Shown here in pieces: positions 1 to 64,000 of a DNA stretch of 64,000 nucleotides. The notes beneath the pieces were generated by a model. That model saw nothing but the letters and a program-made list of their open reading frames with translations. It had not been told where the DNA came from and searched no databases. Every line of letters starts with the position of its first letter. Position 1 is the stretch's first letter. Location of the stretch: positions 32,001-96,000 of the forward strand of contig CBDCOZ010000003.1 of NCBI GenBank assembly GCA_965220085.1, in the 5' to 3' direction. Source of the DNA: Candidatus Oxydemutatoraceae bacterium. GTDB taxonomy: Bacteria > Pseudomonadota > Gammaproteobacteria > Poriferisulfidales > Oxydemutatoraceae. The translations under genes were made by a program, and so were the position numbers.

Positions 1-2
1 TC

Positions 3-362
3 GTCGGCTCCATGACAGTCAACAAAGAACGGATGCGACTGGCAAGCGCCCAAGGCTTTACGACCGCCACCGACCTCGCCGATTATCTGGTCAAGCAGGG
101 CATCCCTTTTCGCGATGCGCACCGCATCGTCGGGCAAGCCGTCCGGCTTGCGATTGAAAAAGAATACGGCGGGCTGGACGAGCTCAGCGAGCGCGACATG
201 AAAGACTTGCATCCCGCTCTGGATGCAAAAGCGATCGAAGCGCTGGAACTCAAGCGCTCGCTAGAGAGCAAGGGAATCTACGGCGGCACCGCCCCGCAAC
301 AAGTGGCGGAACAGATTACAGCCGCCAGAGCATACCTTGCTCAGATGGGAAATTCAGACTGA
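3..362 (+). CDS. argH: argininosuccinate lyase, C-terminal part (runs off the window start)
   Basis: ATDLADYLVKQGIPFRDAHRIVG and GGTAP motifs typical of the ArgH C-terminus. Confidence 0.95.
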   Translation, partial: VGSMTVNKERMRLASAQGFTTATDLADYLVKQGIPFRDAHRIVGQAVRLAIEKEYGGLDELSERDMKDLHPALDAKAIEALELKRSLESKGIYGGTAPQQVAEQITAARAYLAQMGNSD

Positions 363-363
363 G

Positions 364-678
364 TTATTTGATAGCCGCCTCGATACTCTCGCTTTGACCG
401 AGATTATCAAACCAACTGAGTTTTACCTTCTCGCCGGCCTCGGCGCCGTCAAACTCAAAACTGACAAAAGGGTTCTTTGACACGCCAGTGCCCCAATACG
501 CTTCAAACACCACATCCCCTTTGTGCTCAACCACCACTTTCTGAATGAAGTGGGCCGGCACGATCTGGTCATCATCATCGCGCCTGCGCCCGGTTTCCAT
601 CGGATGCTTAATCAGCGCCTTGACCGAAGTCGCGGCGCCGTCGCCTTTGCGCGCGCGCATTTTTATTGAATTCGCCAT
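364..678 (-). CDS. soxZ: thiosulfate oxidation carrier complex protein SoxZ
   Basis: HPMETGRR...PAHFIQ...SKNPF...WFDN motifs; directly downstream of soxY. Confidence 0.95.
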   Translation of the reverse strand: MANSIKMRARKGDGAATSVKALIKHPMETGRRRDDDDQIVPAHFIQKVVVEHKGDVVFEAYWGTGVSKNPFVSFEFDGAEAGEKVKLSWFDNLGQSESIEAAIK

Positions 679-691
679 ATCTCCGTTGCGC

Positions 692-1138
692 TCAGGCGCA
701 CCCCCCCGCAGTGACTGTCACATTCGCCGTGCCGCGATAGACCTTCTCGCCCGCCTTTGCGATCGCAATCACGTCCGATGTCTCGCGCACCTTGATGTTG
801 GCCGATATATGCGGCAAGCCGCGCGCGGTCATGACGAACTTGGAAGTCAGCGGCACCGGATTTTTTTCCACCAATATGCCAATCCACTCGACACCCTGTG
901 CGTCCACCTTGACTTCGACTCTGACCTGCCCGCCGTTCTCGGCAATCTTCGGCGCCGTCACCGACACCTTTTTGTCTATCACTTCGCGACTGCCGATCAG
1001 TTCCGCGAGCGCCTGCTTCAACTCGGTTTTATCAAAAGCCGATTTGGGCCAGTTAGCCATCAAAGCGCTCGGCGCCAACCACGAAATGATGCCCGCCGCA
1101 ATCATTTTTGCTAAAAAGAATCTTCGTTGCTTGTTCAT
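692..1138 (-). CDS. soxY: thiosulfate oxidation carrier protein SoxY
   Basis: Tat signal (QRRFFL), APKIAENG, EKNPVPL, C-terminal VTAGGCA swinging arm. Confidence 0.95.
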   Translation of the reverse strand: MNKQRRFFLAKMIAAGIISWLAPSALMANWPKSAFDKTELKQALAELIGSREVIDKKVSVTAPKIAENGGQVRVEVKVDAQGVEWIGILVEKNPVPLTSKFVMTARGLPHISANIKVRETSDVIAIAKAGEKVYRGTANVTVTAGGCA

Positions 1139-1181
1139 CTTCCCGCCTCCGAATAATTAGAAGTGCTTTGCATTATAGCAG

Positions 1182-1316
1182 TAAACAATCGGCAAACAGT
1201 TTATAGAACGCAAACAACCAATTAAGGACACACAAACAGTTTGTGGAGCACAAACAACTGAAGGAATCACAAGCAATTTAAGAAGCCGCAAACAATTGAG
1301 TATTGTTTGCGCTCCA
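1182..1316. repeat. array of CAAACA half-sites ending in a 25-bp palindromic site (1287-1311); left arm of a 49-bp inverted repeat (1268-1316)
   Basis: cgcaaacaat-tgagt-attgtttgcg; 1268-1316 matches the reverse complement of 1725-1773 at 47/49. Confidence 0.85.
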
Positions 1317-1354
1317 TGAAAAAGCCACTCCCTTCGTGCCGCAGGGCGCTCGCG

Positions 1355-1474
1355 CTACCGCAACGGGCCCTCAAGAAAGAGGCGCAACCGCAAGCGCAGG
1401 TCTTGGCGAACGCATTCCGTTGCCCCATCGCAATGCGCGGGAGGCGTTGCCCCGAACGCCAAGACGGGCAGGCG
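1355..1474 (-). pseudogene. remnant encoding the LRLRLRLFLEGPLR* C-terminal tail
   Basis: minus strand reads ...ECVRQDLRLRLRLFLEGPLR-TAG (stop 1355-1357); in-frame stop about 40 codons upstream and no ATG in frame. Confidence 0.75.
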
Positions 1475-1649
1475 CTATGCCGCCGCGGGTTCGCGCACCG
1501 GCGCATCTGATGGGACATATCGGCAAGCGGTCGCGCGATGGCGCGCGGGTCGGGACAAGCCGCGCCTTTTGTCTATGCTGTGGCGCTTTCCATGTTAGGC
1601 GCCACGGCCCCATGGCTAGAATTGTATATAAGCCCCCTACAAAGGGCAT

Positions 1650-1682
1650 TTGCATGATTTGCATTTTGTGGTATAGTGCGAC
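1650..1682 (+). promoter_or_regulatory. putative sigma70 promoter of the downstream adhesin-like gene
   Basis: TTGCAT-N16-TATAGT with TG extension, followed by GCGAC; the same TATAGTGCGAC motif occurs upstream of the 27343-28946 paralog. Confidence 0.55.
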
Positions 1683-1711
1683 AATTAACCAATTTACAAA
1701 GGGTTTATGAA

Positions 1712-1793
1712 GCACAAACAGTGGTGGAACGCAAACAATACTCAATTGTTTGCGGCTTCTTAAATTGTTTGTGCTCTTATATCGTTTGTGTAC
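1712..1793. repeat. right arm of the 49-bp inverted repeat (1725-1773) with palindromic site 1730-1754 and extra half-sites
   Basis: cgcaaacaat-actca-attgtttgcg; spacer inverted relative to the 1287 site. Confidence 0.85.
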
Positions 1794-1904
1794 ATGACAA
1801 ACACCAGGAGAAATACTATGATTTGTAGCAGAGAACATAGCGCTAAGAGTGCCAGCACTCATGGCACAACCGTATTCATCGGACAATCCATGAGGAGTAA
1901 TAGC

Positions 1905-3459
1905 ATGAAACGACAAACTTTTAACACTGCCCCCCCCCCCCCCCCCCCTATCGCACTGGCAGACAACACGAACCCGGCTTAGCCTCTGCTCGCCGCTGGT
2001 AACGCGGCGCAACCTCTTAACACTTCTTCTGCCGGCGCTGTTTGTTGTCTGCGCTCAGGCGCAGGCGCAGAATGCCACCGGCGAACCGGCGGTGACGACG
2101 GTGGTCGATAACGGCATACCTGCGAGTAATCCCCAAGAGAGCGCAACACTGCGCGCAAGCTCTGGCACGATAGACGACACCAATGGCTTCACACGTTCCT
2201 CCATCACCTGGGCATGGCAACAGGGCGACACCGCCGATGGCTCCTTTGCCGCCATAGCCGGGGCCACCGCCTCCGACTTCACGCCCACGCAAGACCAGGT
2301 CGGCAAATACCTGCGCGTCTGTGCCAACTTTAACGATCACGCTGACAACAGCGAGACCCGATGCTGGACATCGTCCGTCGTTGTGAACGCCGCCCCGGTT
2401 GCGAAGAACAACACCATCTATGTGCCGGCGGGCGGCACCTACACTTTCTCGGCGGGTGACTTTCCGTTCACCGATACAGATGGCGGCGGCCTTAGCGGCA
2501 TACGCTTCCTGACCGCACCTACCGGCGCTACAACCGTAAATGTCGCTGGTAGATTCACCCCTCTCAACTCGGATGGGACCCTCACCATTCTTGGTACTGG
2601 TAGCTCCGTACCTGCGACCATAAATCCGGAGCTTATTTTCGCCGTAACCTACACCCCGCCCGCCAACGCCACAGCCATGGCGGGCTATACCAGCTTTACC
2701 TGGAGAGCAGATGATGTCGGAACTGCCGCCACCATCACCATAGATCTGGTGCCGACCACGCAAGAGGCGGCAACCGGCACACCGACGGTGACAGCGGTAG
2801 CCTACAGCGAGGGTGTGGAACTGACCGCCAGCACAGGCACCGTGGCCGATGCCAACGGCATCCCCACCCACAGACTCAACTGGCAGTGGCAATCCGCCGC
2901 CGCCCCCGACACCGGCATCCCGGCCACTAGCACATATGCCAATATCAATGGGGCCACCGCCGCCACCTTCACGCCCGAGCAGGAACATATCGGCCGATAC
3001 ATCCGTGCCTGCCTCCGTTTCATGGATGGCATACGCGCCCAAGAGGGCGGCACCGCCGACTCCCCCACGCTGTGCACCACAGGCAACGTCATCTCCAGGG
3101 CCAATTCGGTGAGTGTGCCGATTACCGCCAGCGAATCAGAGCCCTACGTTTTCAAGCCATCCGACTTCGTGTTCCCGGGCGATGGCGCACTGACCAGCCT
3201 CACCATAGTCACCGCGATAGCAGATGGCACCGGCGCCTTGCGCTTGGCAGGCATGCCCGTCACCGGCGCCCTCCACTTACAAGTGAGCGCTATACCACGT
3301 TTCACCTATTACCCCCCGGATAACTCCGTCGCCACCCCCAGATTCGCCACTTTCACCTTCAGAGTGAATGGCAACACCGCAACCCGCACGATGAACATAC
3401 ATCTGGTGGAGCACCTGCGCTTGCGGTTGCGTCTCTTTCTTGAGGGCCCGTTGCGATAG
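1905..3459 (+). CDS. exported Ig/cadherin-like repeat protein with LRLRLRLFLEGPLR tail; frameshifted at a poly-C tract (phase-OFF), main ORF 2092-3459
   Basis: GAGGAG RBS, ATG 1905 (MKRQTFNTAPPP), C19 at 1930-1948; the +1 frame continues LSHWQ...TRRNLLTLLLPALFVVCAQAQA-QNATG into the 455-aa ORF with W-Q/A-W...GAT...FTP...RVC/RAC modules. Confidence 0.8.
1930..1948 (+). repeat. poly-C tract (C19), putative slipped-strand phase-variation switch
   Basis: lies between the start codon and the signal-peptide h-region; C18 or C21 restores the frame. Confidence 0.85.
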
Positions 3460-3713
3460 CACGAGCAATCCGCTCGCAAGACTTGCACCGACACGCTCCC
3501 TTGCCAGAGTCGGCAAGCTAAGGGGGCTGACGAGCGGGTAGCCCGGCGGCAAGCGCACACTTTTTGCATCCGCTCCGCCGTTTTGATGTGCGCACCGGAG
3601 ACATCTGCAATCAAAAACATTACGCGGCGCTTCCTTCGAGCTTTGGCGGAATGGCAAAGTCCGCGCCGAAAACATCCGCGCATTGCGGCGAAACATCGCC
3701 GGAAAGAAAGCCG

Positions 3714-3968
3714 TCAAAATTGTTTCCGCCACGCATAGAGTGATGGGCGGCTGACATGGTAGGCGTCCATACTGGCTTTTATGCCGTGTTTCTCCCATAA
3801 TGTAAGGGCGTCAAGTTTCTGTTGGGTCGTATGACTCATAGTTGCCTCCGTAATGCAAAAGTAGCTATTTTATAGAGACCTCTGATGCCGTAGCCGATGT
3901 GTTGCTATTGCATGTCGGCTACGTTTTTTGTTGAAGCCATGAGTCTGGAATGTTTCTGGCATTATGCA
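3714..3968 (-). mobile_element. IS481-like remnant: left end plus truncated HTH N-terminus (ORF 3839-3714)
   Basis: MSHTTQQKLDALTLWEKHGIKASMDAYHVSRPSLYAWRKQF* behind a GGAGG RBS; end TGCATAATGCCAG; about 220 bp recur at 41297-41520. Confidence 0.6.
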
Positions 3969-3975
3969 AACCCTT

Positions 3976-4004
3976 CGGTTCACCCCCACTAGTGTGGGGA
4001 CAAC
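3976..4004 (-). repeat. solitary type I-E CRISPR-like repeat
   Basis: reverse complement GTTGTCCCCACACTAGTGGGGGTGAACCG: 29 nt, I-E-type hairpin and AACCG end; no array. Confidence 0.65.
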
Positions 4005-4088
4005 TTGACATAAGCCACTCATGTATTGAGAGCCCTTCTCGTTCTAACTGTACGGTTACTTTTTGCACCACTCTCTTGCCTTTTGTAT

Positions 4089-5470
4089 GGGAATTATGTA
4101 TTTAACTTGACAGAGGCAGATTATGTCAGGCAGGAAACTTGACAAAGATACCAGTACGCTATATACCTATATCTTAATTCGTTGTTAAACCACTTTGGGG
4201 ATTAGGACTATGAGTAAGAGAAAAGCAGAAATATTAAGCCTATATCAGATTATGGAGCAATACCCGACCGATGAAGCGACCATACGATACCTTGAAAGTC
4301 TGGCATGGAGTGATAAGCCGGTATGTTCTAAATGCGGATGTGATAACAAAATTACAGAGCAAAAGAAAGCTGGCGATTATTGGTGCGGTAGCTGTCGTTC
4401 ATACTTCAATGTATTCACCAATACACCGCTAGAGCGGAATAAAGTAGATGCCAGAAAATGGGTTTATGCTTCCTATACCCTGCTCACTTCACGCAAAGGG
4501 ATAAGCAGTCTGCAATTAAGCAAAGAGATTGGAGTGCAACAAAGAACAGCGTGGTATATGCTTCACCGCTTGCGGGTTATATGTGGCGGGGATATGCAGG
4601 CGCTGCATGGGCAAGTAGAGACAGATGAAACTTATATCGGCGGCAAGGAGAAAAACCGCCATCCCAACAAGAAAAAGCGGGCGGGTCGCGGTGGTGCTGG
4701 CAAGACTGCTATACTGGGTATGCGAGAGCGTAAAGGCAGAGTAAAGGCCATGCCAGTAGAGAACACTACAAAGGAAACACTACAGACCGCCGTACATAAA
4801 AATGTCCGCAAGGGTTCTACCCTTTTTACTGATGAAAACCCCTCATACAATGGTGTTGCCAATCGCCACTATGCGGTTAATCATTCTGCGAAGGAATATG
4901 TAAATGGTATGGCGCACACTAACGGCATAGAATCCGTATGGGCTGTACTCAAGAGAGGTTTTAGCGGTGTGTATCACAACTGGAGTAAGAAGCATTGCAG
5001 GGCTTATGTCAATGAGTTTTCCTTCCGTCTTAACGATGGCAATTGTGAGATAGATACCCAAGACAGATTAAACAGTTTGTTTGCCGGTATGCACGGCAAG
5101 CAGATTACTTATAAGGAATTGACAGGATGAAAACCACCCACAGCATAACTACAGTTTCGGTGAAGGTAGATAATTCAAAAAGGGTTCCTTTGAAATAGAT
5201 TTATCGGTGGTGCTATCCTTCCTTTGAGTATGAAATAGACAATGTAGAGCATGACACATCTAATCAGTCAGATATGCAAATATGAAACAGAAAGACTTAG
5301 ACAGAGCGGCTACGGCACTACTTAAAGCAGGGAAACTGCCGAAGGATAAAGATTGCCCGATACCGACAAAAGCAGACTTAAACCGTAAGTTTGTCATGCG
5401 GGTAGACCGTCAAGGCAAACCCACAATTATTGAGAAATAATACCTCTGTCAAGTTAAATACATAATTCCC
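4089..5470 (+). mobile_element. IS1595-family insertion sequence, copy 1 (1382 bp)
   Basis: 28-bp TIR GGGAATTATGTATTTAACTTGACAGAGG; 8-bp TSD TTTTGTAT (4081-4088 and 5471-5478). Confidence 0.95.
4210..5130 (+). CDS. IS1595-family DDE transposase
   Basis: Zn ribbon (CSKC...CGSC), VETDETYIGG, TDE, HTNGIESVW, YVNEFSFR. Confidence 0.95.
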   Translation: MSKRKAEILSLYQIMEQYPTDEATIRYLESLAWSDKPVCSKCGCDNKITEQKKAGDYWCGSCRSYFNVFTNTPLERNKVDARKWVYASYTLLTSRKGISSLQLSKEIGVQQRTAWYMLHRLRVICGGDMQALHGQVETDETYIGGKEKNRHPNKKKRAGRGGAGKTAILGMRERKGRVKAMPVENTTKETLQTAVHKNVRKGSTLFTDENPSYNGVANRHYAVNHSAKEYVNGMAHTNGIESVWAVLKRGFSGVYHNWSKKHCRAYVNEFSFRLNDGNCEIDTQDRLNSLFAGMHGKQITYKELTG

Positions 5471-6059
5471 TTTTGTATTGCTGTTGACGAACCTATAAGA
5501 GAATAGTTAAAATGTACTTCCCCAATCGGAGTACGTAACTCTAACAACACGGAGTCTGATTCTTCAACTTCCTTAATGGGTTCTCTACCGCCGTCAACAT
5601 TAAAAAAATACACGCCGTGTAATCCCAACAGCATTAAGCGCTCCATTTAGAACCTCACCAGTATCAAACTTCACTCTTGTTTTTGTATACGGTGTGTCAA
5701 AATTTGTACCGCGGAATTTAAGTGTCCCTATAGGAAGTAACCCGTTTATTCTGACAAAGATGTTTTCCGCGCCGTCTAAAAGGCATTGATATTGAACTCT
5801 ACTTTCTAATCCACTATACAGTCCGCTTAGCGCCTGTTCAGGTACCGCATTAGGTGAATATGCATGTGCTCCAGTAGTTTCTCCCGTCATCCTATCAGTG
5901 AATGTCCCGGATTTCCACGCTGCGTGTGATTCATTACACACAAAAACAGCGACAACTAAAACGATAACTAATAAGTCTTTCATATATAACCTCCTTATAT
6001 GATTTCAACTTAGTAAGCCGCGAGTACTTTAATCTCACGGCACTGGGGAGCACATCCCA

Positions 6060-6088
6060 AGGTTCACTCCCGCTAGTATGGGGACAAC
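6060..6088 (-). repeat. second, degenerate type I-E CRISPR-like repeat
   Basis: 25/29 identical to 3976-4004, same orientation. Confidence 0.55.
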
Positions 6089-6094
6089 TTAAAC

Positions 6095-6274
6095 ATGAAA
6101 ACCATTAATAACATGCTCAATTCAACCAGAAAAGAAGTTGTTATAGATGCTTTGAGTAATCATTGTGAAACCCTTTACAAATTGCTAAAAGAGCTGGTTG
6201 AGACTGAAATCAACTATAGTGATGACAACCTTGATAAAGATGTAGCTAAAATTTTCAACGAGGTTTTTGATTAA
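6095..6274 (+). CDS. small acidic hypothetical protein (59 aa)
   Basis: open frame MKTINNMLNSTRKEVVIDALS...NEVFD* starting 6 nt after the repeat. Confidence 0.35.
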   Translation: MKTINNMLNSTRKEVVIDALSNHCETLYKLLKELVETEINYSDDNLDKDVAKIFNEVFD

Positions 6275-6296
6275 TGTGACATATTGTCAAAGCAAG

Positions 6297-7211
6297 TCAT
6301 TGCTCAGGTTGTAGTCCAATCGATTCTATCTTCTTGCAAAGGTCCTCAGTACTTTGCAAATACGCATCTAGGGATTTAAGGTCCTCAAACTGGATGGCAG
6401 ATGGGTTCTCAGAAACTTCTTGGTTGCTGAAAATTTTCCAAAAAGTCTTCCTATATTGATTACTTATGCTTTCAAGACTATCTATGTCTGAATGAGCTAG
6501 TTTATTTCTAATGTGTTTTAGAAGCTCAATTCTAGCTTTTGTTTCCTTATCGACATTAAAAGCCTTTTTATATTTCAGATACTTGTTATCAAAAGTTATC
6601 ACATCCCGAAGATTCTCTTTGATTTTAAGCTTTTCGTCAAAAATCTTCTCAACCCTTAGTGCTACATCAATGATTGCCGTTCTAACATGAACTTTTAGTA
6701 TGCTTTTTGAAATCTTATCCTTTTGGGATTTGGACGGAAAGTTCTTGCGCCGAGTTTCCTCAAGAGTATATTTGTCACTAAATTTCTTTTTCAATTTATC
6801 GCGCAAATCTTCCACACCCTCTGGCCCATAACCCTGCCCCTCTTCTTGATATCTGCTATTAATAAGACAAGAAACACTATCACTTTTAATAAGCGAGTGT
6901 ATTCTGCTCATGATATTTATTAACTTACTATTGATAGTTCTTATTGAGGCACTAGGACCGATGCCTTGCAAATGCAAATCTAAGAAAATATATTTAATAG
7001 TTGAAAGTTCTACATTGGCAAAACGCTCTAAATCATCATCCTCACCACTTGAGCAGGCAACTCTTATATTGTTCTTCAATAATTGAAGAACAAACCGGGA
7101 AACATCAGCAACATCAGCAACATCGTCTTTTGCACCTTCCTCAGAAAGTCCTTCAGTTTCGCCTTCTTGTAGTTCAAAGACATCATCAATAATCAAAACA
7201 TCATATAACAT
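6297..7211 (-). CDS. receiver (REC) domain fused to a HEPN-like domain
   Basis: VLIIDD and YIFLDLHL receiver motifs; C-terminal RNKLAH (RxxxxH). Confidence 0.7.
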   Translation of the reverse strand: MLYDVLIIDDVFELQEGETEGLSEEGAKDDVADVADVSRFVLQLLKNNIRVACSSGEDDDLERFANVELSTIKYIFLDLHLQGIGPSASIRTINSKLINIMSRIHSLIKSDSVSCLINSRYQEEGQGYGPEGVEDLRDKLKKKFSDKYTLEETRRKNFPSKSQKDKISKSILKVHVRTAIIDVALRVEKIFDEKLKIKENLRDVITFDNKYLKYKKAFNVDKETKARIELLKHIRNKLAHSDIDSLESISNQYRKTFWKIFSNQEVSENPSAIQFEDLKSLDAYLQSTEDLCKKIESIGLQPEQ

Positions 7212-7213
7212 AG

Positions 7214-9319
7214 CTAAGTTGCATCCCTCGGAAATCTTAATTTAATAATTGCTCCTTGTGAAAATTCTTCAGGAAGATTCTCTTCTTGCCAATCGCCCTG
7301 CTCAATAGAGCCTTTATGTGCCAGCATTACCTGTTCCGCTAAATGTAGCCCTATCCCCATGCTACTGTCATCAAACCGCCCGCTAATAAATGCGCCTAAC
7401 GCAGCTTCAAAGCTAATATTAAATCCTTTGCCATTATCAGCCACCAATATAACAGTAGATTTTTCATCACCGTAAGCACGGATATATATTTTCTTCTTTT
7501 CTATTTTGTAAAAACTCAACCAATAAATAGCATTATCAAAAAGATTCATCAGAACCCCAATGATTAACCCCTTTTTTCCAGAAATACTAAGTTCATCTCC
7601 CTTTAAGTCTGTTCGCAGTTCAATACCATGGGAGTCAAAACGGAATTCAGTATTAGAAATTGATTGATTGATTAGCCCTTTCACTGAAATATTAGAGCTT
7701 TTCTTTTTTAATTGAATCGTTGTCTTATAAGCAGCAATGGTTTCTTTTAGATGGATAAAAGCAGCATTTATCTTATTAAAATCTTTCTCTAGAATTTTTT
7801 TCTCAAGGTGGTCAATTATTTTGTCAACTTCATGAATAATAAAAGAAAGGTTTAACCCGGTATTAGCGGCAGTAAGAAAAACATTTTTTAATTGCGAAAA
7901 CTCCTCAGAAAATTCATAAATCCTTGCCTTGAATTTATCTTTTTCCTCGTCACTGAGATTAAGCTTGTTGACCTCCTTAACAATTTTTTTAATTTTTGTT
8001 TCTATATCCGCTTTATCGTATTCCTTGCCAAGCAAAGGCTCCATATTTGCCCGATCAATTTTGCGATAGTGCAATACCACCTCCATACAAAAATCAAGGT
8101 CTTGTTGCAAGCTTAGAAAGGTCTGATTGTGAATAAAACCCTCTCGGTTAGTTTTCTCAATCAGCGCCCTACTCTTTTCTCGGTCAAGTTCAATTATGGC
8201 AAGAATTTGATTGTAGCCAATATTATCTCCGAGCCTTTTTGCCCGTTTTCGATCTAGGTTAAGAATATCATTATCCTTTCCTCCTTCACCGTAGTTATAG
8301 ACTCTCATACCATCGCGATAGACGCGAATGCCTCCATTGTTCCTAAGATAATCGTTGATTATTTTTATATGAGGGCTACCAAGACTTCTGGAAAACTTGC
8401 TATCAAAAATGTAGCCTTGAAAAGTGACCGGACCAACATCTGACGGCTTCACTTCTTGATTATCCGCAGCAATGTGTTCGCAGTATTTAGCTCTTAATGA
8501 TTCAAGCTTATCTTTAATATCATCCAATTCAATCTTTTTGCTCGGTATCTTTTGAACATTCGGCGATCTAAACTCATACTCAAAGCTTGTGACTTTGCCC
8601 TTTTCGAAAACAATAAAATAACGAAAAAGTGCTTTGGCACAAACATCATCTACACTCAACTGGTCTTCAGTTTGGGAAGGGTTACCATTAGTTGTTAAAT
8701 CAATTTGGAATTGATCTTGAATACGAGAAGCAAAGGGAGGGAGCATCTTTAACAAGTCACTTCGGAGCTGTTTAATATCCTTGTCTTTTAAGGAGTCCTT
8801 TAATCTCTCAATGGTTAATCGGGTGCCAGTTGCGCCATCCTTAAAAACAGTTTCAGAAGTATGTTCAATTACTTGAATAGGGTTTAAATCGTTGATATAT
8901 TCAGCTTCCTCTAGGTCTTTCCAGTTTATATGGAAAGACACCTCTTTATGATTGGCTTGCTTTGAAATGACTGTTATCTCTTCGCCCAGTTTATGTGCAC
9001 CTAACCTTCCCACACCTTTTTCGCCGATTGGCATCCTCTGATATTTAGGTGTTCTGTTTTGTCCGGAAGACTTTGGGCTATTCCCTGGCCTAAGCCAGTA
9101 ATCTTTAATAATCTGCGTATTCATCCCTATACCATCATCTTCTATGATAATCTTGTCGTCCTCAATGCTCAGAACGCACTTACTAGCATCAGCGTCATAG
9201 GAGTTTTTCACTAACTCAGCAATAGCGATTTTCTTATCATGAATAAGCTCTTCACCTAAAAAACGAATTAGTTTTGGCGAGAACTCAAAAACATAATTGT
9301 GTTTTTGTTCAGGTTTCAT
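7214..9319 (-). CDS. GHKL (MORC/MutL-like) ATPase fused to a histidine kinase
   Basis: N-terminal ELVKNSYDA, DDGIGM, GEKGVGR; C-terminal H-box IIHE, NLFDNA, DNGKG, GIGL. Confidence 0.85.
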   Translation of the reverse strand: MKPEQKHNYVFEFSPKLIRFLGEELIHDKKIAIAELVKNSYDADASKCVLSIEDDKIIIEDDGIGMNTQIIKDYWLRPGNSPKSSGQNRTPKYQRMPIGEKGVGRLGAHKLGEEITVISKQANHKEVSFHINWKDLEEAEYINDLNPIQVIEHTSETVFKDGATGTRLTIERLKDSLKDKDIKQLRSDLLKMLPPFASRIQDQFQIDLTTNGNPSQTEDQLSVDDVCAKALFRYFIVFEKGKVTSFEYEFRSPNVQKIPSKKIELDDIKDKLESLRAKYCEHIAADNQEVKPSDVGPVTFQGYIFDSKFSRSLGSPHIKIINDYLRNNGGIRVYRDGMRVYNYGEGGKDNDILNLDRKRAKRLGDNIGYNQILAIIELDREKSRALIEKTNREGFIHNQTFLSLQQDLDFCMEVVLHYRKIDRANMEPLLGKEYDKADIETKIKKIVKEVNKLNLSDEEKDKFKARIYEFSEEFSQLKNVFLTAANTGLNLSFIIHEVDKIIDHLEKKILEKDFNKINAAFIHLKETIAAYKTTIQLKKKSSNISVKGLINQSISNTEFRFDSHGIELRTDLKGDELSISGKKGLIIGVLMNLFDNAIYWLSFYKIEKKKIYIRAYGDEKSTVILVADNGKGFNISFEAALGAFISGRFDDSSMGIGLHLAEQVMLAHKGSIEQGDWQEENLPEEFSQGAIIKLRFPRDAT

Positions 9320-10656
9320 TTTTTCTTTACCTTCAATATGTATTCTTCATGATAGGCAAGAACCTTACCCCTTGTTGTTTTAGATGTGAATTTACCGGTA
9401 TCTTTATCGCGATAAGGGGCAATCATTTTGCGAGTATTGGCATCTCTTTTAATGACATCATCCAAATCAAACCCTAAATTCAGTAGCTGCTCCAAAGCTA
9501 CCTGCGCATTAAGTATAGATACCCCAAGAAGATTTGTATTCCCAATAATAATGCAAGCCTTTTTATCTTTTCTCAGTAAGCGATGTATGGATCGAAAGGC
9601 TTTGTTCATTCGCAAAAAATAGGTATTAATTTTGCGAGATAAAGCCTTGTTACTTTGTTCCATTTGCTTAACGATATTTAACGCAATATCGCTACCCAAA
9701 CGATGCGCTGCCTGATTATCTATACAAAGACTACTGCCTATGAAATCATCTATACGAAGGCTGCTGCCTATGAAATAACTCTTGAATGATCTGAAGTCTC
9801 GTATATGCGTCCCCCAATTTTTATATTTTTTATGCCCAAGCCATAGAAGTGTTAATTGATGCAAATCCCCATACTCATAAGAGGTAACATAAGGCGGCGA
9901 AGTAATAATTAAGTCTGCTTTTAACTTACTATGATTTTTTTTAGTAATATCTTGCAGGTAAATATTGCTCGCTAAAGATAGGCGTTTTTCTGCTTTTAAA
10001 TAGTGGTAAAAAATCTCATTTTTTTTCACCATTCTATTTAGATGATTTATAAATGTTTTGAAGACATCAATCTCTTGTTTATTAGAGTCAATCGTTGGTT
10101 TTATGCTTTTCATAAGCCAGCGAGAAGCATTCTTTAAGCAATGCGATAGCGCACAGATAAAAAATTTTTGAATATCTGGCTTTTCCTCTTCTAAAATCGC
10201 ACTGTGAATATGGCTTAGAGCATCATAGCTTCCCTTGGAAAACCAGTATTGAATTCGTTCCGTGGCCTTGTAGTAATCACTGCCCACAGCTTGACTATCT
10301 TCCATCCGTCTTACCAAGCGGTCTTGAGCATCTATAAGCGTATCTGGATTAATTGGCTTTACCTTTACTTCAGTAATAAGTTTTGCAACCGGATTTATAT
10401 CAAAACCAAAGCTTTCTCTGCCATTTATTTTTGCCTCAACTAACGTGGTTCCACACCCGCCGAAAGGGTCACAAACTATATCTTTCTCGTTACATTCTTC
10501 TTCAATTAGTCTCTTTGCTAAAGGGCCAATGAATTTTGCCGGGTAACGATGATAATTATGGGAATATACTTCGTACTTATCGTGTGCAAACGACCACTTG
10601 CCATCAAATGACAATCTCCCAAATCTCTCTTTTACTTCTATTTTTTTTGATGGCAT
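9316..10656 (-). CDS. amino-DNA methyltransferase (probably N4-cytosine)
   Basis: HRYPAKF, DPFGGCGT (motif I) preceding TSPPY (motif IV). Confidence 0.88.
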   Translation of the reverse strand: MPSKKIEVKERFGRLSFDGKWSFAHDKYEVYSHNYHRYPAKFIGPLAKRLIEEECNEKDIVCDPFGGCGTTLVEAKINGRESFGFDINPVAKLITEVKVKPINPDTLIDAQDRLVRRMEDSQAVGSDYYKATERIQYWFSKGSYDALSHIHSAILEEEKPDIQKFFICALSHCLKNASRWLMKSIKPTIDSNKQEIDVFKTFINHLNRMVKKNEIFYHYLKAEKRLSLASNIYLQDITKKNHSKLKADLIITSPPYVTSYEYGDLHQLTLLWLGHKKYKNWGTHIRDFRSFKSYFIGSSLRIDDFIGSSLCIDNQAAHRLGSDIALNIVKQMEQSNKALSRKINTYFLRMNKAFRSIHRLLRKDKKACIIIGNTNLLGVSILNAQVALEQLLNLGFDLDDVIKRDANTRKMIAPYRDKDTGKFTSKTTRGKVLAYHEEYILKVKKK

Positions 10657-10716
10657 GCATCCATTTCCATTTTAGTGCATTGGATGTAGGATTATATCAG
10701 GCTTGATTAGGGGGAA

Positions 10717-10900
10717 TGTATGATGCCATGACATATTGGACACATGGGGCAAGCGTTGTGCTGTGTCATAGGTGCTTGAAGCCTCAGTCCGTAGTGTGGT
10801 TTCTTCGTGGTGTTTTGGTATTAAACCATAGCAGATATTTTATCCGACAATCATTGAATGTCCGCATATCGGTCCTCAACAAACCCGCTTCAAATTCCGC
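10717..10900 (-). mobile_element. IS481-like remnant: transposase C-terminus and right end
   Basis: AEFEAGLLRTDMRTFNDCRIKYLLWFNTKTP resembles an IS481 C-terminus; end TGTATGATGCCA resembles the 3968 and 41520 ends; homologous to 41210-41290. Confidence 0.55.
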
Positions 10901-11001
10901 AAACAGTTTGTGGAGCACAAACAACTTAAGGAACCACAAACAATTAAATATTGTTTGTGCTCTCATATCGTTTGTGTCTCATTAAGCGTTGTTTGTGTAC
11001 A
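10899..11001. repeat. CAAACA half-site array with palindromic site 10935-10959
   Basis: cacaaacaat-taaat-attgtttgtg; shares caaacagtttgtggagcacaaacaact with 1233-1259 and the tgtgtacat end with ~1785-1794. Confidence 0.8.
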
Positions 11002-11072
11002 TACTCCGTATCCTGTCTCACCCCCCTTGCACACCTCATAACACCCCCCTTTTCCGCCGCAGGGTACTCGCG

Positions 11073-12302
11073 CTATCGCAACGGCCCTTCCAAGAAGAGG
11101 CGCAGGCGCAAGCGCAAGTGCAAGGGGCGCACACGGGCGGCGACGGAGCACAGCGGGCCCTCGCTGGCCGGCATCGGGTGGCTGTCCATGAAACTTACGC
11201 AGACTCTTATGTACTGTCCCACCTGGGCCCGGCCTGGGGTGAATACGTTGGTGGTGGCATCGGTGATGGCGGCAAAAGTGCCGTCGCTGGTGGCGGTCTG
11301 TTGCCATTGCCACATCAGAGTATTTCCGTCTATGCCGTTGGGGTCGTTTATGTTTGCCGAGAAAGCGCCCAGCTGGATTCCCTCGACATGGGTGGGAGTC
11401 TGGGCGGTGGGGGCCGGGATTATGGTAGGGCTGCCAGTGGCGTCAACCTGAACCACCGATATCAATCGGATGTTGACTGAAGCGAAGTTGACACTGGTCT
11501 TGTTGTCGGTGCCATCGCTGCCATCGTCCGTCACTTTGAAGTTGAAAGAGGTATAAATGATGCCCGTGTCGTCAGGGTCGCTGGGTTCCTGGTTTGGTAT
11601 AGGGTAATAGGTCAGAGCGCCGGCGTCCAGTTGGGCCACGGTTATGGGGCTTGTGGGTTTGGCGGTCAGGGCTGTGCCATTCAGGGCCAGAGTGCCGAAG
11701 TTACGGGATGGCAAGTTCTCTATGATGACGCTGGCCAGCATATCTTTATCAACATCGTTGAACGGAAAGTCGGTTGCCTCGAACACATAAGGGTCGGCGG
11801 CATTGGCGTTGACACTTACACCTATGGCTGTGTTGCTTCTTCTTGCCACTGGCGCATCGTTGATGTTGGCCACAGCGGCGGTTATCTGCAGGCATCGCTC
11901 CTCCATATTGGGGGTGGCGGCCATATCCATGAACGATGCGCAGACTCGCAGAAACTTGCCCACCTGATCATCGCCCGGAGTGAATGCGGCATTGGTCGCA
12001 CCGGAGATATTGGCGTAGTCACCGCCGTTGGTGTCGGCTGCGCTCCACTGCCAACTGAATGTGCCCAGGCCATCGGTATCGTCTATGGCGGTGGAACCGT
12101 TGCCGCCGTTGGCGGTGATGGCGGAGTCCTCAGTGGGAACGTTTATGCCGCTGGCGTAGGTAACCCCCGGCATGCCGGTAGCATTGCTCTGCGCCTGCGC
12201 TTGAGCGGATACGATGAAAAGCGCGAGCAGAGCGAGCGACTGGAGGCTAAGCCGTGTCATTGCTACCTGCCAATTCGGGGAGGAGCGGAGTACTTGCATC
12301 AT
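11073..12302 (-). CDS. exported Ig/cadherin-like repeat protein with L-H-LRLRLRLFLEGPLR tail
   Basis: signal peptide ...LALLALFIVSAQAQA; two WQW..GAT/DAT..FTP..VGK/Q..RVC modules and a DFPF cadherin-like module; start overlaps the upstream paralog's stop (ATGA). Confidence 0.85.
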   Translation of the reverse strand: MMQVLRSSPNWQVAMTRLSLQSLALLALFIVSAQAQAQSNATGMPGVTYASGINVPTEDSAITANGGNGSTAIDDTDGLGTFSWQWSAADTNGGDYANISGATNAAFTPGDDQVGKFLRVCASFMDMAATPNMEERCLQITAAVANINDAPVARRSNTAIGVSVNANAADPYVFEATDFPFNDVDKDMLASVIIENLPSRNFGTLALNGTALTAKPTSPITVAQLDAGALTYYPIPNQEPSDPDDTGIIYTSFNFKVTDDGSDGTDNKTSVNFASVNIRLISVVQVDATGSPTIIPAPTAQTPTHVEGIQLGAFSANINDPNGIDGNTLMWQWQQTATSDGTFAAITDATTNVFTPGRAQVGQYIRVCVSFMDSHPMPASEGPLCSVAARVRPLHLRLRLRLFLEGPLR

Positions 12303-13170
12303 CGCAACGGGCCCTCAAGGAAGAGGCGCAGGCGCAAGCGCAGAGACAGATTGTCCACCAGAATGCCGTCGCTACACAGCGGCCCTTCCGATTCGGACAT
12401 GGAAAACTGATCCTTGAAAGAAACGCAGGTGCGCACATACCTGCTCAGTTGGGCGGCAGTCGGTGCGAAGAGGGAGGAAGAAGTAGCATCCTTTATGTCG
12501 ATGTAATCACCGGTTTTGGGAACGCCACTGACGGGGGCATCGGCCTGTTGCCACTGCCAACTCAGGGTGCCGACATCAATGCCGTTGGGGTCTGTCACAC
12601 CGGTAATGGAAGCTCTGATTCGGCCCGTGTCCGTGGCGGCGATTGTGGGAGCGCCGCTGGCGGCCATCTGCGTGTCTGCTCCCGCCAGATTGATGGTCAT
12701 GGTGGCCGTTGAACTCGTCCTGCCATCGCGAATGTTGAAGATGAAACTGGTATAACCAGGGGTAACAGAGATAGCATCGGCAGGAGGGGCGTATCTGGAA
12801 CGACTGTGATTCCCCAAAGGTTTCTCAAAATCGCTTGGGAAGAAGAAGGCAACATGAGCATCTCTGGTTGCAGAACTCACATGGGCGGCAAGATCCTGAC
12901 CATTTCCCCTGGTCAGGGTGCCGCGCTCAGGATAACTTACAAAGCTCAGCGAACCTGAGGCAAAGCCGGAGAAGTCAGCCAATACGAAGGTATAACTGCC
13001 ACTGCCGAGGACAATATCAACACTGCTGTCCCGGGCTTGGGCATCGGCCCGGTTTGCGCCCAATGCCAAGCACAAGGCGAGCAACAAGAGCGGCCAGAGG
13101 CCGCACCCGTTTAAGTCAATGCGGGGGGGGGGGGGGGGGGGGGCAGTGTTGGATCGAACGTTGCAAACAT
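12299..13170 (-). CDS. exported protein with LRLRLRLFLEGPLR tail; frameshifted at a poly-C tract (phase-OFF), main ORF 13087-12299
   Basis: GAGGG RBS, ATG 13170 (MFATFDPTLPPP), C21; the shifted frame reads RIDLNGCGLWPLLLALCLALGANRADA. Confidence 0.75.
13123..13143 (-). repeat. poly-G/C tract (21 nt), putative phase-variation switch
   Basis: 19 or 22 nt would put ATG 13170 in frame. Confidence 0.85.
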
Positions 13171-13189
13171 CTTAATACGCCCTCGTGAA

Positions 13190-14571
13190 GGGAATTATGT
13201 ATTTAACTTGACAGAGGCAGATTATGTCAGGCAGGAAACTTGACAAAGATACCAGTACGCTATATACCTATATCTTAATTCGTTGTTAAACCACTTTGGG
13301 GATTAGGACTATGAGTAAGAGAAAAGCAGAAATATTAAGCCTATATCAGATTATGGAGCAATACCCGACCGATGAAGCGACCATACGATACCTTGAAAGT
13401 CTGGCATGGAGTGATAAGCCGGTATGTTCTAAATGCGGATGTGATAACAAAATTACAGAGCAAAAGAAAGCTGGCGATTATTGGTGCGGTAGCTGTCGTT
13501 CATACTTCAATGTATTCACCAATACACCGCTAGAGCGGAATAAAGTAGATGCCAGAAAATGGGTTTATGCTTCCTATACCCTGCTCACTTCACGCAAAGG
13601 GATAAGCAGTCTGCAATTAAGCAAAGAGATTGGAGTGCAACAAAGAACAGCGTGGTATATGCTTCACCGCTTGCGGGTTATATGTGGCGGGGATATGCAG
13701 GCGCTGCATGGGCAAGTAGAGACAGATGAAACTTATATCGGCGGCAAGGAGAAAAACCGCCATCCCAACAAGAAAAAGCGGGCGGGTCGCGGTGGTGCTG
13801 GCAAGACTGCTATACTGGGTATGCGAGAGCGTAAAGGCAGAGTAAAGGCCATGCCAGTAGAGAACACTACAAAGGAAACACTACAGACCGCCGTACATAA
13901 AAATGTCCGCAAGGGTTCTACCCTTTTTACTGATGAAAACCCCTCATACAATGGTGTTGCCAATCGCCACTATGCGGTTAATCATTCTGCGAAGGAATAT
14001 GTAAATGGTATGGCGCACACTAACGGCATAGAATCCGTATGGGCTGTACTCAAGAGAGGTTTTAGCGGTGTGTATCACAACTGGAGTAAGAAGCATTGCA
14101 GGGCTTATGTCAATGAGTTTTCCTTCCGTCTTAACGATGGCAATTGTGAGATAGATACCCAAGACAGATTAAACAGTTTGTTTGCCGGTATGCACGGCAA
14201 GCAGATTACTTATAAGGAATTGACAGGATGAAAACCACCCACAGCATAACTACAGTTTCGGTGAAGGTAGATAATTCAAAAAGGGTTCCTTTGAAATAGA
14301 TTTATCGGTGGTGCTATCCTTCCTTTGAGTATGAAATAGACAATGTAGAGCATGACACATCTAATCAGTCAGATATGCAAATATGAAACAGAAAGACTTA
14401 GACAGAGCGGCTACGGCACTACTTAAAGCAGGGAAACCGCCGAAGGATAAAGATTGCCCGATACCGACAAAAGCAGACTTAAACCGTAAGTTTGTCATGC
14501 GGGTAGACCGTCAAGGCAAACCCACAATTATTGAGAAATAATACCTCTGTCAAGTTAAATACATAATTCCC
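13190..14571 (+). mobile_element. IS1595-family insertion sequence, copy 2
   Basis: same TIRs; 8-bp TSD CTCGTGAA (13182-13189 and 14572-14579); only one difference from copy 1 noticed. Confidence 0.95.
13311..14231 (+). CDS. IS1595-family DDE transposase
   Basis: protein identical to 4210-5130. Confidence 0.95.
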   Translation: MSKRKAEILSLYQIMEQYPTDEATIRYLESLAWSDKPVCSKCGCDNKITEQKKAGDYWCGSCRSYFNVFTNTPLERNKVDARKWVYASYTLLTSRKGISSLQLSKEIGVQQRTAWYMLHRLRVICGGDMQALHGQVETDETYIGGKEKNRHPNKKKRAGRGGAGKTAILGMRERKGRVKAMPVENTTKETLQTAVHKNVRKGSTLFTDENPSYNGVANRHYAVNHSAKEYVNGMAHTNGIESVWAVLKRGFSGVYHNWSKKHCRAYVNEFSFRLNDGNCEIDTQDRLNSLFAGMHGKQITYKELTG

Positions 14572-14686
14572 CTCGTGAAGTTTGCATTATATAAGATCTT
14601 CGCACCCGCCTGCGAGCAAGCGCATACATCTCGGTGATGCCTAGATTATATAGAATATTTCCCATTGGGTCTCCCGCAACCTACAT

Positions 14687-14776
14687 TAAACAATCCGCAA
14701 ACAGCTAAATGTTGCTTGCGTACATATTGTCCACAATCCGCGAATAACTGAGCACTGTTTGCGTACACATTGTCCG
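14687..14776. repeat. two tandem degenerate palindromic sites (14696-14720 and 14739-14763), 43-bp period
   Basis: cgcaaacagc-taaat-gttgcttgcg and cgcgaataac-tgagc-actgtttgcg, each followed by tacayattgtcc. Confidence 0.7.
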
Positions 14777-14919
14777 TCCGCCTGTAAAACCCGCACTATA
14801 CACGATTTGCACCCGCCTTGCAACCGGCAGGAATCCGGAATGTTTCCGGCATTATTCGCTGTCGGGCGGCGGGGTCAAGATGCAAGCCCCGACAACCGCA
14901 TCCGAATGATGTAAAATCT

Positions 14920-15237
14920 ATGCCTATGGGAGATAGCAACACAGCGGGAAAATTAGGTCGCAGTCTGACCTGGGCTTTTGTGATCGCCGCATGGGGGCTC
15001 ACGATCGCGTTGGTTTATCATTTGCTATCGGGCACATTTGAGAGCGGTCGCAGTTGTCAAACAGATTGCGTAAAAACCATCTATTGGTCGGCCTTCATCG
15101 CCGCGCTCGCCGGGATCGCCGCCGGCTTTGCAACCAGAAAGTCTGGCGGCTCTCTGTCCTTTGCCATCAAAATGGGGGCCTTGTTTCTTCTGCTGGCAAT
15201 GTTTGCGGTGACGATGTTCATCGGAACATTTCTATAA
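14920..15237 (+). CDS. small membrane protein (3 predicted TM segments)
   Basis: three hydrophobic stretches; start chosen at ATG 14920. Confidence 0.6.
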   Translation: MPMGDSNTAGKLGRSLTWAFVIAAWGLTIALVYHLLSGTFESGRSCQTDCVKTIYWSAFIAALAGIAAGFATRKSGGSLSFAIKMGALFLLLAMFAVTMFIGTFL

Positions 15238-15248
15238 ATCGCGCGCGC

Positions 15249-17315
15249 TCACACTTCCGCATAACGCGCGAGGCGCCCCAGCCATCTGTCGATCAGTTCA
15301 TTGCTTAACTGCGGGTGTTCAAGCAGAAATTCTTCCGCAATCTGGGTGACGTGTCGCACCAACTCGGCATCACGGGACAGGTCGGCCACCCTGAAATACA
15401 TTTGCCCCGTTTGCCGCGTGCCCATGATCTCGCCCGGGCCGCGCAAGCGCATATCTTCGCGGGCAATCTCAAAGCCGTCGTTTGACTTGCGCAATATCTC
15501 AATCCGTCGCTTTGCTTTGTCCGACAACGGAGGCTTATAAACCAGCACGCAGGCGCTCTGACGCTCGCCCCTGCCGACACGACCGCGCAACTGATGCAAC
15601 TGCGCGAGCCCCATGCGTTCGGCATTCTCAATGACCATCAAAGATGCGTTGGGAACATCCACGCCGACTTCCACCACGGTGGTCGCAACGAGGACATCTA
15701 TCTCGCCGCGCTTAAACTTTTGCATCGCTTCTTCTTTTTTGCTCGGGTGCAACTGGCCGTGAACGAGCCCCATGCGCAGTTTGGGCAGATGCTTCTTGAG
15801 GTGGCGGAAGCTGTCTTCGGCGGTGCGGCATTGCAGTGTTTCCGACCCTTCAATCAGGGTGCAAACCCAGTACGCCTGCGCACCCTGCGCACAGGCCTCG
15901 CCGATCCGCTTGACGACTTCGGCGCGGCGCTCCTCGGACAGGGCGACGGTCTGTATCGGCTTGCGACCCGGCGGCATCTCATCGATCACCGAGTAATCCA
16001 AGTCGGCATACATCACCATCGCAAGGCTTCGCGGAATCGGTGTCGCCGTCATAATCAGTTGGTGCGGGTCGCAGTCTTCTTCTTTGCCTTTTTCTTTCAG
16101 CAACAATCTCTGGTGCACGCCAAACCGGTGTTTCTCATCGACAACGATCAGCGACAGGTTTTCAAACTCAACCGCCTCTTGAAACAGCGCGTGGGTGCCG
16201 ATGACCAGCCGCGCCGCCCCCTGACGAATATGGCGCAACAGGGCCGAGCGCTCTTTTGCTTTCTGCCTGCCGCTGACCATGCACATCGTAACGCCCAGCG
16301 CTTCCATCAACGGGCGCAGGTTGCTTGCATGCTGCTCGGCAAGAATCTCGGTCGGCGCCATCAGCGCCGCCTGATAACCGCATTCAATCGCTTGTAACAA
16401 AGCGGCTACCGCCACCAATGTCTTGCCGGAACCGACATCGCCCTGCGCCAGCCGCATCATCGGTCTTGGCCGCGCAATATCTTCGCGCACTTCGGCTATC
16501 ACCCGCTTTTGTGCGGCGGTCAATTCAAACGGAAGTTGTTCCAGCAACTTCCCGAACAGTTTGCCTTCGCATTTGAGGGCTATCGCTTTGCGCCGGTGCT
16601 CCTCGCTGCGCAGACGCTTGAGGCTGAGCATGTTTGCAAGCAATTCTTCAAACGCCAGACGGCGATGGGCGGGGTTGTGGCCATTCGCCAATGACTGCAA
16701 ATCAGTCCCCGCCGGCGGGCGGTGAATCAGGTTTATCGCTTCCTGCAAGGATAACTTGCCGATGCCTTCGCGCATATCGGGCGGCAACAATTCTTTCAAG
16801 CGGTTCTCGGGTTGTGCGAGCCAAGCGAGCGCCTGATCGGTGATCTTCAACAGGTTCTTTTGTTGCACCCCTTCGGTGCTCGGGTAAACCGGCGTGTAGC
16901 ACCGCTCTACCGGAACGGGTCTGTCGGCGGTGAAACGATATTCGGGGTGTATCATCTCGGGGCGGCCCCGCGCCAGACGACATTCTCCGTACGCATAGAC
17001 CTCGCTCCCTTGCGCAAAACTTCTTTCCTGCGCCGTGGAAAAATGGAAAAAGCGCAACTGCACGGTTCCGCTCTCATCCCCGACCTCAACGAGCAGCGTC
17101 CGCCGCCTGCCATACGCCACACGCGCAGAAAGCACACGTCCGGCAATCAGCGCGTTCAAATCCGAGCGCAGTTGCCCTATCGGCAACACACGGGTGCGAT
17201 CCTGATAACGCAGCGGAAAGTGGAACAGGACATCCTCAACGCTCTCAATGCCGAGTTTGTCAAGGCGCGAAGCAATCGCCTCCCCAATTCCCTTGAGCGC
17301 GGTAATCGGAGTCAT
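15249..17315 (-). CDS. recG: ATP-dependent DNA helicase RecG
   Basis: QGDVGSGKT, DE(K)HRFGV, MTATPIPRSL, QLRGRVGRG. Confidence 0.97.
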   Translation of the reverse strand: MTPITALKGIGEAIASRLDKLGIESVEDVLFHFPLRYQDRTRVLPIGQLRSDLNALIAGRVLSARVAYGRRRTLLVEVGDESGTVQLRFFHFSTAQERSFAQGSEVYAYGECRLARGRPEMIHPEYRFTADRPVPVERCYTPVYPSTEGVQQKNLLKITDQALAWLAQPENRLKELLPPDMREGIGKLSLQEAINLIHRPPAGTDLQSLANGHNPAHRRLAFEELLANMLSLKRLRSEEHRRKAIALKCEGKLFGKLLEQLPFELTAAQKRVIAEVREDIARPRPMMRLAQGDVGSGKTLVAVAALLQAIECGYQAALMAPTEILAEQHASNLRPLMEALGVTMCMVSGRQKAKERSALLRHIRQGAARLVIGTHALFQEAVEFENLSLIVVDEKHRFGVHQRLLLKEKGKEEDCDPHQLIMTATPIPRSLAMVMYADLDYSVIDEMPPGRKPIQTVALSEERRAEVVKRIGEACAQGAQAYWVCTLIEGSETLQCRTAEDSFRHLKKHLPKLRMGLVHGQLHPSKKEEAMQKFKRGEIDVLVATTVVEVGVDVPNASLMVIENAERMGLAQLHQLRGRVGRGERQSACVLVYKPPLSDKAKRRIEILRKSNDGFEIAREDMRLRGPGEIMGTRQTGQMYFRVADLSRDAELVRHVTQIAEEFLLEHPQLSNELIDRWLGRLARYAEV

Positions 17316-17347
17316 CGTCAGGCGAAAGGTATGGGATGGGGCCGGCT

Positions 17348-17731
17348 TCAGGCAACAACCATAATCGCTTCAACTTCAACCGCGGCACCTTTGGGCAACG
17401 CGGCGACGCCGACCGTCGCGCGCGCCGGATACGGCTTGTCAAAGTACGCTTCCATCACCTCGTTCACTGTCGGGAAGTCGGCCAACTCGGTCAAGTAGAT
17501 GCCGAGCTTGACGATATCCGACAACTGTCCGCCAGCCGCCTCGCAGACCGCCCGCAGGTTCTCAAACACCCGCTCTGTCTGCGCCCGTATATCGCCCTCC
17601 GCCAACTCCATCGTCGCGGGTTGCAGGGGTATCTGTCCCGACAGGTATACGACATTGCCGACCCGCACCGCCTGTGAGTACGGGCCGATAGCGTCCGGTG
17701 CGTTGTTTGTTTGAATAGGTTCTTTGGACAT
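17348..17731 (-). CDS. ridA: RidA/YjgF family enamine deaminase
   Basis: [22 protein letters not shown]; conserved position between spoT and recG. Confidence 0.92.
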
Positions 17732-17856
17732 GTTTTCCTCCTTCTAATGTGCGCTGTCGGCCTTTAAGCCGACTCTATAAACTTCTGTGTTGGCGACATT
17801 CTTTGTTATGCCGCGCATAATATTATTCAATACCTTTTTGCTTTTAACGCCGATAA
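17667..17856. repeat. 190-bp direct repeat, left copy (spoT 3' end plus ridA 5' end)
   Basis: matches 21173-21362 with one mismatch seen. Confidence 0.95.
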
Positions 17857-18086
17857 TAAAAGAGTCAACGACGATACGGCGATACTGCCAGAGCTCAGCG
17901 GGCGATATTTGGCGACGAATGACTTATAAGCAGACACTTCGTTCCGCCACCCGCCGAATGCCACAACCTCTTGCGACATATCCGCCATACCTCGTGACCT
18001 TTCTTTATTGTATCTGTCTGTGCCACACTGTACACTATAGACAAGAATTTCCGGCGCATCTGCAGATATACTTTTGAAATAAACTA

Positions 18087-18983
18087 ATGAATAAAAGCTT
18101 TCTAAACAAAGTGTTCTATAAAAACGCTCAGAATATGAGCGAAGTTCCCGATGAGGCAGTTGACCTCATTGTCACATCGCCGCCATACTTCAACATCAAA
18201 GATTACACAAAGGACGGCTATCAAAAGATTTCAAAAGCGGAAAGGCACATAAATCAACTGGGAGATATTGACGACTACCAAATTTTTATCAATGAGTTGC
18301 TGAAAGTATGGAACGAATGTGAAAGAGTTTTGAAACCAAATGGGAAAATGATAATAAATACTCCGCTTATGCCGATGAAGAAAGCGGATTATTTGACACA
18401 TTACAACAGACACATATTTGATCTTAATTCTGATATACAGCAGTCAATCCTGCGTCAAGAAGAGACAAAGATATTTCTGTACGATGTTTATATCTGGGAC
18501 CGCGCCAACCCGAGCAAAAAGCTGATGTTTGGCAGTTATCCGTATCCGCGAAACTTCTATGCGCAAAATACAAGCGAGTTCGTAACCGTTTATGTGAAGG
18601 ACGGCAAGCCGATAAATGATTCTCCCAGAGAAGTCAAAGAAGCGAGCAGACTCACCGAGGAAGAATGGGTTGAGTTCACAAAACAGGTTTGGCGAATACC
18701 TGTCCCCGGCAGGGATGATATTGCTTTTGGAAAACATAGCGCGCTTATGCCGGAGGAAATAGTTTATCGTTGCGTGAGACTGTTTACTTATGTTGATGAT
18801 GTGGTTCTTGACCCCTTCGCGGGGAGCGGGACAACGCTGAAGGTGGCAAAAGAAGCGAAGCGCAATTTTATCGGATACGAAGTGATGAGTAATTACAAAG
18901 AAGTGATTAATAAGAAGCTCATAGAAGCCGAAAGAAAACTCAGCGGAAATTATCCCAACGAGCAATTATGCATAGAGGCCTAG
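18087..18983 (+). CDS. beta-class DNA methyltransferase (SPPY, probably m4C; M2.MboII-like)
   Basis: TSPPY precedes DPFAGSGT. Confidence 0.9.
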   Translation: MNKSFLNKVFYKNAQNMSEVPDEAVDLIVTSPPYFNIKDYTKDGYQKISKAERHINQLGDIDDYQIFINELLKVWNECERVLKPNGKMIINTPLMPMKKADYLTHYNRHIFDLNSDIQQSILRQEETKIFLYDVYIWDRANPSKKLMFGSYPYPRNFYAQNTSEFVTVYVKDGKPINDSPREVKEASRLTEEEWVEFTKQVWRIPVPGRDDIAFGKHSALMPEEIVYRCVRLFTYVDDVVLDPFAGSGTTLKVAKEAKRNFIGYEVMSNYKEVINKKLIEAERKLSGNYPNEQLCIEA

Positions 18984-19101
18984 TTTATACTTGTGATTCG
19001 GCCTTTGGCTATCCGCAGAGAATGGGAAAGAACGGAGGCGCGACTTTATTGGCCGGGAAGTAGCGGGGGTTAACACAGGCCGAAAGAAAGCCCAAGAGAT
19101 T

Positions 19102-19920
19102 ATGCCAAGAGAAATTACACCGAATAAGATATATCAGATGGACTGCTTCAAATTTTTGGGGCAGATCGACGATAGTGTTGCGGACCTTGCCGTAATTGAT
19201 CCGCCATACAATTTGCGAAAAGCGAACTGGGACACCTTCGAATCAGAAAAAGCGTTTTTCGACTTCACGTATTCTTGGATTGACGAGCTAATTCCCAAAC
19301 TTAAAGATAATGGGAGTTTGTACATATTCAACACTCCGTATAACTCCGCATTTATACTTCAATACCTTGCGAGCAAGGAGCTTCATTTTCAAAATTGGAT
19401 AACTTGGGACAAACGAGACGGAATGGGCGGCGCACGAAGACGCTTTAGTAATGGGCAAGAAACCATCACATTCTTTACAAAAGGCAAAAGGCACACCTTC
19501 AACTATGACGATGTTCGCGTGCCTTATGAATCGACAGAGCGCATTGAGCATGCAAAAAAAAAGGGAATATTGAAAAATGGAAAACGTTGGTTTCCAAATC
19601 CCAAGGGACGACTTTGTGGCGAAGTTTGGCATATGGCAAGCGAGAGACATAGAAATAAAGTAAATGGCAAAGTGCAAAAAGCGGAACACGCCACGCCGAA
19701 GCCATCGGAACTGATAGAAAGAATTATTGCGGCCAGTTCAAATCCGCACGACTTAATTTTGGATTGTTTTGCCGGCGTCGGAACAACGGCAGTCGCTGCA
19801 AAAAGATTGAACAGAAACTTTCTTTGTTGCGATTCGGAAAAGGGGTATGTGGAAATAGCCAGGAAACGGTTGAAAGAAGTTAAATCACATGACCAAAAGA
19901 GCACAAGAAATCTTAAATGA
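19102..19920 (+). CDS. beta-class m6A DNA methyltransferase (M1.MboII-like)
   Basis: IDPPYN, WDKRDGMG, GILKNGKRWFPNP, TPKP; closely recalls M1.MboII (from memory, needs BLAST). Confidence 0.9.
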   Translation: MPREITPNKIYQMDCFKFLGQIDDSVADLAVIDPPYNLRKANWDTFESEKAFFDFTYSWIDELIPKLKDNGSLYIFNTPYNSAFILQYLASKELHFQNWITWDKRDGMGGARRRFSNGQETITFFTKGKRHTFNYDDVRVPYESTERIEHAKKKGILKNGKRWFPNPKGRLCGEVWHMASERHRNKVNGKVQKAEHATPKPSELIERIIAASSNPHDLILDCFAGVGTTAVAAKRLNRNFLCCDSEKGYVEIARKRLKEVKSHDQKSTRNLK

Positions 19921-21130
19921 AATACTTGCAATAGATAAAAGTAACCTTTTCTTGAAGTACATAGTAAGACGACTTCGCAGTAAAGAATATCGAGGCTGGC
20001 ATGTTTCACAACACAACAGATATGATCTGCATCATATTAAATCTATTTTGCGGAAAATTCATGCGGTAGCCAAACTGGAACAGTTTGCGATACCTCCGGG
20101 CGATTATCAACGAGATACCATTTTGCCCGATGATTTCCGAAAATATCAAACAATCGTCAAGAGAATCAATGCCGAAGCAGGGCGTGGCACAATCAACTCT
20201 CTAAAAAAGAATTTCTTCCCTGACTTAGAAAATATGGGGTTTTTGTCAAGAGAGAAATTTAAGCTTTGTGAGAAAGGCAGGCCGGTTCTTCATGGCAAAC
20301 TAACGTCACATGCGGTTGAGTTTATAACCGATACTGAGGTTATAACTAGCTACAAGAAATTTACCGACGGTATAGACAGATTGTTCGGGAACAAAATTTC
20401 TCAATTAGCGGAAACGATACACCATAGCGACTATTCGGGTGACAAACTTAGCATCTATGAGTTTATGTTCATTTTGTCTGACAGCGATGGAACTTTGGAT
20501 AAAATAGGACTCCTTGACTCGTGCCGCAGTTTGCCAAAGCACAACCGTAAAAAAGTAATTGAATTAGCGCGGGAATATGCCGATCCCCGCAATTTTGAGG
20601 GAGACAAAACTGCTAAGCGAGATTTTCATAATTGGAAGAATCAAGCGCAACAGATAATGAGGCTATTGAAAACTACCGTTTATTTTGAAGTTGATAAGGA
20701 CTGCTTCCGTCTCAATGTCGGAGACACCGGATTCTTCTTTCGAGAAAATACTCAAAGAAAGTCCGCCCCAAAACGCAAATATTTCGAATTTCACGAAGTC
20801 AAAAAGAAAGATGGGTTTGAACTTCATCATATTGTGCCAATCTCGTCAGCCAGAAACAAAAAGGAAGCACGAATCATTGATCACTACAGAAACTTGATAT
20901 ATATACACCGAAAGAAACATAAGATAATCTCAAAAAATAGGAATAAAAATGTCGTTTTGACTATCGGCCCGGATAAAGCCCTCTTCGCGGACTTTGATAA
21001 TAGAAGATGTGTAAAGGCTATAAACAATCAAGATGCGCTTTATGCGAAAGAACAAAACAAGGTTAAGAAAATAGCGACTTACAATGTAAAGTTGCTGAAG
21101 TCAATTTTTGAATTTGAGCGCTCCCAATAG
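19889..21130 (+). CDS. type IIS restriction endonuclease, MboII-like, C-terminal HNH
   Basis: ELHHIVP...NLIYI...H; 413 aa; follows two MTases. Confidence 0.8.
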   Translation: MTKRAQEILNEILAIDKSNLFLKYIVRRLRSKEYRGWHVSQHNRYDLHHIKSILRKIHAVAKLEQFAIPPGDYQRDTILPDDFRKYQTIVKRINAEAGRGTINSLKKNFFPDLENMGFLSREKFKLCEKGRPVLHGKLTSHAVEFITDTEVITSYKKFTDGIDRLFGNKISQLAETIHHSDYSGDKLSIYEFMFILSDSDGTLDKIGLLDSCRSLPKHNRKKVIELAREYADPRNFEGDKTAKRDFHNWKNQAQQIMRLLKTTVYFEVDKDCFRLNVGDTGFFFRENTQRKSAPKRKYFEFHEVKKKDGFELHHIVPISSARNKKEARIIDHYRNLIYIHRKKHKIISKNRNKNVVLTIGPDKALFADFDNRRCVKAINNQDALYAKEQNKVKKIATYNVKLLKSIFEFERSQ

Positions 21131-21172
21131 CCAGCGCAAAAGCCTTCGCCCTAAAACAAAAAGCGCTATCAG

Positions 21173-21362
21173 ACCGCCTGTGAGTACGGGCCGATAGCGT
21201 CCGGCGCGTTGTTTGTTTGAATAGGTTCTTTGGACATGTTTTCCTCCTTCTAATGTGCGCTGTCGGCCTTTAAGCCGACTCTATAAACTTCTGTGTTGGC
21301 GACATTCTTTGTTATGCCGCGCATAATATTATTCAATACCTTTTTGCTTTTAACGCCGATAA
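21173..21362. repeat. 190-bp direct repeat, right copy
   Basis: see 17667-17856. Confidence 0.95.
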
Positions 21363-23442
21363 CAAAATTGATTGCCGCAACATCCACACTCTGTTCCTCA
21401 AACGAAATATGCTCTATGTTTGAACCCATGCGCGCAATCTCGGATGCAATCAATGCCAGCGCCCCTTTCTTATGCGGGGTTACGGCCCGAATCGCCGCCG
21501 AGTATTCTTCGTGCTGCGGCAAGTCGTCCGACCACTGCAAGTGGATAATATCGCTTTCGGCTTTTGCCGCCGAGTGAACATTCTGACACGCATCGCGGTG
21601 CACGACCAGCCCCCGTCCCGGGCTTACCACCGCAACGATCGGATCGCCCGGCAGCGGGTAGCAACATTTCGCATACGTGATAACGATGCCGTGCGCATTC
21701 TTAATCCCCGAAGACTGATCTATCGTCAGGGTCAGCAACTCCCCGTCCTTGTCGGGCTCAAGCAAGCGCGCCGCAATCAGTTGCGGAATCTGGTTGCCGA
21801 TTCCGATCTGATAAAACAAGCCCGCCAAATCCCGCTCGCCGGCAAGCCGAATAAGCTGTCGCAGATACGCGGGCTTCACTTTGTCAACGGACATATTGTG
21901 CTTGTCAAGCGCGCTTTCCAACAGGCGCTTACCGAGCTTTACCGCTTCGTCCTGCCGGATGTTTTTGAGATAGTGGTGGATGGCATTGCGCGCCTTGGCG
22001 GTCACCGTAAAACTCAGCCACGCCGGGCCGGGGCACACATCTTTTGACGTCAAAACTTCCACTGTTTGCCCGCTTCGCAACACCGTGCTCAGCGGCCTTG
22101 GGCGATGATTGACCAGACCGGTCTTTGCCGACAAACCCAAATCGGTATGCACCGCAAAAGCAAAATCCAACAAGGTCGCTTTTGCCGGCAACGATACGAT
22201 TCTGCCTTCCGGCGTGAACACATAGACCTCCTCCGGTCGCAACTCGGCTTTGAGACTCTCCATGAAGCCGACCGCATCGCCGGCATCGGGACTCAATGCG
22301 CTCAAACTCTTCAGCCATTCGTGTGTTGCCACCGTGCCGGGCATAGCGTTGTCATCATCGGCCTTGTACAGAGGATGCGATGCGATGCCGGCTTCGGCTA
22401 TGCGGTCCATCTCGTGCGTGCGTATCTGCACCTCCATCGTCATCCCCTGATAGCCGAATAAGACGGTGTGCAAGGACTGATAGCCGTTGGCTTTGGGCAG
22501 CGCGATGTAGTCTTTGAAACGGCCCGGCACCGGTTTGGCAAAGTTATGCATGACGCCCAAGGCGCGATAGCAGTCATCCACGCTGTTGACGATCAAACGA
22601 AACGCAAAAATGTCCGCCACCTTGGACAGCGGCAATTGCTTCGCCTTCATCTTGTGGTAAATGCTGTACAGGTGCTTCTTGCGTCCCCGTATCTGGCAAT
22701 CAAACCCGGCCTTTTCAAAGTGCAACCGAATCTTTTCGCATATCGCCTCAAACTGCTTGTCGCGCTTCCCCGCATGGCGCTCTATTTCCTTTTTCAGTAT
22801 CGCATACCGCAACGGATACAACGTCTTGAAAGCCAATTCTTCCAACTCAACATGCAAGCGCTCAATGCCGATGCGGTGTGCCAGCGGCGCGTATATCTCC
22901 AGCGTCTCGCGGGCAATCATTTTCTGCTTGGCCGACGGCATGTGTTCTATCGTGCGCATGTTGTGAAGACGGTCCGCCAACTTGACCAAGATAACCCGCA
23001 CATCCTTGGCAACGGCAAGAATCATTTTCTGAAAGTTTTTCGCTTGCTTGGCTTCTCTGGACTCAAACGACAACCCTTCCAGCTTGCTGACCCCGTCGAC
23101 GACTCCGGCAACCTCATCGCCGAACTCTTTCTCAAGTTGCTCCTTGGTGACGCTGGTGTCTTCAATCACATCGTGGAGCAAACCGGCGGAGATGGTGACC
23201 GCATCCAACTGCAAGTCGGCCATCGTGCGGGCTACTTCGACGGGGTGGTAGATATAGGGTTCTCCCGAGCGGCGTTTCTGATTAAGGTGGGCATCCGCGC
23301 CGAACAGATATGCTTGGTATACCCCCGATACTTCGCGCTCGGTCAAGTAGCCTCTCAGCACCTGACACAAGTCGGAAACTAAAAAGTGGTTTTCTTTGTT
23401 TTGTGGGTGTGGGGTGTGATTGCCTTGGTTGCTTCTCACCAT
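21250..23442 (-). CDS. spoT: bifunctional (p)ppGpp synthetase/hydrolase SpoT
   Basis: HD motif LHDVIEDT, KLADRLHNMRT, YQSLHT, EVQIRT, TGS and ACT domains. Confidence 0.97.
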   Translation of the reverse strand: MVRSNQGNHTPHPQNKENHFLVSDLCQVLRGYLTEREVSGVYQAYLFGADAHLNQKRRSGEPYIYHPVEVARTMADLQLDAVTISAGLLHDVIEDTSVTKEQLEKEFGDEVAGVVDGVSKLEGLSFESREAKQAKNFQKMILAVAKDVRVILVKLADRLHNMRTIEHMPSAKQKMIARETLEIYAPLAHRIGIERLHVELEELAFKTLYPLRYAILKKEIERHAGKRDKQFEAICEKIRLHFEKAGFDCQIRGRKKHLYSIYHKMKAKQLPLSKVADIFAFRLIVNSVDDCYRALGVMHNFAKPVPGRFKDYIALPKANGYQSLHTVLFGYQGMTMEVQIRTHEMDRIAEAGIASHPLYKADDDNAMPGTVATHEWLKSLSALSPDAGDAVGFMESLKAELRPEEVYVFTPEGRIVSLPAKATLLDFAFAVHTDLGLSAKTGLVNHRPRPLSTVLRSGQTVEVLTSKDVCPGPAWLSFTVTAKARNAIHHYLKNIRQDEAVKLGKRLLESALDKHNMSVDKVKPAYLRQLIRLAGERDLAGLFYQIGIGNQIPQLIAARLLEPDKDGELLTLTIDQSSGIKNAHGIVITYAKCCYPLPGDPIVAVVSPGRGLVVHRDACQNVHSAAKAESDIIHLQWSDDLPQHEEYSAAIRAVTPHKKGALALIASEIARMGSNIEHISFEEQSVDVAAINFVIGVKSKKVLNNIMRGITKNVANTEVYRVGLKADSAH

Positions 23443-23461
23443 ACTAGCAGGCAGCGGCTAC

Positions 23462-24100
23462 TCACTCTTTGTCTTGCGATGTCGGCGGCTGTTGTTCTGG
23501 TTCTGATGCCGCAGGCGGTTGCGTCTGTTGTTCTTGTTCCGATGCCGCAGGCGGTTGTGCCGGTTGTTCTTGCTCTGATGCCGCAGGCGGTTGTGCCGGT
23601 TGGTCTGGTTCTGATGCCACAGGCGATTGCGCCGGTTGCTCTTGTTCCGCTGCCGCAGGCGATTGCGCCGGTTGCTCTTGTTCCGCTGCCGCAGGCGATT
23701 GCGCCAGTTGTGCTATTTGCGAGGCCGCAAATTGCTGTATCTGCTGCTCTTCTTCGGGCTCTATAATCCTTTCGTCCGGCTCGTCTCTTTCGTTCATGTC
23801 ATTGTATTGCTCAACATCGGCGACCATATCCCCGATATCCTCGTTTGCAATCGTAATATTGCGATGGGGAACCGGCTGATTAATCGACATCAACTCCTCA
23901 AGCGATTCATCCAGAACACTTTCGTCTATCGCGCGTTGTGCCAACTCACGCAAGGCAACAACCGAATTTTTATCTTCATTGCGATCAATCTTTGGCGCCT
24001 TGCCCAAATCCAATTGACGCGCGCGCCTGCTCGCAATCTGAGCAACCCTGAAATGGTTGCCCACAATCGCCATACAATCTTCTATTGTCACTCTTGCCAT
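23462..24100 (-). CDS. rpoZ: RNA polymerase omega subunit with a long acidic repeat extension
   Basis: MARVTIEDC...RRARQL...VALRE; directly upstream of spoT. Confidence 0.93.
   Translation of the reverse strand: MARVTIEDCMAIVGNHFRVAQIASRRARQLDLGKAPKIDRNEDKNSVVALRELAQRAIDESVLDESLEELMSINQPVPHRNITIANEDIGDMVADVEQYNDMNERDEPDERIIEPEEEQQIQQFAASQIAQLAQSPAAAEQEQPAQSPAAAEQEQPAQSPVASEPDQPAQPPAASEQEQPAQPPAASEQEQQTQPPAASEPEQQPPTSQDKE
23489..23704 (-). repeat. six 36-bp tandem repeats (AQSPAAAEQEQP-like) in rpoZ
   Basis: 12-aa unit repeated six times. Confidence 0.9.
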
Positions 24101-24456
24101 TTTTATCTCCGAAGTCCTGAGTAAGCCCGCCGACAGTATCCGGCGGGTCGGGTAGTATAGCGCTTATTCTTGGGCGAGTGTCTTTTGTGCCTTTTCAGAC
24201 TTATTAGAATGTCCGCTACGGGCGCGGGAGATATGCCTTGCGGGACTGGCGAGGGGAGAGTAAAATCCATCACCAGAGGAAAGCAGATTATGCCCGACAC
24301 CCCAAAAAATTGCCGCAACACACAAAAGCAAAGCAAAGCCGTGCGCAAGAACCGGCAAGATGGCGTTGCCGGACTACATGGGCGGAAGGCTTGGACAACG
24401 GCTTGCTTTGATGAGAAAATCCGTGCCGACGGGGAACAAAAGCATCCGCCGTCAGA

Positions 24457-27123
24457 GTGAAAATGAATGACGCTAAGAAAATCCGTACGAACGGGAAACA
24501 AAAAGCTCCGCCGTATTTTGACGGGGGAGACCGCAACGGTGCGTCGGAACACTACGAGGAAGCGCTCTCATCTTACGACAAGGCCATTGCGTTGAATCCG
24601 GATGATGCGGTAGCACATGACAATCGGGGGTTTGCCCTGACTCATTTAAATCGTCACGAGGAGGCGCTTGCGTCTTACGACAGGCTTATTGAGTTATATC
24701 CGGATAATGCGATAGCGCATGGCAATCGGGGGTTTGCCCTGACTCATTTAAATCGTCACGAGGAGGCGCTCGTATCTTACGACAAAGCCATTGCGTTGAA
24801 TCCGGATGTTGCGGCAGCGCATAACAATCGGGGGTTTGCCCTGGCTCATTTAGATCGTTACGAGGAGGCGCTTGCGGCTTATGACAAGGCCATTAAATTG
24901 GATCCGGATGATGCGACAGCGCATAGCAACCGAGGGCTTGATCTGGCTCATTTGGATCGTCACGAGGAGGCGCTTGAATCTTACGACAAAGCCATTGCGT
25001 TGAATCCGGATGATGCGCAGACACATAGCAATCGGGGGATTACTCTGAATTATTTGGATCGTCACGAGGAGGCGCTGGCAGCTTTTGACAGGGCTATTGA
25101 ATTGAATCCAAAACATACGCCGGCACACAATAGTCGGGGAAATGCCCTGTGTGGCTTGGGTCGCCATAAAGAAGCGCTGGCAGCTTACGACAAGGCCATT
25201 AAGTTAAATCCGGATGATGCGCAGGCGCATAATAATCGGGGGATTGTCCTGCGTGATTTAGGTCGTGACAAGGAGGCGCTGGCGGCTTACGACAAGGCCA
25301 TTAAGTTGGATCCAGATGATGCGGAGGCATATAATAATCGGGGGATTGTCCTGCGTGATTTGGGTCGCTATCAGGAAGCGCTGGTCGCTTACAACAAAGC
25401 TATTAAGTTGGATCCGGATGATGCGGAGGCGCATAATAATCGGGGGATTACCCTGCGTGATTTGGGTCGTTACGAGGAGGCGCTGGCAGCTTCCGAAAAG
25501 GCTCTTGCGTTGAATCCCGAATATGCGGCAGCACATAGCAGTCGAGGGATTGCCCTGACTCATTTAAATCGCTGCGAGGAGGCGCTGGCAGCTTACGACA
25601 AGGCCATTGCGTTGGATCCGGATGATGCGGAGGCGCATAATAATCGAGGGATTACCCTGCGTGGTTTGGGTCGTCACAAGGAAGCGCTCGCAGATTACAA
25701 CAAGGCTATTGCGTTAGAGCCGGATGATGCGGCAGCACATAACAATCGGGGGACTGCCCTGGCTCATTTAAATCGTTACGAGGAGGCGCTCGCGGCTTTC
25801 GACCGGGCTCTTGAGTTACATCCGCATGATGCGCAGGCGCATAACAATCGGGGGATTGCCCTGCGTGATTTGGGTCGCTATCAGGAAGCGCTGGTCGCTT
25901 ACAACAAAGCCATTAAGTTGGATCCGGATGATGCGCAGGCGCATAATAATCGGGGAAATGTCCTGCGTGGTTTGGGTCGCTATCAGGAAGCGCTGGCAGA
26001 TTACAACAAGGCCATTAAGTTGAATCCGGATGATGCGCAGGCATATTTGCATCGGGGGGGTATCCTGTGTGATTTGGATTGTCATGAGGAGGCGCTTGCA
26101 TCTTACGACAAGGCCATCGCGTTGAATCCGGATGATGCGCAGGCGCATAGCGATCGAGGGAGCGCCTTGTGTGATTTGGGGCGTCATGAGGAGGCGCTCG
26201 CGGCTTTCGACCGGACTCTTGAGTTAGATTCGGATGATGCGGAGGCATATCTTTATCGGGGGGTTGCCCTGTGCGGTTTGAAGCGTCTTGAGGAAGCGCT
26301 TGCGGCTTTCGACCGGACTCTTGAGTTAGATCCGTATGATGCGGAGGCATATTTTTATCGGGGGAATGTCCTATATGATTTGGGGCGTCATGAGGAGGCG
26401 CCCGCGGCTTTCGGCAAGGCTGCTGAGTTAGATCCGTATGATGCGAGGACCTATGTTCATTGGGGGGTCGCCCTGTGCGGTTTGGATCGTCATGAGGAAG
26501 CGCTCGCGGCTTACGACAAGGCTCTTGAGTTAGATCCGTATGATGCGAGGACCTATTTTCATCGGGGGGTCGCCCTGTGTGGTTTGGATCGTTTTGAGGA
26601 GGCGCTCGCGGCTTACGACAAGGCTCTTAAGTTAGCTCCGGATGATGCGGAGGCATGTTTTTATCGGGGGCTTGTCCTATCTGATTTGAATCGTCTTGAG
26701 GAGGCGCTCGCAGCTTTCGGCAGAGTTATTGAGTTAGATCCGGATGATGCGGAGGCGCATAATCAAAGAGGAGATGTCCTGCATGATTTGGGGCGTCATG
26801 AGGAGGCGCTCGCGGCTTTGGGCAAGGTTATTGAGTTAGAGCCGGATGATGCGAGGACCTATTTTCATCGGGGGAGTATCCTGACTGATTTAGGCCGTCA
26901 CGAAGAGGCGCTCGCGGCTTTCGACAAGGCTCTTGAGTTATATCCGGATAATGAGAGGGCGCATAATAAGCGAGGAGATGCCCTGCGTGATTTGGGGCGT
27001 CTCAAAGAAGCATGCGCCGCCTGGGAAGAGGCCAAACGGCTGGCCGGGCTTGCGGGCGACTCCAAGGTTGCGGGAGAAGCGTCTCACAAACTTGGCAAGT
27101 TTTGCGATGACAATGGCGCATGA
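24457..27123 (+). CDS. tetratricopeptide repeat protein (~24 TPRs)
   Basis: 34-aa/102-bp unit A.AH.NRG..L..LGR.EEALAAYDKA..L.P.D across nearly the whole length. Confidence 0.93.
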   Translation: MKMNDAKKIRTNGKQKAPPYFDGGDRNGASEHYEEALSSYDKAIALNPDDAVAHDNRGFALTHLNRHEEALASYDRLIELYPDNAIAHGNRGFALTHLNRHEEALVSYDKAIALNPDVAAAHNNRGFALAHLDRYEEALAAYDKAIKLDPDDATAHSNRGLDLAHLDRHEEALESYDKAIALNPDDAQTHSNRGITLNYLDRHEEALAAFDRAIELNPKHTPAHNSRGNALCGLGRHKEALAAYDKAIKLNPDDAQAHNNRGIVLRDLGRDKEALAAYDKAIKLDPDDAEAYNNRGIVLRDLGRYQEALVAYNKAIKLDPDDAEAHNNRGITLRDLGRYEEALAASEKALALNPEYAAAHSSRGIALTHLNRCEEALAAYDKAIALDPDDAEAHNNRGITLRGLGRHKEALADYNKAIALEPDDAAAHNNRGTALAHLNRYEEALAAFDRALELHPHDAQAHNNRGIALRDLGRYQEALVAYNKAIKLDPDDAQAHNNRGNVLRGLGRYQEALADYNKAIKLNPDDAQAYLHRGGILCDLDCHEEALASYDKAIALNPDDAQAHSDRGSALCDLGRHEEALAAFDRTLELDSDDAEAYLYRGVALCGLKRLEEALAAFDRTLELDPYDAEAYFYRGNVLYDLGRHEEAPAAFGKAAELDPYDARTYVHWGVALCGLDRHEEALAAYDKALELDPYDARTYFHRGVALCGLDRFEEALAAYDKALKLAPDDAEACFYRGLVLSDLNRLEEALAAFGRVIELDPDDAEAHNQRGDVLHDLGRHEEALAALGKVIELEPDDARTYFHRGSILTDLGRHEEALAAFDKALELYPDNERAHNKRGDALRDLGRLKEACAAWEEAKRLAGLAGDSKVAGEASHKLGKFCDDNGA

Positions 27124-27342
27124 TGCCAATCCCGTCGGCGGAGTAAAGCCGACCGCCCCCGACCGCCCCCGACCATCGCTTGCGGAGTCGCAACGAAGGC
27201 AAATGTTAAACGCATCGTTTGACGAAGCGGACAAGGCGTCGCACCGCTGATCTGACTTGCAATTGCGCCGGCGCGGGCATGTCGCAAGCGGGTTTTCGCA
27301 GACGCTGCCATGGCGCCCGTCACCGATTGCGGGTGACTCGCG

Positions 27343-28946
27343 CTATCGCAACGGACCTTCCAGGAAGAGGCGCAGGCGCAAGCGCAGGCTGTCCGGGAGA
27401 TTCACCAGATCTATGGTGAGGGTGGAATCGGCGGCGGCCTCGTTGGCGCTGCCGGCAACCGAAGTGCAAAACCCCCGGGGGTCGCATGCTCTGACCACGG
27501 CGCTGACATCGCCGGTATCCCGCACCCGGTATCCGAATGTCGCATAGCCTGTGGTGGCGGTGGCGCCGTCAGCCGGATAGTACGCCAAGTTGTTCAGTTG
27601 GCCCAGGGTCAGCTCGGTGCCGACGGCTATGGCGGTATCGGCATCGTCCGCCAGCGCCAGAGTGCCGGTCGTGGGCAGGGCGGTTATGCGGATGCCGTTG
27701 ATGGTGTCGCCGCCTTCATCAGCAAAAGGGAAGTCCCCCTTGGCAAAGCGGTGCGGCTCGGCGGAGCTGGCGGTTATCGGCACCCCGACAGTGCTGGGGC
27801 CGCCAATGGGCTGGTCACTGACATGAGACACTGCGGCCCTGAAGGTCAGCGTGTCGGTCTCCCCGTCCGCATCGGTGGCGGTATAGGTGTATTGGGTCAT
27901 GGCGGATACCGCCGTGGGCATGCCGCTGATGGCGGCGGTGACGGCATCAAAGCTCAGGCCCGCAGGCAGGGCCGGGCTTATGCTGTAGGCGGTGTTATTG
28001 CCTCCGGTGGCCCGGGGCAATACCAGAATTGAGGGCCATGCGGTCAGCCAAAGTTGGTCGGTCACTGATGCATCGCCAAAATCGGGCGCGCTGTTTGCCA
28101 CCAGGTTGATGGTCATGGCGGCGGCAGGACCAGCGCCATAACCGGTAACAAACACTTCGAAATTAAAGATGTCGTAACCAGTGCCTACAGTGGCATTGGC
28201 AGGGGGTGTGTATGTGAATCCATTTGCACTAATGAATTCGCTTGCGAACACAGATGCAGGAGCTCCCGTAGGCACCAATCCGCTGATTGTAAGAGTGCCA
28301 TTGGCGGGCAACCTCGTCATGAGCACAGTAACTGGAGATGGATAATCATCACCCCCCTCGTCTTCATGACGAAAATCGCTGAGGCGAAAGCGGGATATGC
28401 GGCCAACAGGGAAGTCGACACTGCTGGGCAGGGGGTTGACATCATTGAAGTTGGTCACCGCCGCAACGGAGGTCCAGCAACGGGTCTCTTCGTTGCTTTT
28501 GTCATCGTCAAAGGTGGCACAGACGCGGACAAACTTGCCCACATGCTCCTGCAGGGGGATGAATTCGGCGGCGGTGGCCCCGGCTATGGCGGAGTAGGCA
28601 CTGTCCATGGGGGTGCCGCTGGCCGGGGCATCGGCCTCATACCAGGCCCAGGTGGGCGTGAATGTGGTTATGCCATCGTCATCATCTATGGTGCCCTGGG
28701 CTGCGGTGAGTACTCTGTCCTCATTCGGGCCGACCATGGTCAGGTCGGCGCTGTCGGCCGCCGTGACCGCCGGTGCGCCAGTGGCATTCTGCGCCTGGGC
28801 CTGCGCACAGACAACAAACAAGGCCGGCAGAACCAGCGACCAGAAGCTACGCCGGGTTAGCGTTGCCCGCCAATGCGTACGCGGGAAGGGGGGGGGGGGG
28901 TAGAAGTATTAAAGATTTTTTGTTTCATGCTATTTTTTAGGTTCAT
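27343..28946 (-). CDS. exported Ig/cadherin-like protein with LRLRLRLFLEGPLR tail; frameshifted at a poly-C tract (phase-OFF), main ORF 28821-27343
   Basis: AGGAG RBS, ATG 28946/28928 (MKQKIFNTSTPPP), C13; the shifted frame reads FPRTHWRATLTRRSFWSLVLPALFVVCAQAQA-QNATG; contains a putative-Ig LPAGLSFD module. Confidence 0.82.
28888..28900 (-). repeat. poly-G/C tract (13 nt), putative phase-variation switch
   Basis: 11 or 14 nt restores the frame. Confidence 0.85.
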
Positions 28947-28982
28947 GGTTTTACTCCTGATAGATGTGGCTGTGCGAGCAGT

Positions 28983-29138
28983 GTCGCACTGTATCATAAA
29001 TTCCGTCATTTGCAAGTTCAACTGTTGCTCTCCTCTCATGGATTCCGTCGCACTATATCACAGGTCATTTGCAAGCGCAATGAAGCCGCCGCCAGCCAGT
29101 ACAAAGTCGCACTATACCACAATGCAAGCCTTTTGCAA
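28983..29138 (-). promoter_or_regulatory. three tandem promoter-like motifs TTGC(A/G)-N-TA(T/C)AGTGCGAC
   Basis: GTCGCACT(A/G)TA at 28983, 29047 and 29106, each with a TTGCAA/TTGCGC -35 box at 16-17 nt. Confidence 0.55.
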
Positions 29139-29277
29139 GCGCCTGTATGTTGCCATGACAATCCGCCCCATCGGACTTAATTCTGATTCCATCGCAACCA
29201 GTGTGCCTTTGCTTTAATCGCATGATTTACAGAGGTTTTCTTGTTTCATTCAAACGAACCAAACGCCTCGGCGCCGC

Positions 29278-30675
29278 TTATAAGAAGTAGTCTTGGCGGG
29301 CGGGGCTTGCCACAAGTTGCTCCAACTTCCCGGGGTTGCGTATCAATTCTTCTATCGCCCAGTTGGCGTGGTTGTACAGGCAGGTGACTTCGCTGCATTC
29401 GGCGCTCGCATCAAACTTGTCGATCAGGCGCAGGGTGTTTTGCAACGTATCACGCCGTTGTTGCGCCGTCGCGTAGGCATGTTTTTCGCCGACCATCGCT
29501 TGCGGGACGTGCCGGTAGACGGGGCAGTTAAAGACGCCGAGCGGGCTTAGCACTTGACGGAAAAATTGCATGTGGCAGTTGTGCGGCTGGCGGGTGTAGT
29601 CGCGGAAACTGCGGTTTTCCAGCACACGCAGGTTGGTGCTTTCCACCACTTTGAAGGTGTCGTCTTCCAGCGTCTTGGCGCGATCCACTTCGCGGCGAAT
29701 CAGCGCGATGGTCTTGTCAAGGCGCGTCTCTTCTTCGTTGGCCAAGTCCACCACTTCGGCGTTGTTCGCTTCGGCGCGAACCAGAAACGGCTTGTAGGAA
29801 ATGTAGTCAAAGCGATATTGCTTGGCGCGCTCGGCGGCGGCATAGATTTCCGCGGTGTTGTCTGTGATCTGTTCGTCGTTTGCGGTGCAGTTGTCCCACA
29901 CGATGATGAAGCTAAAGCCGATGCCAAACGCGGGGTTGCGTTGTTTGATCGGGGGAATGTGCTCGCAGATCCAGTCCAGCGTGCATTTTTTGTTGCCCGG
30001 GCGATGCATCTTGGCGAATGTGTCGTTGTCGGCGGAATCCAACGACAGGCGCACCCAGTCTTCGGGTCCCAGCACATCGCACACATCTTCCACGCGTTTC
30101 ATCAGGCTGCCGTTGGTGACCACGCCCACGCTCACATCGCGCGACTTCAGGCGGCGCACGACTTCGCCAAACGCGGGGTAGGCGGTCGGCTCGCCGCCGC
30201 CGATAATGATGACAGACTTCAAGCCTTTTTCGATCATGCCGGTCAGGGCGTCCATCAGTTGGTCGTGCTCGTGGCGGATGCCGGTGTTCAGTATGTCCAT
30301 GTCCACGCAATGACCGCAACGGTAGTTGCACGCGGTCGTCAAGTCTAGGTTGATTGAAAGCGGGGCGTATTCGGGCGGGCTTTTCAGTGCGTCGTCCAGA
30401 GACATACCGTTCGCATGGCCTTCGCGCCAGGCGATTTGCCAGGCGACATACTCCTTTAAGCGCTCGATCACATCGGGCTGCGCCAGTTTATCCATGAAGT
30501 TGTGCATCGGCGAGAGCTCGGTCGCCCGCCCGCCGTTGCCCGCGGTCTGCGCTGTTGCATCGGGCAGGGTGTGCACCGATACCGAACTGTGCTTCGCTTT
30601 GCGCAAGTCTATCAACGGCGAGATTTTGACGGCGCGACCAGCGTCGGTTGTGTTGGCGGAATGACTCATGCGCAC
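29278..30675 (-). CDS. radical SAM protein with C-terminal Cys-containing (SPASM/twitch-like) region
   Basis: CNYRCGHC, GGGEP, VTNG; C-terminal CHMQ...NCPVY...C..VTC. Confidence 0.9.
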   Translation of the reverse strand: MRMSHSANTTDAGRAVKISPLIDLRKAKHSSVSVHTLPDATAQTAGNGGRATELSPMHNFMDKLAQPDVIERLKEYVAWQIAWREGHANGMSLDDALKSPPEYAPLSINLDLTTACNYRCGHCVDMDILNTGIRHEHDQLMDALTGMIEKGLKSVIIIGGGEPTAYPAFGEVVRRLKSRDVSVGVVTNGSLMKRVEDVCDVLGPEDWVRLSLDSADNDTFAKMHRPGNKKCTLDWICEHIPPIKQRNPAFGIGFSFIIVWDNCTANDEQITDNTAEIYAAAERAKQYRFDYISYKPFLVRAEANNAEVVDLANEEETRLDKTIALIRREVDRAKTLEDDTFKVVESTNLRVLENRSFRDYTRQPHNCHMQFFRQVLSPLGVFNCPVYRHVPQAMVGEKHAYATAQQRRDTLQNTLRLIDKFDASAECSEVTCLYNHANWAIEELIRNPGKLEQLVASPARQDYFL

Positions 30676-30938
30676 ATTCTATGGCAAAGAAGCGGCGGGA
30701 CATCGGGCTGCGCCAGTTTATCCATGAAGTTGTGCATCGGCGAGAGCTCGGTCGCCCGCCCGCCGTTGCCCGCGGTCTGCGCTGTTGCATCGGGCAGGGT
30801 GTGCACCGATACCGAACTGTGCTTCGCTTTGCGCAAGTCTATTAACGGCGAGATTTTGACGGCGCGGCCGTTGCCGGTTGTGTTGGCGGAATGACTCATG
30901 CGCACATTCTATGGCAAAGAAGCGGCGGGACATCGGGC
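30470..30938. repeat. 230-bp tandem duplication of the radical SAM 5' end
   Basis: 30470-30699 versus 30700-30929, with ACATCGGGC at 30470, 30700 and 30930; generates the truncated ORF 30666-30905. Confidence 0.92.
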
Positions 30939-30959
30939 GGGCATTCATGGATACGGTGT

Positions 30960-31925
30960 TCAATGCGGAACTCGGGGTTGTTGTGCGGCCTGTGCGAGTA
31001 GCTCGCTGAGTTGTTGCATACAAATGCGGATGCTGTCATCGGGATGTGCTTCGGTTTCAATTTGACGAATAAAATCTTCCGCTATCATGCGCAACGGGTC
31101 ACGCATCGGTATGCGCGCGCCGTTTGCGTCCTCCAATGATAGCAAGTAGCCGGGCATTTGTATATGGCGTCTGGCGATGGCACCGTTAATCGCATACTCC
31201 GCGGGCTTGGGCTGGCCGCGCCGATGTTCCAGCGTGAGTCGCGCCCGGGCTTGTCCTCTCGCATGCCGCAGTGTGCATTGAAGCCGCAGTTCGCGCTCGC
31301 TCATGTCTATCGTCGGCGCTGTGATCGCGCCCGCCCCGCAGAGCGCGTATAACATGCTGAGGAAGTGCGGGGCGGCATCGAGCAGCATGTCAACGCCGGT
31401 GCTCTCGGGGCACAAGCGCATATCAAATGTGTCGATGGCATCGGCGCTCAGGTTCAGCTGCGGGTGCAGTCGCATAAATGTCGGCAATGTCTGCGGCCAT
31501 TGCGTATTGACGGCAAGGCAGCGGCGGGCGGCGGCAAAGCGGCGCATCAGGTCGGCGCATGTTTTGGCATCGTCCGCCGGCGTTGCCGGCGCCGCGGCGG
31601 GGGCGAACAGCGGTTTTTCGCACAACACATGGCAGCGGTGTTCCAACCCCATGCGGATGTATTCCAAGTGACTGTCGGCGGGGCTTGCGATGACCAGCGC
31701 ATCAGGCGTTGCTTCGGCCAACATGGCGCGCGCGCAGGTGTAGGCGCTGCCGTCTTGCAACCGAACCCCGTCACGGCGCAATGCATCCGTCGCTTCGCGC
31801 AAGCTGGCATCGGCGGTCGCGGTGATGGCGCACACTCGATGCCCGAGTTTTGCGAAGGCGGCGGCGAAGTAGCGCCCCGTGCCTTGCCTTGCGCGGCGCG
31901 CCCCGATGACAGCGACATTCACCAT
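30960..31925 (-). CDS. Gfo/Idh/MocA family oxidoreductase
   Basis: N-terminal Rossmann fold, IASPADSH, HVLCEKP. Confidence 0.85.
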   Translation of the reverse strand: MVNVAVIGARRARQGTGRYFAAAFAKLGHRVCAITATADASLREATDALRRDGVRLQDGSAYTCARAMLAEATPDALVIASPADSHLEYIRMGLEHRCHVLCEKPLFAPAAAPATPADDAKTCADLMRRFAAARRCLAVNTQWPQTLPTFMRLHPQLNLSADAIDTFDMRLCPESTGVDMLLDAAPHFLSMLYALCGAGAITAPTIDMSERELRLQCTLRHARGQARARLTLEHRRGQPKPAEYAINGAIARRHIQMPGYLLSLEDANGARIPMRDPLRMIAEDFIRQIETEAHPDDSIRICMQQLSELLAQAAQQPRVPH

Positions 31926-32163
31926 CGCTGTGCGAGAAGCCCGCCTGTTGCCATTGCCTTTGTTGTTGATTCTGTCATCGTTGTTGCCGCCAGACGCTAT
32001 CCGTTGCGCCCGTTGCGATTGCCAAACCGCCTTCGCTGTGAGTTGAAAGTATCACTGTATACGAACCCCCGCCGCTGCGCAAATCGCGGGAGCACTCTCC
32101 GCCGCGGGAGAATGGGGTTAGTGCAAGGAAACTATCCAAAGAGAAAATTGCCTTCCGCGAGCC

Positions 32164-32192
32164 TTGACAGAACGAAACGAAAATGCTAGATT
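32164..32192 (+). promoter_or_regulatory. putative sigma70 promoter of the 32351-38818 operon
   Basis: TTGACA-N17-TAGATT with TG extension. Confidence 0.55.
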
Positions 32193-32350
32193 CCATACCT
32201 TGATTATTAACTAATGTTAATAGTCGCCTTGATCGTTTAGCCTCTATGGTTGAATTCTTCAGGTGCGTGTGGGTTCTTTTTGAACTCCCTCGGAAGTGAA
32301 TTTTTGTTCAGCGCACCCCTGAGATTGAGGCGATTTAATATGGAGACGAT

Positions 32351-34504
32351 ATGCAAAACTGCAATCTTTTTACTATCCGCACATCTGCAAGAAATGTACA
32401 GAGTCGGCCGATTCACATCCTGACCTGCGGTCACCTGTCCCCGGAGAGTCCGGATTCGCTTTGTTTGGAACTTCAAACCGCGCAGGAACAAACCCGCGTG
32501 GAATTGCCCACAAACTATCTGCGCTGGGTTGCCATAGACTCCGGACTGGAACCTTCCCTGCGGAAACGAGTTGCCGAAAGGTTCCGACAATGGGGCTTGG
32601 ACTTTCGCTGCGTTGATGCAGATGGCAGTCAAAACAACACAGGTTCTATCGAGGGTATGTACCGGGCCCGCGAGAAAGTACTGCACTACGCTCGCGAGGA
32701 AATCGGACCGGAGTGGATTCTGTGTTGGCTGGACGCCGACCTTCTTTTTTCCTCTTTAGCGGGCACAGAGAGCGGCGCCTCTGTGCGACCAAACTTCTGG
32801 CTACACAGCGTGTGGCACTATCACCTGAAGAACCCGGATGTCGACTTGGCAACGGGAGATGTATTGGGCGATTCCCCCGTGCCCGCCGCCTCCTGCTTGA
32901 AGGCCAACCTGCAGGATTTACTCGCCCATGAAGAGGGAAAAGTCTGCGCGGGTCCGGAACGCTGGCAGTACAAGGACCCGGCCTACGACCTAAGCGAGAC
33001 TGCTCCTCTACCCGACCTGCCCTTTCCCTTGCACACGGAAGGTCACTGGAAGTGGAATCCTGCCAAGCTCGCACAGACCTTGCTCTGGCGCGGCACCTTG
33101 GCCAGACCTTTGGTGTACAACCGTGCCATTGCGGAGCAACCACATCGCCCCAAGTGGGTACGAGGCGGGGTGACCGTTATCTTCAACCAGAAGGTCATGC
33201 ACCAAGACTACATGGACATGACCTTTGACGGCGGACACAGGCTACGCAGAGGCGACAGCTTCTGGATGCTCAAGGTAGGACACGACCACAAGGCGGGGCA
33301 TTTCCCTCACCCGCTACTACACCTGCGCGAGAATTTTGAGGGCGATGATGAGGCGCTGATTGCCCGGTTCGTTGAGCGCGGGGTAGCCGACTATCTGGGT
33401 GCCGCCACCCTCAAGGCAACCGCCAGATACCTTGAGCAAGGAGGGAATTTCCGCACCTTGCTACAACAAGGCCTGTGCGAGCGACGCAAACGCATCGTCC
33501 AATCCATGTGCGAATGCGGGAAGATGGCTACCGGCCTGACCCACCATCAGGGCATGGCAACCGTAATCCAAGCCATCAATTGCTTTCAGGAGGCGCTACA
33601 GGCTATTTGCGCAAGCCCGTTCGCCACCCAGTTCCGCCAACGCGCTAACTACTATCTGACCGTAAGGAGAACGACTATGACTAAATCGAAAACACACATC
33701 CAAGCCTGCCGTAAACTGGCGGGCGCTTGGGTACGCAACAAACCTGTCCACGACAACCCTAAAGGGCTAACTGCCGTTTGGCAGGACATCAAAACCAGAA
33801 TGGGAGACATGGGATTCACTGTCGTAATAATTGACAACCCCAAGGCATCCCACCGCCCGCTACTAATCTGCCGTCGCGATGCAGGCTCGGGTCGCAGAAC
33901 CGTCGGCTTCATGGGTCACTACGATGTCGAGCCCGTCAAACCATGCGAATGGGACTCAAACCCTTGGGAAATTGACCACAGGGACAATCGCTGGTATGGC
34001 AGAGGACTGGGCGATAACCTACTACCCTTGGCGCAACGGTTGCTGGTCTTGCAGGACAGTTTCCTCGACCTGGATGTGCTCTACATCCTGCAAGGCGAAG
34101 AAGAGATGGGGGGCGAGTTTGCCCGCCAAATCTGCCCGAGCCTGCATTTTGAAGAGGTCGATCTGTGGATTGATGAGACCGGCTATTTCTACAAGGACGG
34201 TGTGCAACGTATCCTCAGCAAGAACAGTACACCCTTGCTGGAACGGATAATCGAAAGGGCGCTTCTACCCGCTCTGGCAGAGTGCGGCAGGACATGGAAG
34301 CGGCGCGAACGCTTGCTGAACAAAGCTTTTGCCGGCAAGGAGTGCCCCCTCCAGAGCAACTTGATTGGCGAGACGGCCTATCTGGGCATCGGGCCCAACG
34401 ACGACCTGTGCGCCATCCACGCCCCCAACGAATCCATGGACCCCGGCCTACTGCCCTTGTGCGAACAGCAATTACGTGCCGTCAGCGAGGAGCTGTCAAG
34501 ATGA
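32351..34504 (+). CDS. glycosyltransferase-like domain fused to an M20 metallopeptidase/amidohydrolase
   Basis: WLDAD (DxD) in the N-terminal half; GHYDV, GRGLGD, GEEE, HAPNE in the C-terminal half; internal AAGGAG plus ATG at 33677. Confidence 0.7.
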   Translation: MQNCNLFTIRTSARNVQSRPIHILTCGHLSPESPDSLCLELQTAQEQTRVELPTNYLRWVAIDSGLEPSLRKRVAERFRQWGLDFRCVDADGSQNNTGSIEGMYRAREKVLHYAREEIGPEWILCWLDADLLFSSLAGTESGASVRPNFWLHSVWHYHLKNPDVDLATGDVLGDSPVPAASCLKANLQDLLAHEEGKVCAGPERWQYKDPAYDLSETAPLPDLPFPLHTEGHWKWNPAKLAQTLLWRGTLARPLVYNRAIAEQPHRPKWVRGGVTVIFNQKVMHQDYMDMTFDGGHRLRRGDSFWMLKVGHDHKAGHFPHPLLHLRENFEGDDEALIARFVERGVADYLGAATLKATARYLEQGGNFRTLLQQGLCERRKRIVQSMCECGKMATGLTHHQGMATVIQAINCFQEALQAICASPFATQFRQRANYYLTVRRTTMTKSKTHIQACRKLAGAWVRNKPVHDNPKGLTAVWQDIKTRMGDMGFTVVIIDNPKASHRPLLICRRDAGSGRRTVGFMGHYDVEPVKPCEWDSNPWEIDHRDNRWYGRGLGDNLLPLAQRLLVLQDSFLDLDVLYILQGEEEMGGEFARQICPSLHFEEVDLWIDETGYFYKDGVQRILSKNSTPLLERIIERALLPALAECGRTWKRRERLLNKAFAGKECPLQSNLIGETAYLGIGPNDDLCAIHAPNESMDPGLLPLCEQQLRAVSEELSR

Positions 34505-35385
34505 AAATCCAAACACGGGAATTAGCAGACCGGACTGCGGTGTTTGAGGAGTATGCCGCCAGAGTAAATCTGTGCCGCCCGAAGTCTCACGGGCTGTCCG
34601 AATTGCAGCATGTGACCGCCACTCTCATGGTCAGTTGCTGCTACAACAATATACCCATGCTCATCAGGAACCGAGGACGCGCACCTACTTGGGGGGAACT
34701 CGCCGACGACATGCTGTCGGGAATCGGCGGCCCTTGCACCGTGGCCAACATCTTCCTGCGGGAATTCCTGTGCCACCTGGGGTTCAACTGTGAACTCTTA
34801 TCCTGCTACAAAGTCAAGGGCGAACAGAAAGAGCTCATGCACATCGGCCTGCTGGTGCGGGTTGAGCGGGATAATTACTTTTTGGATTTCGGCAACGGCT
34901 ATCCCTACTTCAGCCCCGCTTCCTTTGACGCACCGAATATCCAAAGCCACGGGGGGCTACACTATCGCCTGCAACACAGGGACGGTATGTGGTACGCCAT
35001 GCAACACAAATCTGCCAGAGGATCAAACTTTGGAAAGACTGACAGATTTATAGATGATTTTCTCATTAAACTGGAGCCGAAGCCACTCCGGTACTTTAGC
35101 GACATGATGCATCGGCACTACACGGATTTCGCGTTCTCGCATTTCCTGCGTTCGCTACGCCTGATTAACTTCCCCAACGGAGGAGTCTTTGCACTGCGCG
35201 TCAACCTGAAGGCCGGCAAGCCGCATTGTGTCACTGTCTGTAGCGAAGGCGACAAGCTTCGTATGAAGCCCATCGTACTCAAAGAATTTTCAGAGGTAGT
35301 CAAGCAACATTTCCCGCAACACGCCGAGGGTGTCATCCAAGCTCTTGACCGCCTCATCACCATCGGAGGTAACCATTATGACTGA
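34501..35385 (+). CDS. arylamine N-acetyltransferase-like protein
   Basis: Cys-His-Asp triad GGPC...HIGLLV...LDFGNG; ATGA overlap with the upstream gene. Confidence 0.8.
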   Translation: MKIQTRELADRTAVFEEYAARVNLCRPKSHGLSELQHVTATLMVSCCYNNIPMLIRNRGRAPTWGELADDMLSGIGGPCTVANIFLREFLCHLGFNCELLSCYKVKGEQKELMHIGLLVRVERDNYFLDFGNGYPYFSPASFDAPNIQSHGGLHYRLQHRDGMWYAMQHKSARGSNFGKTDRFIDDFLIKLEPKPLRYFSDMMHRHYTDFAFSHFLRSLRLINFPNGGVFALRVNLKAGKPHCVTVCSEGDKLRMKPIVLKEFSEVVKQHFPQHAEGVIQALDRLITIGGNHYD

Positions 35386-36580
35386 ACAAATCAACACCGC
35401 CAGCTTTTCCGGCATGACCGGGGAAGCCATGGACTTCTACGAGGAGCACGGCTTCGCGGTTCTGAACAACTGCCTGCCCGACACCGACATCCGGGGGTTG
35501 CAAAGCGGCTTCGCGCGGCTTGTAGCGAACTACTCTGCCGAGATGGAAATGTCGCCGGAGGAATACCTTGCCAGGATTAACCAGTGGCGCGATCTTTGGG
35601 AACAGAGCGAACAATTCCGGGACGTGCTCTGCAACAAAGCTATACATGGCTTGGCGCGGCGCTTCATGCGCCAGAGTCAGGTTCGACTTCTGCACGACCA
35701 TATCATCAGCAAGCCCTACCGAGGTCGTGAGGCCGTTGGCAAAGGCACTAACCAGACTTTGCCCTGGCATCAGGATTACCCCTTCTGGCCGGTCAACACC
35801 CCGCAATCGCTGTCGCTGTGGATACCCTTTGATGATGTTTCGGCAACCGGCGGGTGCATGGAGATTGTGGAGGGATCACACAAGTGGGGCGCCGCTGCGC
35901 CGGTGGACTTTATCATGGATGACCCGGAAAAATTCCGCGACCGGAACGACCTCAACTTCATCAGAATCCCCGCAACAAAAGGCCAAGTGGTAGTCTTGCA
36001 CAGCCTCACTTGGCACCGCTCGCACCCCAACCAAGATGCCGACACCGAGCGCCGCGTCTATATCATCCTGTGGATTCCCGCCTGTGCCGAATACACGCCC
36101 GACACCACCGAATGGCACCCTCTGAACGAGCGCATTCAAGTGAAGACCGGCGAGCAATTGAACGCCGACAAGTTTCCGGTCTTCGGCGAGTGTACGACCG
36201 GACTTGAGCAAAAGACCGAATATGCCGCCGCCGGCAATCAACCCAAACTATCACAGGCTATGGACATGTTCCACGCCAGTGCCCATATTGCCGCTCAGAT
36301 TAACGAACTGATGAGGTGGGACAACAGCGGCGGCTTGGCAACACTTCTGGCAACACCGCAACGACGCATTGCCATCGCCGAAAGATGCGTTGAGCTTGAT
36401 TTAGTTGAAGACAGCAAACTGGACGACTTAATCGAACTGCTGGAACGGCTAGAGGTTTCGAGCTTGGCTTACGCCAAACACAAAGCGCGCAATGTCTTCA
36501 ACGATGCCTACACCGACTGGTGGCGGCTGATTGGCGCACAGCTTCGTAAGGATGCGGTGGAGTTAGAAAATGCATCCTAA
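35378..36580 (+). CDS. PhyH-family Fe(II)/2-oxoglutarate dioxygenase
   Basis: PWHQD, WIPFDD...GCM...GSH, HSLTWHRS, RR. Confidence 0.88.
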   Translation: MTEQINTASFSGMTGEAMDFYEEHGFAVLNNCLPDTDIRGLQSGFARLVANYSAEMEMSPEEYLARINQWRDLWEQSEQFRDVLCNKAIHGLARRFMRQSQVRLLHDHIISKPYRGREAVGKGTNQTLPWHQDYPFWPVNTPQSLSLWIPFDDVSATGGCMEIVEGSHKWGAAAPVDFIMDDPEKFRDRNDLNFIRIPATKGQVVVLHSLTWHRSHPNQDADTERRVYIILWIPACAEYTPDTTEWHPLNERIQVKTGEQLNADKFPVFGECTTGLEQKTEYAAAGNQPKLSQAMDMFHASAHIAAQINELMRWDNSGGLATLLATPQRRIAIAERCVELDLVEDSKLDDLIELLERLEVSSLAYAKHKARNVFNDAYTDWWRLIGAQLRKDAVELENAS

Positions 36581-37895
36581 TGTGATAGCTATCGTCGGTT
36601 CGGCAGGAAAAATTCCCGCATCCCTACGTCGCATAGCCGAAGAATTGGCCGCCGAGCTGAGCGCACGTGGTTTTGACCTCGTTGCCGGCGGTATGGACGG
36701 CATCATGCGTGCTGTGGCCAAGGGTTGCGCAAACTCAACCGGAGGACGCCTGCTGGCTATACACCCCGGCTGGGGCAATCCTTGGCAATCCAATCCCTGG
36801 CGGCAGACCACCCTGAGGACGCAGTTGGGCACCATGCGCAACCATCTGGTGGTACAAGCGGCGGATTTGGTAGTAGCGCTTGGCGGCGGCAGCGGCACCC
36901 TAAGCGAAATCGCCATCGCCTGGCAACTGAAAAAGCCCATCGCCGCCCTGACCGGTTGCGGGGGCTGGAGCGAAAAGCTTGCGGGACAGCAACTGGACAA
37001 AAGACGCTCACAGCCGATTCACAGTTGCGACAGCGTGGGGGAAATCGTCGCTTGGGCGGAGAGTATGCGGCCTCAGGGGGTGGTGGCGGGCAGGCTTAAC
37101 CGCGACATCTATCCCTTGCGCGTAGCAACCCTGCACAGAGTTCAGTCCCCGACCGACACCGACGCGCCGGTCCACGCCGTGCATCGCCAATTCGGCATGA
37201 GCCTGCCTCTGGACACCTGCGCCGAACAACTTGTGCTCTTTGACCGGGAAGTTGCGGCATGGAATGAGGAGAAGCTGGCTAATGCTCTGGGACTGGTGAC
37301 TTTTGACGACGGCTGGAAGGATGTGCTCAATTTGCAGACCGCCTTCTCTGCCTGCCCCAACCTTCTACCCGTAGTCTTTGTCGGCGGCAACCATTTCGGC
37401 GAGCAAGTGCGGCCCTTGCCGCTACAGCGACTCTACCACCACTGGGGCAACAACTCCCGTAGCAACGGAATCAATGAGCGGTGCCACACCCTGCGCAAGA
37501 AACTCAAATGCTTGCCACAGGTCGAGCAACACCGCACCCTTGACGACGAAGGCATCGATGCCATGCAGAACCCTTCCTGGCTACTGCAACCGGACGACTT
37601 GCAGGCACTGCGACAGAAGGGTTGGCTTGTGGCAGGCCACGCCCATGCCCACGAGGACTTGCGGTGTGCCACTCCCGCAGCCCTGCAAAGTGGGCTGGCC
37701 GAACACCTTGAACAACTGGAGGATCAGGGTTTCACACCGTGGCTGGCTTGGCCCGAGGGCAAGTGGTCGTACGACACTTCGGAGATTGCCGCCAATGTCG
37801 GCATGACCCTGCAATTCGGTCTCGCCGAGGAAAAGATGTGGCGGGACGGACAACCCCTGCCAGATACTATGGTGATACGGGAGCTTTGGCAATGA
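36570..37895 (+). CDS. LOG-family nucleotide-binding domain fused to a polysaccharide-deacetylase-like domain
   Basis: GGMDGIM, RN, GGGSGTLSE; then TFDDG, GHAHAH, AWPEG. Confidence 0.8.
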   Translation: MHPNVIAIVGSAGKIPASLRRIAEELAAELSARGFDLVAGGMDGIMRAVAKGCANSTGGRLLAIHPGWGNPWQSNPWRQTTLRTQLGTMRNHLVVQAADLVVALGGGSGTLSEIAIAWQLKKPIAALTGCGGWSEKLAGQQLDKRRSQPIHSCDSVGEIVAWAESMRPQGVVAGRLNRDIYPLRVATLHRVQSPTDTDAPVHAVHRQFGMSLPLDTCAEQLVLFDREVAAWNEEKLANALGLVTFDDGWKDVLNLQTAFSACPNLLPVVFVGGNHFGEQVRPLPLQRLYHHWGNNSRSNGINERCHTLRKKLKCLPQVEQHRTLDDEGIDAMQNPSWLLQPDDLQALRQKGWLVAGHAHAHEDLRCATPAALQSGLAEHLEQLEDQGFTPWLAWPEGKWSYDTSEIAANVGMTLQFGLAEEKMWRDGQPLPDTMVIRELWQ

Positions 37896-38818
37896 TGGGG
37901 AAAGTTCTCGTGACAGGGAGCGAGGGGTTTCTGGGCAAGTACTGCTACGAAGACCTGCGCGACAGGGGGAGCGATGTAGCAGGGTTTGACCTATCTTCGG
38001 GTGGCGATATTCTGGACAAGGAGGCTTTGGCAAAGGCTATGCGGGGTAGGGATGTGTGCGTACATTTAGCCGCCATGGCCGACCTCTACGAATGTGCGGA
38101 AGCCAGAGACAGGTCGGAGAGGGTTAATGTGCTGGGTACCGAACGGGTCGCCAGTGCTTGTTGTGAAACGGGAGTTAAGATGTTGTTCGTCTCCACAGCT
38201 TGCGTTTATGGCAACAACGGCTTTGAAGTCCAGTATGAAACAAACCCCGTCGCACCCACCGAGCACTACTCTAAAACTAAGTGGCAGGGCGAAGGGGTTT
38301 TGGAAGCACTGGCCCGGAGCCGCGGTCTGGAGTACCTGATTCTGCGCCCCGCCACTTTCTACGGTCCGGGAATGCGCGAAGCACTGGCGATTTACAAGCT
38401 CCTCATCGCCCATCTGGAGGGAAAACCCGTGACCATTGAGGGAAGCGGCGAGCAAACCCGTTCCTACACCCATGTCCGCGATGTGGCCAGTGCCATCGGC
38501 CTGCTCCTGCAGAAGTGGCCCGAAGATCCTTGCAGGATCTACAACTGTGCCGGAGATGAAACCCACAGTGTCCGTGAACTGCTGGCGTTATGTAGGAACA
38601 TATCAGGTCATAGTGTGGCGCAACGAGATGTACGAGATAGGGAAGGGCAGATTTACAGAAGCCATATCAACTCCACGCGCCTGTGCACACTAGGCTGGAA
38701 ACCAAAGATTTCACTGCGACAGGGTCTGCTGGACCTTTACCGCCAGCTTTGCAATCAGGAACCATCCTTCCCGGAATGGACCGGCACAGCACAACTGGCA
38801 GATATTTCCCAAACATAA
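37892..38818 (+). CDS. NAD-dependent epimerase/dehydratase
   Basis: VTGSEGFLG, HLAA, YSKTK, YGPG, RSYTHVRD. Confidence 0.92.
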   Translation: MMGKVLVTGSEGFLGKYCYEDLRDRGSDVAGFDLSSGGDILDKEALAKAMRGRDVCVHLAAMADLYECAEARDRSERVNVLGTERVASACCETGVKMLFVSTACVYGNNGFEVQYETNPVAPTEHYSKTKWQGEGVLEALARSRGLEYLILRPATFYGPGMREALAIYKLLIAHLEGKPVTIEGSGEQTRSYTHVRDVASAIGLLLQKWPEDPCRIYNCAGDETHSVRELLALCRNISGHSVAQRDVRDREGQIYRSHINSTRLCTLGWKPKISLRQGLLDLYRQLCNQEPSFPEWTGTAQLADISQT

Positions 38819-38853
38819 CCATCTTCAAGAAAGCCGGTGCACACATTATAGAC

Positions 38854-38944
38854 TCTCCCCTTGTGGGAGAGTGTAATTAGCACCGTGCAACATTCTCCCC
38901 TTGTGGGAGAGTGTAATTAGCACCGTGCAACATTCTCCCCTTGT
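38854..38944. repeat. 40-bp tandem repeat (2.3 copies) containing a REP-like hairpin
   Basis: TCTCCCCTTGTGGGAGA core; related hairpins at ~39602, ~39665 and ~63951. Confidence 0.8.
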
Positions 38945-39101
38945 CTTAGACGCGGGGGCAAGCAAGTGCGACTCTGCCGCGCGGGAGGGTCGGTAGCGCA
39001 GCGATCCGGAGAGGGGGTCGCGCTTTGTGCCTTCGCCAAGTGATGTCCGGCAATATCATGGTCATTGTCCGGTCGTCCCATAGTCGCATGATGCCGAAAC
39101 C

Positions 39102-39530
39102 ATGAAAAAAATTATATCGATAGCATGCGGTGCGAAAAAGCAAACTCACCGTGGCAAGGCTTGTGCGTTATATACCGGCGCACTGTTTGCCAAGTCCCTT
39201 CAATATGCAAAGAGTCTGGCGCCAGATGAGGATATATACATCCTGTCGGCAAAGCATCATGTCTTGACACTTGATACTGCGGTTGAGCCGTATAACAAAA
39301 CGCTCAATGTTATGAAGAAACAAGACAGGTTGGCATGGGCTGAAAAAGTATTGCAGCAACTCCGCAAGCGGGCGGGCCTTGATAAGGACACATTCACTTT
39401 CCTTGCCGGCGCGAAATACCGGGAGTTCCTTGTTCCTCGCATAGCGCATCACCGCATACCATTAGCGGGGCTTCCGATAGGAAAACAACTCAGGCATCTT
39501 GATGCATTAAATAAAGAGCATGCGAAATGA
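39102..39530 (+). CDS. DUF6884-like protein
   Basis: IACGAKK...A..LYTG.LF...ILSAKH...YN.TL...LAG..Y...GLPIG pattern. Confidence 0.7.
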   Translation: MKKIISIACGAKKQTHRGKACALYTGALFAKSLQYAKSLAPDEDIYILSAKHHVLTLDTAVEPYNKTLNVMKKQDRLAWAEKVLQQLRKRAGLDKDTFTFLAGAKYREFLVPRIAHHRIPLAGLPIGKQLRHLDALNKEHAK

Positions 39531-39682
39531 GCAAGAGTTGTTGCGTGGCACAAGGCACAAGGCGGAAGCTTTCCCTCTTTGGCGTAGCAAGGCCACGTCG
39601 ACTCCCCCGCAAAGGGGAAAGTATTAGAGAGAAAACGGGAGAAACCCCCCGCTAATCAGCCGGCTCCCCCGCAAGGAGGAGA

Positions 39683-40004
39683 TTAGTCAGTGCGAGACTT
39701 GCGGAGCACGACATAGTCCCGCTCTATCTCTCGGCGGAAGTTATCCGGCAGGGTCGCCCAGTCGCGCACTTCCGCCAGAAACGGGATAGTAGAATCACAG
39801 GGCTTGGATGAGGCCGGCAAGGTCTTCGCGCGGGATTGGTTGCAGGCGGGGCGCGCGGAGTACGAGGTCAAGGTCGCTGCCGTCGTGGGCACGACCGTTG
39901 ATGCGGCTGCCGTAAGCCCAGACTTCCGCATCGGGCAGGCGCTTGCGGAGCAATGCCTCCGGCATGGCGCGATGACGAGGTTGCAGATGCAGACGCTCAG
40001 TCAT
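39683..40004 (-). pseudogene. MNT nucleotidyltransferase antitoxin, frameshifted near 39800
   Basis: YGSR...SDLDL motif; C-terminus DSTIPFL...DW..LP..F..EI lies in another frame. Confidence 0.75.
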
Positions 40005-40419
40005 TCTTCGCCGCCCGAATGGCGGCAGCAAGTGCGCGAGCATCAATGATGAATTGCGGCAGGAGCGCCAGCGTCTTTTCAGCAAAATGAATACCGTAGT
40101 CATGGGCGGCGCTGTTGCGGTTGTCACGGTATTGCAACCAGCGTTCGCAAGCGGCGGCATCCAGCAGGTCGTGTTTGGCAACGTGACGGAAAATATCTCT
40201 AAAATTGTAGGCATCCGCTTGGCGATTGCTGGCAAAGTAATCAGCCAGACATTTACGCAATAACTTGCCGCTTTGCTCCAGAATAATTTCAAACTCTTTG
40301 ACGCAAGCGGCGCGATACACTTCGTAATCGATGGCATCCGGTGTGTTGTTGCGCAGTTGTTCCAGCGCCCTCTCCAGTGCGCGAATGCAACGCTCCGGAA
40401 AGCCAGTGTCTATACTCAT
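39997..40419 (-). CDS. HEPN toxin / nucleotidyltransferase substrate-binding protein
   Basis: KEFEIILEQSGKLL, RNSAAHDYG; start MSIDT at 40419. Confidence 0.85.
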   Translation of the reverse strand: MSIDTGFPERCIRALERALEQLRNNTPDAIDYEVYRAACVKEFEIILEQSGKLLRKCLADYFASNRQADAYNFRDIFRHVAKHDLLDAAACERWLQYRDNRNSAAHDYGIHFAEKTLALLPQFIIDARALAAAIRAAKND

Positions 40420-40524
40420 TAAACTTCGTAATCGATGGCATCCGGCGCGTTGTTGTTCAATTGTTCCAGCGCCCTCTCCAGTGCGCGAATGCAACGCTCC
40501 GGAAAGCCGATGTCTATACTCATT
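40319..40524. repeat. 104-bp-period tandem duplication of the HEPN gene 5' end
   Basis: 40319-40420 versus 40423-40524; the upstream copy ends in TAA overlapping the real ATG. Confidence 0.9.
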
Positions 40525-40600
40525 TTATATTGCCCGAGCGCGCAAGCCTTATTTTTTGGGGCTTATATCCGAATAGCCATTTTGGCTAGTATGGCAGCCC

Positions 40601-41095
40601 TTATTTTTTGTCGGGGTTGTAGTAGCCGGCGCCGAAGACATATCCGTCATGCAGCTTGATGAACGACCGCTTGGGGTCGTCTTTGCCGCTTGCCGGATTG
40701 AGGACGACATACTCGACCCAAACGCCTTCGGGGGTGGCGCTCTCTATCAGGGTCACTCCTTCGTCATTGCGGGTCTTTGCCAGAATGCTTATCGTGTTGA
40801 CGCGCTCCTTATAGGCGCCGTGTGCGACTCTCTTCCCCGTGCGGGGGTCAAGCACAAACGGGTAGCCTTTGTCCGCGCTGCTCAGATGCTTGGCGGTGAT
40901 TTTTGCAAACGCCTGTTCGCGACCTTCTGTGTCGTACAGGAGTATCGCCTGCTCCGTCAGGTCTTGCGCATTCTGTTCGCGCTCGGAGAGCGACACTTTG
41001 TTAATGGTCACAGCTATTAGAGCGGCGACGGCGACTAACAATATCAGACTGAAAAATTTTGTACCCATGCGACACATTCTAGCATCATCTGACAT
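40601..41095 (-). CDS. membrane-anchored single Cache domain protein
   Basis: N-terminal TM; YPFV...AHG...G.WVEY...NP..G...KRSF...FGAGYY. Confidence 0.85.
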   Translation of the reverse strand: MSDDARMCRMGTKFFSLILLVAVAALIAVTINKVSLSEREQNAQDLTEQAILLYDTEGREQAFAKITAKHLSSADKGYPFVLDPRTGKRVAHGAYKERVNTISILAKTRNDEGVTLIESATPEGVWVEYVVLNPASGKDDPKRSFIKLHDGYVFGAGYYNPDKK

Positions 41096-41139
41096 CGCTC
41101 CCCCTCGCGCCGTCTTAAAGCGCTTGGTTTCGGGGGGAT

Positions 41140-41520
41140 GCCGGAGATGACAAATGCCCGAAAAATGAATGCGTTCAATGGACGCTTTCGCCGCTTCTTC
41201 GGGAAGAGTCTGCGGAATTTGAAGAGGGTTTGTTGGGGGCCGAGTATGCGACATTCAATGATCGTCGGATATTAAACCATAACAGATACAGTGATAAGCG
41301 GCTGAGGTGGTAAGCGTCCATACTGGCTTTTATGCCGCGTTTCTCCCATAATGTAAGGGCTTCAAGTTTCTGTTAGGTCGTATGACTCATAGTTGCCTCC
41401 TGTAATGCAAAAGCAGCTATTTTATAGAGACCTCTGATGCCGTAGCCGATGTGTTGCTATTGCATGTCGGTTACGTTTTTTGTTGAAGTCAAGAATCCGG
41501 AATGTTTCTGGCATTATTCA
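41140..41520. mobile_element. rearranged IS481-like remnants (C-terminal fragment on +, left end and N-terminus on -)
   Basis: KMNAFNGRF...AEFEEGLL on the + strand; 41297-41520 repeats 3745-3968. Confidence 0.55.
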
Positions 41521-41675
41521 CCCATAAAAGGAATACCGTCAAATCATGAAGACGAAAAAGGAAGCAGCTGGGCCCAGATGACAAATTATCCGCAACTTCG
41601 CGCACAGGAATTGCGGGTAGCCACGCACCCTTCGGGTTACAAAGAAGCCGCTTTATCGGGGAGCATCGGGTGATG
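41521..41675 (+). repeat. diverged copy 1 of the priA upstream region
   Basis: aligns with 57754-57908 and 59068-59222. Confidence 0.9.
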
Positions 41676-41712
41676 CACACGACATAGCCCTTCGCCTGCA
41701 AAATAAAAGCGA

Positions 41713-44529
41713 TTATGCCGCAATACGCCCTTCGCCGTATTCGGCCAAGATATCCGACAAATCGGAAGGGCTAAACGACACCGCACAGTGCCAGCACCCA
41801 AAGCCACCGTGATTGGTAACAGCCTTGCACCATTCCCCCAGTTGTTTGCGCTTTTCTTGCTCCTGTCCGCTGTCTTGCCCTTTGACTTCCAGAACGAGAT
41901 AGTCGCCGTTGGTCAGGCGAATCAGAAAATCCGGGTAATACTTGCGAGTCGCGCCTCCATAACTATAGTTGATTACAAATCCCAAATGATCGTTCTTCAC
42001 AAACGACTCCACATAGTCGGATTTATCTAATTTATATGCCTCCGACGCTTCCCACCTGCTGTCATATACGCAATGGCTGATATGTGATTTGGCGGCAGAC
42101 TGACAGGGTTTGCGGGTATACCATGGCCTCATGTCGCCGGTAGAAAATATGGGGCGCTCCTGATTAACAACTACCGTCGGGTTGTCGTAGGTGCTGGCGT
42201 CCTTTATGTATCCCCATATATGATCAATGACTTCCCTGGTGTGCAACATAAGGAGCATCTTGCGACGGGATTCATCGCTACCCACATTGCCCTTGAAACT
42301 CAGGTACTCAGATCGGATGAAATGCTCTGCCAAAGGTATCAACTGGGACAGAAAACTATACGCACTGCCCTTCCAACTCTCATATTTCCGCTGTTCATAA
42401 ATGCTTCGGGCAATCTTGAATATTACGGTTTGCAGACGGGTGTTTTCAGCAATGTGCTCCATGTCTATGGCATCCCGCACGGCATCGTGTGGCTTGCCTG
42501 CCAGAATGACTTCCATATCCGCCTCGGTTATGGTTTTCAACGGGTCTATATTAAGGGGCTTAATCCGCTCCCAGTCCAGTTCCAGACTGGGCTTATATTC
42601 ATAGTCTATGCGCGCCACATTAGGCCATCTGATAGCGTGTTCCGCGCGCTCCGGCAGCGACTCAATACGTGTCGCGGGCTTTTCCGGAGGAGGCTCCTCG
42701 CCGCCCTCGTGAGGCAGAAAAGTAAAAGGCACACCGACAACACGCACATATTCCGACCTGAACATGCCGTTCTCCTCAACATCGTAACTGACCCGGCGCA
42801 ATCCTCGTCCCACTACTTGCTCGCATAACAGTTGGCTGCTGAATGCGCGCAGTCCCATTATGTGAGTCACATTCTTGGCATCCCAACCTTCGGATAGCAT
42901 GTTCACCGAGATGACATTACAAAGTTGTTCGCCCGGCTCGCCCAACTGCCCCACAGTGCCGACCTTGCGCCGCAGATATTCGGCTTGCTTGTCCTTGGTA
43001 AGCGTCTTATGGTTGTTGCCGGGCCCGTTTATCTCCGGCCTTTCATCGCGCCCCTCGGCATCCTTCATGGTTTTGCTATCTACTTGTAACAATCTGTCGG
43101 GATTGCACAGTTGCTCATTCACCATCATGTCCTGCCGCTCAAAAGCATTGTGAATACGCGCCGCCGTCTCTATGCTGTTGGCTACTGTGATCATGACCGG
43201 CGGCACCTTGCTGCCCGCCTCTTGCCATTGTTCAAATTTTTCCGACCAGTCAGACCCCAATAACTGGTAAGCGTTGCGCACCAGATCCGGCAACGGTTCG
43301 GTTTTATCCGCCTTGCGGTTGAGGTCTTCCTTCACTTCGGGTTCCTGATACAGATGGTACAGACGCGACTGGTCATCTTTGTTGAGTACGCTATCGTCTC
43401 TCGTAACCACTCTGGGAGTCTTGACCAGCCCCGATTCTATGGCGTCATTAAGGCCAAAATCAGACACTACCCACTCAAACAAGCTGTCCTCATCGGAGCG
43501 GTCGCCCGACGGTCTGAAAGGTGTGGCCGACAAATCAAAGCAACGCAGAATGCCGCGATGCCTATGGATTCTGTCCAGCCCATCGATCCACACCGTAGCC
43601 TCCTCGGCGCTGTCCTTGTCGCTTCCCAAACGTTTGTTTTTGCCTTTGGCCTTGGGGTTAACGCGCCAAGCATGGTGGGCCTCGTCGTTAATCACCAGCA
43701 GGTCTCCATCGTCGGGGGCGTATTTGCCCAGTACCTGTCGCACATAGACGGTGTCGCTTATCGCTTTGCGTTTGCGTTTGTCCACCGAACGCAACTGCCC
43801 CTTGGCAGCCTTGGCATTCAACTTATCCTGACTGTCCCAAGCCAACGCATGCCAATTATGAATCCGCAACTTGCCGCGGCGCAAACGCTCCATCATGGGC
43901 GGCGGCACTATGTTAAACGCTTCGTAATAGTTGTGCTCGTGGCTGGGATTGAGCACCTGCAGACGCTCCTTGATGGTAAGGCCGGGCGCTACAATCAAAG
44001 CGTGTTTGCCGAACCTGCTGTCCTTGGGATCGGTAACTTTGTTGAGAAAGTTCCAAGCAATAATCATCGCCATGACAATAGTCTTCCCCGTGCCCGTAGC
44101 CATCTTGCTGCATAGCCGTTCAAACTCGCTGCCATCTCCATTGAGACCTTCCCGCATGTCCGCGCCTTCTTGCGTTTCCACCAGCCAGATAAGCGTCTCT
44201 ATGGCTTCCAACTGACAGAAGAAAAAGCGATTCTCCCGCTCCTGATTGTCTTGCCAATGCTCAAGCAGTTTGCGAGTGATGATGGTGGCGCCGGCATATC
44301 GCGCCTCCCGCCAGACATCTACCTTCGTGCGAATAGTATTGACTGCCTTGATTGGCTTGAACTGCCCGGGGTCATCAAAGCCTTTGGCATTGGGCGTGGC
44401 TACCACATAGCCGGCATCTCGCCTGCCTGCCAGCAAGTTGAACTGTCGCCGCTCGCGATCGTATTGCCAGCGCTTTTGCGGCGCCTCGTACGGACTGTTT
44501 ACGATAAGTTTATCAATCTTGTCAGGCAT
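41713..44529 (-). CDS. res: type III restriction enzyme Res subunit
   Basis: KMATGTGKT, DEAHH, LSATP, EGWD, QVVGRGLR, C-terminal PD...EVKG nuclease; start MPDKID at 44529. Confidence 0.92.
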   Translation of the reverse strand: MPDKIDKLIVNSPYEAPQKRWQYDRERRQFNLLAGRRDAGYVVATPNAKGFDDPGQFKPIKAVNTIRTKVDVWREARYAGATIITRKLLEHWQDNQERENRFFFCQLEAIETLIWLVETQEGADMREGLNGDGSEFERLCSKMATGTGKTIVMAMIIAWNFLNKVTDPKDSRFGKHALIVAPGLTIKERLQVLNPSHEHNYYEAFNIVPPPMMERLRRGKLRIHNWHALAWDSQDKLNAKAAKGQLRSVDKRKRKAISDTVYVRQVLGKYAPDDGDLLVINDEAHHAWRVNPKAKGKNKRLGSDKDSAEEATVWIDGLDRIHRHRGILRCFDLSATPFRPSGDRSDEDSLFEWVVSDFGLNDAIESGLVKTPRVVTRDDSVLNKDDQSRLYHLYQEPEVKEDLNRKADKTEPLPDLVRNAYQLLGSDWSEKFEQWQEAGSKVPPVMITVANSIETAARIHNAFERQDMMVNEQLCNPDRLLQVDSKTMKDAEGRDERPEINGPGNNHKTLTKDKQAEYLRRKVGTVGQLGEPGEQLCNVISVNMLSEGWDAKNVTHIMGLRAFSSQLLCEQVVGRGLRRVSYDVEENGMFRSEYVRVVGVPFTFLPHEGGEEPPPEKPATRIESLPERAEHAIRWPNVARIDYEYKPSLELDWERIKPLNIDPLKTITEADMEVILAGKPHDAVRDAIDMEHIAENTRLQTVIFKIARSIYEQRKYESWKGSAYSFLSQLIPLAEHFIRSEYLSFKGNVGSDESRRKMLLMLHTREVIDHIWGYIKDASTYDNPTVVVNQERPIFSTGDMRPWYTRKPCQSAAKSHISHCVYDSRWEASEAYKLDKSDYVESFVKNDHLGFVINYSYGGATRKYYPDFLIRLTNGDYLVLEVKGQDSGQEQEKRKQLGEWCKAVTNHGGFGCWHCAVSFSPSDLSDILAEYGEGRIAA

Positions 44530-44533
44530 GCGA

Positions 44534-44911
44534 TTACCAAGGTGACCTTTGGAAAAAACGCCTATACCACGGGCGAGGCGTCCATACAATCTTACCCTTT
44601 TTGACCTGATAGTGGCTGCGGCATGGCAACTTGGGCAGGAATATGGAGGGTGAGAGACTCAGACTGCCATCCCGATGCTCATGAAAACGCCACTTGGGAT
44701 CGGCGTCCTCAAAGACATCCAAATACACCAGATGATCGCATTTGCGTTTTGGGCATTGCATAACAATCCGGTAGGGGTGCGACCGCCCGCCCACTACATA
44801 TATAGTGTCAGGAGACGGAACATCCGGCAAATCTTCCACCCACTCGGTCGCATAGCGTTTGCGCTTATGCCGGAACCGCTTGCGCGCCTTTTTGAACAAC
44901 CTTTTAGGCAT
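44534..44911 (-). CDS. DUF6527-like Cys/His protein
   Basis: CP..C...W......SLSPSI.....CRSHY....G.IVW pattern; coupled to the E1 gene. Confidence 0.72.
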   Translation of the reverse strand: MPKRLFKKARKRFRHKRKRYATEWVEDLPDVPSPDTIYVVGGRSHPYRIVMQCPKRKCDHLVYLDVFEDADPKWRFHEHRDGSLSLSPSIFLPKLPCRSHYQVKKGKIVWTPRPWYRRFFQRSPW

Positions 44912-46325
44912 TCTTGTTTTCGTCTGTAATACTTTGCAGTAACGGGCTGCTATCGCCCATCCCCGCATACTTGCCGAACAACTTGTCGGCTTGTCCGGGC
45001 TCCGCATGTCGGTTGCTGTAATAGCCTTGCACCAGTTGCATCTGTTGCACGGCAAAAGAGTCGTTGGCATCTAAGCGGAAGTCGTGCAAGCGCGCCATAA
45101 GATCATTGAAAGCCATGCAGGCAGCTTGCATATTCACGGAGATGACGGCTGGCTGGTCTTCGCCCACTGCTGTCAGATAACCCTCTTTCAGTTGTTTCCG
45201 GTAGTGTTTCGGGTCGGAACGATGCATATTCTCCGCCGCAATCTGCTCGCTGGCGTAGCCTCCTCTTGCCATCAGACTGGCATTGTCCGGGTGCATATAA
45301 TGCGCTACGGCTGTGGCTTGGGTCAGGCCGCCTTTGCCATCCGCCTCAAGGTGTACGCCAACATCAAAGTAAGGCAACCAACAGGCGGAAGCTATGCATT
45401 CCAGATGGTAGCGACCGCTGGCAGAATCCACGCAACCAAAGATGACATCGCAATCTATCAGCGCCCTCGCCACTTGCGGAGCGTATGTATCCGCTTGGTA
45501 CGCATCTACCTTGGCGCCTGTGCCCATGGCTTGCACAGCTTTTTTCAGCGCATCTACTTTGGGGGCGCTCTGACTTGCATCGCGGCTTTTGGCGTTTATG
45601 ATGCGATTCAGGTTCTTGGGTTCCACGCAATCCGGGTCTGCTATCACCAACTGCCCCACACAGTTTCGCGCCAACAGTTCAATGATGACGCTGCCGGTGC
45701 CGGAACACCCCACAACGCCTGCTCGCAATCGGCGCAAAAGCGCCAAGGTGTTTTTGCCGAATGTCTGGGCAACCCTCATACCGGACTCGACCGGTTGCGC
45801 CACCCGCTTTGCAGAGTGCCAGATTTTTATATCCTCGCCCACAACGGAAACCGTATCCAAGAGCGCACACTTTCCTTTGACATCAACCACACGCGCGATA
45901 ATCCTGCCATCCGGCAACATGATGGCGGAACCATTGGGCCGCCCGTCATCAAACCAGCGGCCCATCGAGCCAAACAACTTTCGATCATTTTCATTGTCAA
46001 TGTCGGAAAATTCTTCACAGCCTTTGGGATGGCTATGAATCGTCATGATTGAAAGTCCGCGCTTGTCTATGTCGCTAATCTTGTCGGCGGTCAAAAATTC
46101 AGTCACGGGCCAATCCACACGGATGGCTGTTCTATTGGAACAAGTATCGGCGGGTATGAGAATGCACTCGCAGGCCATCAGGCGCAGGCTCCGGGCGCCC
46201 GCCGCCCTGTGGCAGAGAATGATAGCGACAGATTCGCGATTATCCTCCGGGAAAAGGTGCTCCCGGAGTTGCCGATGTTGGCTTTGTGTCAGTGCCAAAG
46301 TGTGCGCATACTTGCCAGCCATCAC
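44904..46325 (-). CDS. JAB peptidase fused to a ThiF/E1-like enzyme
   Basis: E...HSHP.....FS.ID (JAB); GCSGTGS, D.D.VE..NLNR, GCVD (E1). Confidence 0.88.
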   Translation of the reverse strand: MMAGKYAHTLALTQSQHRQLREHLFPEDNRESVAIILCHRAAGARSLRLMACECILIPADTCSNRTAIRVDWPVTEFLTADKISDIDKRGLSIMTIHSHPKGCEEFSDIDNENDRKLFGSMGRWFDDGRPNGSAIMLPDGRIIARVVDVKGKCALLDTVSVVGEDIKIWHSAKRVAQPVESGMRVAQTFGKNTLALLRRLRAGVVGCSGTGSVIIELLARNCVGQLVIADPDCVEPKNLNRIINAKSRDASQSAPKVDALKKAVQAMGTGAKVDAYQADTYAPQVARALIDCDVIFGCVDSASGRYHLECIASACWLPYFDVGVHLEADGKGGLTQATAVAHYMHPDNASLMARGGYASEQIAAENMHRSDPKHYRKQLKEGYLTAVGEDQPAVISVNMQAACMAFNDLMARLHDFRLDANDSFAVQQMQLVQGYYSNRHAEPGQADKLFGKYAGMGDSSPLLQSITDENKNA

Positions 46326-46690
46326 CGTATCAGTTCATGTTGCAGAACATTTTTTATATATGCAAAGTGTGTGGCGACGCAATGTATGCCCGGCTTCCAT
46401 TCGTAGTGCCGCGACCATCGTTGCCAGTGCTGACTAAAGTGGCGCTCCTCTGTCAGGGCATCTATGTATTTTTCATCCTTGCGTCCAATCGGCGGGCACA
46501 GATAGAACATATCCAACGGGCTGGCAGGATAGTCGGCAGGAATGCGTATCATCAGATTGGTTTTATCCAGATTGTAGCCTTCGGGCAAAGAGTAATCGCG
46601 AATTAGCAGACCATCGCTATCACCGAGCACTTCCCACTGCCCTGAAAAATGCTTTTCCAGAAACCGTTTGTCATCGGGCACAAGCGCCAC
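46322..46690 (-). CDS. prokaryotic E2/UBC-like protein
   Basis: LPEGY...IP..YP...DMFY..P...WQRWSRH. Confidence 0.82.
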   Translation of the reverse strand: MALVPDDKRFLEKHFSGQWEVLGDSDGLLIRDYSLPEGYNLDKTNLMIRIPADYPASPLDMFYLCPPIGRKDEKYIDALTEERHFSQHWQRWSRHYEWKPGIHCVATHFAYIKNVLQHELIR

Positions 46691-46695
46691 CGATG

Positions 46696-47148
46696 TTACG
46701 CCCCTTGTTGCGCCTGTAAGGGCGCTGTCTCAAACCGGTCTAGTTCGGGATTCGTCAAATCTACTTCTTCATCTCCCGCAACAGGAATGCGTCGCCCGCT
46801 CTTCAACTTCTTGTTGAGAGACCACTCGCTGGTTTTCTTGTCGACCAGAGCCAGTATCCGCTCTCCGGTCATCGTCGTCTCCGCTACCGTAAACTCATCG
46901 CCGTCCACCTTGATGGTGATTTTCTTGTCGTCGGGACGTTGCGGCTTAGCCGATGCAGTCTTGAATGCTCTGTTGCCGGGGTCTTTCAAATCTATTTGCT
47001 CGTCTTTCCCCACAGGCACCGACTTGCCATCGCGCTCTAGGCTCAGAGACCACTCCGGGTAACTCTTGCCCGCTAGGTTTAGGATTTGCTCGCCGGTCAA
47101 GTGATCAGAATCTGCCGGATATTGTTTGCCATCAATCTGTATGTTCAA
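46696..47148 (-). CDS. multi-ubiquitin domain protein (two Ubl domains)
   Basis: two I.(I/V)DG......TGE.IL.L......W.L........V..DE..DL....F.T repeats; ends QQGA. Confidence 0.85.
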   Translation of the reverse strand: MNIQIDGKQYPADSDHLTGEQILNLAGKSYPEWSLSLERDGKSVPVGKDEQIDLKDPGNRAFKTASAKPQRPDDKKITIKVDGDEFTVAETTMTGERILALVDKKTSEWSLNKKLKSGRRIPVAGDEEVDLTNPELDRFETAPLQAQQGA

Positions 47149-47163
47149 CGTCTCATCCTCCTG

Positions 47164-47682
47164 TTAGTGTTTCTCAAGTTTTTTATGGGCCTCTTTTGAA
47201 GTCATCACATCCGCTTGCAACAAATCCATGCCCTCTGCCTTCGATTTTAACTTATCCCGATTGTTAATGATATGCTTTTCATCATTGCTAATAAGTATCC
47301 TGTCCTTGACGAATGCCACATATACAAATATCCGGTCAACCTCTTCTTTATTTTTATCTTGTTCTTCCGGAACTATAGCGCAGATGCCATTCCAAAGCAG
47401 GGAAGACTCATCCACAGTGACACACTCATGATTCTGAGGGTCCATCCAGAGTCGCAAAATGATTCTGTTGTCTATCGTAAGGCGTTCAATCTTTCGTTCT
47501 ATATGGTGTTTATATTCATGCCTTATAACACCCTCGTCGTCAATCAGTAGCAACACTTTCAAATCAACCAGACTTTTCAACAATTTATATATATGATTCT
47601 CTGTATTCATATTTTTGTTATGAATATGTCCGAAAACATTAGTGTCTACGGCTATGAAGTCAACGGTCACTGCTTCCTCCAT
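47164..47682 (-). CDS. PIN-like domain protein
   Basis: AVDTNV...E...D..F...A.....LISND. Confidence 0.6.
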   Translation of the reverse strand: MEEAVTVDFIAVDTNVFGHIHNKNMNTENHIYKLLKSLVDLKVLLLIDDEGVIRHEYKHHIERKIERLTIDNRIILRLWMDPQNHECVTVDESSLLWNGICAIVPEEQDKNKEEVDRIFVYVAFVKDRILISNDEKHIINNRDKLKSKAEGMDLLQADVMTSKEAHKKLEKH

Positions 47683-47684
47683 GG

Positions 47685-49067
47685 CTATGTAGTCATATCC
47701 ATGACTTCCCAGAAATCCTGATGAAAGAATTCTCTTGGCAAACCATCATCCAGTATGCCTTTCTCATTGATGTTCAGGTTTTTCACAGTGGTTTTATTAT
47801 TATCAGTAGCAAAATAGGCTACGGATATATCACGCCAGTCTAATTCCCCTTTGATAATCTTGTTACGCAAGCGCAACAACATGTTGGCACTGTGCGTCTC
47901 AATAATGGATGTCACCTTGCGCGTATTCCATAACTCAACGAAGAAGTTGGCCAAATTAAGTTGTGCGGTCGGGTGCAAGTTCGCTTCGGGCTCTTCAACC
48001 ATCAGGGTGGAGTAGGGATGCATAATCGCTCCCTGCACCAGAACAGGCAGAAGTTGATTTGTGCCGAAACCAAAATCTGCAATGTTGGTGCGAGCTCCAG
48101 TTTTCAGGTTGGTTGCCCGGCAGGCGGTCAATTCCTCCAGATGCTCATCGAAGGTGATATCGCTTACTCCCAAAATGTTCTCCAGATGACGGCTCACCAA
48201 ATCAAAAGCGTCCCGCCTGTCCTTGTATATCTTATACAGTTGGTGTAATGTCCATTTGCCCTCACTTCCTACTTCGCGATTAGGGCAAGAGGCATGCTTT
48301 GCAAACGCCCTCTCAAAGTATTCAATCTCTGGGCTTATATAAGATATATTGCCGACATCTTGAACTATAAGCCTGTTGCAGTGCTCTAACACCTTCACAT
48401 CATCTTTCAGTTCGCGCTCCATTGCTATGGCAAAGTTACCAAGCTTTTGGATGAGGGCTCCTATATCCTCCTTACCTGACCGGAAAGCTGGGCTAAATTT
48501 TTCAGTGAGCGTATTTATGTCATCTTTCAGTTTGCGCTCGTTAGCATCTGACAAAACACTAGCCAAATGAAACATTCTCAGATTATCAGTTATTTCATTT
48601 TCATACGGGGTTACGCAGCCCTTGTCATGCTCTATGCCCAGCGCTACCTTTCCTCTGGATGCTCGGTCTTTGGCATAATACACACTGGCATTCAGAACAT
48701 AGTTGATTTTTTTGTTTTGCACACCTTTCTGCGATACTTCTTGCTTGCGGCGGATCTGTTCCAAATAACGCTTAACAATATCTCCGGGACTGTCCGCGTC
48801 CTTAAACTTGACGCCAAACTTCAGGTGATCCCCCTTAGTTCGCACATTCTTTTGCGCATAGAGTGATGGCAGTTTTATGGCATCGCCGGATGTTGCCAGA
48901 AATTCCAGACTCGCCGGGTTACACGACTGCTTGAGCATCAGCAGGAGTTTCATCACTGATGACTTGCTGGAATTGTTACGACCTATCAACAGGGTAATCG
49001 GCTTCAAGCGAATTGTCACCTCATCGCTAAACCCTCGGAAGTTGGCTATTTTAAGTTCGGTCAACAT
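47685..49067 (-). CDS. ABC-type (AAA_21/DUF3696-like) ATPase
   Basis: NFRGF, GRNNSSKS (atypical Walker A), GFGTNQ, EEPEANLHP, ETHS. Confidence 0.85.
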   Translation of the reverse strand: MLTELKIANFRGFSDEVTIRLKPITLLIGRNNSSKSSVMKLLLMLKQSCNPASLEFLATSGDAIKLPSLYAQKNVRTKGDHLKFGVKFKDADSPGDIVKRYLEQIRRKQEVSQKGVQNKKINYVLNASVYYAKDRASRGKVALGIEHDKGCVTPYENEITDNLRMFHLASVLSDANERKLKDDINTLTEKFSPAFRSGKEDIGALIQKLGNFAIAMERELKDDVKVLEHCNRLIVQDVGNISYISPEIEYFERAFAKHASCPNREVGSEGKWTLHQLYKIYKDRRDAFDLVSRHLENILGVSDITFDEHLEELTACRATNLKTGARTNIADFGFGTNQLLPVLVQGAIMHPYSTLMVEEPEANLHPTAQLNLANFFVELWNTRKVTSIIETHSANMLLRLRNKIIKGELDWRDISVAYFATDNNKTTVKNLNINEKGILDDGLPREFFHQDFWEVMDMTT

Positions 49068-49077
49068 TGGGCTCCCC

Positions 49078-49332
49078 CTATTTGTACAGCGGAATGATGC
49101 GCAACGATTCTATGTCGCGCTTGTCTATAATCTTAATGGCTCTGCGCTCGTGTAACTGCCCGAAGTCATCAAAGCCTTTGGCATTGGGCGTGGCTACCAC
49201 ACAGCCGGCATCTCGCCTGCCTGCCGACAAGTTGGACTGCCGTTGCTCGCAATCGTATTGCCAGTGCTTTTGCGTCGCCTCGTGCGGACTGTTTACGATG
49301 AGCTTGTTAATCTTGTCAGGCATATATTTCAT
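49078..49332 (-). pseudogene. chimeric scar: Res N-terminus fused to Mod C-terminus
   Basis: first ~56 aa copy Res (MPDKI.KLIVNSP...GFDD.GQ); last ~25 aa copy the Mod end (ER.A.KIID.R.IESLR.IPL). Confidence 0.88.
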
Positions 49333-51713
49333 TAGGCCCTTATTTGCTCTCGCGCTCTGAGTCTGGCCTGAACCTGTGAATATAACTGCACTCCCTCGTT
49401 TTGACGATCACGGAGGCTGATAACCAAAGCATATTTTTCTTTATTGCCACAAAGATTCTCTCCCCATGGAAAATCATTGCGGGTCACTACTACAAAAACT
49501 TTTTCCCGCTTGATTTTAGATCTGCCATCAATCCTTCTGAATTTCCAGACATCTGCTTGTGCTGTTCCTTTGCTACGTGCAACTCGCCCAACTTTAGCCC
49601 CGTCTAGCTCTGGGATATTTTCATATTCATCGTCATCTGTTGCCTTGTTAAACATGGCAGTTACGCGGTCTAGGCTATCGGCTGTGACCAGACGAAAATC
49701 AATGCGCGTAGCGCGATATTTAATTCTCGTAGAGCGAACGGCAGGCGTATAAGCCAATGCAACTGCAATTTCTCTGTCACAACTCCCGGTAATGATAAAG
49801 TCATCAGGCACAGGCACTTCATAGAAATGGTGCTTTTTATTCTCAATTGCCTCACCGGATATGAGAGTGACCGCAGTCTGCAAAGAGCGATACAGTGTGG
49901 TTGAGTCCACCTTGCCATAACCGCAAACCCTTCTAAAATCTTTGTCATCATCAAATAATTCCGGACTTATCTCAGGCAATCTCGCATTTGTGCAAAGAAG
50001 GGCTCTAATCATATTGTGACTTATTTCTGAATCCTCTCTTAGGATGGAGGAAGCCAAATGTGCCACTTGGGGTGCGGCCATGCTTGTGCCCATACCCAGA
50101 TCAAAGAGACGACCCTCTGCGAATTTATAACTGGTGGAAACAACTCCTAACCCTGTATTGGTGCCGGTAGATAACGGCATGTTATCGGCGCGCACATTTG
50201 ATGCCCAATTACCGCCATAGGCCATCAGCTCAGGCTTGATGGCGTCATCCACAGAAGGGCCACATCTGGTAAACGGAGAAGGTTCATCGTGTCGTGCAAT
50301 TGGCCTTTCAGCAGGGTCGCTTGGCCAGTTTTGACTGCCATAGGTAACATCATGTTGCGCCAAGCTACCCACAGTCAGCACATTCAATGCCGGGGCAGGT
50401 TCAATAATCCGCGAATTGTCATCTAATAGGTACTTTGGATAGTCCTCTTTCCACTGAATGCCCTTCGGGGAATCAGCATTAATCCTAAGATTCCCTGCGG
50501 ATACTACAAACAATATCCCTAATTCTCGAGAAAGAGAATCCAGCGCCACCGAAAGACCTTTTAAGTGACCTCCCAGATATGGCTTATTTGTGTCTCCAAG
50601 AGACAGGTTAAAAACTCGACATCCATACTCCTTCACGAAGTAGCGCACCGCTTTATCAATACGGTTCTCCATAAACTCTTCGGCATAGGTATTGTCTTTG
50701 TCCAGAATGCGACCACTAAACAAGCGTAAGGCAGGAATAAATTCACGGCTTCTTATGTTGTCTTCAATACCCTCTCCATATAAGGCCAACCCTGCAACAA
50801 GAGTTCCATGACCGTGCTCATCTATCGCTTCTTCTCCGGGCAGAAAGCTTTGGGCATCACCCACCGCATCACCTAACAAAGGGTGCCCGGTTGCCAACCC
50901 ACTATCCAAAACAACCACCCCCGGAGCAGATTCATCCGGCATGGGAACCTTGGGATAGTCTTGTATGTCTTGATGTAAAAGTGTGCGTTCCAGTTCAAAG
51001 CTGGGCGGCAAGTCAACATAGCGCACATCGCGGTGATTAAGGAGATGTTGTGCCTGCTCGGCATCACAACAAACACGGTAGATAGTCAGTGTCTGTTGCT
51101 TGACACTATCTTTTACTGTTATGCCGGCCTCGGTTAGCCATTGTTCAAACATCCGCCGTTCCTCTTCGTGTTGATTATTATTTTCTAACGGCCAAAGTTC
51201 TATATCAAGCAAAAATGCTTCTTGTTTCGGAAGCCCGTACTTCTTCAGAGCCCATCCTTTGCGATCTTCGGGTTGTAAGGCATCAAGATTCTGCAGGGCA
51301 TAAAAAATATTTTGATTGGTAACCTTACCACCCTCAGCCATGGTAGACAGGCAGGCTTCAAATTCTGCAAGGCCGTTCTCACTCGCAAACCCTATTACGA
51401 CTTCTTGTTCTTCTTGGCTTACAAACTCAATCCCCAAAACGCCTCTCTGTTGTGATGCCACTTTCCTTAGATCATCCGGATCAAAACCTTTCTGCACAGT
51501 GAACTTAAATATTTTACGATTATCAAAACCGCCAATATTGTTATCAGCCTGATCTCTGGCAGCACGAAGATTTTCTAACAACTTGCGGCCATGGCCCCTA
51601 ATATCCTCGGGTGGAGTTCGGCGAGGGCCAGGTCCTGATCTCTTTTGAGTGACCGGTTTCTCCTTGCTTATATTCAGATGAATAAAAGATTCGGGTTCAA
51701 ATAATTGAGCCAT
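49332..51713 (-). CDS. S8 subtilisin-like protease (IetS-like)
   Basis: triad LDSG, HGHGT, GTSMAAP; paired with an AAA ATPase. Confidence 0.9.
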   Translation of the reverse strand: MAQLFEPESFIHLNISKEKPVTQKRSGPGPRRTPPEDIRGHGRKLLENLRAARDQADNNIGGFDNRKIFKFTVQKGFDPDDLRKVASQQRGVLGIEFVSQEEQEVVIGFASENGLAEFEACLSTMAEGGKVTNQNIFYALQNLDALQPEDRKGWALKKYGLPKQEAFLLDIELWPLENNNQHEEERRMFEQWLTEAGITVKDSVKQQTLTIYRVCCDAEQAQHLLNHRDVRYVDLPPSFELERTLLHQDIQDYPKVPMPDESAPGVVVLDSGLATGHPLLGDAVGDAQSFLPGEEAIDEHGHGTLVAGLALYGEGIEDNIRSREFIPALRLFSGRILDKDNTYAEEFMENRIDKAVRYFVKEYGCRVFNLSLGDTNKPYLGGHLKGLSVALDSLSRELGILFVVSAGNLRINADSPKGIQWKEDYPKYLLDDNSRIIEPAPALNVLTVGSLAQHDVTYGSQNWPSDPAERPIARHDEPSPFTRCGPSVDDAIKPELMAYGGNWASNVRADNMPLSTGTNTGLGVVSTSYKFAEGRLFDLGMGTSMAAPQVAHLASSILREDSEISHNMIRALLCTNARLPEISPELFDDDKDFRRVCGYGKVDSTTLYRSLQTAVTLISGEAIENKKHHFYEVPVPDDFIITGSCDREIAVALAYTPAVRSTRIKYRATRIDFRLVTADSLDRVTAMFNKATDDDEYENIPELDGAKVGRVARSKGTAQADVWKFRRIDGRSKIKREKVFVVVTRNDFPWGENLCGNKEKYALVISLRDRQNEGVQLYSQVQARLRAREQIRA

Positions 51714-51718
51714 GCGGA

Positions 51719-52714
51719 TTAGTCTCTTTTATACGGCATATTGCGAGACTTCTCTCTGTGAATAGCTGTTCTGATATGCCTTTCATTGAGGCGCTCCATT
51801 CCCGACAGTACCATATCTTTCGCGGCACGGCGTATGACTCTTTCAACATCGGCATGACTCATGCCATCAAACAAGTTGACAACACCGGTATCTTCAATTT
51901 CAAAGCTCCGGCGCAGACCGCGAAGTTTGATACTAAGAAGTTTCAATAATTGCTCTGTGTTCGGAGTTTCAAAAACCAACACCTCGTCAAAACGACGCCA
52001 CATCGCGCTGTCCAACATCTGTTCATGGTTAGTGGCGGCGACGATAATGCTCTTGCCATCATAATCATCCAGCATCTGAAGAAAGGCATTCACCGCTCTC
52101 TTGAGCTCGCCGTGTTCAGATTTTTCCGCTCTCTCTTTGGCAAGCGCATCAAACTCATCAAACAGGGCAACCACGGGTATGGTCGATATAAAGTCAAATA
52201 TCTGACGAAGGTTTGAGGCGGTCTCGCCCAAAAATGAAGAGATTACGCTATCTATCCTGATGACTGCCAAAGGCAAGTTGATTTCACTGGCCAGCACCTC
52301 GGCGGTCAGGGTTTTGCCACACCCGGGAGGACCGCAAAACAGTACTTTGTCTACAGGGAACAGTCCGTAACTTCCCAACAAATCTGCGCGATTGTGTTCC
52401 CGTATAACCTCCTGTACTGTAGAGCAGTTATCTTCGGTCAACACCACATCTTCCATACGCCTTTCGGGTTCCTTGATTTGCACCAAAGGCAACTTCTTTT
52501 CCTTGTCATACGGAATATGTTTGTCGAGCATTGAACTTAAAGGTGTTGCGGAGCTTCTGCGCCCATAAAGAATTTTTTCAAGATCGTTTGCCAACAAATG
52601 ATGTTTTTTAGCGCGCTCTTCCTCAATTAACTGTTCGGAAGCGCGCTTAAAGGCATCATAGTCGCCTTCCGCTCCCGTTTTGATAAGTTGCCTGAGTAAG
52701 CTAGCTGTGGCCAT
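51719..52714 (-). CDS. AAA+ ATPase (IetA-like)
   Basis: GPPGCGKT, FDEFD, ATNH..LD.A.WRRFD. Confidence 0.9.
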   Translation of the reverse strand: MATASLLRQLIKTGAEGDYDAFKRASEQLIEEERAKKHHLLANDLEKILYGRRSSATPLSSMLDKHIPYDKEKKLPLVQIKEPERRMEDVVLTEDNCSTVQEVIREHNRADLLGSYGLFPVDKVLFCGPPGCGKTLTAEVLASEINLPLAVIRIDSVISSFLGETASNLRQIFDFISTIPVVALFDEFDALAKERAEKSEHGELKRAVNAFLQMLDDYDGKSIIVAATNHEQMLDSAMWRRFDEVLVFETPNTEQLLKLLSIKLRGLRRSFEIEDTGVVNLFDGMSHADVERVIRRAAKDMVLSGMERLNERHIRTAIHREKSRNMPYKRD

Positions 52715-52725
52715 GACTACCTTCC

Positions 52726-55395
52726 CTAATTCTGCCGGCTGGGTACTTTGAGGGGGATAACGCGCAGCGATTCTATGCCGCGGTTGTCGATGATCTTAAC
52801 GGCAATGCGCTCGTAGTCACCCATGTGAAAAGGAATGGACTGGGTGCCGTGGTAGTAGTCCATCAGGTCTTCGTCTATGTTAGCGCGCAGGGCCTTAGCC
52901 AGACGGTTCCAGCCGTGCTTGGGGTCATTCTCCTTGTGGTCGGGGCAGGGGAAGAAGACCTGACGGGGGTATAGGCTGCGGCCGTCGTAGTCGGTGTCCA
53001 ACATCCAAACGGTTATGTCGGATTCATCGCCGGAGGTGAGTTCGCCGGTCTTGGTATCAAAGTAATCAAAGCCGTGCACGGCGACCTGCCACTTGCCTGT
53101 GTGGGGGCCGCTACGCAACAGGTGCAAGCGCACATCGGGTTGTCCGACAAGCCAGAAGCTGTCGCTGCCGGCCTGCTTTTTCTTCAGGTCGTGGGTTTGC
53201 ATATCGGTGTTCATCTGCGCCTTCAGCAGTTGCACGCCGGGCCAATCCGTCTCGTCTATGTCCTTAGCGGCCTCCGGGTCAAACTGGAATGCGGCAAAAA
53301 CGATGAGGTCGGGTTTGGGACGCATCTTCTCCGCCTCCTGTATGGCACTTTCCACCTGACGCGGATCCATCGGGGCGTGTTCGGGACCGAAACTTATCAT
53401 AACCCGTTGCGGTTGAGTGGCAGTATCGGACTCGCGTACCTGTCTTGTGCCGGAATCGTCAGGCCGAGTGGTGGCCTCGGCATGCAGGTAGCGGGTACCG
53501 GACATCGGTTCTATGTCGGCAAAACTGATGCGTTGGTTTTTCTTGCCGCGAATGCCGGACTTCAGTAGTTCGTCTCGCCATTCGGCATGGCGCACAGTCG
53601 CACCGCTACGGGCTATGGAGCGGTCGGCCTCGGGTGCGGTAGCGTCTACCCCTTTAGATTCCGTATCGCCCTTGGCATCACCTAAGGGCATCACCATCGG
53701 AGAGGGCACCGCCTCTACAGTAAAAGGCCCGGTCACCCGTGCACGCTTGCGGTCTGTCAGAGGCTGGTCGTAAATCAATGTCTCGGTGGTCGCGCCCTGT
53801 GCCAGCGTCTTGGGGGATACGGTGGCGACTGTCTTGTACTGCAAGCCGCCGCCAATACCCGTATCCTCATCAGCCAATTTGTAATAGTCAAAGGTTGCGG
53901 TCATCAGCCGTTGCTTGGCCAGTGCCAACGCCACGCGCGAGGTATCGCAGGTAATCCAGCGCCGTCCCCATTGCTCGGCGACAAGCGCCGAGGTGCCGCT
54001 GCCGCAAGTGATGTCCAACACCAGATCGCCGGGGTCGGTGCTCATCAGCAGGCAACGCTGTATGGCTTTTACGGCGGTTTCCACCACATAGCGCTTATCG
54101 CCGGGATACATCTGTGCGGGCCAGATATTGTTGATGCGCCGCCCAGGCACTTCATCCTCATATCGTTTCCACCTCAGCGAATTCTGACCTTCCAACGCTT
54201 CCAGCCTGCCTAAGGTTGCCAGGCGGTCCAAGTCCTCGTGGGATATCGACCAATGCCGGTTTTTGCCACAGGGAAAAGTCCTGCCATTCCACTCATATGG
54301 CTCTGAGCGTCCAGTGCCCGAAACACCTTGAGCATCCAGTCCTGTTCGCTGGTATATTCTCGCCTCTTCCGGAAGATGTTTATCGGGATCTATACGCTCT
54401 TTGCTATCCGGCTTGCGACATTTCCCGTCGGGCATTTCCACCATCACATCCCAATTAAAAAGATCTATCACTTCAGCACGGGTCAGTTGCTCATACAACT
54501 GGCGGTACTTGACCTGCTTTTTGTCTTTGGCATACCAGAGCAGATAGTCCGCCACTTCCGGCAGAGTTTTGGATGAGCTGCCGCTGGTGGTGGCAAAAGA
54601 GATAGTGGCGATGCAATTCTCAGCGCCGAATATTTCATCCAGCACCATGCTGACACGATGCACATTCTCATCGCCAATCTGCACGAAGATGCTGCCGCTG
54701 TCGGCCAGCAGTTCGCGCGCCAGCAGCAGGCGGTCGCGCATGTACGACAAGTAGGAATGGATGCCCAACTCCCAAGTATCGCGGAACGCCTTGATCATCT
54801 CCGGCTCGGAAGTCAGGTCTTCGTCCTTGCCGTCGGTGGCTTCGCGCTGGTCGACAAAAGGCTGGAAGTTGCTCTGGTATTTGATGCCGTACGGCGGGTC
54901 AAAATAAACCATCTGCACCTTGCCGCCCATGCTCTCTTTTTGTAACAGCGAGTTCATCACTAACAAACTATCGCCCGCCACAAAGCGGTTGCTCCAGCCG
55001 TCCTTGTGCTTGTAGAAATCCACTGCTTCGCGTAGCGGTCTGCGTTCCGCGAACATTTCAGTCTGTGCATCGCCATCGGACAGGCGCTTAGCCTGATTGA
55101 TGATGGTTCTGGGGTCTATGCGCTCATGCACATGCAAGCTGACTGTCTGCACATCAAAACTGGTGCGCTCGGCCTTACCCGCCCATTGCAGGGCCGGGTC
55201 AAGGTGCGGGTCGTAGCGGTAGGTCTGCTTCTCGTCCTTGTATGGGTCTGTGTCGGGACTGACTAATCCGGCTTGCGGAATGTTGGCGCGTTGCTCAGTG
55301 TTATGAACATACTGCCCGACCGCCGCCTTGCCCGTCTTGTCCGCCTTTGTCCGACCGCGCCCGGTAGGTTTCGCTTTGGTCGTTTTCTCTGCCAT
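52726..55395 (-). CDS. mod: type III R-M methyltransferase Mod subunit
   Basis: FDPPYG, DITCGSGT; same strand as and upstream of res. Confidence 0.92.
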   Translation of the reverse strand: MAEKTTKAKPTGRGRTKADKTGKAAVGQYVHNTEQRANIPQAGLVSPDTDPYKDEKQTYRYDPHLDPALQWAGKAERTSFDVQTVSLHVHERIDPRTIINQAKRLSDGDAQTEMFAERRPLREAVDFYKHKDGWSNRFVAGDSLLVMNSLLQKESMGGKVQMVYFDPPYGIKYQSNFQPFVDQREATDGKDEDLTSEPEMIKAFRDTWELGIHSYLSYMRDRLLLARELLADSGSIFVQIGDENVHRVSMVLDEIFGAENCIATISFATTSGSSSKTLPEVADYLLWYAKDKKQVKYRQLYEQLTRAEVIDLFNWDVMVEMPDGKCRKPDSKERIDPDKHLPEEARIYQRTGLDAQGVSGTGRSEPYEWNGRTFPCGKNRHWSISHEDLDRLATLGRLEALEGQNSLRWKRYEDEVPGRRINNIWPAQMYPGDKRYVVETAVKAIQRCLLMSTDPGDLVLDITCGSGTSALVAEQWGRRWITCDTSRVALALAKQRLMTATFDYYKLADEDTGIGGGLQYKTVATVSPKTLAQGATTETLIYDQPLTDRKRARVTGPFTVEAVPSPMVMPLGDAKGDTESKGVDATAPEADRSIARSGATVRHAEWRDELLKSGIRGKKNQRISFADIEPMSGTRYLHAEATTRPDDSGTRQVRESDTATQPQRVMISFGPEHAPMDPRQVESAIQEAEKMRPKPDLIVFAAFQFDPEAAKDIDETDWPGVQLLKAQMNTDMQTHDLKKKQAGSDSFWLVGQPDVRLHLLRSGPHTGKWQVAVHGFDYFDTKTGELTSGDESDITVWMLDTDYDGRSLYPRQVFFPCPDHKENDPKHGWNRLAKALRANIDEDLMDYYHGTQSIPFHMGDYERIAVKIIDNRGIESLRVIPLKVPSRQN

Positions 55396-55631
55396 GGGGG
55401 TTTGGTGCCTCGCCTGAAAAGTCCCATATTATCAAAAACGGTACGCTAATACTATGTTCAGGGTGCGCTTTTTGATTTAAGGAGATGGTTTGGATTACGG
55501 CATCTTGAGCAGTCGTCGCCAAAGTTCTGATGCTTTTTGCGGCGAGCCATGTTCTCTTCATATGTTGCCCGTGATATTTCGGCGTATCGCGGTATCGCCC
55601 CGGCCGCTCTGCCTCTGCGCGGCATGACTCG

Positions 55632-56204
55632 TCATCTCGCCAGACCGAGCGCTTCGAGCAGTATGGCAAGGTCGGGATTCAGGGGACTCTTTGCGGCTCT
55701 GCATACATCTGCAAGCGTTATGCGTTTTTTCAAGTCCATGGCTGCCATTCCCTTTTTGTATTTAGGCCACACCTTCTCCAGACATTTCAATGCTTCCTCG
55801 CTTGTCGGAGGATCATCATTTTCATGATCTTTGAAATGGCGCAAAAGAACCGACTCAAAACATGTGTCTTGCCAAATCAAGATTAGTTCATCCTTTTCGG
55901 CAATGCGTTGCGCCTCTTTTTTGTGGTTGGCATTCGTAAGCTGATCCGTATCCAGCAACAGGAATCTGCCTTTGGAGGAACTTTCCTTCTTGTCGCGTTC
56001 AATACTCCCAATGGTTAGCACGGCCTTGTTAACCAGTTGCATAGGGTCACCGTATGTGTCCATTACTTTGGCAAGAATATGGATGTGTAACTCGTCGTCA
56101 CTATCAGCAAATTTTTGTAGCAGGGCAACATAGCCTTGTTCGCTTTTCCCTTCACAGGCGACAAAGAAGACCTTGCGGCGGGGAACTATTGGGTGCCTAG
56201 TCAT
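55632..56204 (-). CDS. RloB-like protein
   Basis: VACEGKSE..Y, LLDTD, CFE..LL.HF, YKK. Confidence 0.8.
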   Translation of the reverse strand: MTRHPIVPRRKVFFVACEGKSEQGYVALLQKFADSDDELHIHILAKVMDTYGDPMQLVNKAVLTIGSIERDKKESSSKGRFLLLDTDQLTNANHKKEAQRIAEKDELILIWQDTCFESVLLRHFKDHENDDPPTSEEALKCLEKVWPKYKKGMAAMDLKKRITLADVCRAAKSPLNPDLAILLEALGLAR

Positions 56205-57427
56205 CAGCCGATGGTAGGCACCGCGCCATATTCGCCGCTCAAGTATTTGCCAAAGAAATCCTCCTCGCGGCGAACCCCTTCAATGTCTGCCAGCCCATAC
56301 ACCGAGGTGTGCCCCTGTGCATCCTTCTCGCAAAGCAATACCTCTTCCTTGGTGAGTTCCCGAAGCAGAGTGGTCGAATGGCACGTCATCCAGAGTTGGG
56401 CACCACGCGGATTGTGTTCCTTGCTATTGAACCAGCGCAATATCTCTAGCAGAATGAGTGGATGAATAGCGGCATCAAAATCATCAATCACGGCTATGCC
56501 ACCAGTAGCAAGTGCCGCAAAAATATATGGAAGCTCTTTTATGACTTGGCGCGTTCCATGGCTCTCCCGCTCAAAAGATATAGGATAATCCAGTCCCGAA
56601 TGTTGGAATTGCAGTTGGGATTTAGAATTTGATTTGTCTATGGTCACATCTTCAATGCCGAAGTCAATGCGCCTTGCTATCTCCTTCAGTTGCTCCAGAA
56701 GAACTTGAGGGTGGCTTTCGTAGCGATGTACCGTTAAGTCATCGTCATCCTCAAATCGACTAATAAAGATGTTGTTGTGCGATTGTGAGTTAATTGAACG
56801 GCTCCAATGTTCAGCGACCGTGTGGTTCAATTGCGCCAGAGTGGAAATCACGCTGGCATTATCGCGCAATACTTGCTCTAACAGGTTCTTTATTTGAGTC
56901 GTCATAAATCCCTTTGCGCACTTAGTGATTTTGTTTTCTTTGCGCTCAAAAATTGTTGTCGGTTTGCCATGCCCTCTGGGTTTGTAGCTCATCTTCTCCA
57001 GCACAACATGTTCAGGTTTTTTCTCACCGCGAGGAGACAAAACCAGTTCATATGTGTAAGGGCATAGCAGTCCTTCGCCTGAAATGTTTTGGAAATCCGC
57101 ATATGCAGAGAAAGAAAGAGCTAACTTTGATGGGCTGGCAATTTTTTTACTGTTATTAAATTTTTCGTAGGGTAGCGGTAAATCAATTCGTTTATCAAAA
57201 CTGTTTGCCCTAAAATCTAAGCTAAAGATGATGGCTCGTAGCACATTGGACTTACCCGAAGCATTGGGGCCAAACAAGGTAACCACATTAGGCACACGTT
57301 CTTCGGAGCCTTCGTAGATTGGCGACAGGCGCCCCAGTTCGTCCCTTACTGACTTGCGGGCACGCAGGTCTATTACCTGACGCTCGCCGATAGAATAGAA
57401 GTTTTCAATTTCAACCTTGTATAGCAT
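56204..57427 (-). CDS. RloA/AbiLi-like AAA_21 ATPase
   Basis: ENFYSI, GPNASGKS, ESHGT, IDDFD..IHP, TCH, YL.G.YGAVP. Confidence 0.88.
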   Translation of the reverse strand: MLYKVEIENFYSIGERQVIDLRARKSVRDELGRLSPIYEGSEERVPNVVTLFGPNASGKSNVLRAIIFSLDFRANSFDKRIDLPLPYEKFNNSKKIASPSKLALSFSAYADFQNISGEGLLCPYTYELVLSPRGEKKPEHVVLEKMSYKPRGHGKPTTIFERKENKITKCAKGFMTTQIKNLLEQVLRDNASVISTLAQLNHTVAEHWSRSINSQSHNNIFISRFEDDDDLTVHRYESHPQVLLEQLKEIARRIDFGIEDVTIDKSNSKSQLQFQHSGLDYPISFERESHGTRQVIKELPYIFAALATGGIAVIDDFDAAIHPLILLEILRWFNSKEHNPRGAQLWMTCHSTTLLRELTKEEVLLCEKDAQGHTSVYGLADIEGVRREEDFFGKYLSGEYGAVPTIG

Positions 57428-57613
57428 GATTATCCTCCATAGGACGTATATTATTGCGCTATAGTATCACTTCCAACTATATTTCGTCAAACATAGGATT
57501 ATATGAAACTAAACAGCCATATAAAACCGCATATTCCCCGTCACCGCATCCCGGACATGTCCCCGGTGTAGCCTGTAGCGGGGAGATACCACCGCAAGCG
57601 GGGGGCATAAAAC

Positions 57614-57935
57614 GCCCGTTTGTCGGGCATACATAATCGTGCTTTTGGCGAAGTCTATGCACAACTACGAATATCCGGAGGCGTTTTGCAAGGCAACCGA
57701 AGCCGTGCCAGGAGCCCCCTTGTAAGCGATTGAAAACACTGTGCATTTTGCGACCCATAAAAGGAATACCGTCAAATCACGAAGACGAAAAAGGGAGCAG
57801 TTGGACTCAGATAACAGGTTATCCACAACTCTATGCACAGAGAATGGGGATAGCAGCCTGCCCTTCGGGCGGCAAAGAAGCCGCTTTATCGGGGAGCATC
57901 GGGTGATGGCACCCAACGCCTCTTTGCGGGTTGCT
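57614..57935 (+). repeat. diverged copy 2 of the priA upstream region, including the first priA codons
   Basis: aligns with 58929-59249; contains TTATCCACA. Confidence 0.9.
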
Positions 57936-58159
57936 ACTTGCGCATCAATGCAATCAATACCATATATCGCATGTCCATTCATCAAAGTCACCGTAGAACT
58001 TGCCACTGCTATCGCTTCGTTATGTGTTCCGTGTATTCAGGAAACACTTTGACAATTATTCATGTGCGACGCGGTGTTTTGCGGCACGTGATAGAATGCA
58101 GAGCTTACAGAGCCTTTGCCACTTTTTATGCTTGGTCCGTATAAACCGCTCACAGATAA

Positions 58160-58292
58160 TAATGGAAGTCTTTGAAAAATTCCTGTGCGCAGAATCAGAA
58201 AGCGAAGCAGATTGCATATAGGCAACGCGGTGCCGCCCAAATTTGCGAAAGCGGTTGGCGAAGCGATAGAGCGATATAAAACCGCCTGCTAA
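58160..58292 (+). pseudogene. C5-cytosine methyltransferase C-terminal remnant
   Basis: motif X IGNAVPPKFAKAVG immediately upstream of vsr; rest of the gene missing. Confidence 0.7.
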
Positions 58293-58308
58293 GAGACAAG
58301 GTTATTAA

Positions 58309-58740
58309 GTGGACATCTATAGCAAAGAAAAACGTTCTTCGGTGATGCGGTGCATAAAGGATTCGGGCAATGCCTCTACGGAGTTAAAATTTCTCTCGGT
58401 CATGAAGCAATATAAATTGACCGGTTGGCGACGAAATTTTCCCGCTTACGGAAGGCCCGATTTCGTTTTCCCAAAAGAGAAAATAGCTGTGTTTGTAGAC
58501 GGATGTTTTTGGCACGGATGCCCGAAGCACAAACAAATACCCGAGACAAATACGGAATACTGGCGCGATAAAATCCGCAAAAACAGACAGAGAGACAGAA
58601 GAGTCACACGCGTTTTGCGGAATTCCGGTTGGTCTGTGATGCGCGTGTGGGAACACGAACTGACCGAGAAAAAGATAAAGCGCAGAATGCTCATGCTGGA
58701 GAAACTGCTGGAGCGCCGCGGCTATCGGAGCAAACGATGA
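58309..58740 (+). CDS. vsr: very short patch repair endonuclease
   Basis: RS..M, GRPDF, FVDGCFWHGCP, YW..KI..N..RD, VWEH. Confidence 0.93.
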   Translation: MDIYSKEKRSSVMRCIKDSGNASTELKFLSVMKQYKLTGWRRNFPAYGRPDFVFPKEKIAVFVDGCFWHGCPKHKQIPETNTEYWRDKIRKNRQRDRRVTRVLRNSGWSVMRVWEHELTEKKIKRRMLMLEKLLERRGYRSKR

Positions 58741-59219
58741 TGAGCGATGTTCAATTGGAACCGACACGATAGGCGCTTGGATGACGCCACTGCCATGCCT
58801 GCCAAGCCCGAGCCGGATAAATACGGATGGATTCGGATACTGTGCGCAAGTCACATGCGTGCTCACAAAAAGGCGACGCTCATGAGCGCCGCCGTAGCGT
58901 TGCGAGACTACGATCGTTTGCACACAATGCCCGTTTGTCGGGCATATATAATCATGTCTTTAGCAAAGCCTATGCACAGCTACAAATATCCGGAGGCGTT
59001 TTGCAAGGCAACCGAAGCCATGTCGGGAGCCCCTTGTAAGCGATTGAAAGCATTATGCATTTTGCAACCCATAAAAGGAATACCGTCAAATCATGAAGAC
59101 AAAAAAAGGAAGCAGTTTGACCAGATGACAAGTTACCCACAACTTTGCGCACAGGAATCGCGGATAGCAACCTGCCCTTCGGGTCGCAAAGCAGCCGCTT
59201 TATCGGGGAGCATCGGGTG

Positions 59220-61421
59220 ATGGCGACCAACGCCTCTTTGCGAGTTGCTGTTTTCGGCTCCGCAACCCTCTGTCTGGAGTACGCTCCCGCCCCGCAGCAA
59301 ACGGCGGCGCCCGGCTGTCGGGTGCGGGTACCGCTCAACAAAAGCGCCAGAGTAGGCATGGTGCTGGAGGTCTTGGACGAAGCAAGCATAGACGCCGGCA
59401 AACTGCTTCCGGTAAGCGAGGCGCTGGATGACGAACCCATCGTTCCCGATCACTTGCTGTCGCTGCTGCGATGGATGGCGGATTACTACCACTACTCTTT
59501 TAACGGGGTGCTGTGTGTCGCCCTGCCGGATGCGATACGCAGAGGCAAGCCGCTGGAAGCCGAGCGCACGGTTTGGGAATGTTGCCCTGATGCGGATGCC
59601 GCCATACCCGCGCGCGCAAAAAAGCAAAAGGCTTTGTATGAGTTGCTGGCGAGCGACGGGCCGCTTGACGAGCAGACTATCAGCAGCCACTTCGGCGGCT
59701 GGCAAAAGCCGCTGCAAGCATTGGCGGCGAAGGGAGCCGCCCGTTGCCGCAAGGCGGAGCGCGCCGATGAAAAGACCCCTCAAGAGATAGGTCACGATCT
59801 CAATGCCGAGCAGGCGGCGGCGGTGGCGGCGGTGCGCGGCGCGGCGGACCGTTTCGGTTGCTACTTGCTGGAAGGGGTTACGGGAAGTGGCAAGACCGAA
59901 GTGTATTTAAACCTGTGCGCCGACGCCATCGCCTCGCAGCGGCAGGCGCTGGCGCTGGTGCCGGAAATCGGTTTAATCCCGCAGACCATATCCCGTTTCC
60001 GCAAACGCCTTGGCGGCGGCGTCATGAGTTTTCACTCCGCTCTGACCCCATCCGCTCGCGCGCAGTGTTGGAGCGCGGTATCTCTGGGCCGCGTGAGCGT
60101 GGTTGTTGGCACCCGCTCGGCAATCTTTTTGCCCTTCCAAAACTTAGGGCTCATCATCGTTGACGAAGAACACGACGCGTCATACAAACAAGACGCCTTC
60201 GGCGGGCAACGCGAGCGCCTCTGCTATCACGCCCGCGATGTGGCGGTCAAGCGCGCCCGCGATGCGAACATACCGGTCGTGCTCGGCAGCGCGACCGCAT
60301 CGCTTGAATCGCTTCGCAACGCCGCCGACGGCAAGTATCGCCGCCTCAGCCTGCCCCGCCGGGTCGGGCAATTTGCCCAGCCGGCGTATCGCATAATCGA
60401 TATGCGCGCGCAGCAATCGCTGGCGGGCATGTCAGAGGCGCTGGTCAATGCCATGCGCGAGAAGCTCGCCGCCGACGAACAAGTGTTGCTGTTTATCAAC
60501 CGCCGCGGCTACGCGCCGGTGACCTTGTGCGAAGCGTGCGGGGAAGTGCTGGACTGCGAGCGTTGCGATACGCACATGACATATCACCTCCACGACAAAA
60601 AGTTGCGCTGTCACCAGTGCGGCAAGGCGACCCCGGTTCCGCCCAAATGTCCGGCTTGCGGCGCCAGCCGTTTGCGCCCGGCGGGAGTTGCGATCGAACA
60701 GATCGAAGAAGCGTTGCGGGCATTGTTCCCCGCCGTCGGCATCGTCCGCTTTGACAGCGATGCGGTGCGCAGGAAGGACCAACTTGAGGAGTTGTTTGAC
60801 AGAGTGCACAAACGCCGCGCGCGCATTCTGCTCGGCACCCAAATGCTGATCAAAGGGCATCACTTCACCGGCGTGACTCTGGTCGGCGTTATCAATGTCG
60901 ATAACAGCCTGTTCTCTTCCGACTTCAGAGCGGTGGAACGTCTGGCCCAAGTGGTCATCCAAGTCGGCGGTCGCGCCGGTCGCGGCGAAGCCCCGGGCGA
61001 AGTGATGATACAGACCCATCACCCCGAGCACCCGCACTTGCGCTCGTTATTGCAAGACGGCTACGCGGTGTTTGCAAAAAGACTTCTCGCCGAGCGCGCA
61101 TCGACCGAGTTGCCGCCGTATTATCGTTGCGCGGTATTTCGCGCCGAAGCGGTGCGCATCGAAGAAGCGATGAAGTTCTTATCGCAAGTCGCGCGGCTTG
61201 CGGCGCGAACCCAAGGCAGCGAGGCGGTTCGGTTGTATGCCCCGATGCCGGCGACGATGGAAAAACGACAAGGGCTTTACCGCGCGCGGCTTGTGGTCAA
61301 GGCGCGGCAAGGCGCGGCATTACAACGGTTTCTGACCGCCTTGCTCCCTCGGATCAAGCCCCCCCCAAGCGGTGCGCCGGCGCGTTGGCATATTGATGTG
61401 GACCCGATTGAGTTTGACTAA
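59220..61421 (+). CDS. priA: primosomal protein N'
   Basis: GVTGSGKT, DEEHD, four CxxC motifs, C-terminal IDVDP. Confidence 0.96.
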   Translation: MATNASLRVAVFGSATLCLEYAPAPQQTAAPGCRVRVPLNKSARVGMVLEVLDEASIDAGKLLPVSEALDDEPIVPDHLLSLLRWMADYYHYSFNGVLCVALPDAIRRGKPLEAERTVWECCPDADAAIPARAKKQKALYELLASDGPLDEQTISSHFGGWQKPLQALAAKGAARCRKAERADEKTPQEIGHDLNAEQAAAVAAVRGAADRFGCYLLEGVTGSGKTEVYLNLCADAIASQRQALALVPEIGLIPQTISRFRKRLGGGVMSFHSALTPSARAQCWSAVSLGRVSVVVGTRSAIFLPFQNLGLIIVDEEHDASYKQDAFGGQRERLCYHARDVAVKRARDANIPVVLGSATASLESLRNAADGKYRRLSLPRRVGQFAQPAYRIIDMRAQQSLAGMSEALVNAMREKLAADEQVLLFINRRGYAPVTLCEACGEVLDCERCDTHMTYHLHDKKLRCHQCGKATPVPPKCPACGASRLRPAGVAIEQIEEALRALFPAVGIVRFDSDAVRRKDQLEELFDRVHKRRARILLGTQMLIKGHHFTGVTLVGVINVDNSLFSSDFRAVERLAQVVIQVGGRAGRGEAPGEVMIQTHHPEHPHLRSLLQDGYAVFAKRLLAERASTELPPYYRCAVFRAEAVRIEEAMKFLSQVARLAARTQGSEAVRLYAPMPATMEKRQGLYRARLVVKARQGAALQRFLTALLPRIKPPPSGAPARWHIDVDPIEFD

Positions 61422-61475
61422 AGCCCATGCTTTGCGCCCGGCAACAAGCGACAACACGGTAAAATAGCGACCGAT

Positions 61476-63212
61476 ATGAATCAGAAAATAAAACAATGGC
61501 TCACAGAGAGCCTCAACGCTTTGCAAGCCGCCGGCGCCATCGACAGCTTTCCCGACCCCGAAGTCAAGCCGGCAAAAAATCCCGCGCACGGTGACTACAC
61601 GAGCAATATCGCGATGATAATCTCCCGCGCCGCCGCCCGCCCGGCCGCCGATCTTGCAAACACCATCATTGCCGCGCACCCGTTGCCGCGTGAAATTAAA
61701 AAAGCCGAAGTCGCCGGCCCCGGCTTTATAAACTTTTATCTGCAAGACGCGGTGCGCGCCGATGTCATCGCCGCCATTCTCGAGCAAGGCGAGCGCTACG
61801 GGTGCCGCCCGCCCGGCAGCCGGGGGCGCGCGCTGGTCGAGTTCGTATCCGCCAACCCGACCGGGCCTTTGCACATCGGGCACGGGCGCGGCGCCGCGTA
61901 TGGCGCGGCACTGGTCAATCTGCTGACCGCGGCGGGCTATGACACCGACAGCGAATACTACATCAACGACAAAGGCCGGCAGATGGACATCCTGACGCTA
62001 TCGGTATGGTTGCGCTACCTCGACCTGTGCGGCGCCGAGACAGACTTTCCCGCCGGCTGTTATCAGGGCGACTATGTGTGGGACATCGCCGCCAAGTTGC
62101 GCAACGCCCACGGCGAAGCGTTCAAACACACGCTAAGCGATGTACCGCCCGAGGACACCGAGGCGAACCTCGATGCGCTGATTGCCCGCATGAAAGATTT
62201 GTTGCGCGAAGAGTACGCCGTCGTGTTTGACCTGACGCTTAAAGTCATGCTGGACAGCATCCGCAACGACCTGGACCGCCTCGGCGTGTCCTACTCGCGC
62301 TGGTTTTCGGAGCGCGAAGAGCTCGGCGAAAAAGAGATTGCCCAAGCGATCGCCGCATTGGAAAAGAACGGCCTGATATACGAGAAGGAAGGCGCGCGCT
62401 GGTTCAAGTCCGGCGCGCTGGGCGATGCAAAAGACCGCGTAGTCGCGCGCGCCAACGGTCAGACGACATACTTCGCATCGGATATCGCCTACCATCTTCA
62501 CAAGTACCGGCGCGGCTACGATTTGCTCGTCAATGTTTGGGGCGCCGATCACCACGGCTACGCGGCGCGCATCACCGCCGCGATGCAAGCGGCGGGGTTT
62601 GACAAGAACAAGTTGCGCATCGTATTGGTGCAATTCGTAAACCTCTACCGCAAAAAGGAATTGGTCGCCATGTCCACCCGCAGCGGCGAGTTCTACCCGC
62701 TGGCGGCGTTGCGCAAGGAAGTGGGCCGCGATGCGACCCGGCTGTTTTACCTGACATACAAATACAATCAGCACATGGACTTTGACATGGCCCTGGCGGC
62801 CTCCCGCAGCGCGGACAACCCCGTGTACTACATTCAATACGCACACGCGCGGGTGTGCAGCGTGTTCTCGCGCCTGCAAGAGAAGGGCCTTGACTATGCT
62901 TTTGACGCGCGGGCGTTATCGCGCCTTGAGGAGGAGCAGGAATCCGACCTGCTCAAACTGATGGCACAGTATCCCGGCGCATTGGCCGCCGCTGCGCGCG
63001 AGATGGAGCCGCATGCGTTGCTGAATTATCTGAGAACGCTGGCGGGACAGTTTCATTCTTACTACAACAGCCGCCGGCTCATCGTTGACGACGACGCACT
63101 GCGCGCCGCGCGGCTTGCCCTGACCCTGGCAATCGGTCAAATTATCCGCTCCGGCTTGGAGATGCTCGGCGCGTCCGCGCCGCAGCGCATGGACAGCAAT
63201 GACGACTCGTGA
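61476..63212 (+). CDS. argS: arginine--tRNA ligase
   Basis: SANPTGPLHIGHGR, GADHHGY, MSTRSG, YIQYAHAR. Confidence 0.97.
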   Translation: MNQKIKQWLTESLNALQAAGAIDSFPDPEVKPAKNPAHGDYTSNIAMIISRAAARPAADLANTIIAAHPLPREIKKAEVAGPGFINFYLQDAVRADVIAAILEQGERYGCRPPGSRGRALVEFVSANPTGPLHIGHGRGAAYGAALVNLLTAAGYDTDSEYYINDKGRQMDILTLSVWLRYLDLCGAETDFPAGCYQGDYVWDIAAKLRNAHGEAFKHTLSDVPPEDTEANLDALIARMKDLLREEYAVVFDLTLKVMLDSIRNDLDRLGVSYSRWFSEREELGEKEIAQAIAALEKNGLIYEKEGARWFKSGALGDAKDRVVARANGQTTYFASDIAYHLHKYRRGYDLLVNVWGADHHGYAARITAAMQAAGFDKNKLRIVLVQFVNLYRKKELVAMSTRSGEFYPLAALRKEVGRDATRLFYLTYKYNQHMDFDMALAASRSADNPVYYIQYAHARVCSVFSRLQEKGLDYAFDARALSRLEEEQESDLLKLMAQYPGALAAAAREMEPHALLNYLRTLAGQFHSYYNSRRLIVDDDALRAARLALTLAIGQIIRSGLEMLGASAPQRMDSNDDS

Positions 63213-63741
63213 TTACATCAACCGCAAGATAAGTCTCAAAAAGCGGGGGCCTGTCAACAAAGGATTTCTAATCGGCGCGGTGTTCGGCCTGACGCTTGGC
63301 ATCGGCGTTGCGGCGGGCATGCATTACTACTGCCAAAACATAGCGCGCAGCGCCCTGACATCCGAAGAGCAAGCCACCCCGTCGGGCAAAGGAGAAGCCG
63401 CTCCCGAGCGACTTCCCGGCTCCGACTTTCGTTTCTTCTCCCACCTCCCGTCGTTTGAGATTACCGTGCCCGAAGGGCAAGCGCCGCCGGACAAAGCCGC
63501 CAACGCCGCCGCCCCGTCATACATCCTGCAAGCGAGAGCGTTCAAAACGCGCGAAGCCGCCGACGAACACAAGCGCTCGCTGAGCGAACTGAACTACGAA
63601 GCAAAGATAAAAAAGATCAGTCGGGACGGTCGCGACTGGTTCCGCATATGGCTCGGCCCATACCCGCTGACGGAAGCGGCATCAACGCGGCGTCAACTGC
63701 GCGCCAAAGGCGTGGAGACCATGATCAAAGAAGACCGCTAG
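63199..63741 (+). CDS. SPOR-domain cell division protein (FtsN-like)
   Basis: N-terminal TM; Y.LQ..AF...WFRIWLGPY; conserved position after argS. Confidence 0.82.
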   Translation: MTTRDYINRKISLKKRGPVNKGFLIGAVFGLTLGIGVAAGMHYYCQNIARSALTSEEQATPSGKGEAAPERLPGSDFRFFSHLPSFEITVPEGQAPPDKAANAAAPSYILQARAFKTREAADEHKRSLSELNYEAKIKKISRDGRDWFRIWLGPYPLTEAASTRRQLRAKGVETMIKEDR

Positions 63742-63810
63742 CGGTCTGCGCAGAAGCGCGCGCTCGCCCGCAACGGAGACAACAAGCAAGGCGGCCAGCG
63801 CGAGCGGTCC

Positions 63811-63894
63811 TACCGAGAGAGGGACTCGAACCCTCATGGAGTTACCCCCACCGGATTTTGAGTCCGGCGCGTCTACCAATTCCGCCATCTCGGC
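63811..63894 (-). tRNA. tRNA-Leu(CAA), CCA not encoded
   Basis: GCCGAGATGGCGGAATTGGTAGACGCGCCGGACT-CAA-AATCCGG...GGTTCGAGTCCC; long variable arm. Confidence 0.96.
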
Positions 63895-64000
63895 ATGGCC
63901 CGAATTATATATGCTTTTATCGCCGCCGTCATTTGTCGCGCCATGCGACGCTCCCCTTGCGGGGGAGTCCGAATCTCGCGCCACAAAATGCCCGGGCTTT

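Follow-up and report, generated by a model that had tools for sequence, protein, structure and literature searches.

Why do secreted proteins with differing bodies end in the same 14 residues, and what could recognize such an ending? The question arises from a 64-kb stretch of DNA (hereafter the window), for which the initial annotation described four genes and one remnant with a common C-terminal tail and proposed either an export signal or a donor strand docking its carriers onto a common scaffold.

The tail family in the window and in the genome

A degenerate back-translation of LRLRLRLFLEGPLR matched exactly five sites in the window, at 3415-3455 on the forward strand and at 11077-11117, 12303-12343, 27347-27387, and 1359-1399 on the reverse strand, whereas none of 100 shuffles was matched. 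The translations of 2092-3459(+), 11073-12302(-), 12299-13087(-), and 27343-28821(-) all terminate in LRLRLRLFLEGPLR followed by the stop, which confirms both the coordinates and the shared ending first described. The fifth site is the remnant (1355-1399, reverse strand), a short frame of tail codons and stop without a gene body.

All four proteins were said to have signal peptides, which is true of the coding sequence; in the frames as assembled, however, an in-frame ATG with a signal peptide is found only in the gene at 11073-12302(-) (409 aa, tail codons 11076-11117). This gene lacks a poly-C tract and begins with an ATG that overlaps the stop of the tail gene upstream; its matches to SCAB-Ig-type Ig domains are weak and below the cut-off. 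The other three have short ATG leaders at 1905(+), 13170(-), and 28928(-), split from the signal-peptide frame by 19, 21, or 13 C. The gene at 1905-3459(+) opens with the leader MKRQTFNT and a C19 tract (1930-1948), followed by signal-peptide coding sequence (..LLLPALFVVCAQAQAQ), an Ig-like body, and the tail with its TAG stop (3415-3459); leader and body are out of frame as assembled. In the gene at 12299-13170(-), the ATG leader (13170-13168) is followed by a C21 tract (G on the forward strand, 13123-13143), just past which the ATG frame meets a stop, and a 262-aa frame runs from a TTG at 13087 to the tail codons (12302-12343). The gene at 27343-28928(-) comprises a 492-aa frame with a He_PIG Ig domain and tail codons at 27346-27387, and its leader (ATG 28928-28926, C13 tract 28888-28900) is likewise out of frame as assembled.

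Genome-wide, the family exceeds the four genes originally stated by a factor of about 50. A six-frame scan of the 2.49-Mb genome with [FLIVM]LEG.LR gave 227 matches, 220 of them with a stop directly after, the tail having the form ..RLRL[LVI]FLEGPLR-stop. These 220 frames account for approximately 8% of the genes in a crude call set and for 21% of all residues coded. Signal-peptide-like N-termini were detected by a crude test in 153 of the 181 tail frames that are 150 aa or longer; the approximately 220 cargoes, of which nearly all have Sec signal peptides, include giants of 6,000-15,000 aa. With 5' poly-C tracts in 83 tail genes, the coat of Ig-, cadherin-, and FN3-like tail proteins is, judging from these tracts, apparently phase-variable. 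Tandem mini-units also bear the tail, and in three paralogues the motif is internal, lying approximately 25 aa past the signal peptide and before a GGSS linker, with the motif kept and its flanks diverged. When the 353 non-tail neighbors of tail genes were clustered, the groups obtained were only those of transposases, of a coiled-coil family, and of similar kinds, with no candidate accessory family among them.

In an alignment of the 220 copies, the first and second codon positions carry information of about 2 bits, the third of 0.6-1.6 bits. Conservation sets in at -42 nt and is lost by about +12 nt, with weak conservation of about 9 nt past the stop. The last 7 codons show almost no amino-acid change, and among 30 paralogues the tail is invariant although the bodies are 27-65% identical. 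The codon-period conservation and the near-invariance of the last 7 codons argue for protein-level selection, and the tail is a protein-level tag under such selection. Its invariant part is FLEGPLR rather than the L/R run, and the terminal residue is Arg in all 220 terminal copies and Gln or Asn in relatives. Synonymous variation of the tail codons, reported initially for the window, is seen genome-wide as well. Codon choice is nonetheless skewed by position (CGA and CGG are the only codons for the last Arg, CTC and CTT those for the Leu at -8), which indicates that concerted evolution or some nucleotide-level constraint acts too. TAG is over-used as a stop, in 140 of 220 tails (TAA 52, TGA 28) against 289 of the 1,237 remaining frames that have a stop. 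Read-through or recoding at the tail stop was rejected, since all three stop codons are used and the next gene may start on the stop. An inverted repeat formed by the LRLRLR codons of the tail and the AQAQAQ codons where the signal peptide is cleaved was rejected as well, as AQAQAQ occurs in only 28 of 169 tail genes; the longest 5'/3' complementarity (12 nt) is near that of non-tail genes and of shuffled pairings.

The view that this is not a known C-terminal signal stood up: the tail matched no NCBIfam or Pfam entry in the libraries searched, the four window proteins matched no NCBIfam sorting-signal model, and a full-text literature search with the motif strings found no paper. Tripartite signals consist of a motif, a transmembrane helix of approximately 20 aa, and a basic cluster, whereas the tail is 14 aa without a hydrophobic helix. 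The C-terminal aromatic residue of the outer membrane protein beta-signal, the last strand recognized by BAM, is replaced here by Arg. Type 9 secretion C-terminal domains (beta-sandwiches of approximately 80 aa, type A or B) gave no Pfam or NCBIfam match, and the phylum is Pseudomonadota. Type 1 secretion and RTX adhesins are marked by RTX nonapeptide repeats, an uncleaved C-terminal signal, and the lack of a Sec signal peptide; here, tail frames have Sec-like N-termini, no RTX family matched the four window proteins, and the genome contains one TolC-type gene. For type Va secretion, PF03797 had no match in the genome, the window proteins included; searches of the genome with ShlB, YadA_anchor, and IAT_beta, for types Vb, Vc, and Ve, gave no matches either, and the genome has a single Omp85 protein. 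PF03797 is carried by a foreign homologue of the body (P0014, 58% identical). For the body of the 11073-12302 protein, no homologue was found in the relatives G002, G006, G011, G013, or G017. An autotransporter barrel acting in trans on the tail proteins was considered and dropped, as the genome searches found no type V component.

Domain X, fused and as a stand-alone body

The tail corresponds to part of a larger unit, an unannotated C-terminal domain of approximately 250 aa with a beta-sandwich and a dockerin-like part, for which we use the working name domain X. In a Flavobacteriales metagenome-assembled genome (MAG) and in the same-family relative G001, domain X is fused to the ends of large secreted proteins. 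In the MAG, RLSLRLRVFLEGPFDAVGGMMKDDLRQLSLLPISEPY comes after a choice-of-anchor B domain, and an adjoining gene has VKAFLEGPYVDGTGLMNDALR; the giant frames of G001 finish with GARVYLQGAYAGSGGMSTGLIDVLPRRQPY and the domain X body. In these proteins, strand 1 of the domain follows the pattern h-[KR]-h-[FYW]-L-[EQ]-G-[AP] directly after the last cargo domain, and the tail has the same pattern in the same place, with ..RLRLFLEGP.. alongside ..LRLRVFLEGPF.., ..VKAFLEGPY.., and ..ARVYLQGAY.. of domain X strands. The Flavobacteriales strand (approximately 11 residues) was found with a pattern designed for finding it, so that its weight comes from its context and not from the match. Relaxed scans of the collections gave only 2 and 4 single matches, of which two are the Flavobacteriales domain and the rest look like chance. 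From these alignments we read the tail as the first beta-strand of domain X, homologous to that strand in the fused domains. The initial annotation counted it against its own reading if the motif were a fragment of a catalogued domain; a domain fragment it is, but the domain itself is unannotated and of no catalogued function.

The remainder of domain X, recognizable by M..L...P..PY, VDWVLVELR, SNGRVVDA, HRNH, and the dockerin-like end, is absent in cis from the tail proteins. Since this body is present once as a separate gene, the arrangement is read as a split form. With the Flavobacteriales domain as query, both tblastn and blastp matched one frame in this genome, over query residues 65-213, which exclude strand 1. 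The two sequences are 27.6% identical over 196 aa (E 1.1e-10 by tblastn against the genome, 4.4e-11 by blastp against a crude ORF set). The frame (G000:C3:469169-470137) encodes a body of 322 aa with its own signal peptide and without strand 1, the mature protein (residues 31-322) starting at QRSMNTGLSDFIPADDPYC, where strand 1 would have ended. Among 21 homologues of the stand-alone body, the signal peptide directly precedes a QRSMNTGLSDFIPADDPYC-type start in 20 and one begins at that start; strand 1 is found in none.

A family profile of domain X gives matches in its C-terminal third to dockerin modules of the PDB (5k39_B, E 5.2e-5; 2b59_B, E 1.5e-4), and the first dockerin repeat of the body in this genome looks degenerate when read by eye. 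The fold as a whole gave no Foldseek match against the PDB at E <= 0.001.

The gene for the 322-aa body neighbors those for a 1,369-aa GlyGly-CTERM-like protein, with a Gly run, a helix, and RRQRR at its C-terminus, and for a rhombosortase (TIGR03902, 96 bits against a cut-off of 84 bits), and the last gene of a type II secretion operon lies approximately 3 kb upstream. Secretion genes identified are GspC, D, A, B, E, F, G, J, K, and GspL, together with a GspM-like frame with a weak match (E 0.004); the frame adjoining it is taken as GspN by position alone. The strand-less body lies in a conserved gene order, as the succession of body, large GlyGly-CTERM-like protein, and rhombosortase is kept in this genome (G000), G011, and G006. 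Judging from its C-terminus, the 1,369-aa neighbor rather than the tail proteins is plausibly the rhombosortase substrate. Pfam found nothing in this neighbor, and no cohesin-like partner for the dockerin-like part was found there.

A search of the genome and its relatives, as initially suggested, found that the tail is not confined to the window paralogues or to this genome. Matches to a relaxed tail pattern exceeded those to a control in G000 (218 vs. 3), G007 (36 vs. 1), G011 (17 vs. 1), G002 (15 vs. 1), and G003 (7 vs. 2), and slightly in G012 (6 vs. 4), whose sites are read as true tails. All six of these genomes have stand-alone bodies, and in G002 a gene ending in LLRVKLFLEGPFR and its stop is followed within about 20 nt by a body gene. 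In G001, where domain X is fused, there are no tails. Five relatives (G004, G005, G006, G009, and G010) have stand-alone bodies with no tail excess by the relaxed pattern, so that either tails differ there or the body has a tail-independent function. A strict DNA pattern (RLRLFLEGPLR and stop) found nothing in 40 relatives or in collections of genome and metagenome contigs, a pattern too narrow because relatives have K or V elsewhere and Q or N at the end. A tail pattern one residue shorter before the stop gave no excess over control in any genome.

A GlyGly-CTERM-like tail ends giant frames in G010 (12 matches), G006 (10), G008 (5), and G005 (4). Within one family, giant frames thus finish in a fused domain X (G001), a GlyGly-CTERM-like tail, or, in the six genomes with a tail excess, the short tail; from these endings, the three anchors would be interchangeable on homologous giant proteins within a single bacterial family.

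Proposed docking mechanism and alternatives

The initial annotation also proposed modeling the tail against candidate partners. By prediction alone, the tail is placed inside the stand-alone body, with ipSAE values of 0.81, 0.80, and 0.79 against 0.00 for the best of 3 controls. The runs have at least 88% of contacts in common, with a partner pLDDT of 56-58. Among solved complexes, 58 of 80 attain the ipSAE mark used, as do 2 of 110 mismatched pairs; the score is the model's own confidence, obtained with unpaired alignments and chain pLDDT values of 56-63. A search turned up no solved relative of the sandwich, so that the model is unlikely to have reproduced a known structure. The predicted interface comprises residues 28-41 of a 45-mer tail and 45 receptor residues, of which 12 are invariant in the family, compared with 34 of 292 overall (one-sided Fisher p = 0.0018). 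In the prediction, the tail contacts lie buried between several strands in the core of the sandwich, a placement more in keeping with fold completion than with edge augmentation. The model of the fused domain is only moderate (mean pLDDT 65.6), and an AlphaFold2 model of the 262-aa window protein, with the tail as a low-confidence helix (pLDDT approximately 50) unpacked on its own protein, is uninformative.

Together, the homology to strand 1, the secreted body lacking that strand, and the complex prediction lend partial, computational support to donor-strand docking onto a common scaffold, one of the two roles first considered. A gene fission in this lineage would have split strand 1, now the tail on the cargoes, from the rest of domain X. 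After Sec export, the tail may fill the missing strand of the stand-alone body by beta-strand complementation in trans, and one receptor may hold many interchangeable cargoes. The dockerin-like part of the receptor, the 1,369-aa GlyGly-CTERM-like protein with its rhombosortase, and the type II secretion operon could then bring the complex to the surface or hold it there. We regard pairing of tail and receptor by strand complementation as probable. The chain behind it, including surface anchoring and the exit route, is suggested by gene context and is more tentative. A complete tag-and-catcher display, in which some 220 genes, 83 of them poly-C switchable, carry a 14-residue strand that completes the fold of one secreted receptor, falls a little short of probable. 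A single receptor gene for approximately 220 cargo genes would require high expression or a transient, chaperone-like role.

Alternatively, a secretion machine could read the tail as an export signal, for instance through a PDZ-like C-terminal part of GspC, with the stand-alone domain X irrelevant or secondary. The complete type II secretion system, the lack of matches to type V components, and the position of the tail at a free C-terminus in 220 of 227 cases are in line with this, and GspC ends in a stretch that appears PDZ-like by eye, Pfam giving T2SSC only. In PMC12369372, the EpsC PDZ domain is reported to be required for secretion of VesB. We consider this explanation unlikely: the motif is internal in three proteins, and neither the identity of the tail with strand 1 of the fused domain nor the co-occurrence of a strand-less body with tails is explained. 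Rhombosortase, moreover, is present in all 12 same-family relatives searched, while tails occur only in some.

A second alternative is that the tail acts as a self-sufficient anchor in the membrane or LPS. With Leu on one face and Arg on the other, it would be a cationic, amphipathic beta-strand by which secreted proteins adhere to the anionic surface of the outer membrane, no protein receptor being needed. Strict L/R alternation is visible in the sequence, and the tail alone was modeled with low confidence and unpacked on its own protein. In anti-LPS peptides, lipid A-binding motifs are described in which basic and hydrophobic residues alternate. However, the part kept invariant is not the L/R run, which in relatives and fused forms is replaced by RVRVKV or xARVY with few charges, and a receptor-free anchor explains neither the complex prediction nor why the tail is homologous to a strand inside a domain, making it rather improbable. 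Least likely is a vestige of a lost domain X kept by recent descent or gene conversion, or in a variant a conserved DNA stretch for recombination between members, an idea that draws on unsaturated synonymous sites with position-specific codon choice, the weak conservation past the stop, the tail-bearing mini-units, and the over-use of TAG, but that conflicts with the 3-nt periodicity and near-zero amino-acid change in the last 7 codons, with the same peptide being kept by different codons in relatives of other genera and occurring in unrelated foreign proteins, and with the failed inverted repeat.

If strand complementation is correct, the tail would represent a new class of bacterial sorting signal, whose partner is neither an enzyme nor a pore but a fragment of a fold that it completes in trans. 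A small-genome proteobacterium would run a huge, apparently phase-variable coat via one common attachment device, and gene fission would be the origin of a many-to-one protein interaction. The unannotated domain, widespread in Flavobacteriales and this family as the C-terminal part of secreted proteins, gains a testable function. The three alternative anchors on homologous giants in sister genomes make the anchor question directly testable, and the natural pair of a 14-residue tag and its receptor (approximately 290 residues) is a possible display tool.

Comparison with known systems

In chaperone-usher and type V pili, a strand supplied in trans completes the incomplete beta-sandwich of another protein. 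The arrangement predicted here is similar in that a short strand with alternating hydrophobic residues would complete the sandwich of another protein in trans. Unlike in pili, hundreds of unrelated cargoes carry the strand as a C-terminal tag (N-proximal in 3 proteins), their one receptor would not polymerise, and the pair would derive from fission of one domain.

GlyGly-CTERM/rhombosortase and other tripartite C-terminal signals such as PEP-CTERM and LPXTG (PMC3237569 and PMC6219818) share with the tail the use of a short C-terminal signal by many cargoes with one partner. In addition, GlyGly-CTERM is found on giant adhesin-like proteins of the same type in sister genomes, and a rhombosortase lies within the same locus as the stand-alone body. 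The tail, however, has no transmembrane helix or terminal basic cluster, and its proposed partner is a binding domain and not a protease or transpeptidase.

Cellulosomes assemble many cargoes non-covalently on a cell-bound scaffold through cohesin-dockerin or X-dockerin pairs. Many cargoes on a cell-bound scaffold are proposed here too, and the C-terminal third of domain X is dockerin-like. In contrast to cellulosomes, the cargo has one strand and no dockerin, the dockerin-like part lies on the receptor, no cohesin was found by Pfam in the 1,369-aa neighbor, and the host is a diderm proteobacterium.

In beta-augmentation, as between the TonB box and the TonB C-terminal domain or between PDZ domains and C-terminal peptides, short strands of many proteins pair with an edge strand of one common domain, whereas the predicted tail contacts lie within the sandwich core. 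A parallel in design is offered by SpyTag/SpyCatcher and other engineered split domains, in which a tag of 13-14 residues is split off from a domain whose remainder serves as the catcher. Here too, a short tag would meet the remainder of its own domain as catcher, but as a natural and presumably non-covalent pair with no indication of isopeptide chemistry.

The C-terminal tail and the selection acting on it

All five tail sites that the initial annotation placed in the window were recovered at their positions, that is, four genes (1905-3459 on the plus strand and 11073-12302, 12299-13170 and 27343-28928 on the minus strand) and one remnant (1355-1399, minus), with none in 100 shuffles. The C-terminus described as common to the four genes is indeed shared, as all end in LRLRLRLFLEGPLR and a stop. 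The window corresponds to C3:32001-96000 of an assembly of 2.49 Mb (three contigs, 55.5% G+C). A six-frame scan of the whole assembly with [FLIVM]LEG.LR gave 227 matches, of which 218 read FLEGPLR and 220 are directly followed by a stop. Frames of at least 150 aa are closed by 181 of the 220 terminal copies, the other 39 being short frames or remnants, and 153 of these 181 frames have a signal-peptide-like N-terminus by a crude test. In a crude non-overlapping gene set, the tail ends 169 of 2,043 frames and these make up 154,080 of 747,710 residues (20.6%). Giant proteins of 15,140, 14,180, 13,236, 9,776, and 6,024 aa are among the tail-ended ones.

In three paralogues (C1:36358-38001, C1:23868-25292, and C3:1171425-1173515), the motif is internal, placed about 25 aa past the signal peptide and ahead of a GGSS linker; the bodies consist of PPC-domain repeats in two of them and have no Pfam match in the third. 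Mini-units that end in tail and stop, four of 156 nt and four of 168 nt, are arrayed in tandem at C3:513726-514229 and C3:908934-909485.

The tail is under selection at the protein level, as the initial annotation had suggested. Among 220 aligned copies, conservation begins 42 nt upstream of the stop and fades about 12 nt beyond it, and within the tail it follows the codon period. Apart from Leu and Arg codons, whose first position can vary synonymously, codon positions 1 and 2 carry about 2 bits each; position 3 carries 0.6-1.6 bits. The tails close with three different stop codons (TAG 140, TAA 52, TGA 28), and the tail stays invariant across thirty paralogues with body identities of 27-65% to the 262-aa window protein. 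The last Arg is encoded by CGA or CGG, with CGC at 1% versus 45% of Arg codons genome-wide, and TAG is commoner than in other genes (TGA 540, TAA 408, TAG 289). Since the synonymous sites are not saturated and TAG is overused, concerted evolution or recent spread also contributes. An inverted repeat between AQAQAQ and LRLRLR codons was tested and did not hold.

Poly-C/poly-G runs of at least 9 nt number 90 in the genome, mostly 13-28 nt long, versus two of poly-A/poly-T. The regions from -200 to +400 nt around the 5' ends of tail frames add up to 4.5% of the genome and contain 83 of the 90 runs. There the tract is preceded by a short ATG leader (MK.Q.FNT), leads into the signal peptide and codes for a PPPPPP stretch (window 1930-1948, 13123-13143, and 28888-28900). 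Of the 83 tract-bearing frames as assembled, 18 are in frame with the leader and 55 are not; in the other 10, no leader could be recognized. The tracts look like slipped-strand phase variation of many surface-protein genes, judging by sequence and bearing in mind that homopolymer lengths are error-prone in assemblies.

The window has further features. Two IS1595-type transposase copies with identical Pfam scores lie at window 4195-5130 and 13296-14231, and the crude gene set holds 11 members of this family. A low-G+C island (about 4000-10700; 35-42% versus 55%) contains a DNA methylase at 9316-10656, a 701-aa protein at 7214-9319 that carries two HATPase_c-type domains, and a 304-aa frame without a family; more methylases are found at 18087-19920. 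Clusters of the short repeat cacaaaca/tgtttgtg (1200-1310 and 10900-10990), 40-90 nt downstream of two tail stops, could be mobile-element ends or binding sites. An 888-aa protein with about 23 tetratricopeptide repeats adjoins a tail gene (24457-27123). Elsewhere in the genome, 10 members of a coiled-coil family (n = 14; e.g., C3:106210-106509, 496566-498538, and 1135289-1136584), which starts with MKKPKDLKAEDTAGVAYDPVDNLT and has EFAKFE-type repeats, are within two genes of a tail gene; none of the 14 has a signal peptide.

Known signals, secretion routes, and tails in other genomes

The tail is a genuine feature that was not found in any library or literature searched, in line with the remark in the initial annotation that it resembles no familiar C-terminal signal: the four window proteins matched no sorting-signal model in NCBIfam or Pfam, giving weak Ig-type matches only, and the motif strings had no match in a full-text literature search. 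The genome encodes one Omp85 protein, two secretins, one TolC-type gene, and a complete type II secretion system; autotransporter, ShlB, YadA-anchor, and intimin beta-domains were searched for in it and none was found. Directly 5' of gspC lies a 750-aa O-antigen-ligase-like protein (Wzy_C and TPR; L055:4817-7069, equal to C3:449817-452069).

A strict DNA pattern had 150 sites, all in this genome, and none in 40 relatives or two public collections; this pattern was too narrow. A profile of 44 tail-protein C-termini (A1), searched against 5.8 billion proteins, returned 115, of which 113 came from the genome itself; one foreign FN3-repeat protein (P0163) ends in MRLRLRVFLEGPLR and has no tblastn match in the genome at E <= 1e-10. 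When 1.84 billion representatives were searched exhaustively with HMMER, 106 proteins passed E <= 0.001, and the 48 newly listed ones comprised 24 from the genome and 24 foreign, nine of the latter ending in the tail (eight ..FLEGPLQ, one ..FLEGPL). Another foreign protein (P0014, on a 7.3-kb contig) has a passenger region 58% identical to the window protein 11073-12302 and then runs into an autotransporter beta-domain (PF03797), a fourth C-terminal end type on the same kind of body.

The search of related genomes suggested by the initial annotation found the tail once 20 relatives were scanned with the looser pattern [FYW]L[EQ]G[AP]xx-stop, for which the same pattern read backwards served as control. 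Against 218 matches (control 3) in the genome under study (G000), there were 36 in G007 (1), 17 in G011 (1), 15 in G002 (1) and 7 in G003 (2), with a slight excess in G012 (6 versus 4), none in G001 (3) and control level in all remaining genomes of the scan. The tails read ..IRVRVKVFLEGPLR in G011, ..LRIRVKVFLEGPLQ in G002, ..LRLRLRVFLEGALQ in G003, and ..VRVRVRVFLEGPLQ in G012, each followed by the stop.

A C-terminal domain in fused and stand-alone form

A relaxed scan of the collections matched a Flavobacteriales MAG in which a choice-of-anchor B protein (TIGR04312, E 1.2e-94) is followed by an unannotated C-terminal domain of about 245 aa (here domain X) that opens ..RLSLRLRVFLEGPFDAVGGMMKDDLRQLSLLPISEPY..; the adjoining MAM/lysyl-oxidase protein ends in the same domain, opening ..VKAFLEGPYVDGTGLMNDALR... 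Apart from trivial 13-residue matches to tails, this domain has one significant match in G000, a 322-aa frame at C3:469169-470137 (query residues 65-213, 27.6% identity over 196 aa; E 1.1e-10 by tblastn, 4.4e-11 by blastp). The 322-aa protein, referred to below as the putative receptor, has no Pfam or NCBIfam family; its signal peptide (..LLSAHANA, then QRS) leads to a mature start MNTGLSDFIPADDPYC, the segment next after strand 1 in the fused domains. In 20 of 21 aligned public homologues of similar length (201-369 aa), the signal peptide is directly followed by M..L...P..DPYC, the remaining one beginning at the motif, and strand 1 is absent from all 21.

With the single 322-aa protein as query, this body has a homologue in 13 of 18 same-family genomes and in none of 22 genomes of the order's other families; a family profile adds G012 and G005, and G008 has none even with that profile. 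Most relatives encode the homologue on its own, in a frame of 265-335 aa. In G001, all 19 matches are parts of giant frames (687-16,130 aa), and the five frames read contain the whole domain X, terminal in four and followed by more sequence in one. The openings there (..GARVYLQGAY.., ..AHVYLQGAY.., ..ARAWLQGAY.., and ..ARVFLQGAY..) continue into ..M.T.LI..LP...PY.. and the body. Each of the six genomes in which tails exceed the control (slightly so in G012, where the tails were read directly) has stand-alone bodies, and G001, with the fused form, has no tails; G004, G005, G006, G009, and G010 have bodies and no pattern-visible tails. In G002, no more than about 20 nt separate a cargo gene ending in ..LLRVKLFLEGPFR and stop from a downstream body gene that has its own signal peptide, a pair that would match the leftover expected from fission of a fused gene.

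About 3 kb past the final type II secretion gene comes the gene for the putative receptor. It is followed after 10 nt by a 1,369-aa protein and then by a rhombosortase (TIGR03902, 96 bits versus an 84-bit cut-off; both at C3:470148-475604, outside the window). The 1,369-aa protein ends in GGGGGGGG (a Gly run), a hydrophobic helix, and RRQRRYE, and has a weak choice-of-anchor U match (30.3 bits versus a 32-bit cut-off). G011 and G006 have the same order of body, large GlyGly-CTERM-like protein, and rhombosortase, and G007 has it approximately. Many giant frames end in sequence that matches the C-terminal ~100 aa of the G000 1,369-aa protein, namely in G010 (n = 12), G006 (n = 10), G008 (n = 5), and G005 (n = 4), all without tail excess; among the tail-excess genomes, the 1,369-aa query matches such an end once or twice in G000, G011, G002, and G003, not at all in G007, and in G012 a single match falls elsewhere in the 1,369-aa protein than at its C-terminal end. 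Vibrio GlyGly-CTERM proteins are described as rhombosortase-processed, surface-retained type II substrates (PMC6219818, PMC13393428). Within one bacterial family, proteins of the same kind thus have three alternative ends (a fused domain X, GlyGly-CTERM, and the short tail), and it is mainly for this reason that the tail is read as an anchoring device.

Predicted docking of the tail onto the putative receptor

Dockerin modules of solved structures match the last ~65 positions of the body family profile (5k39_B, E 5.2e-5; 2b59_B, E 1.5e-4), and a Foldseek search of the PDB returned nothing for the sandwich part of domain X at E <= 0.001. An AlphaFold2 model of a fused G001 domain, of moderate confidence (mean pLDDT 65.6, pTM 0.68), has a short first strand (residues 8-12) and then the sandwich. 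The tail is not packed onto its own protein in an AlphaFold2 model. Modelling with a candidate partner, as the initial annotation had proposed, placed it on the receptor: mature residues 31-322 (alignment A3) with the 45-residue C-terminus of 11073-12302 (A1) gave ipSAE values of 0.81, 0.80, and 0.79 versus 0.00 for the best of three controls, with at least 88% of contacts agreeing between runs and a partner pLDDT of 56-58. Of 80 solved complexes, 58 attain this ipSAE mark, as do 2 of 110 mismatched pairs, a rough guide here as our own alignments were used. In the confident predicted interface, tail residues 28-41 (RPLHLRLRLRLFLE) face 45 residues of the receptor, among them the VVDWVL, SNGRVV, and HHRNH blocks, and these 45 are enriched in family-invariant residues (12 of 45 versus 34 of 292 in all; odds ratio 3.7, one-sided Fisher p = 0.0018).

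The best explanation of the tail is that it would be the split-off first strand of an uncharacterized anchoring domain, predicted to dock many cargo proteins onto one stand-alone receptor. The kind of mechanism is already known and belongs to strand complementation or augmentation. What differs, and is new, is the arrangement, a putative many-to-one sorting tag born of domain fission and carried by a fifth of the proteome.

Follow-up and report, generated by a model that had tools for sequence, protein, structure and literature searches.

Defence cassettes in the mod-res gap of a Type III restriction-modification operon and the res'/'mod relic between them

The operon and its res'/'mod relic

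The window, by which is meant the whole stretch of DNA analysed (64,000 nt; GCA_965220085.1, contig CBDCOZ010000003.1, positions 32,001-96,000, forward strand), contains the mod and res genes of a Type III restriction-modification (R-M) system on the same strand, with mod upstream and 8.2 kb of cargo in between. Along the minus strand, mod is followed by an IetA-IetS pair (cassette A), an 84-codon relic, genes for an ABC ATPase, a PIN-like protein, a multi-ubiquitin protein, an E2, a JAB-E1 fusion and a DUF6527 protein (cassette B), and finally res. This is the gene order of the original prediction, and the Pfam and PADLOC profile searches from which gene identities were taken bear it out, with every gene on the minus strand:

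52726-55395, minus strand: mod, intact gene for a Type III DNA methyltransferase of 889 aa (Pfam N6_N4_Mtase, E=1.2e-30; PADLOC MTase_III, E=1.4e-146)
51719-52714, minus strand: IetA (AAA ATPase), first gene of cassette A (PADLOC IetA, E=1.8e-99; Pfam AAA, E=2.6e-30)
49332-51713, minus strand: IetS (subtilase), second gene of cassette A (PADLOC IetS, E=2.5e-250; Pfam Peptidase_S8, E=1.1e-36)
47685-49067, minus strand: ABC-type ATPase (AAA_15/AAA_21), first gene of cassette B (Pfam AAA_15, E=4.3e-27)
47164-47682, minus strand: PIN-like partner of the ATPase, 172 aa (AlphaFold model and Foldseek)
46696-47148, minus strand: multi-ubiquitin protein (Pfam Multi_ubiq, E=5.3e-17)
46322-46690, minus strand: E2-like protein (Pfam Prok-E2_E, E=1.5e-28)
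44904-46325, minus strand: JAB deubiquitinase-like domain fused to E1 (ThiF) (Pfam ThiF, E=4.3e-25; Prok-JAB, E=1.5e-6)
44534-45070, minus strand: DUF6527 protein, final gene of cassette B (Pfam DUF6527, E=1.2e-12)
41713-44529, minus strand: res, intact gene for a Type III restriction subunit of 938 aa, with its ATG at 44529 (Pfam ResIII, E=3.7e-9; PADLOC REase_III, E=6e-11)

The two outer genes display the features of a Type III R-M system. Mod, the single copy of its family in the genome, carries an N6/N4 methyltransferase domain, Res combines an SF2 helicase-like ATPase with a C-terminal endonuclease domain (RE_endonuc) that is sub-threshold in Pfam (E=0.0086; 16.3 bits vs a cut-off of 23.4), and mod comes first. 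Res also aligns over its full length, at 49-63% identity, with the res products of relatives. The IetA gene starts 11 nt past the mod stop, and the succession of an AAA ATPase (IetA) and a subtilase (IetS) is that of IetAS, for which a defence role is predicted.

Cassette B begins with an ABC ATPase that scores better against the PADLOC profiles PDC-M55A (3.6e-44) and NsnB (4.8e-44) than against HEC-03B (3.7e-32). Its 172-aa partner has no matches in Pfam or PADLOC. The AlphaFold model of this protein (pLDDT 92.6) retrieves only PIN/VapC structures as its top Foldseek matches in the PDB, but these are weak (best E=1.8e-3; TM-scores of 0.40-0.51); four conserved acidic positions, D13, E56, D116 and D134, are present. 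The PIN label is plausible and receives moderate support from the model. Further downstream, the Multi_ubiq, Prok-E2_E, JAB-E1 and DUF6527 genes form one co-oriented run, the arrangement of a ubiquitin-like conjugation operon. Relatives align with the DUF6527 protein from residue 73 onwards only (tblastn), so the gene probably starts later than 45070; its stop sits 4 nt ahead of the res ATG.

As judged from gene spacing only, the genes from mod to res probably constitute one operon. Promoter and terminator scans gave counts not above those of shuffled sequences (20 vs 19.3 and 24 vs 19.3, respectively), and Rfam has no matches within 40500-60500 at E<=0.1. Neither an integrase nor a transposase is present between 26 and 64 kb of the window, in keeping with the proposal that the cassettes accumulated without an integrase.

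Separating the two cassettes is the 84-codon open frame, which has no family in Pfam or PADLOC. Its two portions repeat the start of res and the end of mod:

49078-49332, minus strand: res'/'mod join relic, 84-codon open frame (BLASTP to Res and to the Mod C-terminus)
49154-49323, minus strand: res' portion of the relic, matching 44360-44529 at 153/170 nt with up to 37 identical nt in a row
49088-49151, minus strand: 'mod portion of the relic, matching 52751-52814 at 52/64 nt with up to 10 identical nt in a row
44360-44529, minus strand: 5' end of res repeated in the relic (direct repeat D1)
52751-52814, minus strand: 3' end of mod repeated in the relic (direct repeat D3)

In BLASTP alignments, residues 4-60 of the relic align with the Res N-terminus, beginning at the true start MPDKI (48/66 identical, E=5e-30), and residues 61-82 match Mod residues 861-882 (16/22 identical, E=6e-8). 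Codons 1-57 of res continue in frame into the final ~22 codons of mod, and the res homology starts precisely at the res ATG. The fusion of a res start to a mod end that had been noticed at 49332-49078 is in this way supported by both protein and nucleotide matches to the two genes. Among the direct repeats in 41000-58500, the res' repeat is the largest and the 'mod repeat the third largest. The join reads GGGCAGTT / AC / ACGAGCGC, and later substitutions obscure any microhomology.

The relic is closely fitted to its neighbours, with its ATG overlapping the IetS stop and its own stop 10 nt ahead of the ATPase ATG. Both of its parts are closest to the resident genes (89.6% for res, 81% for mod). 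Compared with res, the res' part displays 12.5 non-synonymous and 5.5 synonymous changes, a pN/pS of 0.62 that is not different from neutral (P=0.17). Most likely, the relic is non-coding debris, and its open frame may do no more than hand ribosomes that have finished IetS over to the ATPase gene.

The mod-res gap in related loci

Homologous mod-res loci were collected and their intervening genes catalogued, as the original prediction had proposed. Out of at least 580 mod relatives, 78 related loci were examined, the nearest related mod being 68% identical to that of the window, and 71 of these loci are evaluable. The gap between mod and res measures 8-87 nt in 25 of the 71 and 160-215 nt in 3, and in the other 43 (61%) genes amounting to 657 nt to ~14 kb are inserted, which agrees with the claim that the junction is a cassette hotspot. 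Inserted genes are co-oriented and closely packed, and mostly bear defence or toxin-antitoxin domains. Of gap ORFs with at least 100 aa, 117/123 share the orientation of mod and res, and the first inserted ORF follows the mod stop at a median distance of 2 nt, with a 4-nt overlap in 11/38. The 146 gap ORFs catalogued include one IS66 transposase and no integrase. Several tenants of the slot have no defence annotation in Pfam or PADLOC (DUF6978+DUF1828, DUF6731, DUF5131 and several family-less ORFs). As 61% of the relatives sampled are occupied, the mod-res gap is itself a place to mine for such genes.

Cassette B of the window is found alone between mod and res in seven relatives (L010, L039, L065, L088, L089, L090 and L091), whereas no mod-res allele carrying only IetAS occurs among the 71 loci; the condition named in the original prediction as refuting it, that relatives never carry either cassette alone, thus does not hold. 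An IetS scan identified four closest metagenomic IetAS loci (53-58% identity), and the flanks examined there contain no mod or res. Mantel values for co-inheritance across 14 loci (mod-res, 0.38; mod-ATPase, 0.31; res-ATPase, 0.56) show weak linkage of the ATPase with mod and res, and decide nothing.

Relics similar to that of the window reside in five further loci, namely G003 (L058+L087), G001 (L047+L094), L030, L011 and L048. Both the res' and the 'mod part are present in the first four, and L048 has res' only. In all six relic loci, window included, cassettes flank the relic on both sides. The lengths of the remnants differ at every locus, with res' comprising ~20-110 of 938 codons and 'mod ~18-45 of 889; uniform breakpoints would seldom give such short remnants (rough estimates of 2.6e-6 and 6.6e-6).

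At L011, single-cassette parents can be recognised on both sides of the relic. Positions 9987-14651 are collinear, at 78.7%, with L009 (mod-ATPase-nuclease-res) and run into res', and positions 14716-18816 are collinear, at 72.9%, with L016 (mod-DUF6978-DUF1828-res). Collinearity of the right unit begins ~60 nt ahead of the L016 mod stop, and the 'mod remnant is nearer to the L016 mod end (44/59) than to that of L011 itself (37/58). G003 has the same two cassette types as the window, in reversed order around the relic. Its res' part differs from res by 12 synonymous and 8 non-synonymous changes (P=0.0003 against neutrality), a pattern that fits the remnant of a once-functional second allele, and its res' and 'mod parts lie in different frames with ~100 nt of unrelated sequence between them.

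A relic is absent at E<1 from seven multi-module loci (L036, L014, L038, L054, L070, L067 and L044), and the pair L019/L067 differs by a Fic gene without any relic. Thus, stacking does not always leave, or need, a res'/'mod join. No empty relic was seen in the 28 cassette-free loci or in the small-gap loci L063, L043, L015, L051 and L053, and no half-filled relic among the cassette-free or single-cassette loci.

Origin of the relic

The best-supported reading, and a likely one, is that two single-cassette versions of the operon were joined non-homologously at the slot, with no recombinase taking part. The mod-res junction of one Type III operon would act as a docking slot for other defence modules, and the starting alleles would have been mod-IetAS-res and mod-[ATPase-PIN-Ubl system]-res. 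A non-homologous join would then have linked the res of the first unit, cut off after ~57 codons, to the mod of the second unit, entered ~22 codons ahead of its end. The product would retain one complete mod, one complete res and both cassettes, with the res'/'mod relic between them; a site-specific recombinase would be uninvolved, and the cassettes would be inherited and exchanged via the conserved coding ends of the flanking mod and res. Candidate paths are one-ended homologous plus illegitimate recombination of incoming DNA, unequal crossover, and insertion of a circular unit with later loss of the inner res and mod, three possibilities that sequence alone does not separate.

Two-allele stacking by an illegitimate res/mod join had been put forward for the window at the outset, and the recurrence of relics at five other loci, always between two cassettes, together with the L009 and L016 parents of L011, makes it the best-supported account. 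Presumably, the window relic arose in the same way as that of L011 and by a path of this kind. Its parts most resemble the resident genes, and a duplicate decaying freely in place would likewise give a pN/pS of 0.62, so a foreign second allele is not demonstrated for the window. Nor does fusion of two alleles by itself predict short remnants.

Short remnants, as seen in all six relic loci, are what small duplications predict, and the relic could conceivably descend from a ~260-nt tandem duplication over adjacent mod and res. This would have produced mod-res'-'mod-res, the two slots of which, each set between a mod end and a res start, would have been filled separately by homologous recombination via short arms. 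Such a history is also compatible with the in-frame structure of the window relic, which retains the res ATG and stops just ahead of the next gene, with its resemblance to the resident genes and its pN/pS, both consistent with in-place decay, and with the presence in the window of tandem duplications of 230 and 104 nt. However, the intermediates, an empty or half-filled relic, are lacking in the 28 cassette-free and in the single-cassette loci, and a 64-nt arm with 81% identity and at most 10 identical nt in a row would be a poor substrate for homologous recombination. At L011, moreover, the 'mod remnant and the start of the following gene fit the L016 allele better than L011's own mod end, and the entire right unit is collinear with L016; at G003, res' has diverged from res mainly at synonymous sites. 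Prior duplication of the junction is accordingly unlikely.

The end state reached by joining two alleles could, more specifically, result from entry of a circular copy of mod-B-res into a resident mod-A-res by homologous recombination, giving mod-A-res-mod-B-res from which the inner res and mod were then mostly lost. Rearranged relatives lend it some credence. In L020 the operon is circularly permuted (Mubq-E2-E1-res-mod-ATPase-PIN) and situated between housekeeping genes, and in L034 res lies directly upstream of mod, which makes it plausible that the unit exists in circular form and with intact res-to-mod junctions. In addition, L015 has three tandem mod genes ahead of one res, and L043 has two mod ends. 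Against this path, complete units in tandem are found in none of the 78 loci, and random deletion ends would not yield uniformly short remnants, which renders it quite improbable. Finally, it is very improbable that the 84-codon frame is a selected small protein, such as a decoy or regulator made from the Res N-terminus and the Mod C-terminus, as its open in-frame fusion, own ATG and tight coupling to both neighbours might suggest, given that the changes in its res' part do not differ from neutral (12.5 vs 5.5; P=0.17), and given the out-of-frame parts and intervening unrelated sequence of G003, the missing 'mod part of L048, remnant lengths that vary from locus to locus and the lack of a family match in Pfam or PADLOC.

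Known systems and sequence variants

In integron arrays, co-oriented promoterless cassettes gather at one site downstream of a fixed gene. Unlike integrons, the locus described here has no integrase and no attC-like repeats at its cassette borders, which are only a few nt away from the mod stop on one side and the res start on the other; repeats at these borders are limited to the res and mod copies (41000-58500). Arrays of T6SS effector-immunity and Rhs/CDI orphan modules, built by displacement, are likewise assembled with no integrase (Kirchberger et al., 2017; PMC5361080). There, a module arriving with a single conserved flank is placed beside the resident one, truncated 3' remnants of the displaced gene are left, and one-ended homologous plus illegitimate recombination is proposed. 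The window similarly keeps a truncated remnant of flanking genes at the join between modules. In the arrays, according to the available part of that paper, the resident effector is lost to displacement and immunity genes alone build up, whereas here both cassettes are complete and the debris is a fusion of host-operon genes.

Nesting of one defence system within another has recently proved a productive way to find new immune systems, its origin being left open. Under the term 'guilt-by-embedding', Payne, Hughes, Fineran and Jackson (2024; bioRxiv 10.1101/2024.01.29.577857) describe defence genes nested in multi-gene defence systems, with Hma, BREX, DISARM and Type I R-M as hosts, and discuss linked transfer and possible co-regulation. 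The embedded genes are alike in orientation (96.7% there vs 117/123 here), and the commonest cargo, ABC ATPase + PIN (HEC-03) and ABC ATPase + nuclease pairs, resembles the tenants of the mod-res slot. The present locus also has extra co-oriented genes inside one defence system, but its host, a Type III mod-res pair, lies outside the four named in the text available. In the main text of that study, 'type III' appears only in 'DRT type III', the words 'mod', 'res', 'recombination' and 'scar' are absent, and the origin of embedding is left open ('genomic sink'), whereas the join relics seen here show one route by which arrays are built.

Two examples of embedding in Type I R-M loci offer further comparison. 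The PrrC anticodon nuclease lies inside the Type Ic EcoprrI locus (PMC12707154) and is likewise an ABC-ATPase-based second-line defence within an R-M operon; as far as the available text relates, PrrC is one protein, kept inactive by the Type I enzyme that it guards. TgvAB, inside the Type I R-M cluster of Vibrio cholerae VPI-2 (PMC11411939), is a defence module of two genes that likewise sits inside an R-M operon and is thought to complement R-M. It differs from the window in its Type I host and single module, and the available part of that account mentions neither a join relic nor stacking.

A search of the open literature (for Payne et al., the main text) returned no description of embedding between Type III mod and res, nor of res'/'mod relics. 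Embedding in Hma, BREX, DISARM and Type I R-M is known; the Type III slot and the join relics did not turn up in the literature searched, and Type III R-M joins the list of embedding hosts. The relics, together with a locus whose parents are recognisable, provide a concrete and testable route for the growth of defence arrays with no help from enzymes of mobile elements. To judge by their close, co-oriented packing, the cargo genes may well be transcribed and horizontally transferred together with the operon, and if they do travel in this way, shared transfer would bear on how combinations of defences are inherited.

A wider synthesis, possible but rather speculative, would see in the mod-res junction a general, recombinase-free slot in a widespread Type III family. 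Defence and toxin-antitoxin modules would move from genome to genome, with the mod and res coding ends providing the homology arms, arrays would grow by res'/'mod joins, and the unit could circularise, as the permuted L020 might indicate. The commonest tenants, an ABC ATPase with a PIN protein or with a nuclease, might by analogy be more than passengers and guard the Type III enzyme and sense its inhibition, as PrrC does for Type I.

The original prediction held, too, that either cassette could loop out via the duplicated ends. Judging from the lengths of identical sequence, this plausibly applies to the res repeat, with its run of 37 nt, but the mod repeat, with no more than 10 identical nt in a row, probably could not support it. 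Three sequence runs were compared: X1, with 99% of words shared with the window and probably its source, X2, with 31%, and X3, consisting of raw Hi-C reads. Contigs of X1 and X2 and four X3 reads on 41000-56000 contain no joint between 44360-44529 and 49154-49323 or between 49088-49151 and 52751-52814, a result that is uninformative on loop-out, as contigs drop rare variants and the X3 reads number only four. X2 has no match at >=90% identity over 44507-47512. Its divergence from the window is ~3% over mod-IetAS and ~9% both over the relic and ATPase start and over res, which hints that X2 is mosaic relative to the window locus.

The window island and its chimeric ORF

The minus strand of the window carries an island of 13 co-oriented genes between 41.7 and 57.4 kb, which has housekeeping genes (priA and argS among them) on its flanks and is lower in G+C (0.42-0.55) than its flanks (~0.60).

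Genes of the island (names from Pfam and PADLOC)
56204-57427, minus, AbiLi (E = 1.6e-67)
55632-56204, minus, AbiLii/RloB (Pfam/PADLOC)
52726-55395, minus, Type III mod (Pfam/PADLOC)
51719-52714, minus, IetA (Pfam/PADLOC)
49332-51713, minus, IetS (Pfam/PADLOC)
49078-49332, minus, 84-codon ORF, the relic (no family in Pfam/PADLOC)
47685-49067, minus, AAA_15 ABC ATPase (Pfam/PADLOC)
47164-47682, minus, 172-aa protein (PIN-like by predicted fold)
46696-47148, minus, Multi_ubiq (Pfam)
46322-46690, minus, Prok-E2_E (Pfam)
44904-46325, minus, JAB+ThiF, E1 (Pfam)
44534-45070, minus, DUF6527 (Pfam)
41713-44529, minus, Type III res (Pfam/PADLOC)

The 84-codon ORF is a chimera of a res 5′ end and a mod 3′ end (res′/′mod). 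Its residues 4-60 correspond to the first 57 residues of Res (BLAST, 48/66 identical, E = 5e-30) and residues 61-82 to Mod residues 861-882 (16/22, E = 6e-8). In the DNA, 153 of 170 nt agree between 49154-49323 and 44360-44529, where the homology begins precisely with the res ATG, and 52 of 64 nt agree between 49088-49151 and 52751-52814. The relic ATG overlaps the IetS stop, and the ATPase ATG lies 10 nt past the relic stop. Since the relic joins a res start to a mod end, each window cassette, IetA-IetS (cassette A) and the genes from the ATPase to DUF6527 (cassette B), has the end of a mod on one side and the start of a res on the other, in agreement with the original observation.

The fold of the 172-aa protein is predicted with high confidence (pLDDT 92.6), its top PDB matches are all PIN/VapC but weak (best E = 1.8e-3, TM-score 0.40-0.51), and four acidic positions are conserved; the ATPase-PIN label is thus reasonable, not proven, as is the likeness to the published HEC-03 pair. 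The AbiL pair (55632-57427) lies directly upstream of mod.

Cassettes at the mod-res junction of related loci

Scanning a single genome for each species yielded 78 loci with relatives of the window mod (41-70% identity). Five of these stop too close behind mod for a judgment and two have res upstream of mod, leaving 71 evaluable. The mod-res distance is 8-87 nt in 25 of these, 160-215 nt in three, and 657 nt to ~14 kb in 43, two of whose res genes were located only once the locus was extended. With 43 of 71 junctions occupied and the gap genes catalogued, the proposal that this junction is a cassette hotspot holds for the Type III family of the window. Inserted ORFs of at least 100 aa are nearly all co-oriented with mod and res (117/123). 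The first of them follows the mod stop at a median distance of 2 nt (a 4-nt overlap in 11/38), and the median gap from the last to res is ~20 nt; by sequence, then, the inserted ORFs are spaced as operon members.

The Pfam content of the insertions recurs across phyla. An ABC ATPase with a PIN-like or PD-(D/E)xK-like partner, representing two separate partner families, occupies ~20 loci, and a four-gene ubiquitin-like module never occurs without the ATPase pair. Other types are IetAS, TIR, DUF6978+DUF1828, SMC-like ATPase with Schlafen/AlbA_2, M78 peptidase with DUF4411, MNT/HepT, Uma2, Fic, PIN, NYN, OLD-like ATPase and DUF5131; an IS66 transposase lies in the gap once.

Several further features were seen among these loci. 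The multi-ubiquitin/E2/JAB-E1 module accompanies the ABC ATPase (+PIN) pair in 10 of 10 loci (window 44534-49067, L010, L020, L039, L058, L065, L088-L091), nine of which include DUF6527; the exception is L020, in which no DUF6527 ORF was detected and where pair and module are neighbors in the circular sense only. Pair and module may constitute one six-gene system. The second partner family (alignment A6: L009, L011, L048, L014, L038, L036, L030, L054) has no Pfam match, displays a 'CDYL...E.K' pattern and resembles PD-(D/E)xK nucleases. Two Microcoleus operons, L019 and L067, are 94-96% identical except for a Fic-gene indel just before res and ~500 nt in mid-mod (L019 10752-11260, L067 10746-11257), probably a swapped target-recognition region. 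Multi-mod Type III loci comprise L015 (7673-13951), with three Mod C-terminal ends ~2.8 kb apart and then a single res, and L043 (8091-13125), with two mod ends 4.3 kb apart and then res. Apparently truncated res genes occur in L082 (14007-14360, first ~117 codons only), L021 (11210-12151, ~333 codons only) and L060 (14015, first ~83 codons missing).

Nesting of defense genes is itself already known. In the study of Payne et al. (bioRxiv 10.1101/2024.01.29.577857), embedded, co-oriented systems are frequent in Hma, BREX, DISARM and Type I R-M, the commonest cargo is an ABC ATPase paired with PIN, NERD or TOPRIM, and the origin of embedding is left open. Single worked examples are described for PrrC in EcoprrI (PMC12707154) and TgvAB in a V. 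cholerae Type I cluster (PMC11411939). What is new is the host operon, a Type III mod-res pair as opposed to the hosts named in the main text of Payne et al.; a literature search, outside which lay the supplements of that study (these may list Type III cases), found no paper on Type III mod-res embedding or res′/′mod relics.

Relics and their single-cassette counterparts

Profiles of the Mod C-terminus and Res N-terminus, run over all loci and followed by DNA alignments, identified relics in five loci beyond the window.

Relics in related loci (res′; ′mod; flanking cassettes)
G003 (L058 continued in L087): ~110 codons; ~25 codons; ATPase-PIN-Ubl-Schlafen, then IetA-IetS
G001 (L047/L094): ~29 codons; present; SMC-like-Schlafen-helicase, then ATPase pair
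L030: ~20 codons; ~45 codons, 97% identical to own mod end; cassettes both sides
L011: present; present; ATPase-nuclease, then DUF6978-DUF1828
L048: ~34 codons; none; cassettes both sides

G003 carries the two cassette types of the window in reversed order, and the IetA proteins of the two loci share only 37.5% identity. In all six relic loci, window included, the relic lies between two cassettes; the 28 loci without a cassette yielded no relic. The res′/′mod join is one stacking route and not the sole one, because relics were undetectable in seven further multi-module loci and the Fic gene present in one of the close pair L019/L067 also lacks one.

The clearest case is L011 (mod, ATPase-nuclease, relic, DUF6978-DUF1828, res). 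L009, which has the ATPase pair only, aligns collinearly with the left 4.7 kb of L011 (9987-14651) at 78.7%, and this alignment continues into the L009 res start. L016, which has DUF6978-DUF1828 only, aligns collinearly with the right 4.1 kb (14716-18816) at 72.9%, from ~60 nt before the L016 mod stop. The join is sharp, and the ′mod is nearer to the L016 mod end (44/59; 61/78 with the start of the next gene) than to that of L011 itself (37/58; 42/70). In sequence terms this is the pattern predicted if one single-cassette allele were fused through its res′ to the ′mod of another. More loosely, the same pattern is seen where the flanking types each occur alone elsewhere, as for L048 (L009-type; L064) and G001 (L013/L084; L009-type), and in the window, whose cassette B is the sole occupant of the mod-res gap in seven loci (L010, L039, L065, L088, L089, L090, L091). 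The expectation that relatives hold single-cassette alleles is therefore borne out for cassette B and not for IetAS, which was not found alone between mod and res in the 71 related loci or the four closest metagenomic IetAS loci. The observed gene order is confirmed, and its interpretation as two joined single-cassette alleles is supported in its main points. For array assembly, the evidence from mod-res loci is unusually clear.

A relic could also derive from the resident genes, which are its best DNA match in five of six loci (L048 being the exception): identity to resident res and mod is 89.6% and 81% in the window and 91.8% and 86.8% in G003, with 97% in L030 and 90% for the L011 res′. Between the G003 res′ and the G003 res there are 12 synonymous and 8 non-synonymous differences (pN/pS 0.19; P = 0.0003 versus neutrality, P = 0.016 versus the ~0.55 expected of an in-place copy decaying freely), and this mostly synonymous divergence fits a once-functional second allele. 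The window res′ (pN/pS 0.62; 5.5 synonymous, 12.5 non-synonymous) is compatible with both origins. A related strain in a second sample (sequencing run X2) carries the relic and, across window 41000-56000, is ~3% diverged over mod-IetAS and ~9% over the relic/ATPase start and res, which hints at separate histories of the two units; over 44507-47512 it has no sequence aligning at ≥90%.

Possible routes to the join and to loss of cassettes

All the joins are non-homologous and differ among loci in their end points, and no recombinase travels with them. Nor is there an integrase or transposase in the window between 26 and 64 kb, which supports accumulation without an integrase, as originally proposed. 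Remnants are short in all relic loci, an outcome that uniformly placed breakpoints would, by a rough estimate, rarely yield. One-ended homologous plus illegitimate recombination is known from transformation and has been proposed for T6SS effector-immunity arrays (PMC5361080; PMC3240628). If the mod arm of a donor fragment were long, the outcome would simply be replacement of the resident cassette; if it were too short to permit homologous exchange, an illegitimate join would be required. We infer that this process would account for the short ′mod pieces, because only short-arm fragments would need such joins.

L020 (4384-14342), in which the operon is circularly permuted (Mubq-E2-E1-res-mod-ATPase-PIN) amid housekeeping genes, suggests another route, in which a circular unit integrates and a deletion follows; in L034, too, res lies immediately upstream of mod. 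A ~260-nt duplication across the mod/res junction, creating two slots filled afterwards, could apply to the window, which holds tandem duplications of 230 nt (x2, 97%) and 104 nt (x2, 93%) at 30470-30938 and 40319-40524, but is disfavored as a general route because empty relics are absent (0/28 cassette-free loci) and L011 has two single-cassette parents.

The suggestion that the duplicated ends could loop out either cassette stands for one of them. The res repeat, with a longest identical run of 37 nt, would in principle suffice for rare homologous deletion of ′mod and cassette B, and loss of IetAS via the mod repeat is unlikely because at most 10 nt in a row are identical. No loop-out joints appeared in the assembled contigs and four raw reads, material too thin for rare forms.

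Other repeats lie nearby. A 156-165-nt repeat brackets the whole res-to-AbiL island (41520-41675 and 57753-57908), with a third copy just before priA (59057-59222) and a fourth beside a TdeIII-type Type II R-M pair (L099 9762-9937). These four genomic copies are 79-87% identical to each other, lack an Rfam match, and may mark defense-island borders; a Vsr-like endonuclease ORF (58309-58740) sits between two of them. The window also contains a 102-nt x 24 array (24554-27001) and a ~41-nt element (41480-41521) with ~39 further genome copies, 85-95% identical, that is REP- or MITE-like.
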